From Antedon mediterranea (taxonomy: Eukaryota > Animalia > Echinodermata): a DNA stretch of 64,000 nucleotides. The number at the start of each line of letters is the position of its first letter. Within the stretch, counting starts at the first letter, position 1. The stretch spans positions 17,174,001 to 17,238,000 of the forward strand of contig NC_092674.1 in the NCBI RefSeq assembly GCF_964355755.1, read 5' to 3'. This document shows positions 1-64,000 of this stretch, piece after piece. The notes below the pieces were generated by a model. The model made no database searches. It was not told the origin of the DNA and saw only the letters and a list, made by a program, of their open reading frames with translations. The position numbers and the translations under genes are program-made.

Positions 1-180
1 CTATCAGGCGCTAATGGTCAACCGGGTACTGGAGTCAACACATGTTGCTCCAGGTAGACTATGTAGATAGTTTCTATACGTTCTGGGTGTCAACATATGT
101 TGCACCATCATCTGAATGGCTTGTCATTGGTTCTACCTACACTTAATTTGGGCTGCTTCGTTGGCCCCTTCGTTGCCAAC

Positions 181-331
181 TGTGTTGGCCCTTTCAGAGC
201 ATCCCAATGTTCTCTTTTTATGTTTTCCTTTTACGTGCATGCTGCAACGATGACTTGCCATTCATATTAAATAACTTTACAATCAATACTTGTTTCCTTG
301 TTTTTGTTTATCGGGCTCACATGTGTCAAAA
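181..331 (+). repeat. Direct repeat copy 1 (putative B1) of left element
   Basis: tgtgttggccc...cacatgtgtcaaaa, near-identical to 504-656 with a few substitutions and indels. Confidence 0.9.
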
Positions 332-503
332 TCACGTGATTGCGGGGCGCCCTCGCAATCATCTTTTGACAGCGTGAGCATCTCATCCTCTTCACCTCAC
401 GCTGTCAACAGATTACCACGCCAGTTTTTGGCTAAGTAAAATAATATTCACTTCCCTCCCTCCACTCCCTCTTTATTTTGTTTTCAATTACGATTTTGAG
501 ACA

Positions 504-656
504 TGTGTTTTGGCCCTTGCAGAGCATCCCAATGTTCCTTTATTATGTTTTCCTTTTACGTGCATGCTGCAACGATGACTTGCCATTCATATTAAATAAC
601 TTTACAACCAATACTTGTTTCCTTGTTTTTGTTTATCGGGCTCACATGTGTCAAAA
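504..656 (+). repeat. Direct repeat copy 2 (putative B2, element terminus) of left element
   Basis: tgtgttttggccc...cacatgtgtcaaaa, immediately followed by satellite sequence gtctatttatatgaaatg. Confidence 0.9.
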
Positions 657-919
657 GTCTATTTATATGAAATGAATGATCAATCATTGAAAAATAATGC
701 TATGCAACTTTGTTTCTGATTTTAAAAAAGGTCCACTTGTTTAGGCCTGACATTTACAACCCTCAAAATATCTCACTTTCAAAAACAATATTTATTTTCA
801 AATAAAAAAAAAATATCCTAACAGGTTCGAACCCACTACTGGGAGCACTCAAAACTGAGCATTACCCGTTATGCCATAAAGTAGTACACGACAGAACAGT
901 TTGTAATAGTCTATTTATA

Positions 920-1811
920 AGTGTATTACGTAATTCATCATTACGTCATAAAAATCATATTAACCTTGTTAAAACCAAAATGGCCAGTTAGCTAAGACGA
1001 CTGAGCGTCGGTCGGTGGAATAGAGTTACGTCCCCCTTTCCACCACACATCTTGAGAAGGCACTAGCAATGCATCTGGCGATGATGTGGTGGAAACGACC
1101 CCAAGGCTGTGGCAGGGCCTTAGTGCTGAGGCAGGGAGAGCACATTTTTAAATTTTTTTTTGGCTTTCGCTACATGTATTTGATCTCGTAAATTTTATGT
1201 TTAGCGCCCTCAATTTAATGTAAAAAGAAATTAATTTATCTTCGTTACGTGTTTAGAAGAGAATGTATGTCTCATCGTAGTTTGGTATGCCGTTTGTTAT
1301 TATGCAAATGAGTTTTTGCAGGTGTAGTGGGAAAGATGGTATTGTTAGTAATTCGCGGTCAACACACCACACTGTCCCGCCACACTGTTGAATTTTGATT
1401 TTGTTAATCAATGTTGCTACATTGGTAGCGAAATGTCCGATTCATGCAAGATATTGTATTGTAATATGTTATAAATAAACATTTATGGATGGTAGTTGGT
1501 GTGTATGGCCGCACCGTCCCAGAATAAACATGTTTTAAACAGATAGTTTGTCTCCGATTATTTTTGTATTGGGTTAATGGAGAGTGAAATAGATCAAATA
1601 TAGAACATTTGCAAAGATGCCGATTTCCAGACCGATTTCGAAACTTAGACTAATTCCGCCGCCGGGCTAGGCCTTAGGCATATACGAAGTCGAAATTTTA
1701 AAGTAGAAAACTCTACCTAAAATTTTGAATTCGCATCTCGATAGTTGAATTTTTAACAAATATCATAAATATCATAGGTGATTATGTATGGTAATAAGTA
1801 TAAGTATAAGT
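920..1811. other. ~0.9 kb non-satellite insertion of unknown class
   Basis: The satellite stops after ...taatagtctatttata (919) and resumes in partly deleted form at ~1812. The insert ends in an (ATAAGT)3-like tail, and TATAAGTG occurs at both borders (916-923, 1805-1812). Confidence 0.75.
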
Positions 1812-3639
1812 GCAATTCTTTAAAAAGGTCCACTTGGTTAGGCATGACATTTACAAACATAAAAATATCTCACTATCAAAAATAAAATTTATTTTCAATT
1901 AAAAAAAAAAAAGAAAAAAAATACCCGTATAGGTTCGAACACACTGCTGAGAGCACTCAAACCTGAGCATTACCCGTTGCGCCACAAACCAGTAGATGAC
2001 TGAAGAGCTGATAATACTCTATTTATATGAAATAAAAAATAAATCAATGAAAAATAATGCCATGCAACTTTGTTTCTGATTTTAAAAAAGGTCCACTTGT
2101 TTAGGGCTGACATTTACAACTATAACAATATCTCACTTTCAAAAACAATATTTATTTTCAAATAAAAAAAAAGAAAAAAAATATACCTAAAAGTTCGAAC
2201 CCACTATTGAAATCACTCAAACCTGAGCATTACCCGTTACACCCCAAACCAGTAGATGACTGAAGAACTGATAATAGTCTATTTATATGAAATAGATGAT
2301 CAATCAATGAAAAATAATGCCATGCAACTTTGTTTCTGATTTTAAAAAAGATTCACTTGTTTAGGCTTGACAGTTGCAACCCTCAAAATATCTCACTTTC
2401 AAAATCAATATTTATTTTCAATAAAGAAAAAAAAAAGAAAAAAATACCCGTATAGGTTAGAAACCAGCTGCTGAGAGCACTCAAACCTGAGCATTACCCG
2501 TTACGCCACAAACCAGTAGATGACTGAGGAGCTGATAATAGTCTATTTATATGAAATTAATGATCAATCAATGAAAAATAATGCCATGCAACTTTGTTTC
2601 TGATTTTAAAAAAGGTCCACTTGTTTAGGCCTGACATTTACTACCCTCAAAATATCTCACTTTCAAAAACAATATTTATTTTCAATAACAAAAAAAGAAA
2701 GAAATAAAATACCCGTATAGGTTCGAACCCACTGCTGAGAGCACTCAAACCTGAGGATTACCCGTTACGCCACAAACCAGTAGATGACTGAAGAGCTGAT
2801 ATTACTCTATTTATATGAAAAAAATAATAAATCAATGAAAAATAATGCCATGCAACTTTGTTTCTGATTTTAAAAAAGGTCCACTTGTTTAGGCCTGATA
2901 TTTACAACCCTCAAAATATCTCACTTTCAAAAACAATATTTATTTTCAATAAAAAAAATATATATATATTCCTAGAGGTTCGAACCCACTACTGAGAGAA
3001 CTCAAACCTGAGCATTACCGGTTACGCCACAACCCAGTATATGAATGGAGAGCTAATAATAGTCTATTTATATGAAATGAATGATCAATCAATGAAAAAT
3101 AATGTTATGCAACTTTGTTTCTGATTTTAAAAAAGGTCCATTTTTTAGGCCTGACATTTACAACCCTCAAAATATATCATTTTCAAAAACAATATTTATT
3201 TTCAATAAAAAAAAAAAAAGAAAAAAATACCCGTATAGGTTCGAACACACTGCTGAGAGCACTCAAACCTGAGCATTACCCGTTACGCCACAAACCAGTA
3301 GATGACTGAAGAGCTGATAATACTTTATTTATATGAAATAAATAATAAATCAATGAAAAATAATGCCATGCAACTTTGTTTCTGATTTTAAAAAAGGTCC
3401 ACTTGTTTAGGGCTGATATTTAAAACCCTTAAAATATCTCACTTTCAAAAACAATATTTATTTTCAATTTAAAAAAAAAAAAAAAATCCCTAGAGGTTCG
3501 AACCCACTACTGAGAGCACTCAAACCTGAGTATTACCCGTTACGCCACAAACCAGTAGATGACTGAGGAGCTGATAATAGTCTATTTATATGAAATTAAT
3601 GATCAATCAATGAAAAATAATGCCATGCAACTTTGTTTC

Positions 3640-6600
3640 TGATTTTAAAAAAGATCCATTTGTTAAGGCCTGACATTTACAACCCTCAAAATATCTCATT
3701 TTCAAAAAAAAATATTTATTTTCAATAAGAAAAAAAAAAGCAATGTCCCTAGAGGTTGGAACCCACTACCGAGAGCACTCAAACCTGGGTATTACCCGCT
3801 ACGCCACAAACCAGTAGATGACTGGAGAGCTGATAATATGAAATTAATGATCAATCAATGAAAAATAATGCCAAGCAACTTTGTTTCTGATTTTAAAAAA
3901 GGTCCACTTGTTTAGGCCTGACATTTACAACCCTCAAAATATCTCACTTTCAAAAACAATATTTATTTTCAATAACAAAAAAAGAAAGAAATAAAATTCC
4001 CGTATAGGTTCGAACCCACTGCTGAGAGCACTCAAACCTGAGCATTACCCGTTACGCCACAAACCAGTAGATAACTGAAGAGCTGATATTACTCTATTTA
4101 TATGAAATAAATAATAAATCAATGAAAAATAATGCCATGCAACTTTGTTTCTGATTTTAAAAAAGGTCCACTTGTTTAGGCCTGATATTTACAACCCTCA
4201 AAATATCTCACTTTCAAAAACAATATTTATTTTCAATTAAAAAAAAAAAAAAAATATTCCTAGAGGTTCGAACCCACTACTGAGAGAACTCAAACATGAG
4301 CATTACCGGTTACGCCACACCCCAGTATATGAATGGAGAGCTAATAATAGTCTATTTATATGAAATGAATGATCAATCAATGAAAAATAATGTTATGCAA
4401 CTTTGTTTCTGATTTTAAAAAAGGTCCACTTGTTTAGGCCTGACATTTACAACCCTTAAAATATCTCACTTTCAAAAACAATATTTATTTTCAATTAAAA
4501 AAAAAAAAGAAAAAAAATAACCGTATATGTTCGAACCCACTGCTGAGAGCACTCAAACCTGAGCATTACCCGTTACGCCACAAACCAGTAGATAACTGAA
4601 GAGCTGATAATAGTCTATTTATATGAAATGAATGATCAATCAATGAAAAATAATGTCATGCAACTTTGTTTCTGATTTTAAAAAAGGTCCACTTGTTTAG
4701 GCCTGACATTTACAACCCTTAAAATATCTCATTTTCAAAAAAAATATTTATTTTCAATAAGAAAAAAAAGAAATATCCCTAGAGGTTCGAACCCACTACT
4801 GAGAGCACTCAGACCTGAGTATTACACGTTACGCCACAAACCAGTAGATGCCTGAGGAGCTGATAATAGTCTATTTATATGAAATTAATGATCAATCAAT
4901 GAAAAATAATGCCATGCAACTTTGTTTCTGATTTTAAAAAAGGTCCACTTGTTTAGGCCTGACATTTACAACCCTTAAAATATCTCATTTTCAAAAAAAA
5001 ATATTTATTTTCAATAAGAAAAAAAAAGCAATATACCTAGAAGTTGGAACCCGCTACTGAGAGCACTCAAACCTGGGTATTACCCGTTACGCCACAAACC
5101 AGTAGATGACTGAAGAGCTGATAATATGAAATTAATGATCAATCAATGAAAAATAATGCCATGCAACTTTGTTTCTGATTTTAAAAAAGATCCATTTGTT
5201 AAGGCCTGACATTTACAACCCTCAAAATATCTCATTTTCAAAAAAAAATATTTATTTTCAATAAGAAAAAAAAAAGCAATGTCCCTAGAGGTTGGAACCC
5301 ACTACCGAGAGCACTCAAACCTGGGTATTACCCGCTACGCCACAAACCAGTAGATGACTGGAGAGCTGATAATATGAAATTAATGATCAATCAATGAAAA
5401 ATAATGCCAAGCAACTTTGTTTCTGATTTTAAAAAAGGTCCACTTGTTTAGGCCTGACATTTACAACCCTCAAAATATCTCACTTTCAAAAACAATATTT
5501 ATTTTCAATAACAAAAAAAGAAAGAAATAAAATTCCCGTATAGGTTCGAACCCACTGCTGAGAGCACTCAAACCTGAGCATTACCCGTTACGCCACAAAC
5601 CAGTAGATAACTGAAGAGCTGATATTACTCTATTTATATGAAATAAATAATAAATCAATGAAAAATAATGCCATGCAACTTTGTTTCTGATTTTAAAAAA
5701 GGTCCACTTGTTTAGGCCTGATATTTACAACCCTCAAAATATCTCACTTTCAAAAACAATATTTATTTTCAATTAAAAAAAAAAAAAAAATATTCCTAGA
5801 GGTTCGAACCCACTACTGAGAGAACTCAAACATGAGCATTACCGGTTACGCCACACCCCAGTATATGAATGGAGAGCTAATAATAGTCTATTTATATGAA
5901 ATGAATGATCAATCAATGAAAAATAATGTTATGCAACTTTGTTTCTGATTTTAAAAAAGGTCCACTTGTTTAGGCCTGACATTTACAACCCTTAAAATAT
6001 CTCACTTTCAAAAACAATATTTATTTTCAATTAAAAAAAAAAAAGAAAAAAAATAACCGTATATGTTCGAACCCACTGCTGAGAGCACTCAAACCTGAGC
6101 ATTACCCGTTACGCCACAAACCAGTAGATAACTGAAGAGCTGATAATAGTCTATTTATATGAAATGAATGATCAATCAATGAAAAATAATGTCATGCAAC
6201 TTTGTTTCTGATTTTAAAAAAGGTCCACTTGTTTAGGCCTGACATTTACAACCCTTAAAATATCTCATTTTCAAAAAAAATATTTATTTTCAATAAGAAA
6301 AAAAAGAAATATCCCTAGAGGTTCGAACCCACTACTGAGAGCACTCAGACCTGAGTATTACACGTTACGCCACAAACCAGTAGATGCCTGAGGAGCTGAT
6401 AATAGTCTATTTATATGAAATTAATGATCAATCAATGAAAAATAATGCCATGCAACTTTGTTTCTGATTTTAAAAAAGGTCCACTTGTTTAGGCCTGACA
6501 TTTACAACCCTTAAAATATCTCATTTTCAAAAAAAAATATTTATTTTCAATAAGAAAAAAAAAGCAATATACCTAGAAGTTGGAACCCGCTACTGAGAGC

Positions 6601-6710
6601 ACTCAAACCTGGGTATTACCCGTTACGCCACAAACCAGTAGATGACTGAAGAGCTGATAATATGAAATTAATGATCAATCAATGAAAAATAATGCCATGC
6701 AACTTTGTTT
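3640..6710. repeat. Higher-order repeat: 6-monomer block, 2 copies, period ~1536 bp
   Basis: The diagnostic variant gtccctagaggttggaacccactaccg occurs at 3745 and 5281, and the following monomer variants recur in the same order. Boundaries are approximate. Confidence 0.85.
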
Positions 6711-9700
6711 CTAATTTTAAAAAAGGTCCACTTGTTTAGGCCTGACATTTACAACCCTCAAAATAACTCACTTTTAAAAACAATATTTATTTTCAATTAA
6801 AAAAAAAAAGAAAAAATTTCCTAGAGGTCCGAACCCACTACTGCGAGAACTCAAACCTGAGCATTACCCGTTACGCCACAAACCAGTAGATGACTGAAGA
6901 GCTGATAATACTCTATTTATATGAAATAAATAATAAATCAATGAAAAATAATGCCATGCAACTTTGTTTCTGATTTTTAAAAAGGTGCACTTGTTTAAGC
7001 CTGATATTTACAACCCTCAAAATATCTCACTTTCAAAAACAATATTTATTTTCAATTAAAAAAAAAAACAAAAAAAAACGTGGAGGTTCGAACCCTCTAC
7101 TGAGTGCACTCAAACCTGAGCATTACCCGTTACGCCACAAACCAGTAGATAACTGAAGAGCTGATAATAGTCTATTTATATGAAATGAATGATCAATCAA
7201 TGAAAAATAATGTCATGCAACTTTGTTTCTGATTTTAAAAAAGGTCCACTTGTTTAGGCCTGACATTTACAACCCTTAAAATATCTCACTTTCAAAAACA
7301 ATATTTATTTTCAATTTAAAAAAAAAAGAAAAAATATATCCCTAGAAGTTCGAACCCACTATTGAAATCACTCAAGCCTGAGCATTACCCGTTACGCCGC
7401 AAATCAGTAGATGACTGAAGAGCTGATAATAGTCTATTTATATGAAATAGATAATCAATCAATGAAAAATAATACCATGTAAATTTGTTTCTGATTTTTA
7501 AAAAGGTCCACTTGTTTAGGCCTGAATGATCAATCAATGAAAAATAATGTTATGCAACTTTGTTTCTTATTTTAAGAAAGGTCCACTTGTTTAGGCCTGA
7601 CATTTACAACTATAACAATATCTCACTTTCAAAAACAAAATTTATTTTCAAATAAAAAAAAAAAATAGCAATATCCCTAGAAGTTGGAACCCGCTACTGA
7701 GAGCACTCTAACCCGGGTATTACCCGTTACGCCACAAAGCAGTAGATGACTGAAGAGCTGATAATATGAAATTAATGATCAATCAATGAAAAAAAATGCC
7801 ATGCAACTTTGTTTCTGATTTAAAAAAAGGTCCACTTCTTTAGGCATGACATTTACAACCCTCAAAATATCTCATTTTCAAACAAAATATTTATTTTCAA
7901 TAAAAAAAAAAACTTAAAAAAATTACCGTATATGTTCGAACCCACTGCTGAGAGCACTCAAACCTGAGCATTACCCGTTACGCCACAAACCAGTAGATAA
8001 CTGAAGAGCTGATAATAGTCTATTTATATGAAATGAATGATCAATCAATGAAAAATAATGCCATGCAACTTTGTTTCTGATTGAAAAAAAGATCTGTTTG
8101 TTTAGGCCTGACATTTACAACCCTCAAAATATCTCATTTTCAAAAAAAAATTTTCTTTTCAATAAGAAAAAAAAAGCAATATCCGTAGAGGTTGGAACCC
8201 GCTACTGAGAGCACTCAAACCTGGGTATTACCCGTTACGACACAAACCAGTAGATGACTGAAGAGCTGATAATATGAAATGAATGATCAATCAATGAAAA
8301 ATAATGTTATGCAACCTTGTTTCTGATTTTAAAAAAGGTCCACTTGTTTAGGCCTGACATTTACAACTATAACAATATCTCACTTTCAAAAACAATATTT
8401 ATTTTCAAATAAAAAAAAAAGAAAATAAATATCCCTAGAAATTCGAACCCACTATTGAAATCACAAGAACCTGAGCATTACCCGTTACGCTACAAACCAG
8501 TAGATGACTGAAGAGCTGATATTACTCTATTTATATGAAATAAATAATAAATCAATGAAAAATAATGCCATGCAACTTTGTTTCTGATTTTAAAAGAGGT
8601 CCACTTGTTTAGGCCTGACATTTACAACCCTCAAAATAACTCACTTTCAAAAACAATATTTATTTTCAATTAAAAAAAAAAAGAAAAAATTTCCCAGAGG
8701 TTCGAACCCACTACTGCGAGAACTCAAACCTGAGCATTACCCGTTACGCCACAAACCAGTAGATGACTGAAGAGCTGATAATACTTTATTTATATGAAAT
8801 AAATAATAAATCAATGAAAAATAATGCCATGCAACTTTGTTTCTGATTTTTAAAAAGGTGCACTTGTTTAAGCCTGATATTTACAACCCTCAAAATATCT
8901 CACTTTCAAAAACAATATTTATTTTCAATTAAAAACAAAAAACAAAAAAAAAACGTAGAGGTTCGAACCCACTACTTAGTGCACTCAAACCTGAGTATTA
9001 CCCGTTACGACACAAACCAGTAGATAATCGAGGAGCTGATAATAGTCTATTTATATGAAATTAATGATCAATCAATGAAAAATAATGCTATGCAACTTTG
9101 TTTCTGATTTTTAAAAAGGTCCACTTGTTAAGGCCTGACATTTACAACTATAACAATATCTCACTTTCAAAAAAAATATTTATTTTCAAATAAAAAAAAA
9201 AAAGCAATATCCCTAAAAGTAGGAACCCGCTACTGAGAGCACTCAAACCTGGGTATTACCCGTTACGCCACAAACCAGTAGATGACTGAAGAGCTGATAA
9301 TATGAAATTAATGATCAATCAATGAAAAATAATGCCATGCAACTTTGTTTCTGATTTTAAAAAAGGTCCACTTCTTTAGACCTGACATTTACAACCCTCA
9401 AAATATCACATTTTCAAACAAAATATTTATTTTCAATTAAAAAAAAAAGAAAAAAGAAATATCCCTAGAAATTCGAACCCACTATTGAAATCACACGAAC
9501 CTGAGCATTACCCGTTACGCTACAAACCAGTAGATGACTGAAGAGCTGATATTACTCTATTTATATGAAATAAATAATAAATCAATGAAAAATAATGCCA
9601 TGCAACTTTGTTTCTGATTTTAAAAAAGGTCCACTTGTTTAGGCCTGATATTTACAACTCTCAAAATATCTCACTTTCAAAAACAATATTTATTTTCAAT

Positions 9701-10689
9701 TTAAAAAAAAAAAATATTCCTAGAGGTTCGAACCCACTACTGAGAGAACTCAAACCTGAGCATTACCGGTTACGCCACAACCCAGTATATGAATGGAGAG
9801 CTAATAATAGTCTATTTATATGAGATGAATGATCAATCAATGAAAAATAATGTTATGCAACTTTGTTTCTGATTTTAAAAAAGGTCCACTTTTTTAGGCC
9901 TGACATTTACAACCCTCAAAATATATCATTTTCAAAAACAATATTTATTTTCAATAAAAAAAAAAAAAGAAAAAAAAATACCCGTATAGGTTCGAACACA
10001 CTGCTGAGAGCACTCAAACCTGAGCATTACCCGTTACGCCACAAACCAGTAGATGACTGAGGAGCTGATAATATTCTATTTATATGAAATTAATGATCAA
10101 TCCATGAAAAATAATGCCATGCAACTTTGTTTCTGATTTTAAAAAAGGTCCACTTGTTTAGGCCTGACATTTACTACACTCAAAATATCACTTTTTCAAA
10201 AAAAATATTTATTTTCAATTTAAAAAAAAAAAAAATAAAAATATCCCTAGAGGTTCGTCCCACTACTCAGAGCACTCAAACCTGAGCATTACCCGTTACG
10301 CCACAAACCAGTAGATGACTGAAGAGCTGATAATAGTCTATTTATATGAAATGAATGATCAATCAATGAAAAATAATGTCATGCAACTTTGTTTCTGATT
10401 TTAAAAAAGGTCCACTTGTTTAGGCCTGACATTTACAACTATAACAATATCTCACTTTCAAAAACAATATTTATTTTCAAATAAAAAAAAAAGAAAAAAA
10501 ATATCCCTAGAAGTTCAAACCCACTATTGAAATCACTCAAACCTGAGCATTACCCTTACGCCGCAAACCAGTAGACGACTGAAGAGCTGATAATAGTCTA
10601 TTTATATGAAATAGATGATCAATCAATGAAAAATAATGCCATGCAACTTTGTTTCTGATTTTAAAAAAGGTCCACTTGTTTAGGCCTGA

Positions 10690-13080
10690 CATTTACAACC
10701 CTTAAAATATCTCACTTTCAAAAACAATATTTATTTTCAATTAAAAAAAAAAAAGAAAAAAAATAACTGTATATGTTCGAACCCACTGCTGAGAGCACTC
10801 AAACCTGAGCATTACCCGTTACGCCACAAACCAGTAGATAACTGAAGAGCTGATAATAGTCTATTTATATGAAATGAATGATCAATCAATGAAAAATAAT
10901 GCCATGCAACTTTGTTTCTGATTGAAAAAAGGATCTGTTTGTTTAGGCCTGACATTTACAACCCTCAAAATATCTCATTTTCAAAAAAAAATTTTCTTTT
11001 CAATAAGAAAAAAAAAGCAATATCCGTAGAGGTTGGAACCCGCTACTTAGAGCACTCAAACCTGGGTATTACCCGTTACGACACAAACCAGTAGATGACT
11101 GAACAGCTGATAATATGAAATGAATGATCAATCAACAATATTTATTTTCAAATAAAAAAAAAAGACAATAAATATCCCTAGAAATTCGAACCCACTATTG
11201 AAATCATTCGAACCTGAGCATTACCCGTTACGCCGCAAACCAGTAGATGACTGACGAGCTTATAATAGTCTATTTATATTATGAGATAGATGATAAATCA
11301 ATGAAAAATAATGCAATGCAACTTTGTTTCTGATTTTAAAAAAGGTCCACTTGTTTAAGCCTGACATTTACAACCCTCAAAATATCTCACTTTCAAAAAC
11401 AATATTTATTTTCAATTAAAAAAAAAATTAAAAAAATACCCGTGTAGGTTCGAACCCACTGCTGAGAGCACTCAAACCTGACCGTTACCCGTTACGCCAC
11501 AAACCAGTAGATGACTGAAGAGCTGATAATAGTCTATTTATATGAAATGAATGATCAATCAATGAAAAATAATGCCATGAAACTTTGTTTCTGATTGAAA
11601 AAAAGATCTGTTTGTTTAGGCCTGACATTTACAACCCTCAAAATATCTTATTTAAAAAGAAATATTTATCTTCAATTAAAAAAAAAATAAATAAAAATAA
11701 CCTTAGAGGTGCGAACCCACTACTGCGAGCACTCAAACTTGAGCATTACTCGCTACGCCACAAACCGGCAGATGACTGAAGAGCTAATAATACTCTATTT
11801 ATATGAAATGAATAATAAATCAATGAAAAATAATGCCATGCAACTTTGTTTCTGATTGAAAAAAAGATCCGCTTGTTTAGGCCTGACATTTACAACCCTT
11901 AAAATATCTCACTTTCAAAAACAATATTTATTTTCAATTAAAAAAATAAAAAAAATAACTGTATATGTTCGAACCCACTGCTGAGAGCACTCAAACCTGA
12001 GCATTACCCGTTACGCCACAAACCAGTAGATAACTGAAGAGCTGATAATAGTCTATTTATATGAAATGAATGATCAATCAATGAAAAATAATGCCATGCA
12101 ACTTTGTTTCTGATTGAAAAAAAGATCTGTTTGTTTAGGCCTGACATTTACAACCCTCAAAATATCTCATTTTGAAAAAAAAAATTTCTTTTCAATAAGA
12201 AAAAAAAAAGCAATATCCGTAGAGGTTGGAACCCGCTACTGAGAGCACTCAAACCTGGGTATTACCCGTTACGACACAAACCAGTAGATGACTGAAGAGC
12301 TGATAATATGAAATGAATGATATATCAACAATATTTATTTTCAAATAAAAAAAAAAGAAAATAAATATCCCTAGAAATTCGAACCCACTATTGAAATCAT
12401 TCGAACCTGAGCATTACCCGTTACGCCGCAAACCAGTAGATGACTGACGAGCTTATAATAGTCTATTTATATTATGAGATAGATGATAAATCAATGAAAA
12501 ATAATGCAATGCAACTTTGTTTCTGATTTTAAAAAAGGTCCACTTGTTTAGGCCTGACATTTACAACCCTCAAAATATCTCACTTTCAAAAACAATATTT
12601 ATTTTCAATTAAAAAAAAAAATAAAAAAAATACCCGTGTAGGTTCGAACCCACTGCTGAGAGCACTCAAACCTGACCGTTACCCGTTACGCCACAAACCA
12701 GTAGATGACTGAAGAGCTGATAATAGTCTATTTATATGAAATGAATGATCAATCAATGAAAAATAATGCCATGAAACCTTGTTTCTGATTGAAAAAAAGA
12801 TCTGTTTGTTTAGGCCTGACATTTACAACCCTCAAAATATCTTATTTAAAAAAAAATATTTATCTTCAATTAAAAAAAAAATAAATAAAAATAACCTTAG
12901 AGGTGCGAACCCACTACTGCGAGCACTCAAACTTGAGCATTACTCGCTACGCCACAAACCAGCAGATGACTGAAGAGCTAATAATACTCTATTTATATGA
13001 AATGAATAATAAATCAATGAAAAATAATGCCATGCAACTTTGTTTCTGATTGAAAAAAAGATCCGTTTGTTTAGGCCTGA
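10690..13080. repeat. Tandem duplication with period ~1194 bp including an internally deleted monomer
   Basis: Identical pseudo-ORFs at 11585 and 12779. A shared ~85 bp deletion (…atcaacaatattt…) lies at ~11130 and ~12325, and both copies share the tatattatgagataga variant. Boundaries are approximate. Confidence 0.85.
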
Positions 13081-13465
13081 CATTTACAACCCTCAAAATA
13101 TCTCATTAAAAAAAAAATATTTATCTTCAATTAAAAAAAAAAAAGAAAAGAGAAATATCCCTAGAGGTTCGAACCCACTACTGAGAGCACTCAGACCTGA
13201 GTATTACACGTTACGCCACAAACCAGTAGATTACTGAGGACCTGATAATAGTCTATTTATATGAAATTAATGATCAATCAATGAAAAATAATGTTATGCA
13301 ACTTTGTTTCTGATTTTTAAAAAGGTCCACTTGTTTAGGCCTGACATTTACAATCTCACTTTAAAAAACAATATTTATTTTCAATTTAAAAAATAAAAAA
13401 ATAAAAATAACCTTAGAGTTGCGAACCCACTACTGCGAGCACTCAAACTTGAGCATTACCCGCTA

Positions 13466-14071
13466 GCGATTTTTTTTTTCGTACATAAGTTGGGGACCCC
13501 CCCCCCCCCTCATGAAAGGTCACAAAATAAAAATGAATAATTCATCAGTTCAATTTGTTGTTCCGTGTGCACCCAAGCGTATAGCAACAAGAAGTGATCA
13601 CACGCACAACTAAACTGCGATACGATTCTTTCTACAGTAGGCCTAGGATTCTAGGTCAATTCACGTGATTGCCTTCGCGCACTCTTCTTAATCTTCACAC
13701 ACACACACCACTATGCAAAATGTGTCGAGGCTAATCGACAGCTAGGCAAGATATTAAACTAAGTACTGTAGTTAATTGGACATAGCCCAAAGAAAGCTTA
13801 GACCCACACGAATAAAAAATGTGTATAATTTGTGTACTGTAATTTTTTAATTCTGCTATTTTATTATCAAACAATATGCATGTACTCAAAGGAACTTTAA
13901 AAATGCGCGTATATGAACACATGAGATGGGAAGATTAGACCCACGAGAATAAAAAATGTATTTTTGTGTAATGTTTATTGTTTAATTTTGTCATACCTAA
14001 CACACACACGTCACACACACCCACACAGCTACTATTAGAATAGACATGGGTTTAGAGACTAATAATTAGGC
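13466..14071. other. ~606 bp non-satellite insertion of unknown class
   Basis: Begins after cattacccgcta with a T10 run followed by a long C run. Contains (CA)n tracts and an internal direct repeat TTAGACCCAC..GAATAAAAAATG (~13799, ~13936). The satellite resumes at acctgagcattaccc (14072). Confidence 0.8.
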
Positions 14072-14829
14072 ACCTGAGCATTACCCATTACGCCACAAAC
14101 CAGTAGATGACTGACGAGCTGATAATATGAAATTAATGATCAATCAATGAAAAATAATGCCATGCAACTTTGTTTCTGATTTTCAAAAAGGTCCACTTCT
14201 TTAGGCCGGACATTTACAACCCTCAAAATATCTCATTTTCAAAAAAAATATTTATTTTCAATTAAAAAATAAAAGAAAAAAGAAATATCCCTAGAGGTTC
14301 GAACCCACTACTGAGAGCACTCAGACCTGAGTATTACCCGTTACGCCACAAACCAGTAGATAATTGAGGAGCTGATAATAGTCTATTTATATGAAATTAA
14401 TGATCAATCAATGAAAAATAATGCCATGCAACTTTGTTTCTGATTTTAAAAAAGGTCCACTTGTTTAGGCCTGACATTTACAATCTCACTTTCAAAAACA
14501 ATATTTATTTTCAATTTAAAAAATAAATAAATAAAAATATCCTTAGAGGGGCGAATCCACTACTGCGAGCACCCAAACTTGAGTATTACCCGTTACGCCA
14601 CAAACCAGTAGATAATTGAGGAGCTGATAATAGTCTATTTATATGAAATTAATGATCAATCAATGAAAAATAATGCCATGCAACTTTGTTTCTGATTTTA
14701 AAAAAGGTCCACTTGTTTAGGCCTGACAATTACAACCCTCAAAATATCTCACTTTCAAAAACAATATTTATTTTCAATTAAAAAAAAAAAGAAAAAAAAA
14801 TACCCGTGTAGGTTCGAACCCACTGCTGA

Positions 14830-17800
14830 GAGCTCTCAAACCTGGGTATTACCCGTTACGCCACAAACCAGTAGATGACTGAAGTGCTGATAATATGAAA
14901 TTAATGATCAATCAATGAAAAATAATGCCATGCAACTTTGTTTTTGATTTTAAAAAAGGTCCACTTGTTTAGGCCTGACATTTACAACCCTCAAAATCTC
15001 TCACTTTCAAACACAATATTTATTTTCAATTAAAAAAAAAAGAACAAAAATACCCGTATAGGTTCGAACCCACTGCTGAGAGCACTCAAACCTGAGCATT
15101 ACCCGTTACGCCACAAACCAGTAGCTGACTGAAGAGCTGATAATATAAAATTAATGATCACTCAATGAAAAATAATGCCATGCAACTTTGTTTCTGATTT
15201 TAAAAAAGGTCCACTTCTTTAGGCCTGACATTTACAACCCTCAAAATAACTCACTTTCAAAAACAATATTTATTTTCAATTAAAAAAAAAAAAGAAAAAA
15301 TTTCCTAGAGGTTCGAACCCACTCCTGCGAGAACTCAAACATGAGCATTACCGGTTACGCCACAACCCAGTAGATGAGTGAAGAGCTGATAATAGTCTAT
15401 TTATATGAAATAAATGATTAATCAATGAAAAATAATGTTATGCAACTTTGTTTCTGATTTTAAAAAAGGTCCACTTCTTTAGGCCTGACATTTACAACCC
15501 TCAAAATATCTCATTTTCAAAAAAAATATTTATTTTCAATTTAAAAAAAAAAAAAAAAGAAATATCCCTAGAGGTTCGAACCCACTACTGAGAGCACTCA
15601 AACCTGAGCATTACCCGTTACGCCGCAAAACCAGTAGATGACTGAAGAGCTGATAATAGTCTATTTATATGAAGTAGATGATCAATCAATGAAAAATAAT
15701 GCCATGCAACTTTGTTTCTGATTTTAAAAAAGGTCCAATTGTTTAGGCCTGACATTTACAACCCTCAAAAGATCTCACTTTCAAAAACAATATTTATTTT
15801 CAATTTAAAAAAAAAAGAAAAAATATATCCCTAGAAGTTCGAACCCACTATTGAAATCACTCAAGCCTGAGCATTACCCGTTACGCCGCAAATCAGTAGA
15901 TGACTGAAGAGCTGATAATAGTCTATTTATATGAAATAGATGATCAATCAATGAAAAATAATACCATGCAACTTTGTTTCTGATTTTTAAAAAGGTCCAC
16001 TTGTTTAGGCCTGACATTTACAACGCTCAAAATATCTCACTTTCAAAAACAATATTTATTTTCAATGAAAAAAAAAGAAGAAATAAAATACCCGTATAGG
16101 TTCGAACCCACTGCTGAGAGCACGCAAACCTGAGCATTACCCGTTACGCCACAAACCAGTAGATGACTGAAGAGCTGATAATACTCTATTTATATGAAAT
16201 AAATAATAAATCAATGAAAAATAATGCCATGCAACTTTTTTTCTGATTTTTAAAAAGGTCCACTTGTTTAGGCCTGATATTTACAACCCTCAAAATATCT
16301 CACTTTCAAAAACATTATTTATTTTCAATTAAAAAAAAAACAAAAAAAAACGTAGAGGTTCAAACCCACTACTGAGTGCACTCAAACCTGAGTATTACCC
16401 GTTACGACACAAACCAGTAGATAATTGAGGAGCTGATAATAGTCTATTTATATGAAATTAATGATCAATCAATGAAAAATGATGCTATGCAACTTTGTTT
16501 CTGATTTTAAAAAAGGTCCACTTTCAAAAACTATAAGAGTCCACTGACATTTACAACCCTCAAAATATATCAATTTCAAAAACAATATTTATTTCCAATT
16601 AAAAAAAAAAGAAAAAAAATACCGGTATAGGATCTAACCCACTGCTGAGAGCACTCAAACCTGAGCATTACCCGTTACGCCACAAACCAGTAGATGACTA
16701 AAGAGCTGATAATAGTCTATTTATATGAAATGAATGATCAATCAATGAAAAATAATGCCATGCAACTTTGTTTCTGATTGAAAAAAAGATCCGTTTGTTT
16801 AGGCCTGACATTTACAACTATAACAATATCTCACTTTCAAAAACAATATTTATTTTCAAAAAAAAAAAGAGAAAAAAAGCAATATCCCTAGAAGTTGGAA
16901 CCCGCTACTGAGAACACTCAAACCTGGGTATTACCCGTTACGCCACAAACCAGTAGATGACTGAAGAGCTGATAATATGAAATTAATGATCAATCAATGA
17001 AAAATAATGCCATGCAACTTTGTTTCTGATTTTAAAAAAGGTCCACTTGTTTAGGCCTGACATTTACAACCCTCAAAATAACTCACTTTCAAAAACAATA
17101 TTTATTTTCAATTAAAAAAAAAAAAGAAAAAATTTCCTAGAGGTTCGAACCCACTACTGCGAGAACTCAAACATGAGCATTACCGGTTACGCCACAACAC
17201 AGTAGATGAGTGAAGAGCTGATAATAGTCTATTTATATGAAATAAATGATTAATCAATGAAAAATAATGTTATGCAACTTTGTTTCTGATTTTAAAAAAG
17301 GTCCACTTCTTTAGGCCTGACATTTACAACCCTCAAAATATCTCATTTTCAAAAAAAATATTTATTTTCAATTTAAAAAAAAAGAAAAAAGAAATATCCC
17401 TAGAGGTTCGAACCCACTACTGAGAGCACTCAAACCTGAGCATTACCCGTTACGCCGCAAAACCAGTAGATGACTGAAGAGCTGATAATAGTCTATTTAT
17501 ATGAAGTAGATGATCAATCAATGAAAAATAATGCCATGCAACTTTGTTTCTGATTTTAAAAAAGGTCCACTTGTTTAGGCCTGACATTTACAACCCTCAA
17601 AATATCTCACTTTCAAAAACAATATTTATTTTCAATTTAAAAAAAAAAAGAAAAAATATATCCCTAGAAGTTCGAACCCACTATTGAAATCACTCAAGCC
17701 TGAGCATTACCCGTTACGCCGCAAATCAGTAGATGACTGAAGAGCTGATAATAGTCTATTTATATGAAATAGATGATCAATCAATGAAAAATAATACCAT

Positions 17801-20800
17801 GCAACTTTGTTTCTGATTTTTAAAAAGGTCCATTTGTTTAGGCCTGACATTTACAACCCTCAAAATATCTCACTTTCAAAAACAATATTTATTTTCAATT
17901 AAAAAAAAAAGAAAAAGAAATATCCCTAGAAGTTCGAACCCACTATTGAAATCACTCAAGCCTGAGCATTACCCGTTACGCCGCAAATCAGTAGATGACT
18001 GAAGAGCTGATAATAGTCTATTTATATGAAATAGATGATCAATCAATGAAAAATAATACCATGCAACTTTGTTTCTGATTTTTAAAAAGGTGCACTTGTT
18101 TAAGCCTGATATTTACAACCCTCAAAATATCTCACTTTCAAAAACAATATTTATTTTCAATTAAAAAAAAAAACAAAAAAAAACGTAGAGGTTCGAACCC
18201 ACTACTGAATGCACTCAAACCTGAGTATTACCCGTTACGACACAAACCAGTAGATAATTGAGGAGCTGATAATAGTCTATTTATATGAAATTAATGATCA
18301 ATCAATGAAAAAAAATGCTATGCAACTTTGTTTCTGATTTTAAAAAAGGTCCACTTTCAAAAACAATAAGAGTCCACTGACATTTACAACCCTCAAAATA
18401 TCTCAATTTCAAAAACAATATTTATTTTCAATTAAAAAAAAAAGAAAAAAAAATTCCCGTGTAGGTTCGAACCCACTGCTGATAGCACTCAAACATGAGC
18501 ATTACCCGTTACGCCACAAACCAGTAGATGACTGAAGAGCTGATAATAGTCTATTTATATGAAATGAATGATCAATCAATGAAAAATAATGCCATGCAAC
18601 TTTGTTTCTGATTGAAAAAAAGATCCGTTTGTTTATGCCTGACATTTACAACTATAACAATTTATCACTTTCAAAAACAATATTTATTTTCAATTAAAAA
18701 AAAAAAAGAAAAAAAATAACCGTATATGTTCGAACCCACTGCTGAGAGCACTCAAACCTGAGCATTACCCGTTACGCCAAAAACCAGTAGATAACTGAAG
18801 AGCTGATAATAGTCTATTTATATGAAATGAATGATCAATCAATGAAAAATAATGCCATGCAACTTTGTTTCTGATTGAAAAAAAGATCTGTTTGTTTAGG
18901 CCTGACATTTACAACCCTCAAAATATCTCATTTTCAAAAAAAAATTTTCTTTTCAATAAGAAAAAAAAAAGCAATATCCGTAGAGGTTGGAACCCGCTAC
19001 TGAGAGCACTCAAACCTGGGTATTACCCGTTACGACACAAACCAGTAGATGACTTAAGAGCTGATAATATGAAATGAATGATCAATCAATGAAAAATAAT
19101 GTTATGCAACTTTGTTTCTGATTTTAAAAAAGGTCCACTTGTTTAGGCCTGACATTTACAACTATAACAATATCTCACTTTCAAAAACAATATTTATTTT
19201 CAAATAAAAAAAAAAGAAAATAAATATCCCTAGAAATTCGAACCCACTATTGAAATCACTCAAACCTAAGCATTACCCGTTACGCCGCAAACCAGTAGAT
19301 GACTGAAGAGCTGATAATAGTCTATTTATATGAAATGAATGATCAATCAATGAAAAATAAATCCATGCAACTTTGTTTCTGATTGAAAAAAAGATCCGTT
19401 TGTTTAGGCCTGACATTTACAACCCTCAAAAAATCTCATTTAAAAAAAAAAAAATTTTCTTTTCAATAAGAAAAAAAAAAAAGAAATATCCCTAGAGGTT
19501 GGATCCCGCTACTGAAAGCACTCAAACCTGGGTATTACCCGTTACGCCACAAACTAGTAGATGACTGAAGAGCTGATAATATGAAATTATTGATCAATCA
19601 ATGAAAAATAATGCCATGCAACTTTGTTTCTGATTTTAAAAAAGGTCCACTTCTTTAGGCCTGACATTTACAACCCTCAAAATATCTCATTTTCAAAAAA
19701 AATATTTATTTTCAATTAAAAAAAAAAGAAAAAGAAATATCCCTAGAGGTTCGAACCCACTACTGACAGCACTCAGACCTGAGTATTACCCGTTTCGCCA
19801 CAAACCAGTAGATAATTGAGGAGCTGATAATAGTCTATTTATATGAAATTAATGATCAATCAATGAAAAATAATGCCATGCAACTTTGTTTCTGATTTTA
19901 AAAAAGGTCCACTTGTTTATGCCTGGCATTTACAACCCTCAAAATATCTCACTTTCAAAAACAATATTTATTTTCAATTAAAAAAAAAAGAATAAAAATA
20001 TCCGAAGAGGTTCAAACCCACTACTGAGAGCTCTCAAACCTGGGTATTACCCGTTACGCCACAAACCAGTAGATGACTGAAGTGCTGATAATATGAAATT
20101 AATGATCAATCAATGAAAAATAATGCCATGCAACTTTGTTTTTGATTTTAAAAAAGGTCCACTTGTTTAGGCCTGACATTTACAACCCTCAAAATCTCTC
20201 ACTTTCAAACACAATATTTATTTTCAATTAAAAAAAAAAGAACAAAAATACCCGTATAGGTTCGAACCCACTGCTGAGAGCACTCAAACCTGAGCATTAC
20301 CCGTTACGCCACAAACCAGTAGCTGACTGAAGAGCTGATAATATAAAATTAATGATCACTCAATGAAAAATAATGCCATGCAACTTTGTTTCTGATTTTA
20401 AAAAAGGTCCACTTCTTTAGGCCTGACATTTACAACCCTCAAAATAACTCACTTTCAAAAACAATATTTATTTTCAATTAAAAAAAAAAAAGAAAAAATT
20501 TCCTAGAGGTTCGAACCCACTACTGCGAGAACTCAAACATGAGCATTACCGGTTACGCCACAACCCAGTAGATGAGTGAAGAGCTGATAATAGTCTATTT
20601 ATATGAAATAAATGATTAATCAATGAAAAATAATGTTATGCAACTTTGTTTCTGATTTTAAAAAAGGTCCACTTCTTTAGGCCTGACATTTACAACCCTC
20701 AAAATATCTCATTTTCAAAAAAAATATTTATTTTCAATTTAAAAAAAAAAAAAAAAGAAATATCCCTAGAGGTTCGAACCCACTACTGAGAGCACTCAAA

Positions 20801-23800
20801 CCTGAGCATTACCCGTTACGCCGCAAAACCAGTAGATGACTGAAGAGCTGATAATAGTCTATTTATATGAAGTAGATGATCAATCAATGAAAAATAATGC
20901 CATGCAACTTTGTTTCTGATTTTAAAAAAGGTCCAATTGTTTAGGCCTGACATTTACAACCCTCAAAAGATCTCACTTTCAAAAACAATATTTATTTTCA
21001 ATTTAAAAAAAAAAGAAAAAATATATCCCTAGAAGTTCGAACCCACTATTGAAATCACTCAAGCCTGAGCATTACCCGTTACGCCGCAAATCAGTAGATG
21101 ACTGAAGAGCTGATAATAGTCTATTTATATGAAATAGATGATCAATCAATGAAAAATAATACCATGCAACTTTGTTTCTGATTTTTAAAAAGGTCCACTT
21201 GTTTAGGCCTGACATTTACAACGCTCAAAATATCTCACTTTCAAAAACAATATTTATTTTCAATGAAAAAAAAAGAAGAAATAAAATACCCGTATAGGTT
21301 CGAACCCACTGCTGAGAGCACGCAAACCTGAGCATTACCCGTTACGCCACAAACCAGTAGATGACTGAAGAGCTGATAATACTCTATTTATATGAAATAA
21401 ATAATAAATCAATGAAAAATAATGCCATGCAACTTTTTTTCTGATTTTTAAAAAGGTCCACTTGTTTAGGCCTGATATTTACAACCCTCAAAATATCTCA
21501 CTTTCAAAAACATTATTTATTTTCAATTAAAAAAAAAACAAAAAAAAAACGTAGAGGTTCAAACCCACTACTGAGTGCACTCAAACCTGAGTATTACCCG
21601 TTACGACACAAACCAGTAGATAATTGAGGAGCTGATAATAGTCTATTTATATGAAATTAATGATCAATCAATGAAAAATAATGCTATGCAACTTTGTTTC
21701 TGATTTTAAAAAAGGTCCACTTTCAAAAACTATAAGAGTCCACTGACATTTACAACCCTCAAAATATATCAATTTCAAAAACAATATTTATTTCCAATTA
21801 AAAAAAAAGAAAAAAAATACCGGTATAGGATCTAACCCACTGCTGAGAGCACTCAAACCTGAGCATTACCCGTTACGCCACAAACCAGTAGATGACTAAA
21901 GAGCTGATAATAGTCTATTTATATGAAATGAAAGATCAATCAATGAAAAATAATGCCATGCAACTTTGTTTCTGATTGAAAAAAAGATCCGTTTGTTTAG
22001 GCCTGACATTTACAACTATAACAATATCTCACTTTCAAAAACAATATTTATTTTCAAAAAAAAAAAGAGAAAAAAAGCAATATCCCTAGAAGTTGGAACC
22101 CGCTACTGAGAACACTCAAACCTGGGTATTACCCGTTACGCCACAAACCAGTAGATGACTGAAGAGCTGATAATATGAAATTAATGATCAATCAATGAAA
22201 AATAATGCCATGCAACTTTGTTTCTGATTTTAAAAAAGGTCCACTTGTTTAGGCCTGACATTTACAACCCTCAAAATAACTCACTTTCAAAAACAATATT
22301 TATTTTCAATTAAAAAAAAAAAAGAAAAAATTTCCTAGAGGTTCGAACCCACTACTGCGAGAACTCAAACATGAGCATTACCGGTTACGCCACAACACAG
22401 TAGATGAGTGAAGAGCTGATAATAGTCTATTTATATGAAATAAATGATTAATCAATGAAAAATAATGTTATGCAACTTTGTTTCTGATTTTAAAAAAGGT
22501 CCACTTCTTTAGGCCTGACATTTACAACCCTCAAAATATCTCATTTTCAAAAAAAATATTTATTTTCAATTTAAAAAAAAAGAAAAAAGAAATATCCCTA
22601 GAGGTTCGAACCCACTACTGAGAGCACTCAAACCTGAGCATTACCCGTTACGCCGCAAAACCAGTAGATGACTGAAGAGCTGATAATAGTCTATTTATAT
22701 GAAGTAGATGATCAATCAATGAAAAATAATGCCATGCAACTTTGTTTCTGATTTTAAAAAAGGTCCACTTGTTTAGGCCTGACATTTACAACCCTCAAAA
22801 TATCTCACTTTCAAAAACAATATTTATTTTCAATTTAAAAAAAAAAAGAAAAAATATATCCCTAGAAGTTCGAACCCACTATTGAAATCACTCAAGCCTG
22901 AGCATTACCCGTTACGCCGCAAATCAGTAGATGACTGAAGAGCTGATAATAGTCTATTTATATGAAATAGATGATCAATCAATGAAAAATAATACCATGC
23001 AACTTTGTTTCTGATTTTTAAAAAGGTGCACTTGTTTAAGCCTGATATTTACAACCCTCAAAATATCTCACTTTCAAAAACAATATTTATTTTCAATTAA
23101 AAAAAAAAACAAAAAAAAACGTAGAGGTTCGAACCCACTACTGAATGCACTCAAACCTGAGTATTACCCGTTACGACACAAACCAGTAGATAATTGAGGA
23201 GCTGATAATAGTCTATTTATATGAAATTAATGATCAATCAATGAAAAAAAATGCTATGCAACTTTGTTTCTGATTTTAAAAAAGGTCCACTTTCAAAAAC
23301 AATAAGAGTCCACTGACATTTACAACCCTCAAAATATCTCAATTTCAAAAACAATATTTATTTTCAATTAAAAAAAAAAGAAAAAAAAATTCCCGTGTAG
23401 GTTCGAACCCACTGCTGAGAGCACTCAAACATGAGCATTACCCGTTACGCCACAAACCAGTAGATGACTGAAGAGCTGATAATAGTCTATTTATATGAAA
23501 TGAATGATCAATCAATGAAAAATAATGCCATGCAACTTTGTTTCTGATTGAAAAAAAGATCCGTTTGTTTATGCCTGACATTTACAACTATAACAATTTA
23601 TCACTTTCAAAAACAATATTTATTTTCAATTAAAAAAAAAAAAGAAAAAAAATAACCGTATATGTTCGAACCCACTGCTGAGAGCACTCAAACCTGAGCA
23701 TTACCCGTTACGCCAAAAACCAGTAGATAACTGAAGAGCTGATAATAGTCTATTTATATGAAATGAATGATCAATCAATGAAAAATAATGCCATGCAACT

Positions 23801-24965
23801 TTGTTTCTGATTGAAAAAAAGATCTGTTTGTTTAGGCCTGACATTTACAACCCTCAAAATATCTCATTTTCAAAAAAAAATTTTCTTTTCAATAAGAAAA
23901 AAAAAAGCAATATCCGTAGAGGTTGGAACCCGCTACTGAGAGCACTCAAACCTGGGTATTACCCGTTACGACACAAACCAGTAGATGACTTAAGAGCTGA
24001 TAATATGAAATGAATGATCAATCAATGAAAAATAATGTTATGCAACTTTGTTTCTGATTTTAAAAAAGGTCCACTTGTTTAGGCCTGACATTTACAACTA
24101 TAACAATATCTCACTTTCAAAAACAATATTTATTTTCAAATAAAAAAAAAAGAAAATAAATATCCCTAGAAATTCGAACCCACTATTGAAATCACTCAAA
24201 CCTAAGCATTACCCGTTACGCCGCAAACCAGTCGATGACTGAAGAGCTGATAATAGTCTATTTATATGAAATGAATGATCAATCAATGAAAAATAAATCC
24301 ATGCAACTTTGTTTCTGATTGAAAAAAAGATCCGTTTGTTTAGGCCTGACATTTACAACCCTCAAAAAATCTCATTTAAAAAAAAAAAAATTTTCTTTTC
24401 AATAAGAAAAAAAAAAAAGAAATATCCCTAGAGGTTGGATCCCGCTACTGAAAGCACTCAAACCTGGGTATTACCCGTTACGCCACAAACTAGTAGATGA
24501 CTGAAGAGCTGATAATATGAAATTATTGATCAATCAATGAAAAATAATGCCATGCAACTTTGTTTCTGATTTTAAAAAAGGTCCACTTCTTTAGGCCTGA
24601 CATTTACAACCCTCAAAATATCTCATTTTCAAAAAAAATATTTATTTTCAATTAAAAAAAAAAGAAAAAGAAATATCCCTAGAGGTTCGAACCCACTACT
24701 GACAGCACTCAGACCTGAGTATTACCCGTTTCGCCACAAACCAGTAGATAATTGAGGAGCTGATAATAGTCTATTTATATGAAATTAATGATCAATCAAT
24801 GAAAAATAATGCCATGCAACTTTGTTTCTGATTTTAAAAAAGGTCCACTTGTTTATGCCTGGCATTTACAACCCTCAAAATATCTCACTTTCAAAAACAA
24901 TATTTATTTTCAATTAAAAAAAAAAGAATAAAAATATCCGAAGAGGTTCAAACCCACTACTGAGA
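14830..24965. repeat. Tandem segmental duplication of ~19-20 monomers (period ~5.2 kb falling to ~4.94 kb); partial third copy at ~31290-34170
   Basis: The gagctctcaaacctggg marker occurs at 14833 and 20031. Identical pseudo-ORFs occur at 18865 and 23801, with a near-identical one at 32865. Boundaries are approximate. Confidence 0.85.
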
Positions 24966-25089
24966 GAACTCAAACCTGAGCATTACTGGTTACGCCACAA
25001 CCCAGTAGATGAGTGAAGAGCTGATAATAGTCTATTTATATGAAATGAATGATCAATCAATGAAAAATAATGTTATGCAACTTTGTTTC

Positions 25090-28000
25090 TGATTTAAAAA
25101 AAGTTCCACTTGTTTAGGCCTGACATTTACAACTATAACAATATCTCACTTTCAAGAACAATATTTATTTTCAAATAAAAAAAAAAGAAAAAAAATATCC
25201 CTAGAAGTTCGAACCCACTATTGAAATCACTCAAACCTGAGCATTACCCGTTACGCCGCAAACCAGTAGATGACTGAAGAGCTGATAATAGTCTATTTAT
25301 ATGAAATAGATGATCAATCAATGAAAAATAATGCCATGCAACTTTGTTTCTGATTTTAAAAAAGGTCCACTTGTTTAGGCCTGACATTTACAACCCTCAA
25401 AATATCTCACTTTAAAAAACAATAGTTATTTTCAATTAAAAAAAAAATAAAAAAAATACCCGTGTAGGTTCGAACCCACTGCTGAGAGCACTCAAACCTG
25501 AGCATTACCCGTTACGCCACAAACCAGTAGATGACTGAAGAGCTGATAATATGAAATTAATGATCACTCAATGAAAAATAATGCCATGCAAGTTTGTTTC
25601 TGATTTTAAAAAAAGGTCCACTTGTTTAGGCCTGACATTTACAACCCTCAAAATATCTCACTTTAAAAAACAATAGTTATTTTCAATTAAAAAAAAAAGA
25701 AAAAAAATACCCGTGTAGGTTCGAACCCACTGCTGAGAGCACTCAAACCTGAGTATTACCCGTTACGCCACAAACCAGTAGATGACTGAAGAGCTGATAA
25801 TATGAAATTAATGATCACTCAATGAAAAATAATGCCATGCAAGTTTGTTTCTGATTTTAAAAAAGGGTCCACTTGTTTAGGCCTGACATTTACAACCCTC
25901 AAAATATCTCATTTTCAAAAAAAATATTTATTTTCAATTTAAAAAAAAAGAAAAAAGAAATATCCCTATAAGAGGTTCGAACCCACTACTGAGAGCACTC
26001 AGCCCTGAGTATTACCCGTTACGCCACAAACCAGTAGATGTCTGAGGAGCTGATAATAGTCTATTTATATGAAATGAATGATCAATCAATGAAAAATAAT
26101 GTTATGCAACTTTGTTTCTGATTTAAAAAAAGTTCCACTTGTGTAAGCCTGACATTAACAACTATAACAATATCTCACTTTCAAAAACAATATTTATTTT
26201 CAAATAAAAAAAAAAGAAAAAAAATATCCCTAGAAGTTCGAACCCACTATTGAAATCACTCAAACCTGAGCATTACCCGTTACGCCGCAAACCAGTAGAT
26301 GACTGAAGAGCTGATAATAGTCTATTTATATGAAATAGATGATCAATCAATGAAAAATAATGCCATGCAACTTTGTTTCTGATTTTAAAAAAGGTCCACT
26401 TGTTTAGGCCTGACATTTACAACCCTCAAAATATCTCACTTTAAAAAACAATAGTTATTTTCAATTAAAAAAAAAGAAAAAAAATACCCGTGTAGGTTCG
26501 AACCCACTGCTGAGAGCACTCAAACCTGAGCATTACCCGTTACGCCACAAACCAGTAGATGACTGAAGAGCTGATAATATGAAATTAATGATCACTCAAT
26601 GAAAAATAATGCCATGCAAGTTTGTTTCTGATTTTAAAAAAAGGTCCACTTGTTTAAGCCTGACATTTACAACCCTCAAAATATCTCATTTTCAAAAAAA
26701 ATATTTATTTTCAATTTTAAAAAAAAGAAAAAAGAAATATCCCTAGAGGTTCAAACCCACTACTGAGAGCACTCAGCCCTGAGTATTACCCGTTACGCCA
26801 CAAACCAGTAGATGTCTGAGGAGCTGATAATAGTCTATTTATATGAAATGAATGATCAATCAATGAAAAATAATGTTATGCAACTTTGTTTCTGATTTAA
26901 AAAAAGTTCCACTTGTGTAAGCCTGACATTAACAACTATAACAATATCTCACTTTCAAAAACAATATTTATTTTCAAATAAAAAAAAAAGAAAAAAAATA
27001 TCCCTAGAAGTTCGAACCCACTATTGAAATCACTCAAACCTGAGCATTACCCGTTACGCCGCAAACCAGTAGATGACTGAAGAGCTGATAATAGTCTATT
27101 TATATGAAATAGATGATCAATCAATGAAAAATAATGCCATGCAACTTTGTTTCTGATTTTAAAAAAGGTCCACTTGTTTAGGCCTGACATTTACAACCCT
27201 CAAAATATCTCACTTTAAAAAACAATAGTTATTTTCAATTAAAAAAAAAGAAAAAAAATACCCGTGTAGGTTCGAACCCACTGCTGAGAGCACTCAAACC
27301 TGAGCATTACCCGTTACGCCACAAACCAGTAGATGACTGAAGAGCTGATAATATGAAATTAATGATCACTCAATGAAAAATAATGCCATGCAAGTTTGTT
27401 TCTGATTTTAAAAAAAGGTCCACTTGTTTAAGCCTGACATTTACAACCCTCAAAATATCTCATTTTCAAAAAAAATATTTATTTTCAATTTTAAAAAAAA
27501 GAAAAAAGAAATATCCCTAGAGGTTCAAACCCACTACTGAGAGCACTCAGCCCTGAGTATTACCCGTTACGCCACAAACCAGTAGATGTCTGAGGAGCTG
27601 ATAATAGTCTATTTATATGAAATGAATGATCAATCAATGAAAAATAATGTTATGCAACTTTGTTTCTGATTTAAAAAAAGTTCCACTTGTGTAAGCCTGA
27701 CATTAACAACTATAACAATATCTCACTTTCAAAAACAATATTTATTTTCAAATAAAAAAAAAAGAAAAAAAATATCCCTAGAAGTTCGAACCCACTATTG
27801 AAATCACTCAAACCTGAGCATTACCCGTTACGCCGCAAACCAGTAGATGACTGAAGAGCTGATAATAGTCTATTTATATGAAATAGATGATCAATCAATG
27901 AAAAATAATGCCATGCAACTTTGTTTCTGATTTTAAAAAAGGTCCACTTGTTTAGGCCTGACATTTACAACCCTCAAAATATCTCACTTTAAAAAACAAT

Positions 28001-28410
28001 AGTTATTTTCAATTAAAAAAAAAGAAAAAAAATACCCGTGTAGGTTCGAACCCACTGCTGAGAGCACTCAAACCTGAGCATTACCCGTTACGCCACAAAC
28101 CAGTAGATGACTGAAGAGCTGATAATATGAAATTAATGATCACTCAATGAAAAATAATGCCATGCAAGTTTGTTTCTGATTTTAAAAAAAGGTCCACTTG
28201 TTTAAGCCTGACATTTACAACCCTCAAAATATCTCATTTTCAAAAAAAATATTTATTTTCAATTTTAAAAAAAAGAAAAAAGAAATATCCCTAGAGGTTC
28301 AAACCCACTACTGAGAGCACTCAGCCCTGAGTATTACCCGTTACGCCACAAACCAGTAGATGTCTGAGGAGCTGATAATAGTCTATTTATATGAAATGAA
28401 TGATCAATCA
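25090..28410. repeat. 3-monomer higher-order repeat, period 774 bp, 3-4 copies
   Basis: The marker agttccacttgtgtaagcctgacattaac occurs at ~26131, ~26905 and ~27679. Confidence 0.9.
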
Positions 28411-31400
28411 ATGTAAAATGATGTTATACAACTTTGTTTCTGATTTTAAAAAAGGTCTACTTGGTTAGGCATGACATTTACAACCATAAAAATATCTCAC
28501 TTTCAAAAAAAATATTTATTTTCAATTAAAAAAAAAGAAAAAAAATACCCGTATAGGTTCGAACCCACTGCTGAGAGCACTCAAATCTGAGCATTACCCG
28601 TTACGCCTCAAACCAGCAGATGACTGAGGAGCTGATAATAGTCTATTTATATGAAATTAATGATCAATCAATGAAAAATAATGCCATGCAACTTTGTTTC
28701 TGTTTTTAAAAAAGGTCCACTTGTTTAGGCCTGACATTTACAACCCTCAAAATATCTCACTTTCCAAAACCATATTTATTTTCAATTTAAAAAAAAAAAG
28801 AAAAAAAATATCCCTAGAGGTTCGACCCACTACTCAGAGCACTCAAACCTGAGCATTACCCGTTACGCCACAAACAAGTAGATGACTGAAGAGCTGATAA
28901 TAGTCTATTTATATGAAATAAATAATAAATCAATGAAAAATAATGCCATGCAACTTTGTTTCTGATTTTACAAAAGGTCCACTTGTTTAGGCCTGATATT
29001 TACAACCCTCAAAATATCTCACTTTCAAAAACAATATATATTTTCAATTTAAAAAAAAAATAAATAAAAATATCCCTAGAGGTTCGTCCCACTACTCAGA
29101 GCACTCAAACCTGAGCATTACCCGTTACGCCACAAACCAGTAGATGACTGAAGAGCTGATAATAGTCTATTTATATGAAATGAATGATCAATCAATGAAA
29201 AATAATGTCATGCAAATTTGTTTCTGATTTTAAAAAAGGTCCACTTGTTTAGGCCTGACATTTACAACCCTCAAGATATCTCACTTTCAAAAACAATATT
29301 TACATTCAAGTAAAAAAAAAAGAAAAAAAATATCCCAAGAGGTTCAAACCTACTACTGAGAGAACTCAAACCTGAGCATTACCGGTTACGCCACAAACCA
29401 GTAGATGACTGAAGAGATCATAATAGTCTATTTATATGAAATGAATGATCAATATATCAACGTCAAATGATTTTATGCAACTTTGTTTCTGATTTTTAAA
29501 AAGTCCACTTGGTTAGGGATGACATTTACAACCATAAAAATATCTCACTATCAAAAACAATATGTATTTTCAATAAAAAAAAAAAAGAAAAAAATATTCC
29601 TAGAGGTTCGAACCCATTACTGAGAGAACTCAAACCTGAGCATTACCGGTTACGCCACAACCCAGTAGATGAATGAAGAGCTAATAATAGTCTATTTATA
29701 TGAAATAAATGATCAATCAATGAAAAATAATGTTATGCAACTTTGTTTCTGATTTTAAAAAAGGTCCACTTGTTTAGGCCTGACATTTACAACCCTCAAA
29801 ATATATCATTTTCAAAAACAATATTTATTATCAATAAAAAAAAAAAAAAAAAAAAAAAACCCGTATAGGTCCGAACACACTGCTGAGAGCACTCAAACCT
29901 GAGCATTACCCGTAACGCCACAAACCAGTAGATGACTGAAGAGCTGATAATACTCTATTTATATGAAATAAATAATAAATCAATAAAAAATATTGCCATG
30001 CAACTTTGTTTCTGATTTTAAAAAAGGTCCACTTGTTTAGGCCAGATATTTACAACCCTCAAAATATCTCACTTTAAAAAACAATATTTATTTTCAATTT
30101 AAAAAAAAAAATCCCTAGAGGTTCGAACCCACTACTGAGAGCACTCAAATCTGAGTGTTACGCGTTACGCCACAAACCAATAGATGACTGAGGAGCTGAT
30201 AATAGTCTATTTATATGAAATTAATTATCAATCAATGAAAAATAATGCCATGCAACTTTGTTTCTGATTTTAAAAAAGATCCATTTGTTAAGGCCTGACA
30301 TTTACAACCCTCAAAATATCTCATTTTCAAAAGAAATATTTATTTTCAATAAGAAAAAAAAGCAATATCCCTAGAGGTTGGAACCCGCTACTGAGAGCAC
30401 TCAAATCTGGGTATTACCCGTTACGCCACAAACCAGTAGATGACTGGAGACCTGATAATATGAAATTAATGATCAATCAATGAAAAATAATGCCATGCAA
30501 CTTTGTTTCTGATTTAAAAAATGGTCCACTTCTTTAGGCCTGACATTTACAACCCTAAAAATATCTCACTTTCAAAAACAATATTTATTTTCAATTTAAA
30601 AAAAAAAAAAAAAAATCCCTAGAGGTTCGAACCCACTACTGAGAGCACTCAAACCTGAGTATTACGCGTTACGCCACAAACCAGTAGATGACTGAGGAGC
30701 TGATAATAGTCTATTTATATGAAATTAATTATCAATCAATGAAAAATAATGCCATGCAACTTGATTTCTGATTTTAAAAAAGATCCATTTGTTAAGGCCT
30801 GACATTTACCACCCTCAAAATATCTCATTTTCAAAAGAAATATTTATTTTCAATAAAAAAAAAAAAGCAATATCCCTAGAGGTTGGAACCCGCTACTAAG
30901 AGCACTCAAACCTGGGTATTACCCGTTACGCCACAAACCAGTAGCTGACTGGAGAGCTGATAATAGTCTATTTATATGAAATTAATTATCAATCAATGAA
31001 AAATAATGCCATGCAACTTTGTTTCTGATTTTAAAAAAAGGTCCACTTCTTTAGGCCTGACATTTACAACCCTCAAAATATCTAATTTTCAAAAACAATA
31101 TTTATTTTCAATTTAAAAAAAATAATAATAAAAATATCCCTAGAGGTTCGACCCACTACTCAGAGCACTCAAACCTGAGCATTACCCGTTACGCCACAAA
31201 CCAGTAGATGACTGAAGAGCTGATAATAGTCTATTTATATGAAATGAATGATCAATCAATGAAAAATAATGTCATGCAACTTTGTTTCTGATTTTAAAAA
31301 AGGTCCACTTCTTTAGGCCTGACATTTACAACCCTCAAAATATCTCATTTTCAAAAAAAATATTTATTTTCAATTTTAAAAAAAAGAAAAAAGAAATATC

Positions 31401-34400
31401 CCTAGAGGTTCGAACCCACTACTGAGAGCACTCAAACCTGAGCATTACCCGTTACGCCGCAAAACCAGTAGATGACTGAAGAGCTGATAATAGTCTATTT
31501 ATATGAAGTAGATGATCAATCAATGAAAAATAATGCCATGCAACTTTGTTTCTGATTTTAAAAAAGGTCCACTTGTTTAGGCCTGACATTTACAACCCTC
31601 AAAATATCTCACTTTCAAAAACAATATTTATTTTCAATTTAAAAAAAAAAGAAAAAATATATCCCTAGAAGTTCGAACCCACTATTGAAATCACTCAAGC
31701 CTGAGCATTACCCGTTACGCCGCAAATCAGTAGATGACTGAAGAGCTGATAATAGTCTATTTATATGAAATAGATGATCAATCAATGAAAAATAATACCA
31801 TGCAACTTTGTTTCTGATTTTTAAAAAGGTCCACTTGTTTAGGCCTGACATTTACAACCCTCAAAATATCTCACTTTCAAAAACAATATTTATTTTCAAT
31901 TTAAAAAAAAAAAGAAAAAATATATCCCTAGAAGTTCGAACCCACTATTGAAATCACTCAAGCCTGAGCATTACCCGTTACGCCGCAAATCAGTAGATGA
32001 CTGAAGAGCTGATAATAGTCTATTTATATGAAATAGATGATCAATCAATGAAAAATAATACCATGCAACTTTGTTTCTGATTTTTAAAAAGGTGCACTTG
32101 TTTAAGCCTGATATTTACAACCCTCAAAATATCTCACTTTCAAAAACAATATTTATTTTCAATTAAAAAAAAAACAAAAAAAAACGTAGAGGTTCGAACC
32201 CACTACTGAATGCACTCAAACCTGAGTATTACCCGTTACGACACAAACCAGTAGATAATTGAGGAGCTGATAATAGTCTATTTATATGAAATTAATGATC
32301 AATCAATGAAAAATAATGCTATGCAACTTTGTTTCTGATTTTAAAAAAGGTCCACTTTCAAAAACAATAAGAGTCCACTGACATTTACAACCCTCAAAAT
32401 ATCTCAATTTCAAAAACAATATTTATTTTCAATTAAAAAAAAAAGAAAAAAAAATTCCCGTGTAGGTTCGAACCCACTGCTGAGAGCACTCAAACATGAG
32501 CATTACCCGTTACGCCACAAACCAGTAGATGACTGAAGAGCTGATAATAGTCTATTTATATGAAATGAATGATCAATCAATGAAAAATAATGCCATGCAA
32601 CTTTGTTTCTGATTGAAAAAAAGATCCGTTTGTTTATGCCTGACATTTACAACTATAACAATTTATCACTTTCAAAAACAATATTTATTTTCAATTAAAA
32701 AAAAAAAGAAAAAAAATAACCGTATATGTTCGAACCCACTGCTGAGAGCACTCAAACCTGAGCATTACCCGTTACGCCAAAAACCAGTAGATAACTGAAG
32801 AGCTGATAATAGTCTATTTATATGAAATGAATGATCAATCAATGAAAAATAATGCCATGCAACTTTGTTTCTGATTGAAAAAAATATCTGTTTGTTTAGG
32901 CCTGACATTTACAACCCTCAAAATATCTCATTTTCAAAAAAAAATTTTCTTTTCAATAAGAAAAAAAAAAGCAATATCCGTAGAGGTTGGAACCCGCTAC
33001 TGAGAGCACTCAAACCTGGGTATTACCCGTTACGACACAAACCAGTAGATGACTTAAGAGCTGATAATATGAAATGAATGATCAATCAATGAAAAATAAT
33101 GTTATGCAACTTTGTTTCTGATTTTAAAAAAGGTCCACTTGTTTAGGCCTGACATTTACAACTATAACAATATCTCACTTTCAAAAACAATATTTATTTT
33201 CAAATAAAAAAAAAAGAAAATAAATATCCCTAGAAATTCGAACCCACTATTGAAATCACTCAAACCTAAGCATTACCCGTTACGCCGCAAACCAGTAGAT
33301 GACTGAAGAGCTGATAATAGTCTATTTATATGAAATGAATGATCAATCAATGAAAAATAAATCCATGCAACTTTGTTTCTGATTGAAAAAAAGATCCGTT
33401 TGTTTAGGCCTGACATTTACAACCCTAAAAAAATCTCATTTAAAAAAAAAAAAATTTTCTTTTCAATAAGAAAAAAAAAAAAGAAATATCCCTAGAGGTT
33501 GGATCCCGCTACTGAAAGCACTCAAACCTGGGTATTACCCGTTACGCCACAAACTAGTAGATGACTGAAGAGCTGATAATATGAAATTATTGATCAATCA
33601 ATGAAAAATAATGCCATGCAACTTTGTTTCTGATTTTAAAAAAGGTCCACTTCTTTAGGCCTGACATTTACAACCCTCAAAATATCTCATTTTCAAAAAA
33701 AATATTTATTTTCAATTAAAAAAAAAAGAAAAAGAAATATCCCTAGAGGTTCGAACCCACTACTGACAGCACTCAGACCTGAGTATTACCCGTTTCGCCA
33801 CAAACCAGTAGATAATTGAGGAGCTGATAATAGTCTATTTATATGAAATTAATGATCAATCAATGAAAAATAATGCCATGCAACTTTGTTTCTGATTTTA
33901 AAAAAGGTCCACTTGTTTATGCCTGGCATTTACAACCCTCAAAATATCTCACTTTCAAAAACAATATTTATTTTCAATTAAAAAAAAAGAATAAAAATAT
34001 CCGAAGAGGTTCAAACCCACTACTGAGAGAACTCAAACCTGAGCATTACTGGTTACGCCACAACCCAGTAGATGAGTGAAGAGCTGATAATAGTCTATTT
34101 ATATGAAATGAATGATCAATCAATGAAAAATAATGTTATGCAACTTTGTTTCTGATTTAAAAAAAGTTCCACTTGTTTAGGCATGACATTTACAACCCTC
34201 AAAATATATCATTTTCAAAAACAATATTTATTTTCAATAAAAAAAAAAATAAAAAAAAATACCCGTATAGGTTCGAACCACTGCTGAGAGCACTCAAACC
34301 TGAGCATTACCCGTTACGCCACAAACCAGTAGATGACTGAAGAGATGATAATAGTCTATTTATAAGAAATGAATGATCAATCAATGAAAAATAATGCCAT

Positions 34401-35275
34401 GCAACTTTTTTTCTGATTGAAAAAAAATCCGTTTGTTTAGGCCTGACATTTAAAACCCTCAAAATATCTCATTTTCAAAAAAAAAAATTATTTTCAATAA
34501 GAAAAAAAAAGCAATATCCCTAGAGGTTGGAACCCGCTACTGAGAGCACTCAAACCTGGGTATTACCCGTTACGCCACAAACTAGTAGATGACTGACGAG
34601 CTGATAATATGAAATTAATGATCAATCAATGAAAAATAATGCCATGCAACTTTGTTTCTGATTTTAAAAAAGGTCCACTTCTTTAGACCTGACATTTACA
34701 ACCCTCAAAATATCTCATTTTCAAAAAAGATATTTATTTTCAATTAAAAAAAAAAGAAAAAAGAAATATCACTAGAGGTTCGAACCCACTACTGAGAGCA
34801 CTCATACCTGAGTATTACCCGTTACGCCACAAACCAGTAGATAATTGAGGAGCTGATAATAGTCTATTTATATGAAATTAATGATCAATCAATGAAAAAT
34901 AATGCCATGCAACTTTGTTTCTGATTTTAAAAAAGGTCCACTTGTTTAGGCCTGACAATTACAACCCTCAAAATATCTCACTTTCAAAAACAATATTTAT
35001 TTTCAATTAAAAAAAAAGAAGAAAAAAACATACCCGTGTAGGTTCGAACCCACTGCTGAGAGCACTCAAACCTGAGAATTACCCGTTACGCCACAAACCA
35101 GTAGATGACTGAAGAGCTGATAATACTCTATTTATATGAAATAAATAATAAATCAATGAAAAATAATGCCATGCAACTTTGTTTCTGATTTTAAACAAGC
35201 ACGAATGTGCAATACTCGGGGTACAGCGAAAGAAGCTGTATACAGACGTATACAGTTAGAAAGTTAAAGAAAAAT

Positions 35276-35347
35276 AGGTTTCGCCAGGGCTCGAACCGGG
35301 ACCTTCTGCGTGTTAAGCAGACTTGACAACCACTACACTACGAAACC
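35276..35347 (-). tRNA. tRNA-Val(AAC)-like gene or young pseudogene inside the HINE
   Basis: Minus strand reads GGTTTCG TA GTGT AGTGGTTG TCAA G TCTGC TTAACAC GCAGA AGGT CCCGG TTCGAGC CCTGG CGAAACC T, followed by ATTTTT. The 7 bp acceptor stem and 5 bp anticodon stem are perfect and the anticodon is AAC. The D stem has mismatches and the T stem has one. Confidence 0.8.
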
Positions 35348-35557
35348 TCTTACATTGAAATTGTGGGTTACAGAAAGTTTTTTAATCCATTTAAATTACA
35401 AATAAATGGTAATAAACACAAAGCAAAATAAACATGTGTAAAAGTGATAATTACCGATTACACAAAATAAGTATTTAAAAAAATAATAATAAGATATACT
35501 GTGTATAATTATCATATTGCGTATACAGTACTTTTCATCATAAAGTTTAAAAAAAAA

Positions 35558-35629
35558 GGTTTAGCCCGGGCTCGAACCAGGTACCTTCTGCGTATTGAGC
35601 AAACGTGATAACCACTACGCCAAGAAGCC
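35558..35629 (-). pseudogene. Degenerate tRNA-Val-derived copy inside the HINE
   Basis: Minus strand reads GGCTTCT TG GCGT AGTGGTTA TCAC G TTTGC TCAATAC GCAGA AGGTA CCTGG TTCGAGC CCGGG CTAAACC, followed by a long T run. A and B boxes are intact, while the acceptor stem and anticodon loop are damaged. Confidence 0.8.
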
Positions 35630-38600
35630 GCATATAACCATATAACTACATAACGCTGTGGTGTGTGTCACACATTGCGGATTCTTAATTAAACAAATTA
35701 ATTAACAAAAAATTAAAAATCCGGCTCTATAGCTTTGAGGACATGTCCCTGTAGTATGTTCATGCCAAATCCCAGCTCAATACTACAACTAATAAGGGAG
35801 GAGTAGTACTTTAAAAATCGCACTTTTTACTCAATAGTGTCCAGATGGTGGAGGAGAAAATGAGTAAGTACTAGACTCGGGTACCCCGAGTAAAAAGGTC
35901 CACTTGTTTAGGCCTGATATTTACAACCCTCAACAAATATCTTACTTTCAAAAACCATATTTATTTTCCATTTAAAAAAAAAAAGAAAAAAAATATCCAT
36001 AGAGGTTCGACCCACTACTCAGAGCACGCAAACCTGAGCATTACCCGTTACGCCACAAACCAGTAGATGACTGAAGAGCTGATAATAGTCTATTTATATG
36101 AAATGAATGATCAATCAATGAAAAATAATGCCATGCAACTTTGTTTCTGATTTTAAAAAAGATCCACTTGTTTAGGCCAGACATTTACAACCCTCAAAAT
36201 ATCTCATTTTCAAACAAAATATTTATTTTCAATAAGAAAAAAAAAGCAATATCCCTAGAGGTGGGAACACGCTACTGAGAGCACTCAAACCTGGGTATTA
36301 CCCGTTACGCCACAAACCAGTAGATGACTGAAGAGCTGATAATATGAAATTGATGATCAATCAATGAAAAATAATGCCATGCAACTTTGTTTCTGATTTT
36401 AAAAAAGGTCCACTTGTTTAGGCCTGACATTTACAACCCTCAAAATCTCTCACTTTCAAAAACAATATTTATTTTCAATTAAAAAAAAAAGAACAAAAAT
36501 ACCCGTATAGGTTCGAACCCACTGCTGAGAGCACTCAAACCTGAGCATTACCCGTTACGCCACAAACCAGTAGCTGACTGAAGAGCAGATAATATAAAAT
36601 TAATGATCACTCAATGAAAAATAATGCCATGCAACTTTGTTTCTGATTTTAAAAAAGGTTCACTTCTTTAGGCCTGACATTTTCAACCCTCAAAATATCT
36701 CACTTTCAAAAACAATATTTATTTTCAATTTTAAAAAAAAAGAAAAAATATATCCCTAGAAGTTCGAACCCACTATTGAAATCACTCAAGCCTGAGCATT
36801 ACCCGTTACGCCGCAAATCAGTAGATGACTGAAGAGCTGATAATAGTCTATTTATATGAAATAGATGATCAATATATGAAAAATAATGCCATGCAACTTT
36901 GTTTCTGATTTTTAAAAAGGTCCACTTTTTTAGGCCTGACATTTACAACGCTCAAAATATCTCATTTTCAAAAACAATATTTATTTTCAATGAAAAAAAA
37001 AGAAGAAATAAAATACCCGTATAGGTTCGAACCCACTTCTGAGAGCACGCAAACCTGAGCATAACCCGTTACCCCACAAACCAGTAGATGACTGAAGAGC
37101 TGCTAATACTCTATTTATATGAAATAAATAATAAATCAATGAAAAATAATGCCATGCAAGTTTGTTTCTGATTTTAAAAAAGGTCCACTTGTTTAGGCCT
37201 GATATTTACAACCATCAAAATATCTCACTTTCAAAAACAATATTTATTTTCAATTAAAAAAAAAAAACAAAAAAAACGTAGAGGTTCGAACCCACTACTG
37301 AGTGCACTCAAACCTGAGTATTACCCGTTACGACACAAACCAGTAGATAATTGAGTAGCTGATAATAGTCTATTTATATGAAATTAATGCAACTTTGTTT
37401 TTTTGTTTAGGCCTGACATTTACAACCCTCAAAATATCTCAATTTCAAAAACAATATTTATTTCCAATTAAAAAAAAAAGAAAAAAAATATCCCTAGAAG
37501 TACGAACCCACTATTGAAATCACTCAAACCTGAGCATTACCCGTTACGCCGCAAACCAGTAGATGACTGTAAAGCTGATAATAGTCTATTTATAAGAAAT
37601 GAATGATCAATCAATGAAAAATAATGCCATGCAACTTTTTTTCTGATTTAAAAAAACATCCGTTTGTTTAGGCCTGACATTTAAAACCCTCAAAATATCT
37701 CATTTTCAAAAAAATATTTTCTTTTCAATAAGAAAAAAAAAGCAATATCCCTAGAAGTTGGAACCCGCTACTGAGAGCACTCAAACCTGGGTATTACCCG
37801 TTACGCCACAAACCAGTAGATGACTGAAGAGCTGATAATATGAAATGAATGATCAATCAATGAAAAATAATGTTATGCAACTTTGTTTCTGATTTTTAAA
37901 AAGGTCCACTTGTTTAGGCCTGACATTTACAACTATAACAATATCTCACTTTCAAAAACAATATTTATTTTCAAAAAAAAAAAAAAAGCAATAAACCTAA
38001 AAGTTGGAACCCGCTACTGAGAGCACTCAAACCTGGGTATTACCCGTTACGCCACAAACCAGTAGATGACTGAAGAGCTGATAATATGAAATTAATGATC
38101 AATCAATGAAAAATAATGCCATGCAACTTTGTTTCTGATTTAAAAAAAGATCCGTTTGTTTAGGCCTGACATTTACAAGTATAACAATATCTCACTTTCA
38201 AAAACAATATTTATTTTCAAAAAAAAAAAAGAAGAAAAAAGAGGAATATCCCTAGAAGTTGGAACCCGCTACTGAGAGCACTCAAACCTGGGTATTACCC
38301 GTTACGCCACAAACCAGTAGATGACTGAAGAGCTGATAATATGAAATTAATGATCAACCAATGAAAAATAATGCCATGCAACTTTGTTTCTGATTTTAAA
38401 AAAAGGTCCACTTCTTTAGGCCTGACATTTACAACCCTCAAAATTTCTCACTTCCAAAAACAATATTTACTTTCAATTAAAAAAAAAAAGAAAAAAATAT
38501 TCCTAGAGGTTCGAACTCACTACTGAGAGAACTCAAACCTGAGCATTACCGGTTACGCCACAACCCAGTAGATGAGTGAAGAGCTAATAATAGTCTATTT

Positions 38601-41600
38601 ATATGAAATAAATGATCAATCAATGAAAAATAATGTTATGCAACTTTGTTTCTGATTTTAAAAAAGGTCCACTTGTTTAGGCCTGACATTTAGAACCCTC
38701 AAAATATATCATTTTCAAAACCAATATTTATTATCAATAAAAAAAAAAAAAAAAAAAAAAATACCCGTATAGGTTCGAACACACTGCTGAGAGCACTCAA
38801 ACCTGAGCATTACCCGTTACGCCACAAACCAGTAGATGACTGAAGAGCTGATAATACTCTATTTATATGAAATAAATAATAAATCAATAAAAAATATTGC
38901 CATGCAACTTTGTTTATGATTTTAAAAAAGGTCCACTTGTTTAGGCCAGATATTTACAACCCTCAAAATATCTCACTTTAAAAAACAATATTTATTTTCA
39001 ATTTAAAAAAAAAAATCCCTAGAGGTTCGAACCCACTACTGAGAGCACTCAAATCTGAGTGTTACGCGTTACGCCACAAACCAATAGATGACTGAGGAGC
39101 TGATAATAGTCTATTTATATGAAATTAATTATCAATCAATGAAAAATAATGCCATGCAACTTTGTTTCTGATTTTAAAAAAGATCCATTTGTTAAGGCCT
39201 GACATTTACAACCCTCAAAATATCTCATTTTCAAAAGAAATATTTATTTTCAATAAGAAAAAAAAAGCAATATCCCTAGAGGTTGGAACCCGCTACTGAG
39301 AGCACTCAAATCTGGGTATTACCCGTTACGCCACAAACCAGTAGATGACTGGAGACCTTATAATATGAAATTAATGATCAATCAATGAAAAATAATGCCA
39401 TGCAACTTTGTTTCTGATTTAAAAAAAGGTCCACTTCTTTAGGCCTGACATTTACAACCCTAAAAATATCTCACTTTCAAAAACAATATTTATTTTCAAT
39501 TTAAAAAAAAAAAAAAAAATCCCTAGAGGTTCGAACCCACTACTGAGAGCACTCAAACCTGAGTATTACGCGTTACGCCACAAACCAGTAGATGACTGAG
39601 GAGCTGATAATAGTCTATTTATATGAAATTAATTATCAATCAATGAAAAATAATGCCATGCAACTTGATTTCTGATTTTAAAAAAGATCCATTTGTTAAG
39701 GCCTGACATTTACCACCCTCAAAATATCTCATTTTCAAAAGAAATATTTATTTTCAATAAAAAAAAAAAAAGCAATATCCCTAGAGGTTGGAACCCGCTA
39801 CTAAGAGCACTCAAACCTGGGTATTACCCGTTACGCCACAAACCAGTAGCTGACTGGAGAGCTGATAATAGTCTATTTATATGAAATTAATTATCAATCA
39901 ATGAAAAATAATGCCATGCAACTTTGTTTCTGATTTTAAAAAAAGGTCCACTTCTTTAGGCCTGACATTTACAACCCTCAAAATATCTCATTTTCAAAAA
40001 CAATATTTATTTTCAATTTAAAAAAAAAAATAATAAAAATATCCCTAGAGGTTCGACCCACTACTCAGAGCACTCAAACCTGAGCATTACCCGTTACGCC
40101 ACAAACCAGTAGATGACTGAAGAGCTGATAATAGTCTATTTATATGAAATGAATGATCAATCAATGAAAAATAATGTCATGCAACTTTGTTTCTGATTTT
40201 AAAAAAGGTCCACTTGTTTAGGCCTGGCATTTACAACCCTCAAAATATCTCACTTTCACAAACAATATTTACTTTCAATTAAAAAAAAAAAAGAAAAAAA
40301 ATATCCCAAGAGGTTCAAACCTACTACTGAGAGAACTCAAACCTGAGCATTACCGGTTACGCAATAAACCAGTAGATGACTGAAGAGATCATAATAGTCT
40401 ATTTATATGAAATGAAAGATCAATCAATGTCAAATGATTTTATGCAACTTTGTTTCTGATTTTTAAAAAGGTCCACTTGGTAAGGCATGACATTTACAAC
40501 CATAAAAATATCCCACTATCAAAAACAATATTTATTTTCAATTAAAAAAAAATAAAAAAATATTCCTAGAGGTTCGAACCCACTACTGAGAGAACTCAAA
40601 CCTGAGCATTACCCGTTACGCCACAAACCAGTAGATGACTGAAGAGCTGATAATAGTCTATTTATATGAAATGAATGATCAATCAATGAAAAATAATGCC
40701 ATGCAACTTTGTTTCTGATTTTAAAAAAAGGTCCACTTGTTTAGGCCTGGCATTTACAACCCTCAAAATATCTCACTTTCAAAAACAATATTTACTTTCA
40801 ATTAAAAAAAAAAAAGAAAAAAAATATCCCAAGAGGTTCGAACCTACTACTGAGAGAACTCAAACCTGAGCATTACCGGTTACGCAATAAACCAGTAGAT
40901 GACTGAAGAGATCATAATAGTCTATTTATATGAAATGAAAGATCAATCAATGTCAAATGATTTTATGCAACTTTGTTTCTGATTTTTAAAAAGGTCCACT
41001 TGGTAAGGCATGACATTTACAACCATAAAAATATCTCACTATCAAAAACAATATTTATTTTCAATTAAAAAAAAAATAAAAAAATATTCCTAGAGGTTCG
41101 AACCCACTACTGAGAGAACTCAAACCTGAGCATTACCGGTTACGCCACAACCCAGTAGATGAATGAAGAGCTAATAATAGTCTATTTATATGAAATGAAT
41201 GATCAATCAATGAAAAATAATGTTATGAAACTTTGTTTCTGATTTTAAAAAAGGTCCACTTGTTTAGGCATGACATTTACAACCCTCAAAATATATCATT
41301 TTCAAAAACAATATTTATTTTCAATAAAAAAAAAAAAAAAAAAAAATACCCGTATAGGTTTGAACCACTGCTGAGAGCACTCAAACCTGAGCATTACCCG
41401 TTACGCCACAAACCAGTAGATGACTGAAGAGATGATAATAGTCTATTTATAAGAAATGAATGATCAATCAATGAAAAATAATGCCATGCAACTTTTTTTC
41501 TGATTGAAAAAAACATCCGTTTGTTTAGGCCTGACATTTAAAACCCTCAAAATATCTCATTTTCAAAAAAAAAAATTATTTTCAATAAGAAAAAAAAAAC

Positions 41601-42363
41601 AATATCCCTAAAGGTTGGAACCCGCTACTGAGAGCACTCAAACCTGGGTATTACCCGTTACGCCACAAACTATTAGATGACTGACGAGCTGATAATATGA
41701 AATTAATGATCAATCAATGAAAAATAATGCCATGCAACTTTGTTTCTGATTTTAAAAAAGGTCCACTTCTTTAGACCTGACATTTACAACCCTCAAAATA
41801 TCTCATTTTCAAAAAAGATATTTATTTTCAATTAAAAAAAAAAAGAAAAAAGAAATATCACTAGAGGTTCGAACCCACTACTGAGAGCACTCATACCTGA
41901 GTATTACCCGTTACGCCACAAACCAGTAGATAATTGAGGAGCTGATAATAGTCTATTTATATGAAATTAATGATCAATCAATGAAAAATAATGCCATGCA
42001 ACTTTTTTTCTGATTTTAAAAAAGGTCCACTTGTTTAGGCCTGACAATTACAACCCTCAAAATATCTCACTTTCAAAAACAATATTTATTTTCAATTAAA
42101 AAAAAAAAGAAAAAAACATACCCGTGTAGGTTCGAACCCACTGCTGAGAGCACTCAAACCTGAGAATTACCCGTTACGCCACAAACCAGTAGATGACTGA
42201 AGAGCTGATAATACTCTATTTATATGAAATAAATAATATATCAATGAAAAATAATGCCATGCAACTTTGTTTCTGATTTTAAACAAGCACGAATGTGCAA
42301 TACTCGGGGTACAGCGAAAGAAGCTGTATACAGACGTATACAGTTAGAAAGTTAAAGAAAAAT

Positions 42364-42435
42364 AGGTTTCGCCAGGGCTCGAACCGGGACCTTCTGCGTG
42401 TTAAGCAGACTTGACAACCACTACACTACGAAACC
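42364..42435 (-). tRNA. tRNA-Val(AAC)-like copy in second HINE
   Basis: Same sequence as 35276-35347. Confidence 0.8.
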
Positions 42436-42645
42436 TCTTACATTGAAATTGTGGGTTACAGAAAGTTTTTTAATCCATTTAAATTACAAATAAATGGTAA
42501 TAAACACAAAGCAAAATAAACATGTGTAAAAGTGATAATTACCGATTACACAAAATAAGTATTTAAAAAAATAATAATAAGATATACTGTGTATAATTAT
42601 CATATTGCGTATACAGTACTTTTCACCATAAAGTTTAAAAAAAAA

Positions 42646-42717
42646 GGTTTAGCCCGGGCTCGAACCAGGTACCTTCTGCGTATTGAGCAAACGTGATAAC
42701 CACTACGCCAAGAAGCC
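42646..42717 (-). pseudogene. Degenerate tRNA-Val-derived copy in second HINE
   Basis: Same sequence as 35558-35629. Confidence 0.8.
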
Positions 42718-45700
42718 GCATATAACCATATAACTACATAACGCTGTGGTGTGTGTCACACATTGCGGATTCTTAATTAAACAAATTAATTAACAAAAAA
42801 TTAAAAATCCGGCTCTATAGCTTTGAGGACATGTCCCTGTAGTATGTTCATGCCAAATCCCAGCTCAATACTACAACTAATAAGGGAGGAGTAGTACTTT
42901 AAAAATCGCACTTTTTACTCAATAGTGTCCAGATGGTGGAGGAGAAAATGAGTAAGTACTAGACTCGGGTACCCCGAGTAAAAAGGTCCACTTGTTTAGG
43001 CCTGATATTTACAACCCTCAACAAATATCTTACTTTCAAAAACCATATTTATTTTCCATTTAAAAAAAAAAAGAAAAAAAATATCCATAGAGGTTCGACC
43101 CACTACTCAGAGCACGCAAACCTGAGCATTACCCGTTACGCCACAAACCAGTAGATGACTGAAGAGCTGATAATAGTCTATTTATATGAAATGAATGATC
43201 AATCAATGAAAAATAATGCCATGCAACTTTGTTTCTGATTTTAAAAAAAGATCCACTTGTTTAGGCCAGACATTTACAACCCTCAAAATATCTCATTTTC
43301 AAACAAAATATTTATTTTCAATAAGAAAAAAAAAGCAATATCCCTAGAGGTTGGAACACGCTACTGAGAGCACTCAAACCTGGGTATTACCCGTTACGCC
43401 ACAAACCAGTAGATGACTGAAGAGCTGATAATATGAAATTGATGATCAATCAATGAAAAATAATGCCATGCAACTTTGTTTCTGATTTTAAAAAAGGTCC
43501 ACTTGTTTAGGCCTGACATTTACAACCCTCAAAATCTCTCACTTTCAAAAACAATATTTATTTTCAATTAAAAAAAAAAGAACAAAAATACCCGTATAGG
43601 TTCGAACCCACTGCTGAGAGCACTCAAACCTGAGCATTACCCGTTACGCCACAAAACAGTAGCTGACTGAAGAGCTGATAATATAAAATTAATGTTCACT
43701 CAAGGAAAAATAATGCCATGCAACTTTGTTTCTGATTTTAAAAAAGGTTCACTTCTTTAGGCCTGACATTTTCAACCCTCAAAATATCTCATTTTCAAAA
43801 AAAATATTTATTTTCAATTAAAAAAAAAGAAAAAAGAAATATCCCTAGAGGTTCGACCCACTACTCAGGCACTCAAACCTGAGCATTACCCGTTACGCCA
43901 TCAACAAGTAGATGACTGAAGAGCTGATAATAGTCTATTTATATGAAATAAATAATAAATCAATGAAAAATAATGCCATGCAACTTTGTTTCTGATTTTA
44001 CAAAAAGGTCCACTTGTTTAGGCCTGACATTTACAACCCTCAAAATATCTCACTTTCAAAATCAATATTTATTTTCAATTTTAAAAAAAAAGAAAAAATA
44101 TATCCCTAGAAGTTCGAACCCACTATTGAAATCACTCAAGCCTGAGCATTACCCGTTACGCCGCAAATCAGTAGATGACTGAAGAGCTGATAATAGTCTA
44201 TTTATATGAAATAGATGATCAATATATGAAAAATAATGCCATGCAACTTTGTTTCTGATTTTTAAAAAGGTCCACTTTTTTAGGCCTGACATTTACAACG
44301 CTCAAAATATCTCATTTTCAAAAACAATATTTATTTTCAATGAAAAAAAAAGAAGAAATAAAATACCCGTATAGGTTCGAACCCACTTCTGAGAGCACGC
44401 AAACCTGAGCATAACCCGTTACCCCACAAACCAGTAGATGACTGAAGAGCTGCTAATACTCTATTTATATGAAATAAATAATAAATCAATGAAAAATAAT
44501 GCCATGCAAGTTTGTTTCTGATTTTAAAAAAGGTCCACTTGTTTAGGCCTGATATTTACAACCATCAAAATATCTCACTTTCAAAAACAATATTTATTTT
44601 CAATTAAAAAAAAAAAACAAAAAAAACGTAGAGGTTCGAACCCACTACTGAGTGCACTCAAACCTGAGTATTACCCGTTACGACACAAACCAGTAGATAA
44701 TTGAGTAGCTGATAATAGTCTATTTATATGAAATTAATGCAACTTTGTTTTTTTGTTTAGGCCTGACATTTACAACCCTCAAAATATCTCAATTTCAAAA
44801 ACAATATTTATTTCCAATTAAAAAAAAAAGAAAAAAAATACCCGTATAGGATCGAACCCACTGCTGAGAGCACTCAAACCTGAGCATTACCCGTTACGCA
44901 ACAAACCAGTAGATGACTAAAGAGCTGATAATAGTCTATTTATATGAAATGAATGATCAATCAATTAAAAATAATGCCATGCAACTTTGTTTCTGATTGA
45001 AAAAAAGATCCGTTTGTTTAGGCCTGACATTTACAACTATAACAATATCTCACTTTCAAAAACAATATTTATTTTCAACAAAAAAAAAGAAAAAAAAAGC
45101 AATATCCCTAGAAGTTGGAACCCGCTACTGAGAACACTCAAACCTGGGTATTACCCGTTACGCCACAAACAAGTAGATGACTGAAGAGCTGATAATATGA
45201 AATTAATGATCAATCAATGAAAAATAATGCCATGCAACTTTGTTTCTGATTTTAAAAAAGGTCCACTTCTTTAGACCTGACATTTACAACCCTCAAAATA
45301 TCTCATTTTCAAACAAAATATTTAGTTTCAATTAAAAAAAAAAGAAAAAAGAAATATCCCTAGAGGTTCGAACCCGCTACTAAGAGCACTCAAACCTGGG
45401 TATAACCCGTTACGCCACAAACCAGTAGATGACTGAAGAGCTGATAATATGAAATGAATGATCAATCAATGAAAAATAATGTTATGCAACTTTGTTTCTG
45501 ATTTTAAAAAAGGTCCACTTGTTTAGGCCTGACATTTACAACTATAACAATATCTCACTTTCAAAAACAATATTCATTTTCAAATAAAAAAAAAAAATAG
45601 CAATATCCCTAGAAGTTGGAACCCGCTACTGAGAGCACTCTAACCTGGTTATTACCCGTTACGCCACAAACCAGTAGATGACTGAAGAGCTGATAATATG

Positions 45701-48700
45701 AAATTAATGATCAATCAATGAAAAATAATGCCATGCAACTTTGTTTCTGATTTAAAAAAAGATCCGTTTGTTTAGGCCAGACATTTACAAGTATAACAAT
45801 ATCTCACTTTCAAAAACAATATTTATTTAAAAAAAAAAAAAAAAAAAAGAGGAATATCCCTAGAAGTTGGAACCCGCTACTGAGAGCACTCAAACCTGGG
45901 TATTACCCGTTACGCCACAAACCAGTAGATGACTGAAGAGCTGATAATATGAAATTAATGATCAATCAATGAAAAATAATGCCATGCAACTTTGTTTCTG
46001 ATTTTAAAAAAGGTCCACTTGATTAAGCCTGACATTTACAACCCTCAAAATAACTCACTTTCAAAAACAATATTTATTTTCAATTAAAAATAAAAAAGAA
46101 AAAAAATATCCGAAGAGATTCAAACCCACTACTGAGAGAACTCAAACCTGTGCATTACCGGTTACGCCACAAGCCAGTAGATGACTGGCGAGATCATAAT
46201 AGTCTATTTATATGAAATGAATGATCAATCAATGAAAAATAATGTTACGTAACTTTGTTTCTCATTTTAAAAAAGGTCCACTTATTTTATTTAGGCCTGA
46301 CATTTACAACTATAACAATATCTCACTTTCAAAAACAATATTTATTTTCAAATAAAAAAAAAAGAAAAAAAATATCCCTAGAAGTACGAACCCACTATTG
46401 AAATCACTCAAACCTGAGCATTACCCGTTACGCCGCAAACCAGTAGATGACTGTAAAGCTGATAATAGTCTATTTATAAGAAATGAATGATCAATCAATG
46501 AAAAATAATGCCATGCAACTTTTTTTCTGATTTAAAAAAACATCCGTTTGTTTAGGCCTGACATTTACAACCCTCAAAATATCTCATTTTCAAAAAAATA
46601 TTTTCTTTTCAATAAGAAAAAAAAAGCAATATCCCTAGAAGTTGGAACCCGCTACTGAGAGCACTCAAACCTGCGTATTACCCGTTACGCCACAAACCAG
46701 TAGATGACTGAAGAGCTGATAATATGAAATGAATGATCAATCAATGAAAAATAATGTTATGCAACTTTGTTTCTGATTTTTAAAAAGGTCCACTTGTTTA
46801 GGCCTGACATTTACAACTATAACAATATCTCACTTTCAAAAACAATATTTATTTTCAAAAAAAAAAAAAAAGCAATAAACCTAAAAGTTGGAACCCGCTA
46901 CTGAGAGCACTCAAACCTGGGTATTACCCGTTACGCCACAAACCAGTAGATGACTGAAGAGCTGATAATATGAAATTAATGATCAATCAATGAAAAATAA
47001 TGCCATGCAACTTTGTTTCTGATTTAAAAAAAGATCCGTTTGTTTAGGCCTGACATTTACAAGTATAACAATATCTCACTTTCAAAAACAATATTTATTT
47101 TCAAAAAAAAAAGAGAAAAAAAAAGAGGAATATCCCTAGAAGTTGGAACCCGCTACTGAGAGCACTCAAACCTGGGTATTACCCGTTACGCCACAAACCA
47201 GTAGCTGACTGAAGAGCTGATAATATGAAATGAATGATCAATCAATGAAAAATAATGCCATGCAACTTTGTTTCTGATTTTAAAAAAGGTCCACTTGTTT
47301 AGGCCTGACATTTACAACCCTCAAAATATCTCACTTTCAAAAACAATATTTATTTTCAATTAAAAAAAAAAGAAAAAAAATAACCGTATATGTTCGAACA
47401 CACTGCTGAGAGCACTCAAACCTGAGCATTACCCGTTACACCACAAACCAGTAGATAACCGAAGAGCTGATAATTGTCTATTTATATGAAATGAATGATG
47501 AATCAATGAAAAATAATGCCATGCAACTTGGTTTCTGATTGAAAAAAAAATCGGTTTGTTTAGGTCTGATATTTACAACCCTCAAAATATCTCATTTTAA
47601 AAAAAAAATATATTTTCAATAAGAAAAAAAAAAGCAATATCCCTAGAGGTTGGAACCCGCTACTGAGAGCACTCAAACCTGGGTATTACCCGTTACGCCA
47701 CAAACTCGTAGATGACTGAAGAGCTGATAATATGAAATTAATGATCAATCAATGAAAAATAATGCCATGCAACTCTGTTTCTGATTTTAAAAAAGGTCCA
47801 CTTCTTTAGGCCTGACATTTACAACCCTCAAAATATCTCATTTTCAAACAAAATATTTATTTTCAATTAAAAAAAAAAGAAAAAAGAAATATCCCCAGAG
47901 GTTCGAACCCACTACTGAGAGCACTCAGACCTGAGTATTACCCGTTACGCCACAAACCAGTAGATAATTGAGGAGCTGATAATAGTCTATTTATATGAAA
48001 TTAATGATCAATCAATGAAAAATAATGCCATGCAACTTTGTTTCTGATTTTAAAAAAGGTCCACTTGTTTAGGCCTGACATTTACAATCTCACTTTCAAA
48101 AACAATATTTATTTTCAATTTAAAAAAAAATAAATAAAAATATCCTTAGAGGTGCAAACCCACTACTGCGAGCACTCAAACTTGAGCATCACCCGCTACG
48201 CCACAAACCAGTAGATGACTGAAGAGCTAATAATACTCTATTTATATGAAATTAATAATAAATCAATGAAAAATAATGCTATGCAACTTTGTTTCTGATT
48301 TTAAAAAAGGTCCACTTGTTTAGGCCTGGCATTTACAACCCTCAAAATATCTCACTTTCAAAAACAATATTTATTTACAATTAAAAAAAGAAGAAAAAAA
48401 ACATCCCAAGAGGTTCAAACCCACTACTGAGAGAACTCAAACCTGAGCATTACTGGTTACGCCACAACCAAGTAGATGAGTGAAGAGCTGATAATAGTCT
48501 TTTTATATGAAATAGATGATAAATCAAGGAAAAATAATGCCATTCAACTTTGTTTCTGATTTTAAAAAAGGTCCACTTGTTTAGGCCTGACATTTACAAC
48601 CCTCAATATATCTCACTTTCAAAAACAATATTTATTTTCAATTTAAAAAAAAAATAAATAAAAATAACCTTAGAGGTGCGAACCCACTACTGCAAGCACT

Positions 48701-50211
48701 CAAACTTGAGCATTACCCGCTACGCCACAAACCAGTAGATGACTGAAGAGCTAATAATACTCTATTTATATGAAATGAATAATAAATCAATGAAAAATAA
48801 TGCCATGCAACTTTGTTTCTGATTTTAAAAAAGGTCCACTTGTTTTGGCCTTGCATTTACAACCCTCAAAATATCTCACTTTCAAAAACAATATTTATTT
48901 TCAATTAAAAAAAAAAGAATAAAAATACCCGTACAGTATCGAACCCACTGCTGAGAGCACTCAAACCTGAACATTACCCGTTACGCCACAAACCATGAGA
49001 TGACTGAAGAGCTGATAATAGTCTATTTATATGAAATGAATGATCAATCAATGAAAAATAATGGCATGCAACTTTGTTTCTGATTGAAAAAAAGATCCGT
49101 TTGTTTAGGCCTGACATTTACAACTATAACAATATCTCACTTTCAAAAACAATATTTGTTTAAAAAAAAAAAAAAGAAAAAGCAATTTCCCTAGAAGTTG
49201 GAACCCGCTACTGAGAGCACTCAAACCTGGGTATTACCCGTTACGCCACAAACCAGTAGATGACTGAAGAGCTGATAATATGAAATTAATGATCAATCAA
49301 TGAAAAATAATTCCATGCAACTTTGTTTCTGATTTTAAAAAAAGGTCCACTTCTTTAGGCCTGACATTTACAACCCTCAAAATATCTCACTTCCAAAAAC
49401 AATATTTATTTTCAATTAAAAAAAAAAAGAAAAAAATATTCCTAGAGGTTCGAACTCACTACTCAGAGAACTCAAACCTGAGCATTACCGGTTACGCCAC
49501 AACCCAGTAGATGAGTGAAGAGCTGATAATAGTCTATTTATATGAAATAGATGATCAATCAATGAAAAATAATGCCATGCAACTTTGTTTCTGATTTTAA
49601 AAAAGGTCCACTTGTTTAGGCCTGGCATTTACAACCCTCAAAATATCTCACTTTCAAAAACAATATTTATTTACAATTAAAAAAAAAAAAAAAAATAACC
49701 GTATATGTTCGAACACACTGCTGAGAGCACTCAAACCTGAGCATTACCCGTTACACCACAAACCAGTAGATAACTGAAGAGCTGATAATAGTCTATTTAT
49801 ATGAAATGAATGATCAATCAATGAAAAATAATGTTATGTAACTTTGTTTCTGATTTTTAAAAAGGTCCACTTGTTTAGGCCTGACATTTACAACTATAAC
49901 AATATCTCACTTTTAAAAACAATATTTATTTTCAAATAAAAAAAAAAGAAAAAAAATATCCCTAGAAGTTCGAACCCACCATTGAAATCACTCAAACCTG
50001 AGCATTACCCGTTACGCCGCAAACCAGTAAATGACTGAAGAGCTGATAATAGTCTATATATATCAAATAGATGATAAATCAAGGAAAAATAATGCCATGC
50101 AACTTTGTTTCTGATTTTAAAAAAGGTCCACTTGTTTAGGCCTGACATTTACAACCCTCAAAATATCTCACTTTCAAAAACAATATTTATTTTCAATTAA
50201 AAAAAAAGTAG

Positions 50212-50323
50212 AAAAAATACCCGTGTAGGTTCGAACCCACTGCTGAGAGCACTCAAACCTGAGCATTACCCGTTACGCCACAAACCAGTAGATGACTGAA
50301 GAGCTGATAATAGTCTATTTATA
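50212..50323 (-). promoter_or_regulatory. Representative tRNA-like Pol III cassette of the satellite monomer (present, with variants, in most monomers)
   Basis: On the minus strand: TATAAATA (50323-50316), A box TGGCGTAACGG (50280-50270), D-arm GCGT-AACGGGTA-ATGC, B box GGTTCGAACC (50237-50228), and a T6 run (50217-50212). A-to-B spacing equals that of a tRNA with a 4-nt variable loop. Confidence 0.7.
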
Positions 50324-53300
50324 TGAAATGAATGATCAATCAATGAAAAATAATTTCATGCAACTTGGTTTCTGATTGAAAAAAAGATCCGTTTGTTTAG
50401 GCCTGACATTTACAACCCTCAAAATATCTCATTTTTAAAAAAAAACTTTTATTTTCAATAAGAAAAAAAAAACAATATCCCTAGAGGTTGGAACCCGCTA
50501 CTGAAAGCACTCAAACCTGAGTATTAATCGTTACGCCACAAACTAGTAGATGACTGAAGAGCTGATAATATGAAATTAATGATCAATCAATGAAAAATAA
50601 TGCCATGCAACTTTGTTTCTGATTTTAAAAAAGGTCCACTTCTTTAGGCCTGACATTTACAACCCTCAAAATATCTCATTTTCAAAAAAAATATTTATTT
50701 TCAATTAAAAAAAAAAGAAAAAAGAAATATCCCTAGAGGTTCGAACCCACTACTGACAGCAGTCAGACCTGAGTATTACCCGTTTCGCCACAAACCAGTA
50801 GATAATTGAGGAGCTGATAATAGTCTATTTATATGAAATTAATGATCAATCAATGAAAAATAATGCCATGCAACTTTGTTTCTGATTTTAAAAAAGGTCC
50901 ACTTGTTTAGGCCTGACATTTACAATCTCACTTTCAAAAACAATATTTATTTTCAATTTAAAAAAAAATAAATAAAAATATCCTTAGAGGAGCGAATCCA
51001 CTACTGCGAGCACTCAAACTTGAGCATTACCCGCTACGCCACAAACCAGTAGATGTCGACTGAAGAGCTAATAATACTCTATTTATATGAAATTAATAAT
51101 AAATCAATGAAAAATAATGCCATGCAACTTTGTTTCTGATTTTAAAAAAGGTCCACTTGTTTAGGCCTGGCATTTACAACCCTCAAAATATCTCACTTTC
51201 AAAAACAATATTTATTTTCAATTAAAAAAAAAAGAAAAAAATATCCCAAGAGGTTCAAAGCCACTACTGAGAGAACTCAAACCTGAGCATTACTGATTAC
51301 GCCACAACCCAGTAGATGAGTGAAGAGCTGATAATAGTCTATTTATAAGAAATGAATGATCAATCAATGAAAAATAATGTTATGCAACTTTGTTTCTGAT
51401 TTAAAAAAAGTTCCACTTGTTTAGGCCTGACATTTACGACTATAACAATATCTCACTTTCAAAAACAATATTTATTTTCAAATAAAAAAAAAAGAAAAAA
51501 AATATCCCTAGAAGTTCGAACCCACTATTGAAATCACTCAAACCTGAGCATTACCCGTTACGCCGCAAACCAGTAGATGACTGAAGAGCTGATAATAGTC
51601 TATTTATATGAAATAGATGATCAATCAATGAAAAATAATGCCATGCAACTTTGTTTCTGATTTTAAAAAAGGTCCACTTGTTTAGGCCTGACATTTACAA
51701 CCCTCAAAATATCTCACTTTAAAAAACAATAGTTATTTTCAATTAAAAAAAAAAGAAAAAAAATACCCGTGTAGGTTCGAACCCACTGCTGAGAGCACTC
51801 AAACATGAGCATTACCCGTTACGCCACAAACCAGTAGATGACTGAAGAGCTGATAATATGAAATTAATGATCACTCAATGAAAAATAATGCCATGCAAGT
51901 TTGTTTCTGATTTTAAAAAAAGGTCCACTTGTTTAGGCCTGACATTTACAACCCTCAAAATATCTCATTTTCAAAAAAAAATTATTATTTTCAATTTAAA
52001 AAAAAAGAAAAAAGAAATATCCCTAGAGGTTCGAATCCACTACTGAGAGCACCCAGACCTGAGTATTACCCGTTACGCCACATACCAGTAGATGTCTGAG
52101 GAGCTGATAATAGTCTATTTATATGAAATGAATGATCAATCAATGTAAAATGATGTTGTACAACTTTGTTTCTGATTTTAAAAAAGGTCTACTTGGTTAG
52201 GCATGACATTTACAACCATAAAAATATCTCACTTTCAAAAACAATATTTATTTTCAATTAAAAAAAAATAAAAAAAATACCCGTATAGGTTCAAACCCAC
52301 TGCTGAGAGCACTCAAATCTGAGCATTACCCGTTACGCCACAAACCAGCAGATGACTGAGGAGCTGATAATAGTCTATTTATATGAAATTAATGATCAAT
52401 CAATGAAAAATAATGCCATGCAACTTTGTTTCTGATTTTAAAAAAGGTCCACTTGTTTAGGCCTGACATTTACAACCCTCAAAATATCTCACTTTCCAAA
52501 ACCATATTTATTTTCAATTTAAAAAAAAAAAGAAAAAAAATATCCCTAGAGGTTCGACCCACTACTCAGAGCACTCAAACCTGAGCATTACCCGTTACGC
52601 CACAAACCAGTAGATGACTGAAGAGCTGATAATAGTCTATTTATATGAAATGAATGATCAATCAATGAAAAATAATGCCATGCAACTTTGTTTCTGATTT
52701 TAAAAAAGGTCCACTTGTTTAGGCCTGGCATTTACAACCCTCAAAATATCTCACTTTCAAAAACAATATTTACTTTCAATTAAAAAAAAAAAAGAAAAAA
52801 AATATCCCAAGAGGTTCGAACCTACTACTGAGAGAACTCAAACCTGAGCATTACCGGTTACGCAATAAACCAGTAGATGACTGAAGAGATCATAATAGTC
52901 TATTTATATGAAATGAAAGATCAATCAATGTCAAATGATTTTATGCAACTTTGTTTCTGATTTTTAAAAAGGTCCACTTGGTAAGGCATGACATTTACAA
53001 CCATAAAAATATCTCACTATCAAAAACAATATTTATTTTCAATTAAAAAAAAAAATAAAAAAATATTCCTAGAGGTTCGAACCCACTACTGAGAGAACTC
53101 AAACCTGAGCATTACCAGTTACGCCACAACCCAGTAGATGAATGAAGAGCTAATAATAGTCTATTTATATGAAATGAATGATCAATCAATGAAAAATAAT
53201 GTTATGAAACTTTGTTTCTGATTTTAAAAAAGGTCCACTTGTTTAGGCATGACATTTACAACCCTCAAAATATATCATTTTCAAAAACAATATTTATTTT

Positions 53301-56300
53301 CAATAAAAAAAAAAAAATACCCGTATAGGTTCGAACCACTGCTGAGAGCACTCAAACCTGAGCATTACCCGTTACGCCACAAACCAGTAGATGACTGAAG
53401 AGCTGATAATAGTCTATTTATAAGAAATGAATGACCAATCAATGAAAAATAATGCCATGCAACTTTTTTTCTGATTGAAAAAAACATCCGTTTGTTTAGG
53501 CCTGACATTTAAAACCCTCAAAATATCTCATTTTCAAAAAAAAAAATTATTTTCAATAAGAAAAAAAAAGCAATATCCCTAGAGGTTAGAACCCGCTACT
53601 GAGAGCACTCAAACCTGGGTATTAGCCGTTACGCCACAAACCAGTAGATGACTGAAGAGCTGATAATATGAAATTAATGATCAATCAATGAAAAATAATG
53701 CCATGCAACTTTGTTTCTGATTTTAAAAAAGGTCCACTTCTTTAGGCCTGACATTTACAACCCTCAAAATATCTCATTTTCAAACAAAATATTTATTTTC
53801 AATAAAAAAAAAAAGAAAAAAGAAATATCCCTAGAGGTTCGAACCCACTACTGAGAGCACTCAGACCTGAGTATTACCCGTTTCGCCACAAACCAGTAGA
53901 TGACTGAGGAGCTGATAATAGTCTATTTATATAAAATTAATGATCAATCAATGAAAAATAATGCCATGCAACTTTGTTTCTGATTTTAAAAAAGGTCCAC
54001 TTGTTTAGGCCTGACATTTACAACCCTCAAAATATCTCACTTTCAAAAACAATATTTATTTTCAATTTAAAAAAAAAAGAAAAAAAAACACCCGTGTAGG
54101 TTGGAACCCTCTGCTGAGAGCACTCAAACCTGAGCATTACCCATTAAGCCACAAACCAGTAGATGACTGAAGAGCTGATAATATGAAATGAATTATCAAT
54201 CAATGAAAAATAATGTTATGCAACTTTGTTTCTGATTTTTAAAAAGGTCCACTTGTTTAGGCCTGACATTTACAACTATAACAATATCTCACTTTCAAAA
54301 ACAATATTTATTTAAAAAAAAAAAAAAAAAAGCAATATCCCTAAAAGTTGGAACCCGCTACTGAGAGCACTCAAACCTGGGTATTACCCGTTACGCCACA
54401 AACCAGTAGATGACTGAAGAGCTGATAATATGAAATTAATGATCAATCAATGAAAAATAATGCCATGCAACTTTGTTTCTGATTTTAAAAAAGGTCCACT
54501 TCTTTAGACCTGACATTTACAACCCTCAAAATATCTCATTTTCAAACAAAATATTTATTTTCAATTAAAAAAAAAGAAAAAAGAAATATCCCTAGAGGTT
54601 CGAACCCGCTACTGAGAGCACTCAAACCTGGGTATTACCCGTTACGCCTCAAACCAGTAGATGACTGAAGAGCTGATAATATGAAGTGAATGATCAATCA
54701 ATGAAAAATAATGTTATGCAACTTTGTTTCTGATTTTAAAAAAGGTCCACTTGATTAGGCCTGACATTTACAACTATAACAATATCTCACTTTCAAAAAC
54801 AATATTTATTTTCAAATAAAAAAAAAAATAGCAATATCCCTAGAAGTTGGAACCCGCTACTGAGAGCACTCTAACCTGGGTATTACCCGTTACGCCACAA
54901 ACCAGTAGATGACTGAAGAGCTGATAATATGAAATTAATGATCAATCAATGAAAAATAATGCCATGCAACTTTGTTTCTGATTTAAAAAAAGGTCCACTT
55001 CTTTAGGCATGACATTTACAACCCTCAAAATATCTCATTTTCAAAAGAAATATTTATTTTCAATAAGAAAAAAAAAAGCAATATCCCTAGAGGTTGGAAC
55101 CCGCTACTGAGAGCACTCAAACCTGGGTATTACCCGTTACGCCACAAACCAGTAGATGACTGGCGAGCTGATAATATGAAATTAATGATCAATCAATGAA
55201 AAATAATGCCATGCAACTTTGTTTCTGATTTTAAAAAAGGTCCACTTCTTTAGGCCTGACATTTACAACCCTCAAAATATCTCACTTTCAAAAACAATTT
55301 TTATTTTCAATTTAAAAAAAAAAAAAAAAAATCCCTAGAGGTTCGAACCCACTACTGAGAGCACTCAAACCTGAGTATTACGCGTTACGCCACAAACCAG
55401 TAGATGACTGAAGAGCTGATAATAGTCTATTTATATGAAATTAATTATCAATCAATGAAAAATAATGCCATGCAACTTTGTTTCTGATTTTAAAAAAGAT
55501 CCATTTGTTAAGGCCTGACATTTACCACCCTCAAAATATCTCATTTTCAAAAGAAATATTTATTTTCAATAAGAAAAAAAAAGCAATATCCCTAGAGGTT
55601 GGAACCCGCTACTAAGAGATCTCAAACCTGGGTATTACCCGTTACGCCACAAACCAGTAGATGACTGGAGAGCTGATAATAGTCTATTTATATGAAATTA
55701 ATTATCAATCAATGAAAAATAATGCCATGCAACTTTGTTTCTGATTTTAAAAAAAGGTCCACTTCTTTAGGCCTGACAATTACAACCCTCAAAATATCTC
55801 ATTTTCAAAAACAATATTTATTTTCAATTTAAAAAAAATAATAATAAAAATATCTCTAGAGGTTCGACCCACTACTCAGAGCACTCAAACCAGAGCATTA
55901 CCCGTTACGCCACAAACCAGTAGATGACTGAAGAGCTGATAATAGTCTATTTATATGAAATGAATGATCAATCAATGAAAAATAATGCCATGCAACTTTG
56001 TTTCTGATTTTAAAAAAGGTCCACTTCTTTAGGCCTGACATTTACAACCCTCAAAATATCTCACTTTCAAAAACAATATTTATTTTTAATTTAAAAAAAA
56101 AAAAAAAAATCCCTAGAGGTTCGAACCCACTACTGAGAGCACTCAAACCTGAGTATTACGCGTTACGCCACAAACCAGTAGATGACTGAAGAGCTGATAA
56201 TAGTCTATTTATATGAAATTAATTATCAATCAATGAAAAATAATGCCATGCAACTTTGTTTCTGATTTTAAAAAAGATCCATTTGTTAAGGCCTGACATT

Positions 56301-59300
56301 TACCACCCTCAAAATATCTCATTTTCAAAAGAAATATTTATTTTCAATAAGAAAAAAAAAGCAATATCCCTAGAGGTTGGAACCCGCTACTAAGAGATCT
56401 CAAACCTGGGTATTACCCGTTACGCCACAAACCAGTAGATGACTGGAGAGCTGATAATAGTCTATTTATATGAAATTAATTATCAATCAATGAAAAATAA
56501 TGCCATGCAACTTTGTTTCTGATTTTAAAAAAAGGTCCACTTCTTTAGGCCTGACAATTACAACCCTCAAAATATCTCATTTTCAAAAACAATATTTATT
56601 TTCTATTTAAAAAAAATAATAATAAAAATATCTCTAGAGGTTCGACCCACTACTCAGAGCACTCAAACCAGAGCATTACCCGTTACGCCACAAACCAGTA
56701 GATGACTGAAGAGCTGATAATAGTCTATTTATATGAAATGAATGATCAATCAATGAAAAATAATGCCATGCAACTTTGTTTCTGATTTTAAAAAAAGGTC
56801 CACTTGTTTAGGCCTGGCATTTACAACCCTCAAAATATCTCACTTTCAAAAACAATATTTACTTTCAATTAAAAAAAAAAAAGAAAAAAAATATCCCAAG
56901 AGGTTCGAACCTACTACTGAGAGAACTCAAACCTGAGCATTACCGGTTACGCAATAAACCAGTAGATGACTGAAGAGATCATAATAGTCTATTTATATGA
57001 AATGAAAGATCAATCAATGTCAAATGATTTTATGCAACTTTGTTTCTGATTTTTAAAAAGGTCCACTTGGTAAGGCATGACATTTACAACCATAAAAATA
57101 TCTCACTATCAAAAACAATATTTATTTTCAATTAAAAAAAAAATAAAAAAATATTCCTAGAGGTTCGAACCCACTACTGAGAGAACTCAAACCTGAGCAT
57201 TACCGGTTACGCCACAACCCAGTAGATGAATGAAGAGCTAATAATAGTCTATTTATATGAAATGAATGATCAATCAATGAAAAATAATGTTATGAAACTT
57301 TGTTTCTGATTTTAAAAAAGGTCCACTTGTTTAGGCATGACATTTACAACCCTCAAAATATATCATTTTCAAAAACAATATTTATTTTCAATAAAAAAAA
57401 AAAAAATACCCGTATAGGTTCGAACCACTGCTGAGAGCACTCAAACCTGAGCATTACCCGTTACGCCACAAACCAGTAGATGACTGAAGAGCTGATAATA
57501 GTCTATTTATAAGAAATGAATGATCAATCAATGAAAAATAATGCCATGCAACTTTTTTTCTGATTGAAAAAAACATCCGTTTGTTTAGGCCTGACATTTA
57601 AAACCCTCAAAATACCTCATTTTCAAAAAAAAAAATTATTTTCAATAAGAAAAAAAAAGCAATATCCCTAGAGGTTGGAACCCGCTACTGAGAGCACTCA
57701 AACCTGGATATTACCCGTTACGCCACAAACCAGTAGATGACTGAAGAGCTGATAATATGAAATTAATGATCAATCAATGAAAAATAATGCCATGCAACTT
57801 TGTTTCTGATTTTAAAAAAGGTCCACTTCTTTAGGCCTGACATTTACAACCCTCAAAATATCTCATTTTCAACAAAATATTTTCTTTTCAATAAGAAAAA
57901 AAAAGCAATATCCCTAGAAGTTGGAACCCGCTATGGAGAGCACTCAAACCTGGGTATTACCCGTTACGCCACAAACCAGTAGATGACTGAAGAGCTGATA
58001 ATATGAAATGAATGATCAATCAATGAAAAATAATGTTATGCAACTTTGTTTCTGATTTTTAAAAAGGTGCACTTGTTTAGGCCTGACATTTACAACTATA
58101 ACAATATCTCACTTTCAAAAACAATATTTATTTAAAAAAAAAAAAAAAAAAGCAATATCCCTAAAAGTTGGAACCCGCTACTGAGAGCACTCAAACCTGG
58201 GTATTACCCGTTACGCCACAAACCAGTAGATGACTGAAGTGCTGATAATATGAAATTAATGATCAATCAATGAAAAATAATGCCATACAACTTTGTTTCT
58301 GATTTTAAAAAAGGTCCACTTCTTTAGACCTGACATTTACAACTTTCAAAATATCTCATTTTCAAACAAAATATTTATTTTCAATTAAAAAAAAAAGAAA
58401 AAAGAAATATCCCTAGAGGTTCGAACCCGCTACTAAGAGCACTCAAACCTGGGTATTACCCGTTACGCCACAAACCAGTAGATGACTGAAGAGCTGATAA
58501 TATGAAATGAATGATCAATCAATGAAAAATAATGTTATGCAACTTTGTTTCTGATTTTAAAAAAGGTCCACTTGATTAGGCCTGACATTTACAACTATAA
58601 CAATATCTCACTTTCAAAAACAATATTTATTTTTAAATAAAAAAAAAAATAGCAATATCCCTAGAAGTTGGAACCCGCTACTGAGAGCACTCTAACCTGG
58701 GTATTACCCGTTACGCCACAAACCAGTAGATGACTGAAGATCTGATAATATGAAATTAATGATCAATCAATGAAAAATAATGCCATGCAACTTTGTTTCT
58801 GATTTAAAAAAAGGTCCACTTCTTTAGGCATGACATTTACAACCCTCAAAATATCTCATTTTCAAAAAAAATATTTATTTTCAATAAAAAAAAAAGAAAA
58901 AAGAAATATCCCTAGAGGTTCGAACCCACTACTGAGAGCGCTCAGACCTGAGTATTACCCGTTTCGCCACAAACCAGTAGATGACTGAGGAGCTGATAAT
59001 AGTCTATTTATATAAAATTAATGATCAATCAATGAAAAATAATGCCATGCAACTTTGTTTCTGATTTTAAAAAAGGTCCACTTGTTTAGGCCTGACATTT
59101 ACAACCCTCAAAATATCTCACTTTCAAAAACAATATTTATTTTCAATTTAAAAAAAAAATAAATAAAAATAACGTTAGAGGTGCGAACCCACTACTGCGA
59201 GCACTCAAACTTGAGCATTACCCGCTACGCCACAAACCAGTAGATGACTGAAGAGCTAATAATACTCTATTTATATGAAATAAATAATAAATCAATGAAA

Positions 59301-61582
59301 AATAATGCCATGCAACTTTGTTTCTGATTTTAAAAAAGGTCCACTTGTTTTGGCCTGGCATTTACAACCCTCAAAATATCTTACTTTCAAAAACAATATT
59401 TATTTCCAATAAAAAAAAAAAAAGAATAAAAATACCCGTACAGGATCGAACCCACTGCTGAGAGCACTCAAACCTGAGCATTACCCGTTACGCCACAAAC
59501 CAGGAGATGACTGAAGAGCTGAAAATAGTCTATTTATATGAAATGAATGATCAATCAATGAAAAATAAGGCCATGCAACTTTGTTTCTGATTGAAAAAAA
59601 GATCCGTTTGTTTAGGCCTGACATTTACAAGTAGAACAATATCTCACTTTCAAAAACAATATTTATTTTCAAAAAAAAAAGCAAAAAAAATAAGCAATAT
59701 CCCTAGAAGTTGGAACCCGCTACTGAGAGCACTCAAACCTGGGTATTACCCGTTACGCCACAAACCAGTAGATGACTGAAGAGCTGATAATATGAAATTA
59801 ATGATCAACCAATGAAAAATAATGCCATGCAACTTTGTTTCTGATTTTAAAAAAAGGTCCACTTCTTTAGGCCTGACATTTACAACCCTCAAAATTTCTC
59901 ACTTCCAAAAACAATATTTATTTTCAATTAAAAAAAAAAGAAAAAAATATTCCTAGAGGTTCGAACTCACTACTGAGAGAACTCAAACCTGAGCATTACC
60001 GGTTACGCCACAACCCAGTAGATGAGTGAAGAGCTGATAATAGTCTATTTAAATGAAATAAATGATTAATCAATGAAAAATAATGTTATGCAACTTTGTT
60101 TCTGATTTTAAAAAAGGTCCACTTGTTTAGGCCTGACATTTACAACTATAACAATATCTCACTTTCAAAAACAGTATTTATTTTCAAATAAAAAAAAAAA
60201 GATAAAAAATATCCCTAGAAGTTCGAACCCACTATAGAAATCACTCAAACCTGAGCATTACCCGTTACGCCGCAAACCAGTAGATAACTCAAGAGCTGAT
60301 AATAGTCTATTTATATGAAATGAATGATCAATCAATGAAAAAATAATGCCATGCAACTTTGTTTCTGATTGAAAAAAGATCCATTTGTTTAGGCCTGACA
60401 TTTACAACCCTCAAAATATCTCATTTTCAAAAAAAAATTTTCTTTTCAATAAGAAAAAAAAAAGAAAAATCCCTAGAGGTTGGAACCCGCTACTGAGAGC
60501 ACTCAAACCTGGGTATTACCCGTTACGCCACAAACCAGTAGCTGACTGAAGAGCTGATAATATGAAATTAATGATCAATCAATGAAAAATAATGCCATGC
60601 AACTTTGTTTCTGATTTTAAAAAAGGTCCACTTGTTTAGGCCTGACATTTACAACCCTCAAAATATCTCACCTTCAAAAACAATATTTATTTTCAATTAA
60701 AAAAAAAAAGAAAAAAATATTCCTAGAGGCTCGAACTCACTACTGAGAGAACTCAAACCTGAGCATTACCGGTTACGCCACAACCCAGTAGGTGAGTGAA
60801 GAGCTGATAATAGTCTATTTAAATGAAATAAATGATTAATCAATGAAAAATAATGTTATGCAACTTTGTTTCTGATTTTAAAAAAGGTCCACTTGTTTAG
60901 GCCTGACATTTACAACTATACCAATATCTCACTTTCAAAAACAGTATTTATTTTCAAATAAAAAAAAAGAAAAAAAATATCCCTAGAAGTTCGAACCCAC
61001 TATTGAAATCACTCAAACCTGAGCATTACCCGTTACGCCCCAAACCAGTAGATAACTCAAGAGCTGATAATAGTCTATTTATATGAAATGAATGATCAAT
61101 CAATGAAAAAATAATGCCATGCAACTTTGTTTCTGATTGAAAAAAGATCCATTTGTTTAGGCCTGACATTTACAACCCTCAAAATATCTCATTTTCAAAA
61201 AAAAAATTTCTTTTCAATAAGAAAAAAAAAGCAAAATCCCTAGAGGTTGGAACCCGCTACTGAGAGCACTCAAACCTGGGTATTACCCGTTACGCCACAA
61301 ACCAGTAGCTGACTGAAGAGCTGATAATATGAAATGAATGATCAATCAATGAAAAATAATGCCATGCAACTTTGTTTCTGATTTTAAAAAAGGTCCACTT
61401 GTTTAGGCCTGACATTTACAACCCTCAAAATATCTCACTTTCAAAAACAATATTTATTTTCAATTAAAAAAAAAAGAAAAAAAATAACCGTATATGTTCG
61501 AACACACTGCTGAGAGCACTCAAACCTGAGCATTACCCGTTACACCACAAACCAGTTGATAACTGAAAAGCTGATAATAGTC

Positions 61583-61974
61583 TTTGTGTCAACAGAGTCC
61601 AGGACAAAACAAAGGAAACAAAACACCGAAATGGATGGAAAATGTCAATTATTATTAAATGACGAAATAACTAAATATATAATGTAAAACTACTGTAATA
61701 ATAACAAAGGGGGCAGCCACCATTGCATTATGTAGGTTATGGTATTGTTATTACATCTAATACCTTACATTACGTGAAGGCTGCCCCTGTTGAATATATA
61801 GTATTAACAATTAGCATTCCCCATTGTTATATAGAAAACGCATCATTAATATACTTGTAAAATAACCGATAATATAATATAAAAGTTATAGGTCTATACA
61901 GAATCGTAACTAACATATCGTAGAATTAATATACATAATCAAATTGAGATATAATTATTATGGGCACACACGCC
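61583..61974 (-). repeat. 392 bp direct repeat (B2, element terminus)
   Basis: tttgtgtcaacagagtccagg...gggcacacacgcc, near-identical to 62338-62729. Confidence 0.95.
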
Positions 61975-62109
61975 GTGCACACGAACACATAACAAAAATT
62001 GAGATAATTAATTAATTCTATCGTGAAACGGTCGAAAGAAGGGGTGGATGGAGGGAACAACAATTTATTGACGTGTTGGTCCGAAGGAAGGCAAAAGGAA
62101 AAGAATGTA

Positions 62110-62262
62110 CATTACTAAAACACTTATACAAAATATCCCCTGAACGCCAATGGGTCAAAGACATGACCTTCTCGAAGGTAAAAGCCATTAAACACTTATA
62201 CAAAATATTCCCCCTGAACGCCCTTGGGTCAAAAGTACACGACCTTCTCAAAAGGTAAAAGC
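62110..62262. repeat. Two imperfect ~75 bp tandem repeats within the A2 spacer
   Basis: aaacacttatacaaaatat(t)cccctgaacgcc..tgggtcaaa...gaccttctc.aaggtaaaagc occurs twice. Confidence 0.9.
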
Positions 62263-62337
62263 AATAACAGAACCCTTGGGAACATTCCTGAACTCTATCG
62301 ACACAAACCCATCTTTCATTTGGTGAAAAAATGTTCT

Positions 62338-62729
62338 TTTGTGTCAACAGAGTCCAGGACAAAACAAAGGAAACAAAACACCGAAATGGATGGAAAATGT
62401 CATTTATTATTAAATGACGAAATAACTAAATATATAATGTAAAACTACTGTAATAATAACAAAGGGGGCAGCCACCATTACATTATGTAGGTTATGGTAT
62501 TGATATTACATCTAATACCTTACATTACGTGAAGGCTGCCCCTGTTGAATATATAGTATTAACAATTAGCATTCCCCATTGTTATATAGAAAACGCACCA
62601 TTAATATACTTGTAAAATAACCGATAATATAATATAAAAGTTATAGGTCTATACAGAATCGTAACTAACATATCGTAGAATTAATATACATAATCAAATT
62701 GAGATATAATTATTATGGGCACACACGCC
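62338..62729 (-). repeat. 392 bp direct repeat (B1)
   Basis: Near-identical to 61583-61974. Confidence 0.95.
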
Positions 62730-62923
62730 AAAAACCCGACTCGCAGAGAGGGTTCCGCCCAGAAAAGTATATCGAAATAAATGCATAGGTTTGTATCTGT
62801 TTAGTTAATAGACCCAGAGCTGTGCTCAATAGGTCTGCCTGAACTACGAATGTTGTAATGAAAAGACATGCTTTGCGAGCCACAGCTCAAACAAATACAT
62901 TAGTGCGTCGGTATTAGTGAAAG

Positions 62924-63436
62924 CTAAATGTAAATCTGACATGGTGGGACTATGAACGGAAGTGTATTTATATCTGGAAAAAGTTTTTGGGCACGTGAAA
63001 TTTCCCCCCTTGATAAAAGATCCGCCAAAACATTATCGACGCCGGGAATGTGCGTTGCACGGAAGTGGATATTATGGCGGAGGCAAATTAATACTAAACG
63101 TCGTAGAAGTCGCAAAAGCAAGGTATCTTTAGCAGATTTCTTGTTGATAACAGCCACAACCGCTGAATTATCACAGCGAAATAAAATTCGGTGGTTTGCC
63201 AGTTCCGAGCCCCAAACTTCCATTGCTATGACTATGGGAAATAATTCAAGCACCGCGATTGACAGACCATTAAACGTACTACTCCATTTAATAAAGAACC
63301 ACTTATTGTGGAAAACGGCTGCGCATCCGATGGATGCCGCTGCATCGTTATATAGTCGTAGCGTAGTAGAATTAAACCAGTTATGTGGAAGAATTAGGGC
63401 TTTCCCGTTGAAGGATTCGAGAAAACCTAGCCACAT
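62924..63436 (-). pseudogene. RNase H domain of DIRS/Ngaro pol (frameshifted from RT)
   Basis: Motifs LYNDAA, IAVLELFPI, FRCDNSAVV and HIPGVDNVLADLLSR give the D-E-D-D catalytic pattern typical of DIRS-type RNase H. Confidence 0.9.
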
Positions 63437-64000
63437 GTAAATCGTCTTTTACCTCGCGCGACAGGCGAATAAAATGATTTGGATGTTTCGCTAAGGATAG
63501 GAGATTTATAAGACGGCGTAAAAAGGCTCTACCTGGTAGCACCACGCTACAGGCGTAATTCAGCAGGCCGACCATCGACTGCATGTCGCGCAGCGTAACT
63601 TTCTTCCTGGCTAAAAATTGGTTAATTTTAGTGATTGTCTTCGTAATTTTTGACATAGGTAAACGACATTCCATGGAAACAGAATCCACCTCTATGCCGT
63701 ATATCACAATGACTGTAGTTGGAAAAACGGTCTTCGAATCTTTAATGGGTACCCCAAGTGTGTTACAAAGGGAGATGAAATTAGTAAGTGCATTTTGACA
63801 AAGATTTGAATGTTTAGGACCGACAAAGAAAAAATCGTCCAGGATATGAGATATATCCGGGATATTAAATTTTGTACGCATTATCCAAACTAATGCTGTA
63901 CTGAACGATTCAAAAATGCTACATGAACGACTGGCCCCCATCGGAAGACAGCGATCGTAGTAGTATTTATTATTCCACGAGAAACCCAAAAGGTGATAAT
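63381..64000 (-). pseudogene. Reverse transcriptase domain (C-terminal part) of DIRS/Ngaro pol; continues beyond window
   Basis: Motifs YYYDRCLPMG..SCSIFESFS, HILDDF (YxDD equivalent), LGVPIKDSKT, YGIEVDS, QSMVGLLNYAC.VV.PGRAFLRRL. The reading frame shifts near 63437. Confidence 0.92.

What the first reader, a model, noticed from the sequence alone, without database searches (positions are those of the whole stretch)
640..61600. Both array ends are capped by convergent YR retrotransposons joined at mirror-symmetric positions of one palindrome: apparent site-specific targeting of the satellite
Seen: the left junction (+) is ...GTGTCAAAA|GTCTATT (656/657), and the right junction read on the minus strand is ...GACACAAA|GACTATT (61583/61582). 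The monomer site is the interrupted palindrome AATAG-T-CTATT, so both elements join at AATA|G(T/A)CTATT, the same position on opposite strands. The two elements have different B repeats (~150 versus 392 bp), so they look like independent insertions of related families. The site lies ~25-28 bp upstream of the tRNA-like start and overlaps the TATA element. Established: tyrosine recombinases act on dyad-symmetric sites without target duplication, and Ty3 of yeast is targeted upstream of tRNA genes by TFIIIB. Inference: these Ngaro-like elements use this satellite as an att-like landing pad, by sequence recognition or by tethering to Pol III factors. This rests on only two junctions.
Basis: partly seen in the sequence, partly recalled or inferred. 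Interest (0 to 1): 0.85.

Follow-up and report, generated by a model that had tools for sequence, protein, structure and literature searches.

The report
Ngaro retrotransposons flanking tRNA-like satellite
Two different jumping genes do join a tRNA-like tandem repeat at mirror-image points of one short palindrome, but other copies of both families are flanked by unrelated, non-satellite DNA, so the palindrome is likely at most a favoured spot for elements that need only a short A-rich motif, not a dedicated landing pad.

Summary
The junctions are as described (656|657 and 61582|61583) and are exact mirror positions of AATAG-T-CTATT. Both repeats end split-direct-repeat (Ngaro-type) elements in a probable crinoid. 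The right copy has a frameshifted RT-RH and lacks the recombinase that follows RH in 77 of 80 relatives; no recombinase lies in the window. 'Capping' is also doubtful: the left element sits in a solitary unit about 900 bp outside the array, and the last right monomer is an ordinary internal type. Relatives' 21 flanks show no Pol III unit nearby. The exact mirror match is still unlikely under a short-motif null (0.03-0.4%), so a local hotspot is not excluded. Both elements' B|A junctions fold into integron-attC-like double hairpins (z -5.1, -5.8; 3 of 3 relatives with a mapped junction), with the crossover at the end of the 5' arm. This scan already reported that hairpin on three other genomes; I took the lead from there and tested it here.

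The parts
180..331 (+). Left element, B1 repeat
   Evidence: 151-bp direct repeat, 96% to 506-656
315..379 (+). Left B1|A2 junction, predicted attC-like double hairpin; crossover position 331|332 at the end of the 5' outer arm
   Evidence: ssDNA fold -19.6 kcal/mol, z -5.09, 0 of 200 shuffles as good; only hit of the hairpin scan in 1-660
332..452 (+). Left element, A2 repeat (3' limit approximate)
   Evidence: contig depth falls about fourfold at 453; 3 contigs join other flanks to 330
453..505 (+). Left element, single-copy spacer between A2 and B2, opening with a C-rich motif also seen in the right element and in relatives
506..656 (+). Left element, B2 repeat (3' end of element)
   Evidence: 4 contigs carry this end into unrelated flanks
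657..920 (.). Solitary, diverged satellite unit that the left element joins; tRNA-like part 813-883 on minus; second copy of the dyad at 905-915
   Evidence: (Rfam tRNA 19.5 bits, E 1.3, below gathering score)
921..1818 (.). Non-satellite DNA between the solitary unit and the array
1819..61582 (.). 263-bp tRNA-like satellite array, about 230 copies; A-box-like, B-box-like and T-run on the minus strand
   Evidence: mean column identity 0.92
61576..61582 (.). Retained part (AATAGTC) of the dyad at the right junction
61583..61974 (-). Right element, B2 repeat (3' end of element)
   Evidence: 392 bp, 4 mismatches to B1; 6 contigs carry this end into other flanks
61975..62337 (-). Right element, A2 repeat plus spacer (boundary near 62070, approximate)
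62286..62359 (-). Right B1|A2 junction, predicted attC-like double hairpin; crossover position 62338|62337 at the end of the 5' outer arm
   Evidence: ssDNA fold -18.2 kcal/mol, z -5.80 on the element strand, -3.60 on the other; only hit of the scan in 61583-64000
62338..62729 (-). Right element, B1 repeat
62924..63448 (-). RNase H region; followed after about 195 bp by B1, with no YR or methyltransferase ORF between
   Evidence: (RVT_3 E 0.002, below cut-off)
63381..64000 (-). Reverse transcriptase (runs off the window), out of frame with RNase H near 63440
   Evidence: (best other hit 77% identity, Antedon mediterranea)

Best explanation
Two unrelated Ngaro-type retrotransposon families with dispersed copies each left one copy at this satellite, and they likely integrate with relaxed specificity, by a tyrosine recombinase predicted to act on the folded B|A junction and on any genomic site with a short A-rich motif, the palindrome being at most a good site that works in both orientations. 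Shown: the split repeats, the junction positions, other copies in unrelated flanks, the lack of YR in the right copy, and a B|A junction with an outer stem, a 4-5 by 1-3 nt internal loop and an inner stem, with the element end exactly at the inner edge of the outer 5' arm (..AA|). Inferred: that the junction is recombined as folded single-stranded DNA (as integron attC sites are), that the right copy moved with a YR supplied in trans or lost it afterwards, and that the very high copy number of the satellite plus a dyad of hotspot quality brought both insertions to one site. The right element most likely interrupts the array rather than ending it.
For: Heterogeneous long flanks of other copies: left 3' ends 4 contigs, left 5' ends 3 contigs, right 3' ends 6 contigs, at or near the agreement of unrelated DNA. 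No deep contig crosses the left B|satellite junction (depth 0, 0, 2 and 0 in four runs against B depths of about 470-6700 in the three runs of the holder sample). In relatives, 10 of 10 mapped 3' ends end in AA and run into unrelated flanks. Fold z-scores -5.09 and -5.80 for the two window junctions and -2.57, -6.79, -3.10 for the 3 relatives whose junction was mapped independently; the satellite site and both product junctions do not fold (z +1.6, +0.9, -0.9). The outer arms are 30-35 bp apart, too far for a classical 6-8-bp-spacer duplex core (spacer length recalled). DIRS-1 cDNA is single-stranded (PMC7192593, passages); IntI inserts attC cassettes at a 3-bp GWT motif genome-wide with strong hotspots (10.1101/2022.09.11.507474, passages). 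Last right monomer is an internal type.
Against: Exact mirror placement is expected in only 0.03-0.4% of random pairs even with an A-rich motif, so pure chance is a weak account. Only 13 contig ends were visible, as 30-letter consensus rows from one sample, with 191 and 41 rows hidden; long loose ends favour unique flanks, and short junction contigs into repeats can be filtered out (the window's own left junction is absent from two runs). The window's two 3' flanks begin with G, while the consensus of the other flanks begins with T. The hairpin scan is loose (73 hits on the element strand, 54 on the other, 25 in shuffles), and any inverted repeat folds on both strands.
Confidence: 0.6

Rival explanations
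1. The dyad is a genuine sequence- or chromatin-defined hotspot: a sizeable minority of copies of several Ngaro families use this exact site in satellite monomers, in either orientation, while the rest are dispersed.
For: Exact mirror match has a null probability of 0.03-0.4%; the dyad is one of the two longest in the monomer; the same position is the edge of an 11-bp deletion in 62 of 226 units and of another non-satellite join seen in contigs of two organisms. Some Starship YR elements use palindromic targets in both orientations (PMC11162782, passages).
Against: No deep contig spans the left B|satellite junction; no joint of the right B end to another satellite position or strand is listed; the site is the least conserved part of the monomer (0.76 against 0.92); two events only.
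Confidence: 0.22
2. Pol III tethering: the elements are guided by TFIIIB or similar factors to about 28 bp upstream of tRNA-like units, so flanks differ in sequence but lie next to tRNA genes or SINEs.
For: Right junction is 28 bp upstream of the tRNA-like start, inside the range of DGLT-A (13-33 bp) and Tca8 (6-30 bp) (PMC5911963, Table 1 passage). Thirty letters of flank consensus cannot exclude it. A-box column identity is 0.95.
Against: 0 of 21 relatives' flanks carry an A+B box pair within 200 bp (the detector found only 1 of the 2 window controls); Rfam found 1 tRNA in 17 loci, 4.9 kb from the element end; ARAGORN none in 99 loci. The unit scores below the Rfam tRNA threshold, B-box conservation is average (0.91), and transcription is untested. 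The left junction has no tRNA-like unit upstream in view.
Confidence: 0.07
3. Coincidence at a natural unit boundary: the AGTCTATTTA stretch is where the parental repeat unit begins and ends, so the left element merely inserted at or beside the edge of a solitary unit (perhaps not into the palindrome at all), and the right one hit the dyad by chance.
For: The solitary unit is bounded by two copies of this stretch (653-667, 905-919); contigs of two organisms join a non-satellite sequence ending GGCA to GTCTATTT; the left pre-insertion sequence is not visible; within-5-bp coincidence has 3-5% probability.
Against: Those contigs carry a shorter unit variant than the one at 657, so they are not this locus; the match is exact, not just near.
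Confidence: 0.1
4. Strict att-like targeting: both families recognise the palindrome and use the satellite as their landing pad.
For: The two junctions themselves.
Against: 13 contig ends of the two families in non-satellite flanks; the dyad does not resemble either element's arms.
Confidence: 0.01

Closest known systems
Ngaro retrotransposons (order DIRS)
   Same: B1-A2-B2 split direct repeats at the 3' end, RT-RH without methyltransferase, relatives with YR directly after RH (77 of 80), no target duplication. Definition from 10.1101/2021.08.05.455354 and PMC13465315 (passages). Cafeteria Ngaro types show a regional preference (virophage DNA, PMC8547959, passages).
   Different: The right copy has no YR after RH and a frameshift; the left copy shows no ORF in the window; a short single-copy spacer lies between A2 and B2; A1 is outside the window.
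DIRS1-like elements
   Same: YR integration through a very short homology at a circular junction, with no target duplication (PMC3266345, PMC7192593, passages); single-stranded cDNA shown for DIRS-1.
   Different: No inverted terminal repeats, ICR or methyltransferase here; shared letters with the target are 0-2, not a fixed trinucleotide.
Integron attC x attG recombination
   Same: Folded hairpin donor site and a 3-bp genomic motif with hotspots (10.1101/2022.09.11.507474, passages; PMC11641012, abstract start in listing).
   Different: Analogy of architecture only: no integron integrase, no test of strand specificity or extrahelical bases; box nomenclature recalled.
Pol III-targeting retrotransposons (Ty3, DGLT-A, Tca8, TRE5)
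   Same: Right junction 28 bp upstream of a tRNA-like start (PMC5911963, passages).
   Different: Those use DDE integrases or APE endonucleases; no Pol III neighbour at 21 relatives' ends; targeting not shown here.
Starship YR elements that target 5S rDNA or palindromes
   Same: Eukaryotic YR elements with specialist and generalist families, some inserting both ways at palindromic sites (PMC11162782, passages).
   Different: DNA transposons of fungi with 6-16-bp matches to the target; here the match is 1 bp and copies are dispersed.

Membership tests
Ngaro | 3' split direct repeats B1-A2-B2 | tested here: met
   both elements; B|A join also in a contig of a second organism
Ngaro | A1 repeat at the 5' end | tested here: inconclusive
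   outside the window; contigs join other flanks to the A start for the left family (3 contigs) and for a relative of the right family (1 contig)
Ngaro | RT-RH without methyltransferase domain | tested here: met
   right element: RH stop is followed by about 195 bp and B1; left element has no ORF in view
Ngaro | YR ORF downstream of RH | tested here: not met
   absent in this copy (HMM of 47 relatives' YRs, best E 0.43); present in 77 of 80 relatives. Filed as a YR-less derivative of the lineage, not as an autonomous member
Ngaro | RT groups with named Ngaro references in a tree | not tested
   no named reference sequence was in hand
DIRS1-like | Inverted terminal repeats, ICR and methyltransferase | tested here: not met
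   direct repeats, no MT ORF
Site-specific (att-like) satellite-targeting element | Most copies share one target sequence | tested here: not met
   13 contig ends in unrelated non-satellite flanks
Site-specific (att-like) satellite-targeting element | Other half-site at the 5' end of the same copies | not testable with these tools
   5' ends outside the window; no genome held
Pol III-targeting element | Fixed distance to Pol III start across copies | tested here: inconclusive
   negative in 21 relatives' flanks with an imperfect detector; not measurable for the two window families
attC-like folded recombination site | Two stems separated by an unpaired spacer, crossover at the edge of the outer stem | tested here: met
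   5 of 5 independently mapped junctions; prediction only
attC-like folded recombination site | Strand-specific recombination of the folded single strand | not testable with these tools
   needs biochemistry; element strand folds better in 4 of 5 pairs, equal in L061

The most novel reading that the evidence does not exclude
Ngaro elements integrate as folded single-stranded DNA through an attC-like B|A hairpin, and the TATA-region palindrome of this tRNA-derived satellite is a true two-way hotspot for that reaction, used by unrelated families: a eukaryotic counterpart of integron attG hotspots that funnels a share of insertions into a harmless repeat.
Probability: 0.22. Interest if true: 0.68.

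Novelty: new member of a known kind. Interest (0 to 1): 0.3.

Why it matters
Target choice by eukaryotic tyrosine-recombinase retrotransposons is almost untested (PMC7192593 says YR specificity had not been investigated experimentally). A dedicated satellite or Pol III landing pad would have been new for this order, but the data here contradict the strict form. What remains useful is a concrete donor (the folded B|A junction with a mapped crossover) and a candidate good target (AATAG-T-CTATT) for an in vitro or cell assay. The hairpin idea is not new to this scan.

Tried and rejected
No whole genome was held, so no census of copies. IMG/VR scans with the RH protein, the RT-RH alignment and a 24-base B-end pattern gave nothing. 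An HMM of 47 relatives' YRs and tblastn of relatives' ORFs found no YR or other ORF remnant in window 1-1900 or 61500-64000 beyond the known RT-RH; a weak YR-like stretch on the minus strand at 1-130 (E about 1) ends in stops and was rejected. An unguided scan for the best 76-nt hairpin downstream of YR hit the junction in only a few of the loci because many other hairpins exist and most contigs collapse the repeats; folds of L050, L037, L017 and L014 (z -5 to -7.7) were chosen from a hairpin scan and are not counted as evidence. Zero depth across the left junction in three runs is not taken as proof of absence. The idea that the whole array is one YR-integrated unit bounded by GTC was considered and dropped: the flanks are element ends, not a plain target, and 900 bp of other DNA interrupts it. 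Paper searches for attC+hairpin+YR+retrotransposon+DIRS and for Ngaro+retrotransposon+hairpin+integron returned 0 papers; searches listed no paper on satellite- or tRNA-targeting Ngaro/DIRS by title or abstract start. The library lacks most subscription papers (the original Ngaro descriptions among them), and I read no supplements, so absence from print is not established.

Full report
Anatomy. The window is almost wholly a 263-bp tandem repeat, about 230 copies from 1819 to 61582, with an A-box-like motif, a B-box-like motif and a T-run on the minus strand. It is tRNA-like only weakly: ARAGORN calls no monomer and Rfam scores one unit at 19.5 bits, E 1.3, in 600-4000. No genome is held. The best named relative of the RT is from Antedon mediterranea at 77% identity, the next at 63% or less, so the host is probably a crinoid (inference).

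Junctions. Left B copies are 180-331 and 506-656 (96%), right B copies 62729-62338 and 61974-61583 (4 mismatches in 392), and the families share only a 23-bp C-rich motif. The left element keeps GTCTATT on its right, the right element keeps AATAGTC on its left: mirror positions of AATAG-T-CTATT, which is intact in 133 of 226 units and removed by an 11-bp deletion in 62. Two parts of the title fail. The left element joins a solitary unit cut off from the array by about 900 bp of other DNA; this unit is the most diverged of 223, whereas the last unit at the right end is an ordinary internal type, which suggests the right element interrupts the array. And there is no YR in the window ends: the right copy has RT and RH out of frame and then B1 after about 195 bp, while 77 of 80 related loci with enough sequence carry YR directly after RH. 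The right copy is a YR-less derivative of an Ngaro-type lineage. The left one is assigned by its repeats, spacer motif and junction fold only.

Six public runs hold part of the right element, four of them from one sample; all are contigs. Laid on 61330-62365, run X5 shows 6 contigs that match B from 61583 and continue into other DNA (median 236 letters, agreement 0.57), and run X1 (another organism) one contig with a non-satellite flank at the A start (191 rows hidden). Laid on 310-676, runs X5 and X6 show 4 contigs leaving B at 656 (median 255, agreement 0.56) and X3 shows 3 contigs entering A at 330 (0.60) (41 rows hidden). Unrelated AT-rich DNA gives 0.58-0.59, 0.55-0.56 and 0.49-0.51 for 3, 4 and 6 sequences. 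None of these consensus flanks is satellite. Depth across the left B|satellite junction is 0, 0, 2 and 0, against hundreds to thousands on B in the three runs of the holder sample. Limits: one sample, consensus rows only, and a bias towards unique flanks.

Relatives. Among 99 related loci, comparison of near-identical copies gave 10 3' ends and 11 candidate 5' ends in 7 families (four of the 5' ends rest on divergence points alone). All 10 3' ends finish in AA, as both window elements do, and flanks differ within families. No A+B box pair lies within 200 bp of any of the 21 (the detector found 1 of 2 window controls). Rfam found one tRNA in 17 of these loci, 4.9 kb from the element end, and ARAGORN none in 99.

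How unlikely is the mirror match? On the monomer consensus, two opposite-strand insertions fall within 5 bp in 3-5% of draws and at exact mirror positions of a dyad in 0.03% (no preference) to 0.4% (WWWA| preference). The pair was picked after the fact from a very large scan, but this is not negligible, so I keep a hotspot reading at about 0.2. The same position is also the edge of the common deletion, of the solitary unit, and of another join to non-satellite DNA seen in runs X3 and X1, so it may simply be the natural boundary of the unit.

Mechanism. An earlier finding of this scan on another genome (e1-8147475; also e1-9809039 and e1-9806535) proposed that the Ngaro B|A junction folds like an integron attC site. 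Tested here: the left junction folds at z -5.09 and the right at -5.80, each with an outer stem, a small asymmetric internal loop and an inner stem, and each element ends exactly at the inner edge of the 5' outer arm. A pattern scan finds this shape only at the junction in each element. The three relatives whose junction was mapped from flanks or repeats also fold (L003 -2.57, L053 -6.79, L061 -3.10), with different arm sequences. The satellite site does not fold (z +1.6). The scan itself is loose (73, 54 and 25 hits for element strand, other strand and shuffles). With single-stranded cDNA shown for DIRS-1 (PMC7192593) and attC cassettes inserting at a 3-bp motif with hotspots (10.1101/2022.09.11.507474), the simplest model is folded donor plus short A-rich duplex target. 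All mechanistic steps are inferred.

Literature seen. Passages only: PMC8547959, PMC3266345, PMC5911963, 10.1101/2021.08.05.455354 (44), PMC13465315, PMC7192593, 10.1101/2022.09.11.507474 (56), PMC11162782. Listing only: PMC11641012. No supplements were read. Two searches joining Ngaro or DIRS with hairpin and integron or attC terms returned no paper, in a library that lacks most subscription journals.

Verdict. Observation partly confirmed; strict targeting contradicted; Pol III tethering unsupported; a modest chance of a real two-way hotspot remains. New members of a known kind, interest 0.3.

Noticed in passing
window 35200-35891 and 42288-42979: 692-bp insert, two copies 691/692 identical and 7088 bp apart (copied with the array), in a TT/AA run, with short subterminal inverted repeats and hairpins and two tRNA-like units, one called tRNA-Val(AAC) by ARAGORN. 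Looks like a non-autonomous Helentron-type element (label recalled, untested).
   Followed up: partly
window 13466-14071: About 600-bp insert inside the tRNA-like part of a monomer, with a T-run at one end and a duplication of about 15 bp of the monomer on both sides, as for a non-LTR retroposon. Shows that the array takes insertions at other positions too.
   Followed up: partly
window 921-1100: Non-satellite DNA beside the solitary unit has CRE-like and YY1-like motifs (recalled consensus) and a 13-15-bp inverted repeat around 1037-1095; it may be a Pol II promoter or 5' end facing away from the tRNA-like unit. Rfam found nothing there.
   Followed up: no
satellite monomer, dyad position: 62 of 226 units lack 11 bp starting at the same AATA|G point, between short ATA repeats; column identity of the site is 0.76 against 0.92 overall.
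   Followed up: partly
window 310-634 and 61330-61583, run X1: A second organism holds the left element family (0-3 differences in 240 letters) and the satellite, so both predate or cross a species boundary.
   Followed up: no
L081-L099: 19 contigs of animal-type Ngaro-like retrotransposons sit in bacterial MAGs of GTDB (Sedimenticola, Ca. Thiodiazotropha, Escarpia symbiont, Metamycoplasmataceae), most likely host contamination.
   Followed up: no
L050:6100-6700: An SGNH-hydrolase-like ORF (motifs recognised by eye) appears to lie upstream of gag in this relative, not after YR as described for amphibian Ngaro; the contig may be collapsed through repeats.
   Followed up: no

Follow-up and report, generated by a model that had tools for sequence, protein, structure and literature searches.

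Tandem repeats derived from transfer RNA (tRNA) have been reported mainly from a few amphibians, and the sections of the literature consulted here state that their origin, whether from SINEs or from tRNA genes, is unconfirmed (PMC10702118, PMC12054243). As described in those excerpts, Rana/polIII of water frogs is a very abundant tandem repeat with a unit of ~250 nt, its similarity to tRNA is confined to one stretch of ~64 nt, and no matching SINE is known for it (PMC10702118, PMC12054243). PolIII/TAN of the newt Cynops is ~360 nt long, derives from tRNA-Glu, has been transcribed in vitro and is described in a title as a product of retroposition; Hy/polIII of Hydromantes is ~200 nt long and has no B box (both from extracts of PMC10702118). 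The tandem OAX or satellite I array of Xenopus holds a central tRNA-derived segment in a longer unit and, going by the titles of the reports cited, is transcribed and activated in oocytes (PMC10702118, PMC12054243). Squamate SINE-derived satellites (sSat) have monomers that stem from Pol III elements, among them a gecko variant that consists of the tRNA part (PMC10702118, in excerpt), and plants carry tandem tRNA arrays (Pro, Ile, Gln and Ser-Tyr-Tyr clusters) that the consulted portion of PMC13437025 describes as largely silent in Arabidopsis.

Here we describe a satellite array in the echinoderm Antedon mediterranea, contained in a window of 64,000 nucleotides (NC_092674.1, 17,174,001 to 17,238,000). 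As far as the excerpted descriptions go, it resembles Rana/polIII in unit size, tandem arrangement and possession of a tRNA-related stretch, a likeness that implies no sequence relation; Rana/polIII is an amphibian repeat, whereas the decay of the promoter boxes is measured in the present array. With PolIII/TAN and Hy/polIII it shares a tRNA-like Pol III unit in each tandem monomer, but where PolIII/TAN is titled as retroposition-derived, the TATA flank of the present array points to copying at the DNA level. OAX, by its titles, is likewise tandem with a tRNA-derived segment, but has a longer unit and is transcribed, whereas transcription of the present array is a prediction. For sSat the parent SINE is known, according to the same source; the present unit differs in retaining its upstream flank. 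The plant clusters, as excerpted, also arose by duplicating, as DNA, a Pol III unit that has an A/T element upstream and a T run downstream, but their units encode real tRNAs and the present monomer does not. Pol III tandem repeats of such size are already known from amphibians in these sources, and this array adds a further example.

Array and monomer

The array occupies positions 657..61582 on the minus strand and consists of ~230 copies of a ~263-bp monomer with irregular block duplications, at offsets of 3, 6, 19-20, 31, 35 and 54 monomers and with no higher-order period of fixed length. TRF gave a period of 263 and 229.8 copies over 1822-61583; BLAST recovered 230 monomer pieces between 677 and 61583, the array itself starting at 657. 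This 263-bp unit, in a long head-to-tail array, falls within the 200-750-bp range of Pol III tandem repeats. The consensus represents 216 regular monomers, 7 of the 223 anchor intervals having been left out as interrupted or partial. The satellite family appears to extend beyond the single array read here and is abundant in DNA-like sequencing runs; no metagenome contig contained an exact match to a 20-mer taken from the monomer.

Promoter anatomy of the monomer

Read on the minus strand, the consensus monomer presents a TATA element, an A box, a B box and a T run, in that order. An example monomer at 50323-50212 contains these elements as the original prediction had written them. Its TATA element TATAAATA lies at 50316..50323 (-36 to -29 from the tRNA-equivalent +1), its A box at 50270..50280 (strictly matched in 128/216 monomers), its B box at 50227..50237 (strictly matched in 83/216) and its first T run, a predicted Pol III terminator that opens a longer T tract, at 50212..50217, all on the minus strand. 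The tRNA-like body of ~70 nt (50218..50287, same strand) has relic D and T arms and an unformed anticodon arm. Against the box patterns, which we take to be TRGYNNARYGG for the A box and GGTTCRANNCC for the B box, the consensus of 216 monomers has 0 mismatches and 1 mismatch, respectively, and the distance of 43 nt between the box starts equals that of a real tRNA-Val inserted within the window. A first T4 is located 7-24 nt past the B box in 216/216 monomers.

With a box pattern picked after the sequence had been seen, none of 20,000 dinucleotide shuffles (spacings 40-59, both strands) came within one box mismatch, and 28 had two. By this result, and by the weak full-length tRNA fit of a divergent copy, the B type described below, each unit contains a tRNA-related segment in which A and B boxes lie. 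The claim that all four elements stand in order at tRNA spacing is confirmed, and the anatomy supports a predicted tRNA-derived type 2 Pol III unit, beyond what chance would give.

Resemblance to tRNA and a divergent edge unit

ARAGORN called no tRNA in ordinary monomers, its sole calls being two tRNA-Val that both lie within inserts, and the Rfam covariance model for tRNA, proposed beforehand as a check, matched no ordinary monomer even at E<=10. With G-U pairs counted, the relic fold of the consensus pairs at 5/7 positions in the acceptor stem (mostly G-U), 4/4 in the D stem, 4/5 in the T stem and 3/5 in the anticodon stem, and the T loop is one base short. The earlier description of the monomer as no functional tRNA, with a paired D arm and the other stems malformed, holds, with this relic fold as a refinement. 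We rejected a functional tRNA gene array on the grounds that neither program called the monomers and that the anticodon stem pairs at only 3/5 in the consensus and 1/5 in the B type. Folding z-scores of the unit were unremarkable at -1.3 and -0.6; real tRNA-Val reaches only -1.2, and the test is hence weak. The suggested descent from tRNA-Gln(TTG) gained no confirmation. A search with a pattern built on the arms of the monomer gave 23 ARAGORN calls in 121 loci, Arg being the most frequent with 11, but judging by the Gln sequence this pattern is unable to recover Gln. Alignment of the tRNA-Val copies to the monomer is poor. Descent of the monomer from a HINE-like Val repeat was rejected: the whole-monomer score beat 50 shuffles, but the monomer flanks alone aligned to the HINE-like insert no better than shuffles (P 0.16-0.69).

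The B-type unit at the array edge (813..919, minus strand) is more tRNA-like. Near it, Rfam's best match is the tRNA model, aligned along its full length and in the same register, with 19.5 bits (E 0.56), which does not reach the gathering score of 29. Its pairing reaches 6/7 in the acceptor, 4/4 in the D and 5/5 in the T stem. Relative to the monomer, the TATA element plus 8 nt carries 0/16 changes, the leader 10/27 at the same length and without an indel, and the internal region 3/54 (Fisher, against the leader: P=0.007 for the TATA stretch, P=0.0006 for the internal region). This contrast, seen in one copy in the window, suggests that the founder lineage was a working Pol III unit; it could also be a patchwork from gene conversion. 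Upstream of the unit, a non-monomer segment of 899 bp (920..1818) replaces the ~60 bp of monomer spacer, without a target duplication, and its TATA junction recurs in sequencing runs. Homology between the 60-bp spacer and the end of this segment was not significant (P=0.27), and its G+C-rich stretch (955-1150) had no Rfam match and folded like shuffles on both strands (z -0.7, -1.6).

Conservation of the boxes and the TATA element

Strict A and B boxes are kept together in 43/216 monomers (75/216 by loose criteria), and complete sets with TATA are found in 30/216 (60/216 loose), which does not support the battery of up to ~200 Pol III mini-genes that had been envisaged. The 30 strict triples compare with ~35 expected under independent decay of the three features. 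The B box is kept in 83-94/216 monomers, TATA has been removed by an 11-bp deletion in 60/216 (28%; 5 state changes on the tree), and intact copies are dispersed through the array with no clustering.

The refuting comparison set beforehand, per-position conservation of the boxes against the rest of the monomer, went against both the battery and a TFIIIC platform under selection. Among 174 distinct monomers, 67 parsimony changes fell at box positions, where base-matched positions predict 69.8 (P=0.45), and in TATA-retaining copies only, 52 versus 54. Distinct alleles at box positions numbered 33 versus 28.7, and the 13 fixed box positions were all intact in 46/216 monomers, the mean for random matched sets being 82. 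The B box, with 38 changes against a background of 32, is if anything more variable and, of all elements tested, has the least protection. The A and B boxes are not conserved above background, as either a selected battery or a TFIIIC platform would have them. The substitutions in TATA point the opposite way, although the element is deleted in 60/216: where it is retained, its window shows 4 substitutions versus 14.5 (P about 0.009, uncorrected) and ranks second in conservation among 226 8-nt windows in TATA-retaining copies. The D stem has slightly fewer changes than expected (15 versus 25, P=0.08). Changes in the tRNA-like body are 3.9 at G/C sites versus 5.8 outside it (P=0.02), and 3.1 at A/T sites versus 2.2 outside (P=0.006). 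Since neither internal box is kept better than the remainder of the repeat, most copies are likely relics under drift, as judged by a test that would not see selection acting on a few working copies or on the entire array.

Sequencing runs were also compared with one monomer. At the first A-box base, other letters made up 9-22% of contig depth in 4/4 runs, with depth being rough and three runs coming from one sample. The monomer used as the run reference is probably a minority variant just 3' of the B box. Run X1, RNA by guess only, covers 30/30 bins of the monomer; there, summed depth rises ~5-fold at 50163-50180 relative to the tRNA-like part, while in X2-X4 it stays roughly level. This peak could come from oligo-dT priming at the plus-strand A tract, the contigs being blind to strand, ends and level.

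Inserts and flanks

Three inserts interrupt the array internally. One of ~610 bp (13462..14071) lies in a tRNA-like body between the copies of a 15-bp duplication (13447-13461 / 14072-14086). A HINE-like (non-autonomous Helentron-like) insert on the minus strand (35200..35892) sits in a T run and carries tRNA-Val(AAC) at 35276-35347, with a decayed second tRNA-Val copy at 35557-35629, 281 bp from the first. The second HINE-like insert (42288..42979, minus strand) has its tRNA-Val copies at 42364-42435 and 42645-42717; the two inserts are duplicates with 1 difference in 692 bp.

At both ends the array breaks at an identical 4-bp site beside TATA, adjoining transposon-like termini; the three internal inserts sit at other positions. 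The left flank (181..656, plus strand) abuts the array and consists of two direct copies of a 151-bp repeat (181-331, 506-656) on either side of a spacer rich in hairpins, from which we infer the probable terminus of a split-direct-repeat element. The right flank (61583..64000, minus strand) is a retrotransposon in which a direct repeat of 392 bp (61583-61974, 62338-62729) is accompanied by frames for RT (63381-63998) and an RNase H-like domain (62924-63448), features that point to a putative tyrosine-recombinase type (Ngaro/PAT-like). An origin as the central-repeat satellite of a Helentron or HINE was rejected on the grounds that the ends seen here, from which the true array ends may differ, abut split direct repeats and not subterminal inverted repeats with a 3' hairpin, and that the monomer flanks, as noted above, fit the HINE-like insert no better than shuffles.

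Discussion

We give a probability of roughly two in three to the reading that a tRNA-derived Pol III gene, once transcribed, was amplified at the DNA level together with its flanks, and that most copies in the resulting satellite are now drifting. The four elements, ordered at tRNA spacing far past chance in a body that no longer scores as tRNA, would be what is left of that gene. It would have shed its anticodon arm and retained its promoter for a time, like SINE heads, and the copying would have happened at the DNA level, because an RNA copy would not carry the upstream TATA. Irregular block duplication enlarged the array, which took up several inserts, and in this array the A and B boxes decay at the background rate, while 28% of copies have lost TATA by deletion. 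Some ~70-80-nt RNA could, going by sequence, still come from the 14-28% of copies that have every element. The original prediction set its proposals against an inert satellite; the B-type copy does suggest past constraint, but most copies are likely drifting at the background rate.

Instead, the intact minority (30-60/216 here, more elsewhere in the genome) might serve as Pol III templates in a particular tissue or stage, for example oocytes, giving a ~70-80-nt RNA kept by selection on total output. We consider such an OAX-like battery unlikely, if worth keeping in mind: the consensus has every promoter part intact, as do 30 of the 216 copies by strict and 60 by loose criteria, TATA substitutions are rare, and precedents exist in the in vitro transcription of PolIII/TAN and in OAX, titled as oocyte-activated (PMC10702118, in excerpt), but complete units are not in excess over independence, the B box tends to vary more than background and intact copies are scattered rather than clustered. 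It is decidedly improbable that the array would bind TFIIIC, perhaps also TFIIIB, without making RNA and play a boundary, condensin-loading or centromere-flanking role. The B box recurs in 83-94 of the 216 monomers, the family is abundant in DNA-like runs and both array ends are broken at the same TATA-side site, as factor-guided insertion would predict; yet the B box is the least protected element, a regular higher-order period is absent and the three internal inserts are placed elsewhere than that site.

SINE heads typically combine perfect boxes with a scrambled cloverleaf, much as the present monomer does. The head and flanks of one master SINE copy might have been tandemly amplified later, in which case the boxes would record selection for retroposition and not a cellular RNA; SINE-derived satellites exist in geckos, one with a tRNA-part unit (PMC10702118, in excerpt). 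A T run right after the tRNA-like body would, however, halt Pol III ahead of any SINE body or tail, and TATA and the leader length are retained in two diverged contexts, which leaves this origin with very little probability. An ordinary satellite whose boxes resemble a Pol III promoter by chance is scarcely credible: the Rfam tRNA score is significant for no monomer, but 0/20,000 shuffles match and the best Rfam match near the B-type copy is the full tRNA model in the same register.

A bolder and rather doubtful proposal is that the satellite is the runaway offshoot of a family of tRNA-derived small-RNA genes that is low in copy number and still at work, represented by the B type, which keeps the acceptor, D and T arms and has lost the anticodon arm; intact monomers would load TFIIIC and TFIIIB, and tyrosine-recombinase retrotransposons would home on the TATA-edge site. 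If true, such homing would mean that Pol III genes are targeted by a class of retrotransposons for which the surveyed portions of the literature list no such behaviour.

The array displays the complete unit including the upstream TATA, has at its edge a relative that is closer to tRNA, and offers copies enough to measure that the internal promoter goes unprotected after amplification. It supports a DNA-level route, in an invertebrate, from tRNA gene through Pol III relic to satellite. If its intact copies were transcribed or bound by TFIIIC, the array would be a large natural sink for Pol III and a test bed for satellites that act via Pol III factors.

Promoter anatomy of the satellite monomer

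Nearly the whole window is a single tandem array, for which TRF gives a period of 263 and 229.8 copies at 1822-61583, a monomer probe gives 230 pieces at 677-61583, and reading of the sequence gives a start at 657. Cutting at a fixed anchor produced 223 intervals; seven interrupted or partial ones were left out and 216 were aligned (mean identity to the consensus 93.8%, average pairwise distance 11.8%). On its minus strand the consensus carries TATAAATA at -36 to -29 (counted from the tRNA-equivalent +1), then an A box with 0 mismatches, a B box with 1 mismatch whose start follows that of the A box by 43 nt, and a T run. In 216/216 monomers the first T4 comes 7-24 nt beyond the B box. These boxes were scored against a consensus that we take to be the accepted one. 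Pairs of A and B boxes with at most one mismatch occurred in 0/20,000 dinucleotide shuffles, and with two mismatches in 28, when both strands were searched at spacings of 40-59; the test was set after the sequence had been seen, and its margin is wide.

The original prediction, which described each monomer as a tRNA-like Pol III unit, is thus confirmed in its elements by the consensus and the shuffles, and its example monomer is exact as written. It also held that the unit is not a functional tRNA, and this is borne out: ARAGORN called only two genes in the window, both tRNA-Val within inserts and none in monomers, Rfam at gathering level returned the same two, and at E≤10 Rfam had no tRNA match to ordinary monomers, either in a 1.4-kb stretch or across the window. 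A functional tRNA gene array was rejected on these calls. The D stem pairs as predicted (4/4); the other stems, said not to form properly, pair in part once G-U is allowed (acceptor 5/7, four of them G-U; anticodon 3/5; T stem 4/5, assuming a loop shortened by one base), leaving a relic fold.

A search pattern derived from the D and T arms of the monomer, and biased by that construction, found 121 metagenome loci, 23 with an ARAGORN call (11 Arg). Judged by what we take to be typical metazoan Gln sequences, this pattern was presumably unable to return Gln. Most of the loci (L003-L120) form one high-copy family of tRNA-like SINE heads in host DNA, unrelated to the satellite. The window's tRNA-Val copies align poorly with the monomer.

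Among four sequencing runs (X1-X4) aligned to one monomer, X1 alone was ~5-fold deeper at 50145-50195, the stretch immediately ahead of the plus-strand A tract, than across the tRNA-like region. Oligo-dT priming is a possible cause, as is another repeat sharing this stretch.

Box retention among copies

Under strict criteria the A box is present in 128/216 monomers, the B box in 83/216, both in 43/216 and both with the TATA element in 30/216, compared with 35 predicted under independence; loose criteria raise the last two counts to 75 and 60. An 11-bp deletion removed the TATA in 60/216, with five state changes on the tree. A tree of 174 distinct monomers places 67 changes at the 17 informative box positions versus 69.8 at base-matched positions (P=0.45); these divide into 29 versus 37.7 expected for the A box and 38 versus 32.3 for the B box. 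TATA-retaining copies alone gave 52 versus 54 changes; distinct alleles at box positions numbered 33 versus 28.7, and the 13 fixed box positions were all intact in 46 monomers, whereas matched sets drawn at random averaged 82. In the four runs on one monomer, 9-22% of contig depth at the first base of the A box came from other letters, a rough measure, with three runs coming from one sample that is possibly the window's own source.

Since the boxes are no better kept than matched positions, the refuting test proposed with the original prediction goes against a selected battery of ~200 mini-genes, on a comparison that is blind to selection on a small subset. The prediction's interpretation is supported for the promoter anatomy, which exceeds shuffled expectation, and is not supported for the selected battery.

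Several results count against reading the array as a drifting relic. The retained TATA changed 4 times versus 14.5 expected; this contrast, from one of six sets tested, has P about 0.009, and in TATA-retaining copies a single window of the 226 is better conserved. The low count may partly be an artefact of deleted lineages dropping out at TATA sites. D-stem changes are mildly low (P=0.08-0.11), and G/C sites change less in the tRNA-like body than outside (P=0.02). A/T sites change more there (P=0.006).

Among the CpG sites (for example 50276-50277, 50271-50272 and 50232-50233), transitions are few at the two A-box CpGs, and the B-box CpG changes mostly from G to C. The array thus gives no clear indication that methylation drives its decay.

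A divergent unit at the left edge

When stretches of 1.2-1.5 kb were scanned by E value in three Rfam searches, one monomer alone aligned to the tRNA model: a more tRNA-like unit (B-type, 813-919, minus strand), which matches the full model at 19.5 bits (E 0.56), short of the gathering score. Its acceptor pairs 6/7, D 4/4, T 5/5 and anticodon 1/5. The leader differs from the consensus at 10/27 sites and has no indel (monomers of the array average 1.3 such differences, 6 at most), compared with 0/16 in and just after the TATA, 3/54 internally and 0/100 downstream; Fisher's test on this one full copy gives P=0.007 against TATA sites and P=0.0006 against internal sites. The three internal alleles occur in 0/216 monomers. 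TFIIIC places TFIIIB, and for this reason selection on a Pol III promoter would be expected to yield a leader that is free in sequence and fixed in length between a fixed TATA and fixed boxes; a patchwork of conversions could produce it as well. Such placement at Pol III promoters is described in passages of PMC13437025.

Upstream of the B-type TATA, an 899-bp segment (920-1818) replaces about 60 bp of monomer. It has a G+C-rich stretch at ~975-1145 that contains an 11-bp perfect inverted repeat (1037-1047/1085-1095), then T runs; it has no Rfam match and may be native flank of a low-copy parent family. The segment/TATA junction corresponds to loose ends at the TATA edge in X3 and X4 (10 contigs each), and pieces ending exactly there with 8-13 other letters appear in X1, X2 and X4. 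This recurrence suggests that the B-type is a low-copy family.

Array ends and inserts

The two ends of the array share one break site, the four bases GTCT of the plus strand, which lie 26-29 bp upstream of the tRNA-equivalent start; agreement of 2/2 ends on a single site within a 263-bp unit is unlikely to be chance. The breaks lie at 653-660 and 61579-61586, just inside the TATA, each adjoining the end of a putative split-direct-repeat element, in opposite orientations. The right flank holds two copies of a 392-bp repeat and minus-strand frames like RT and RNase H (Pfam scores below curated cut-offs), the RT having its best named relative in the crinoid Antedon mediterranea (77%; remaining matches 63% or less), which makes an echinoderm the probable host; the left flank holds two copies of a 151-bp repeat. 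Both flanks resemble the B1-A2-B2 end of the split-direct-repeat tyrosine-recombinase retrotransposons outlined in part of PMC4157794 and may be of this type; the window contains no tyrosine recombinase frame. Site-specific insertion by such elements is possible. LTR and non-LTR elements target tRNA genes 4-50 bp upstream, and DIRS-1 prefers its own copies, according to sections of PMC5006619. Short-core recombination would also yield a common break site and explains the ends as well as factor guidance does. That a live B-type small-RNA family exists and that transposons are guided by its factors to the TATA edge is, taken together, improbable.

A ~610-bp element (13462-14071) lies inside a tRNA-like body with a 15-bp target duplication; it contains CA-type microsatellite tracts and a C11 run, and has a short T tract close to one of its ends. 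Two 692-bp non-autonomous Helentron-like (HINE-like) elements (35200-35892 and 42288-42979), one difference apart, have 12-bp subterminal inverted repeats; reading of the sequence also shows a 3' hairpin and a position in a T run without duplication. These repeats, hairpin and site match HINE features in the portion of PMC7492417 consulted. Each carries two tRNA-Val(AAC) copies 281 bp apart, at 47 bits and, decayed, 23 bits, so that they form a separate, minor example of a tRNA gene being captured and duplicated. They share the orientation of the satellite's tRNA-like unit; an origin of the monomer from them was rejected, the monomer's own flanks being unrelated to them.

Origin and relatives of the array

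We propose that a tRNA gene probably lost its anticodon arm and kept its promoter, and that duplication at the DNA level then likely multiplied one such unit together with its TATA, leader and T run, because an RNA copy would not carry the upstream flank. The array then expanded by irregular block duplications: monomers almost identical to each other lie 3, 6, 19-20, 31, 35 and 54 units apart, and these offsets follow no fixed period. It is now decaying irrespective of its boxes. Partial monomers (7454-7600, 11134-11279, 12327-12472, 37403-37599 and 44753-44949) comprise a 75-bp duplication and ~150- and ~200-bp truncated units, some copied again by later block duplication. The array may extend past both flanking elements.

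The literature searched, with subscription papers and supplements (the usual home of repeat catalogues) mostly outside it, contained no description of this family or of any echinoderm case. In the parts of PMC10702118 consulted, tandem repeats that contain tRNA-like segments, and for which a parent SINE is not confirmed, include newt PolIII/TAN (~360 nt), which is transcribed in vitro, Xenopus OAX, Rana/polIII (~250 nt), which makes up as much as 10% of the genome, and Hy/polIII (~200 nt); excerpts of PMC12054243 repeat this account. The array shares with them the two features tested, tandem arrangement and a tRNA-related segment with A and B boxes. It is another case of a known kind, the tRNA-derived Pol III tandem repeats.
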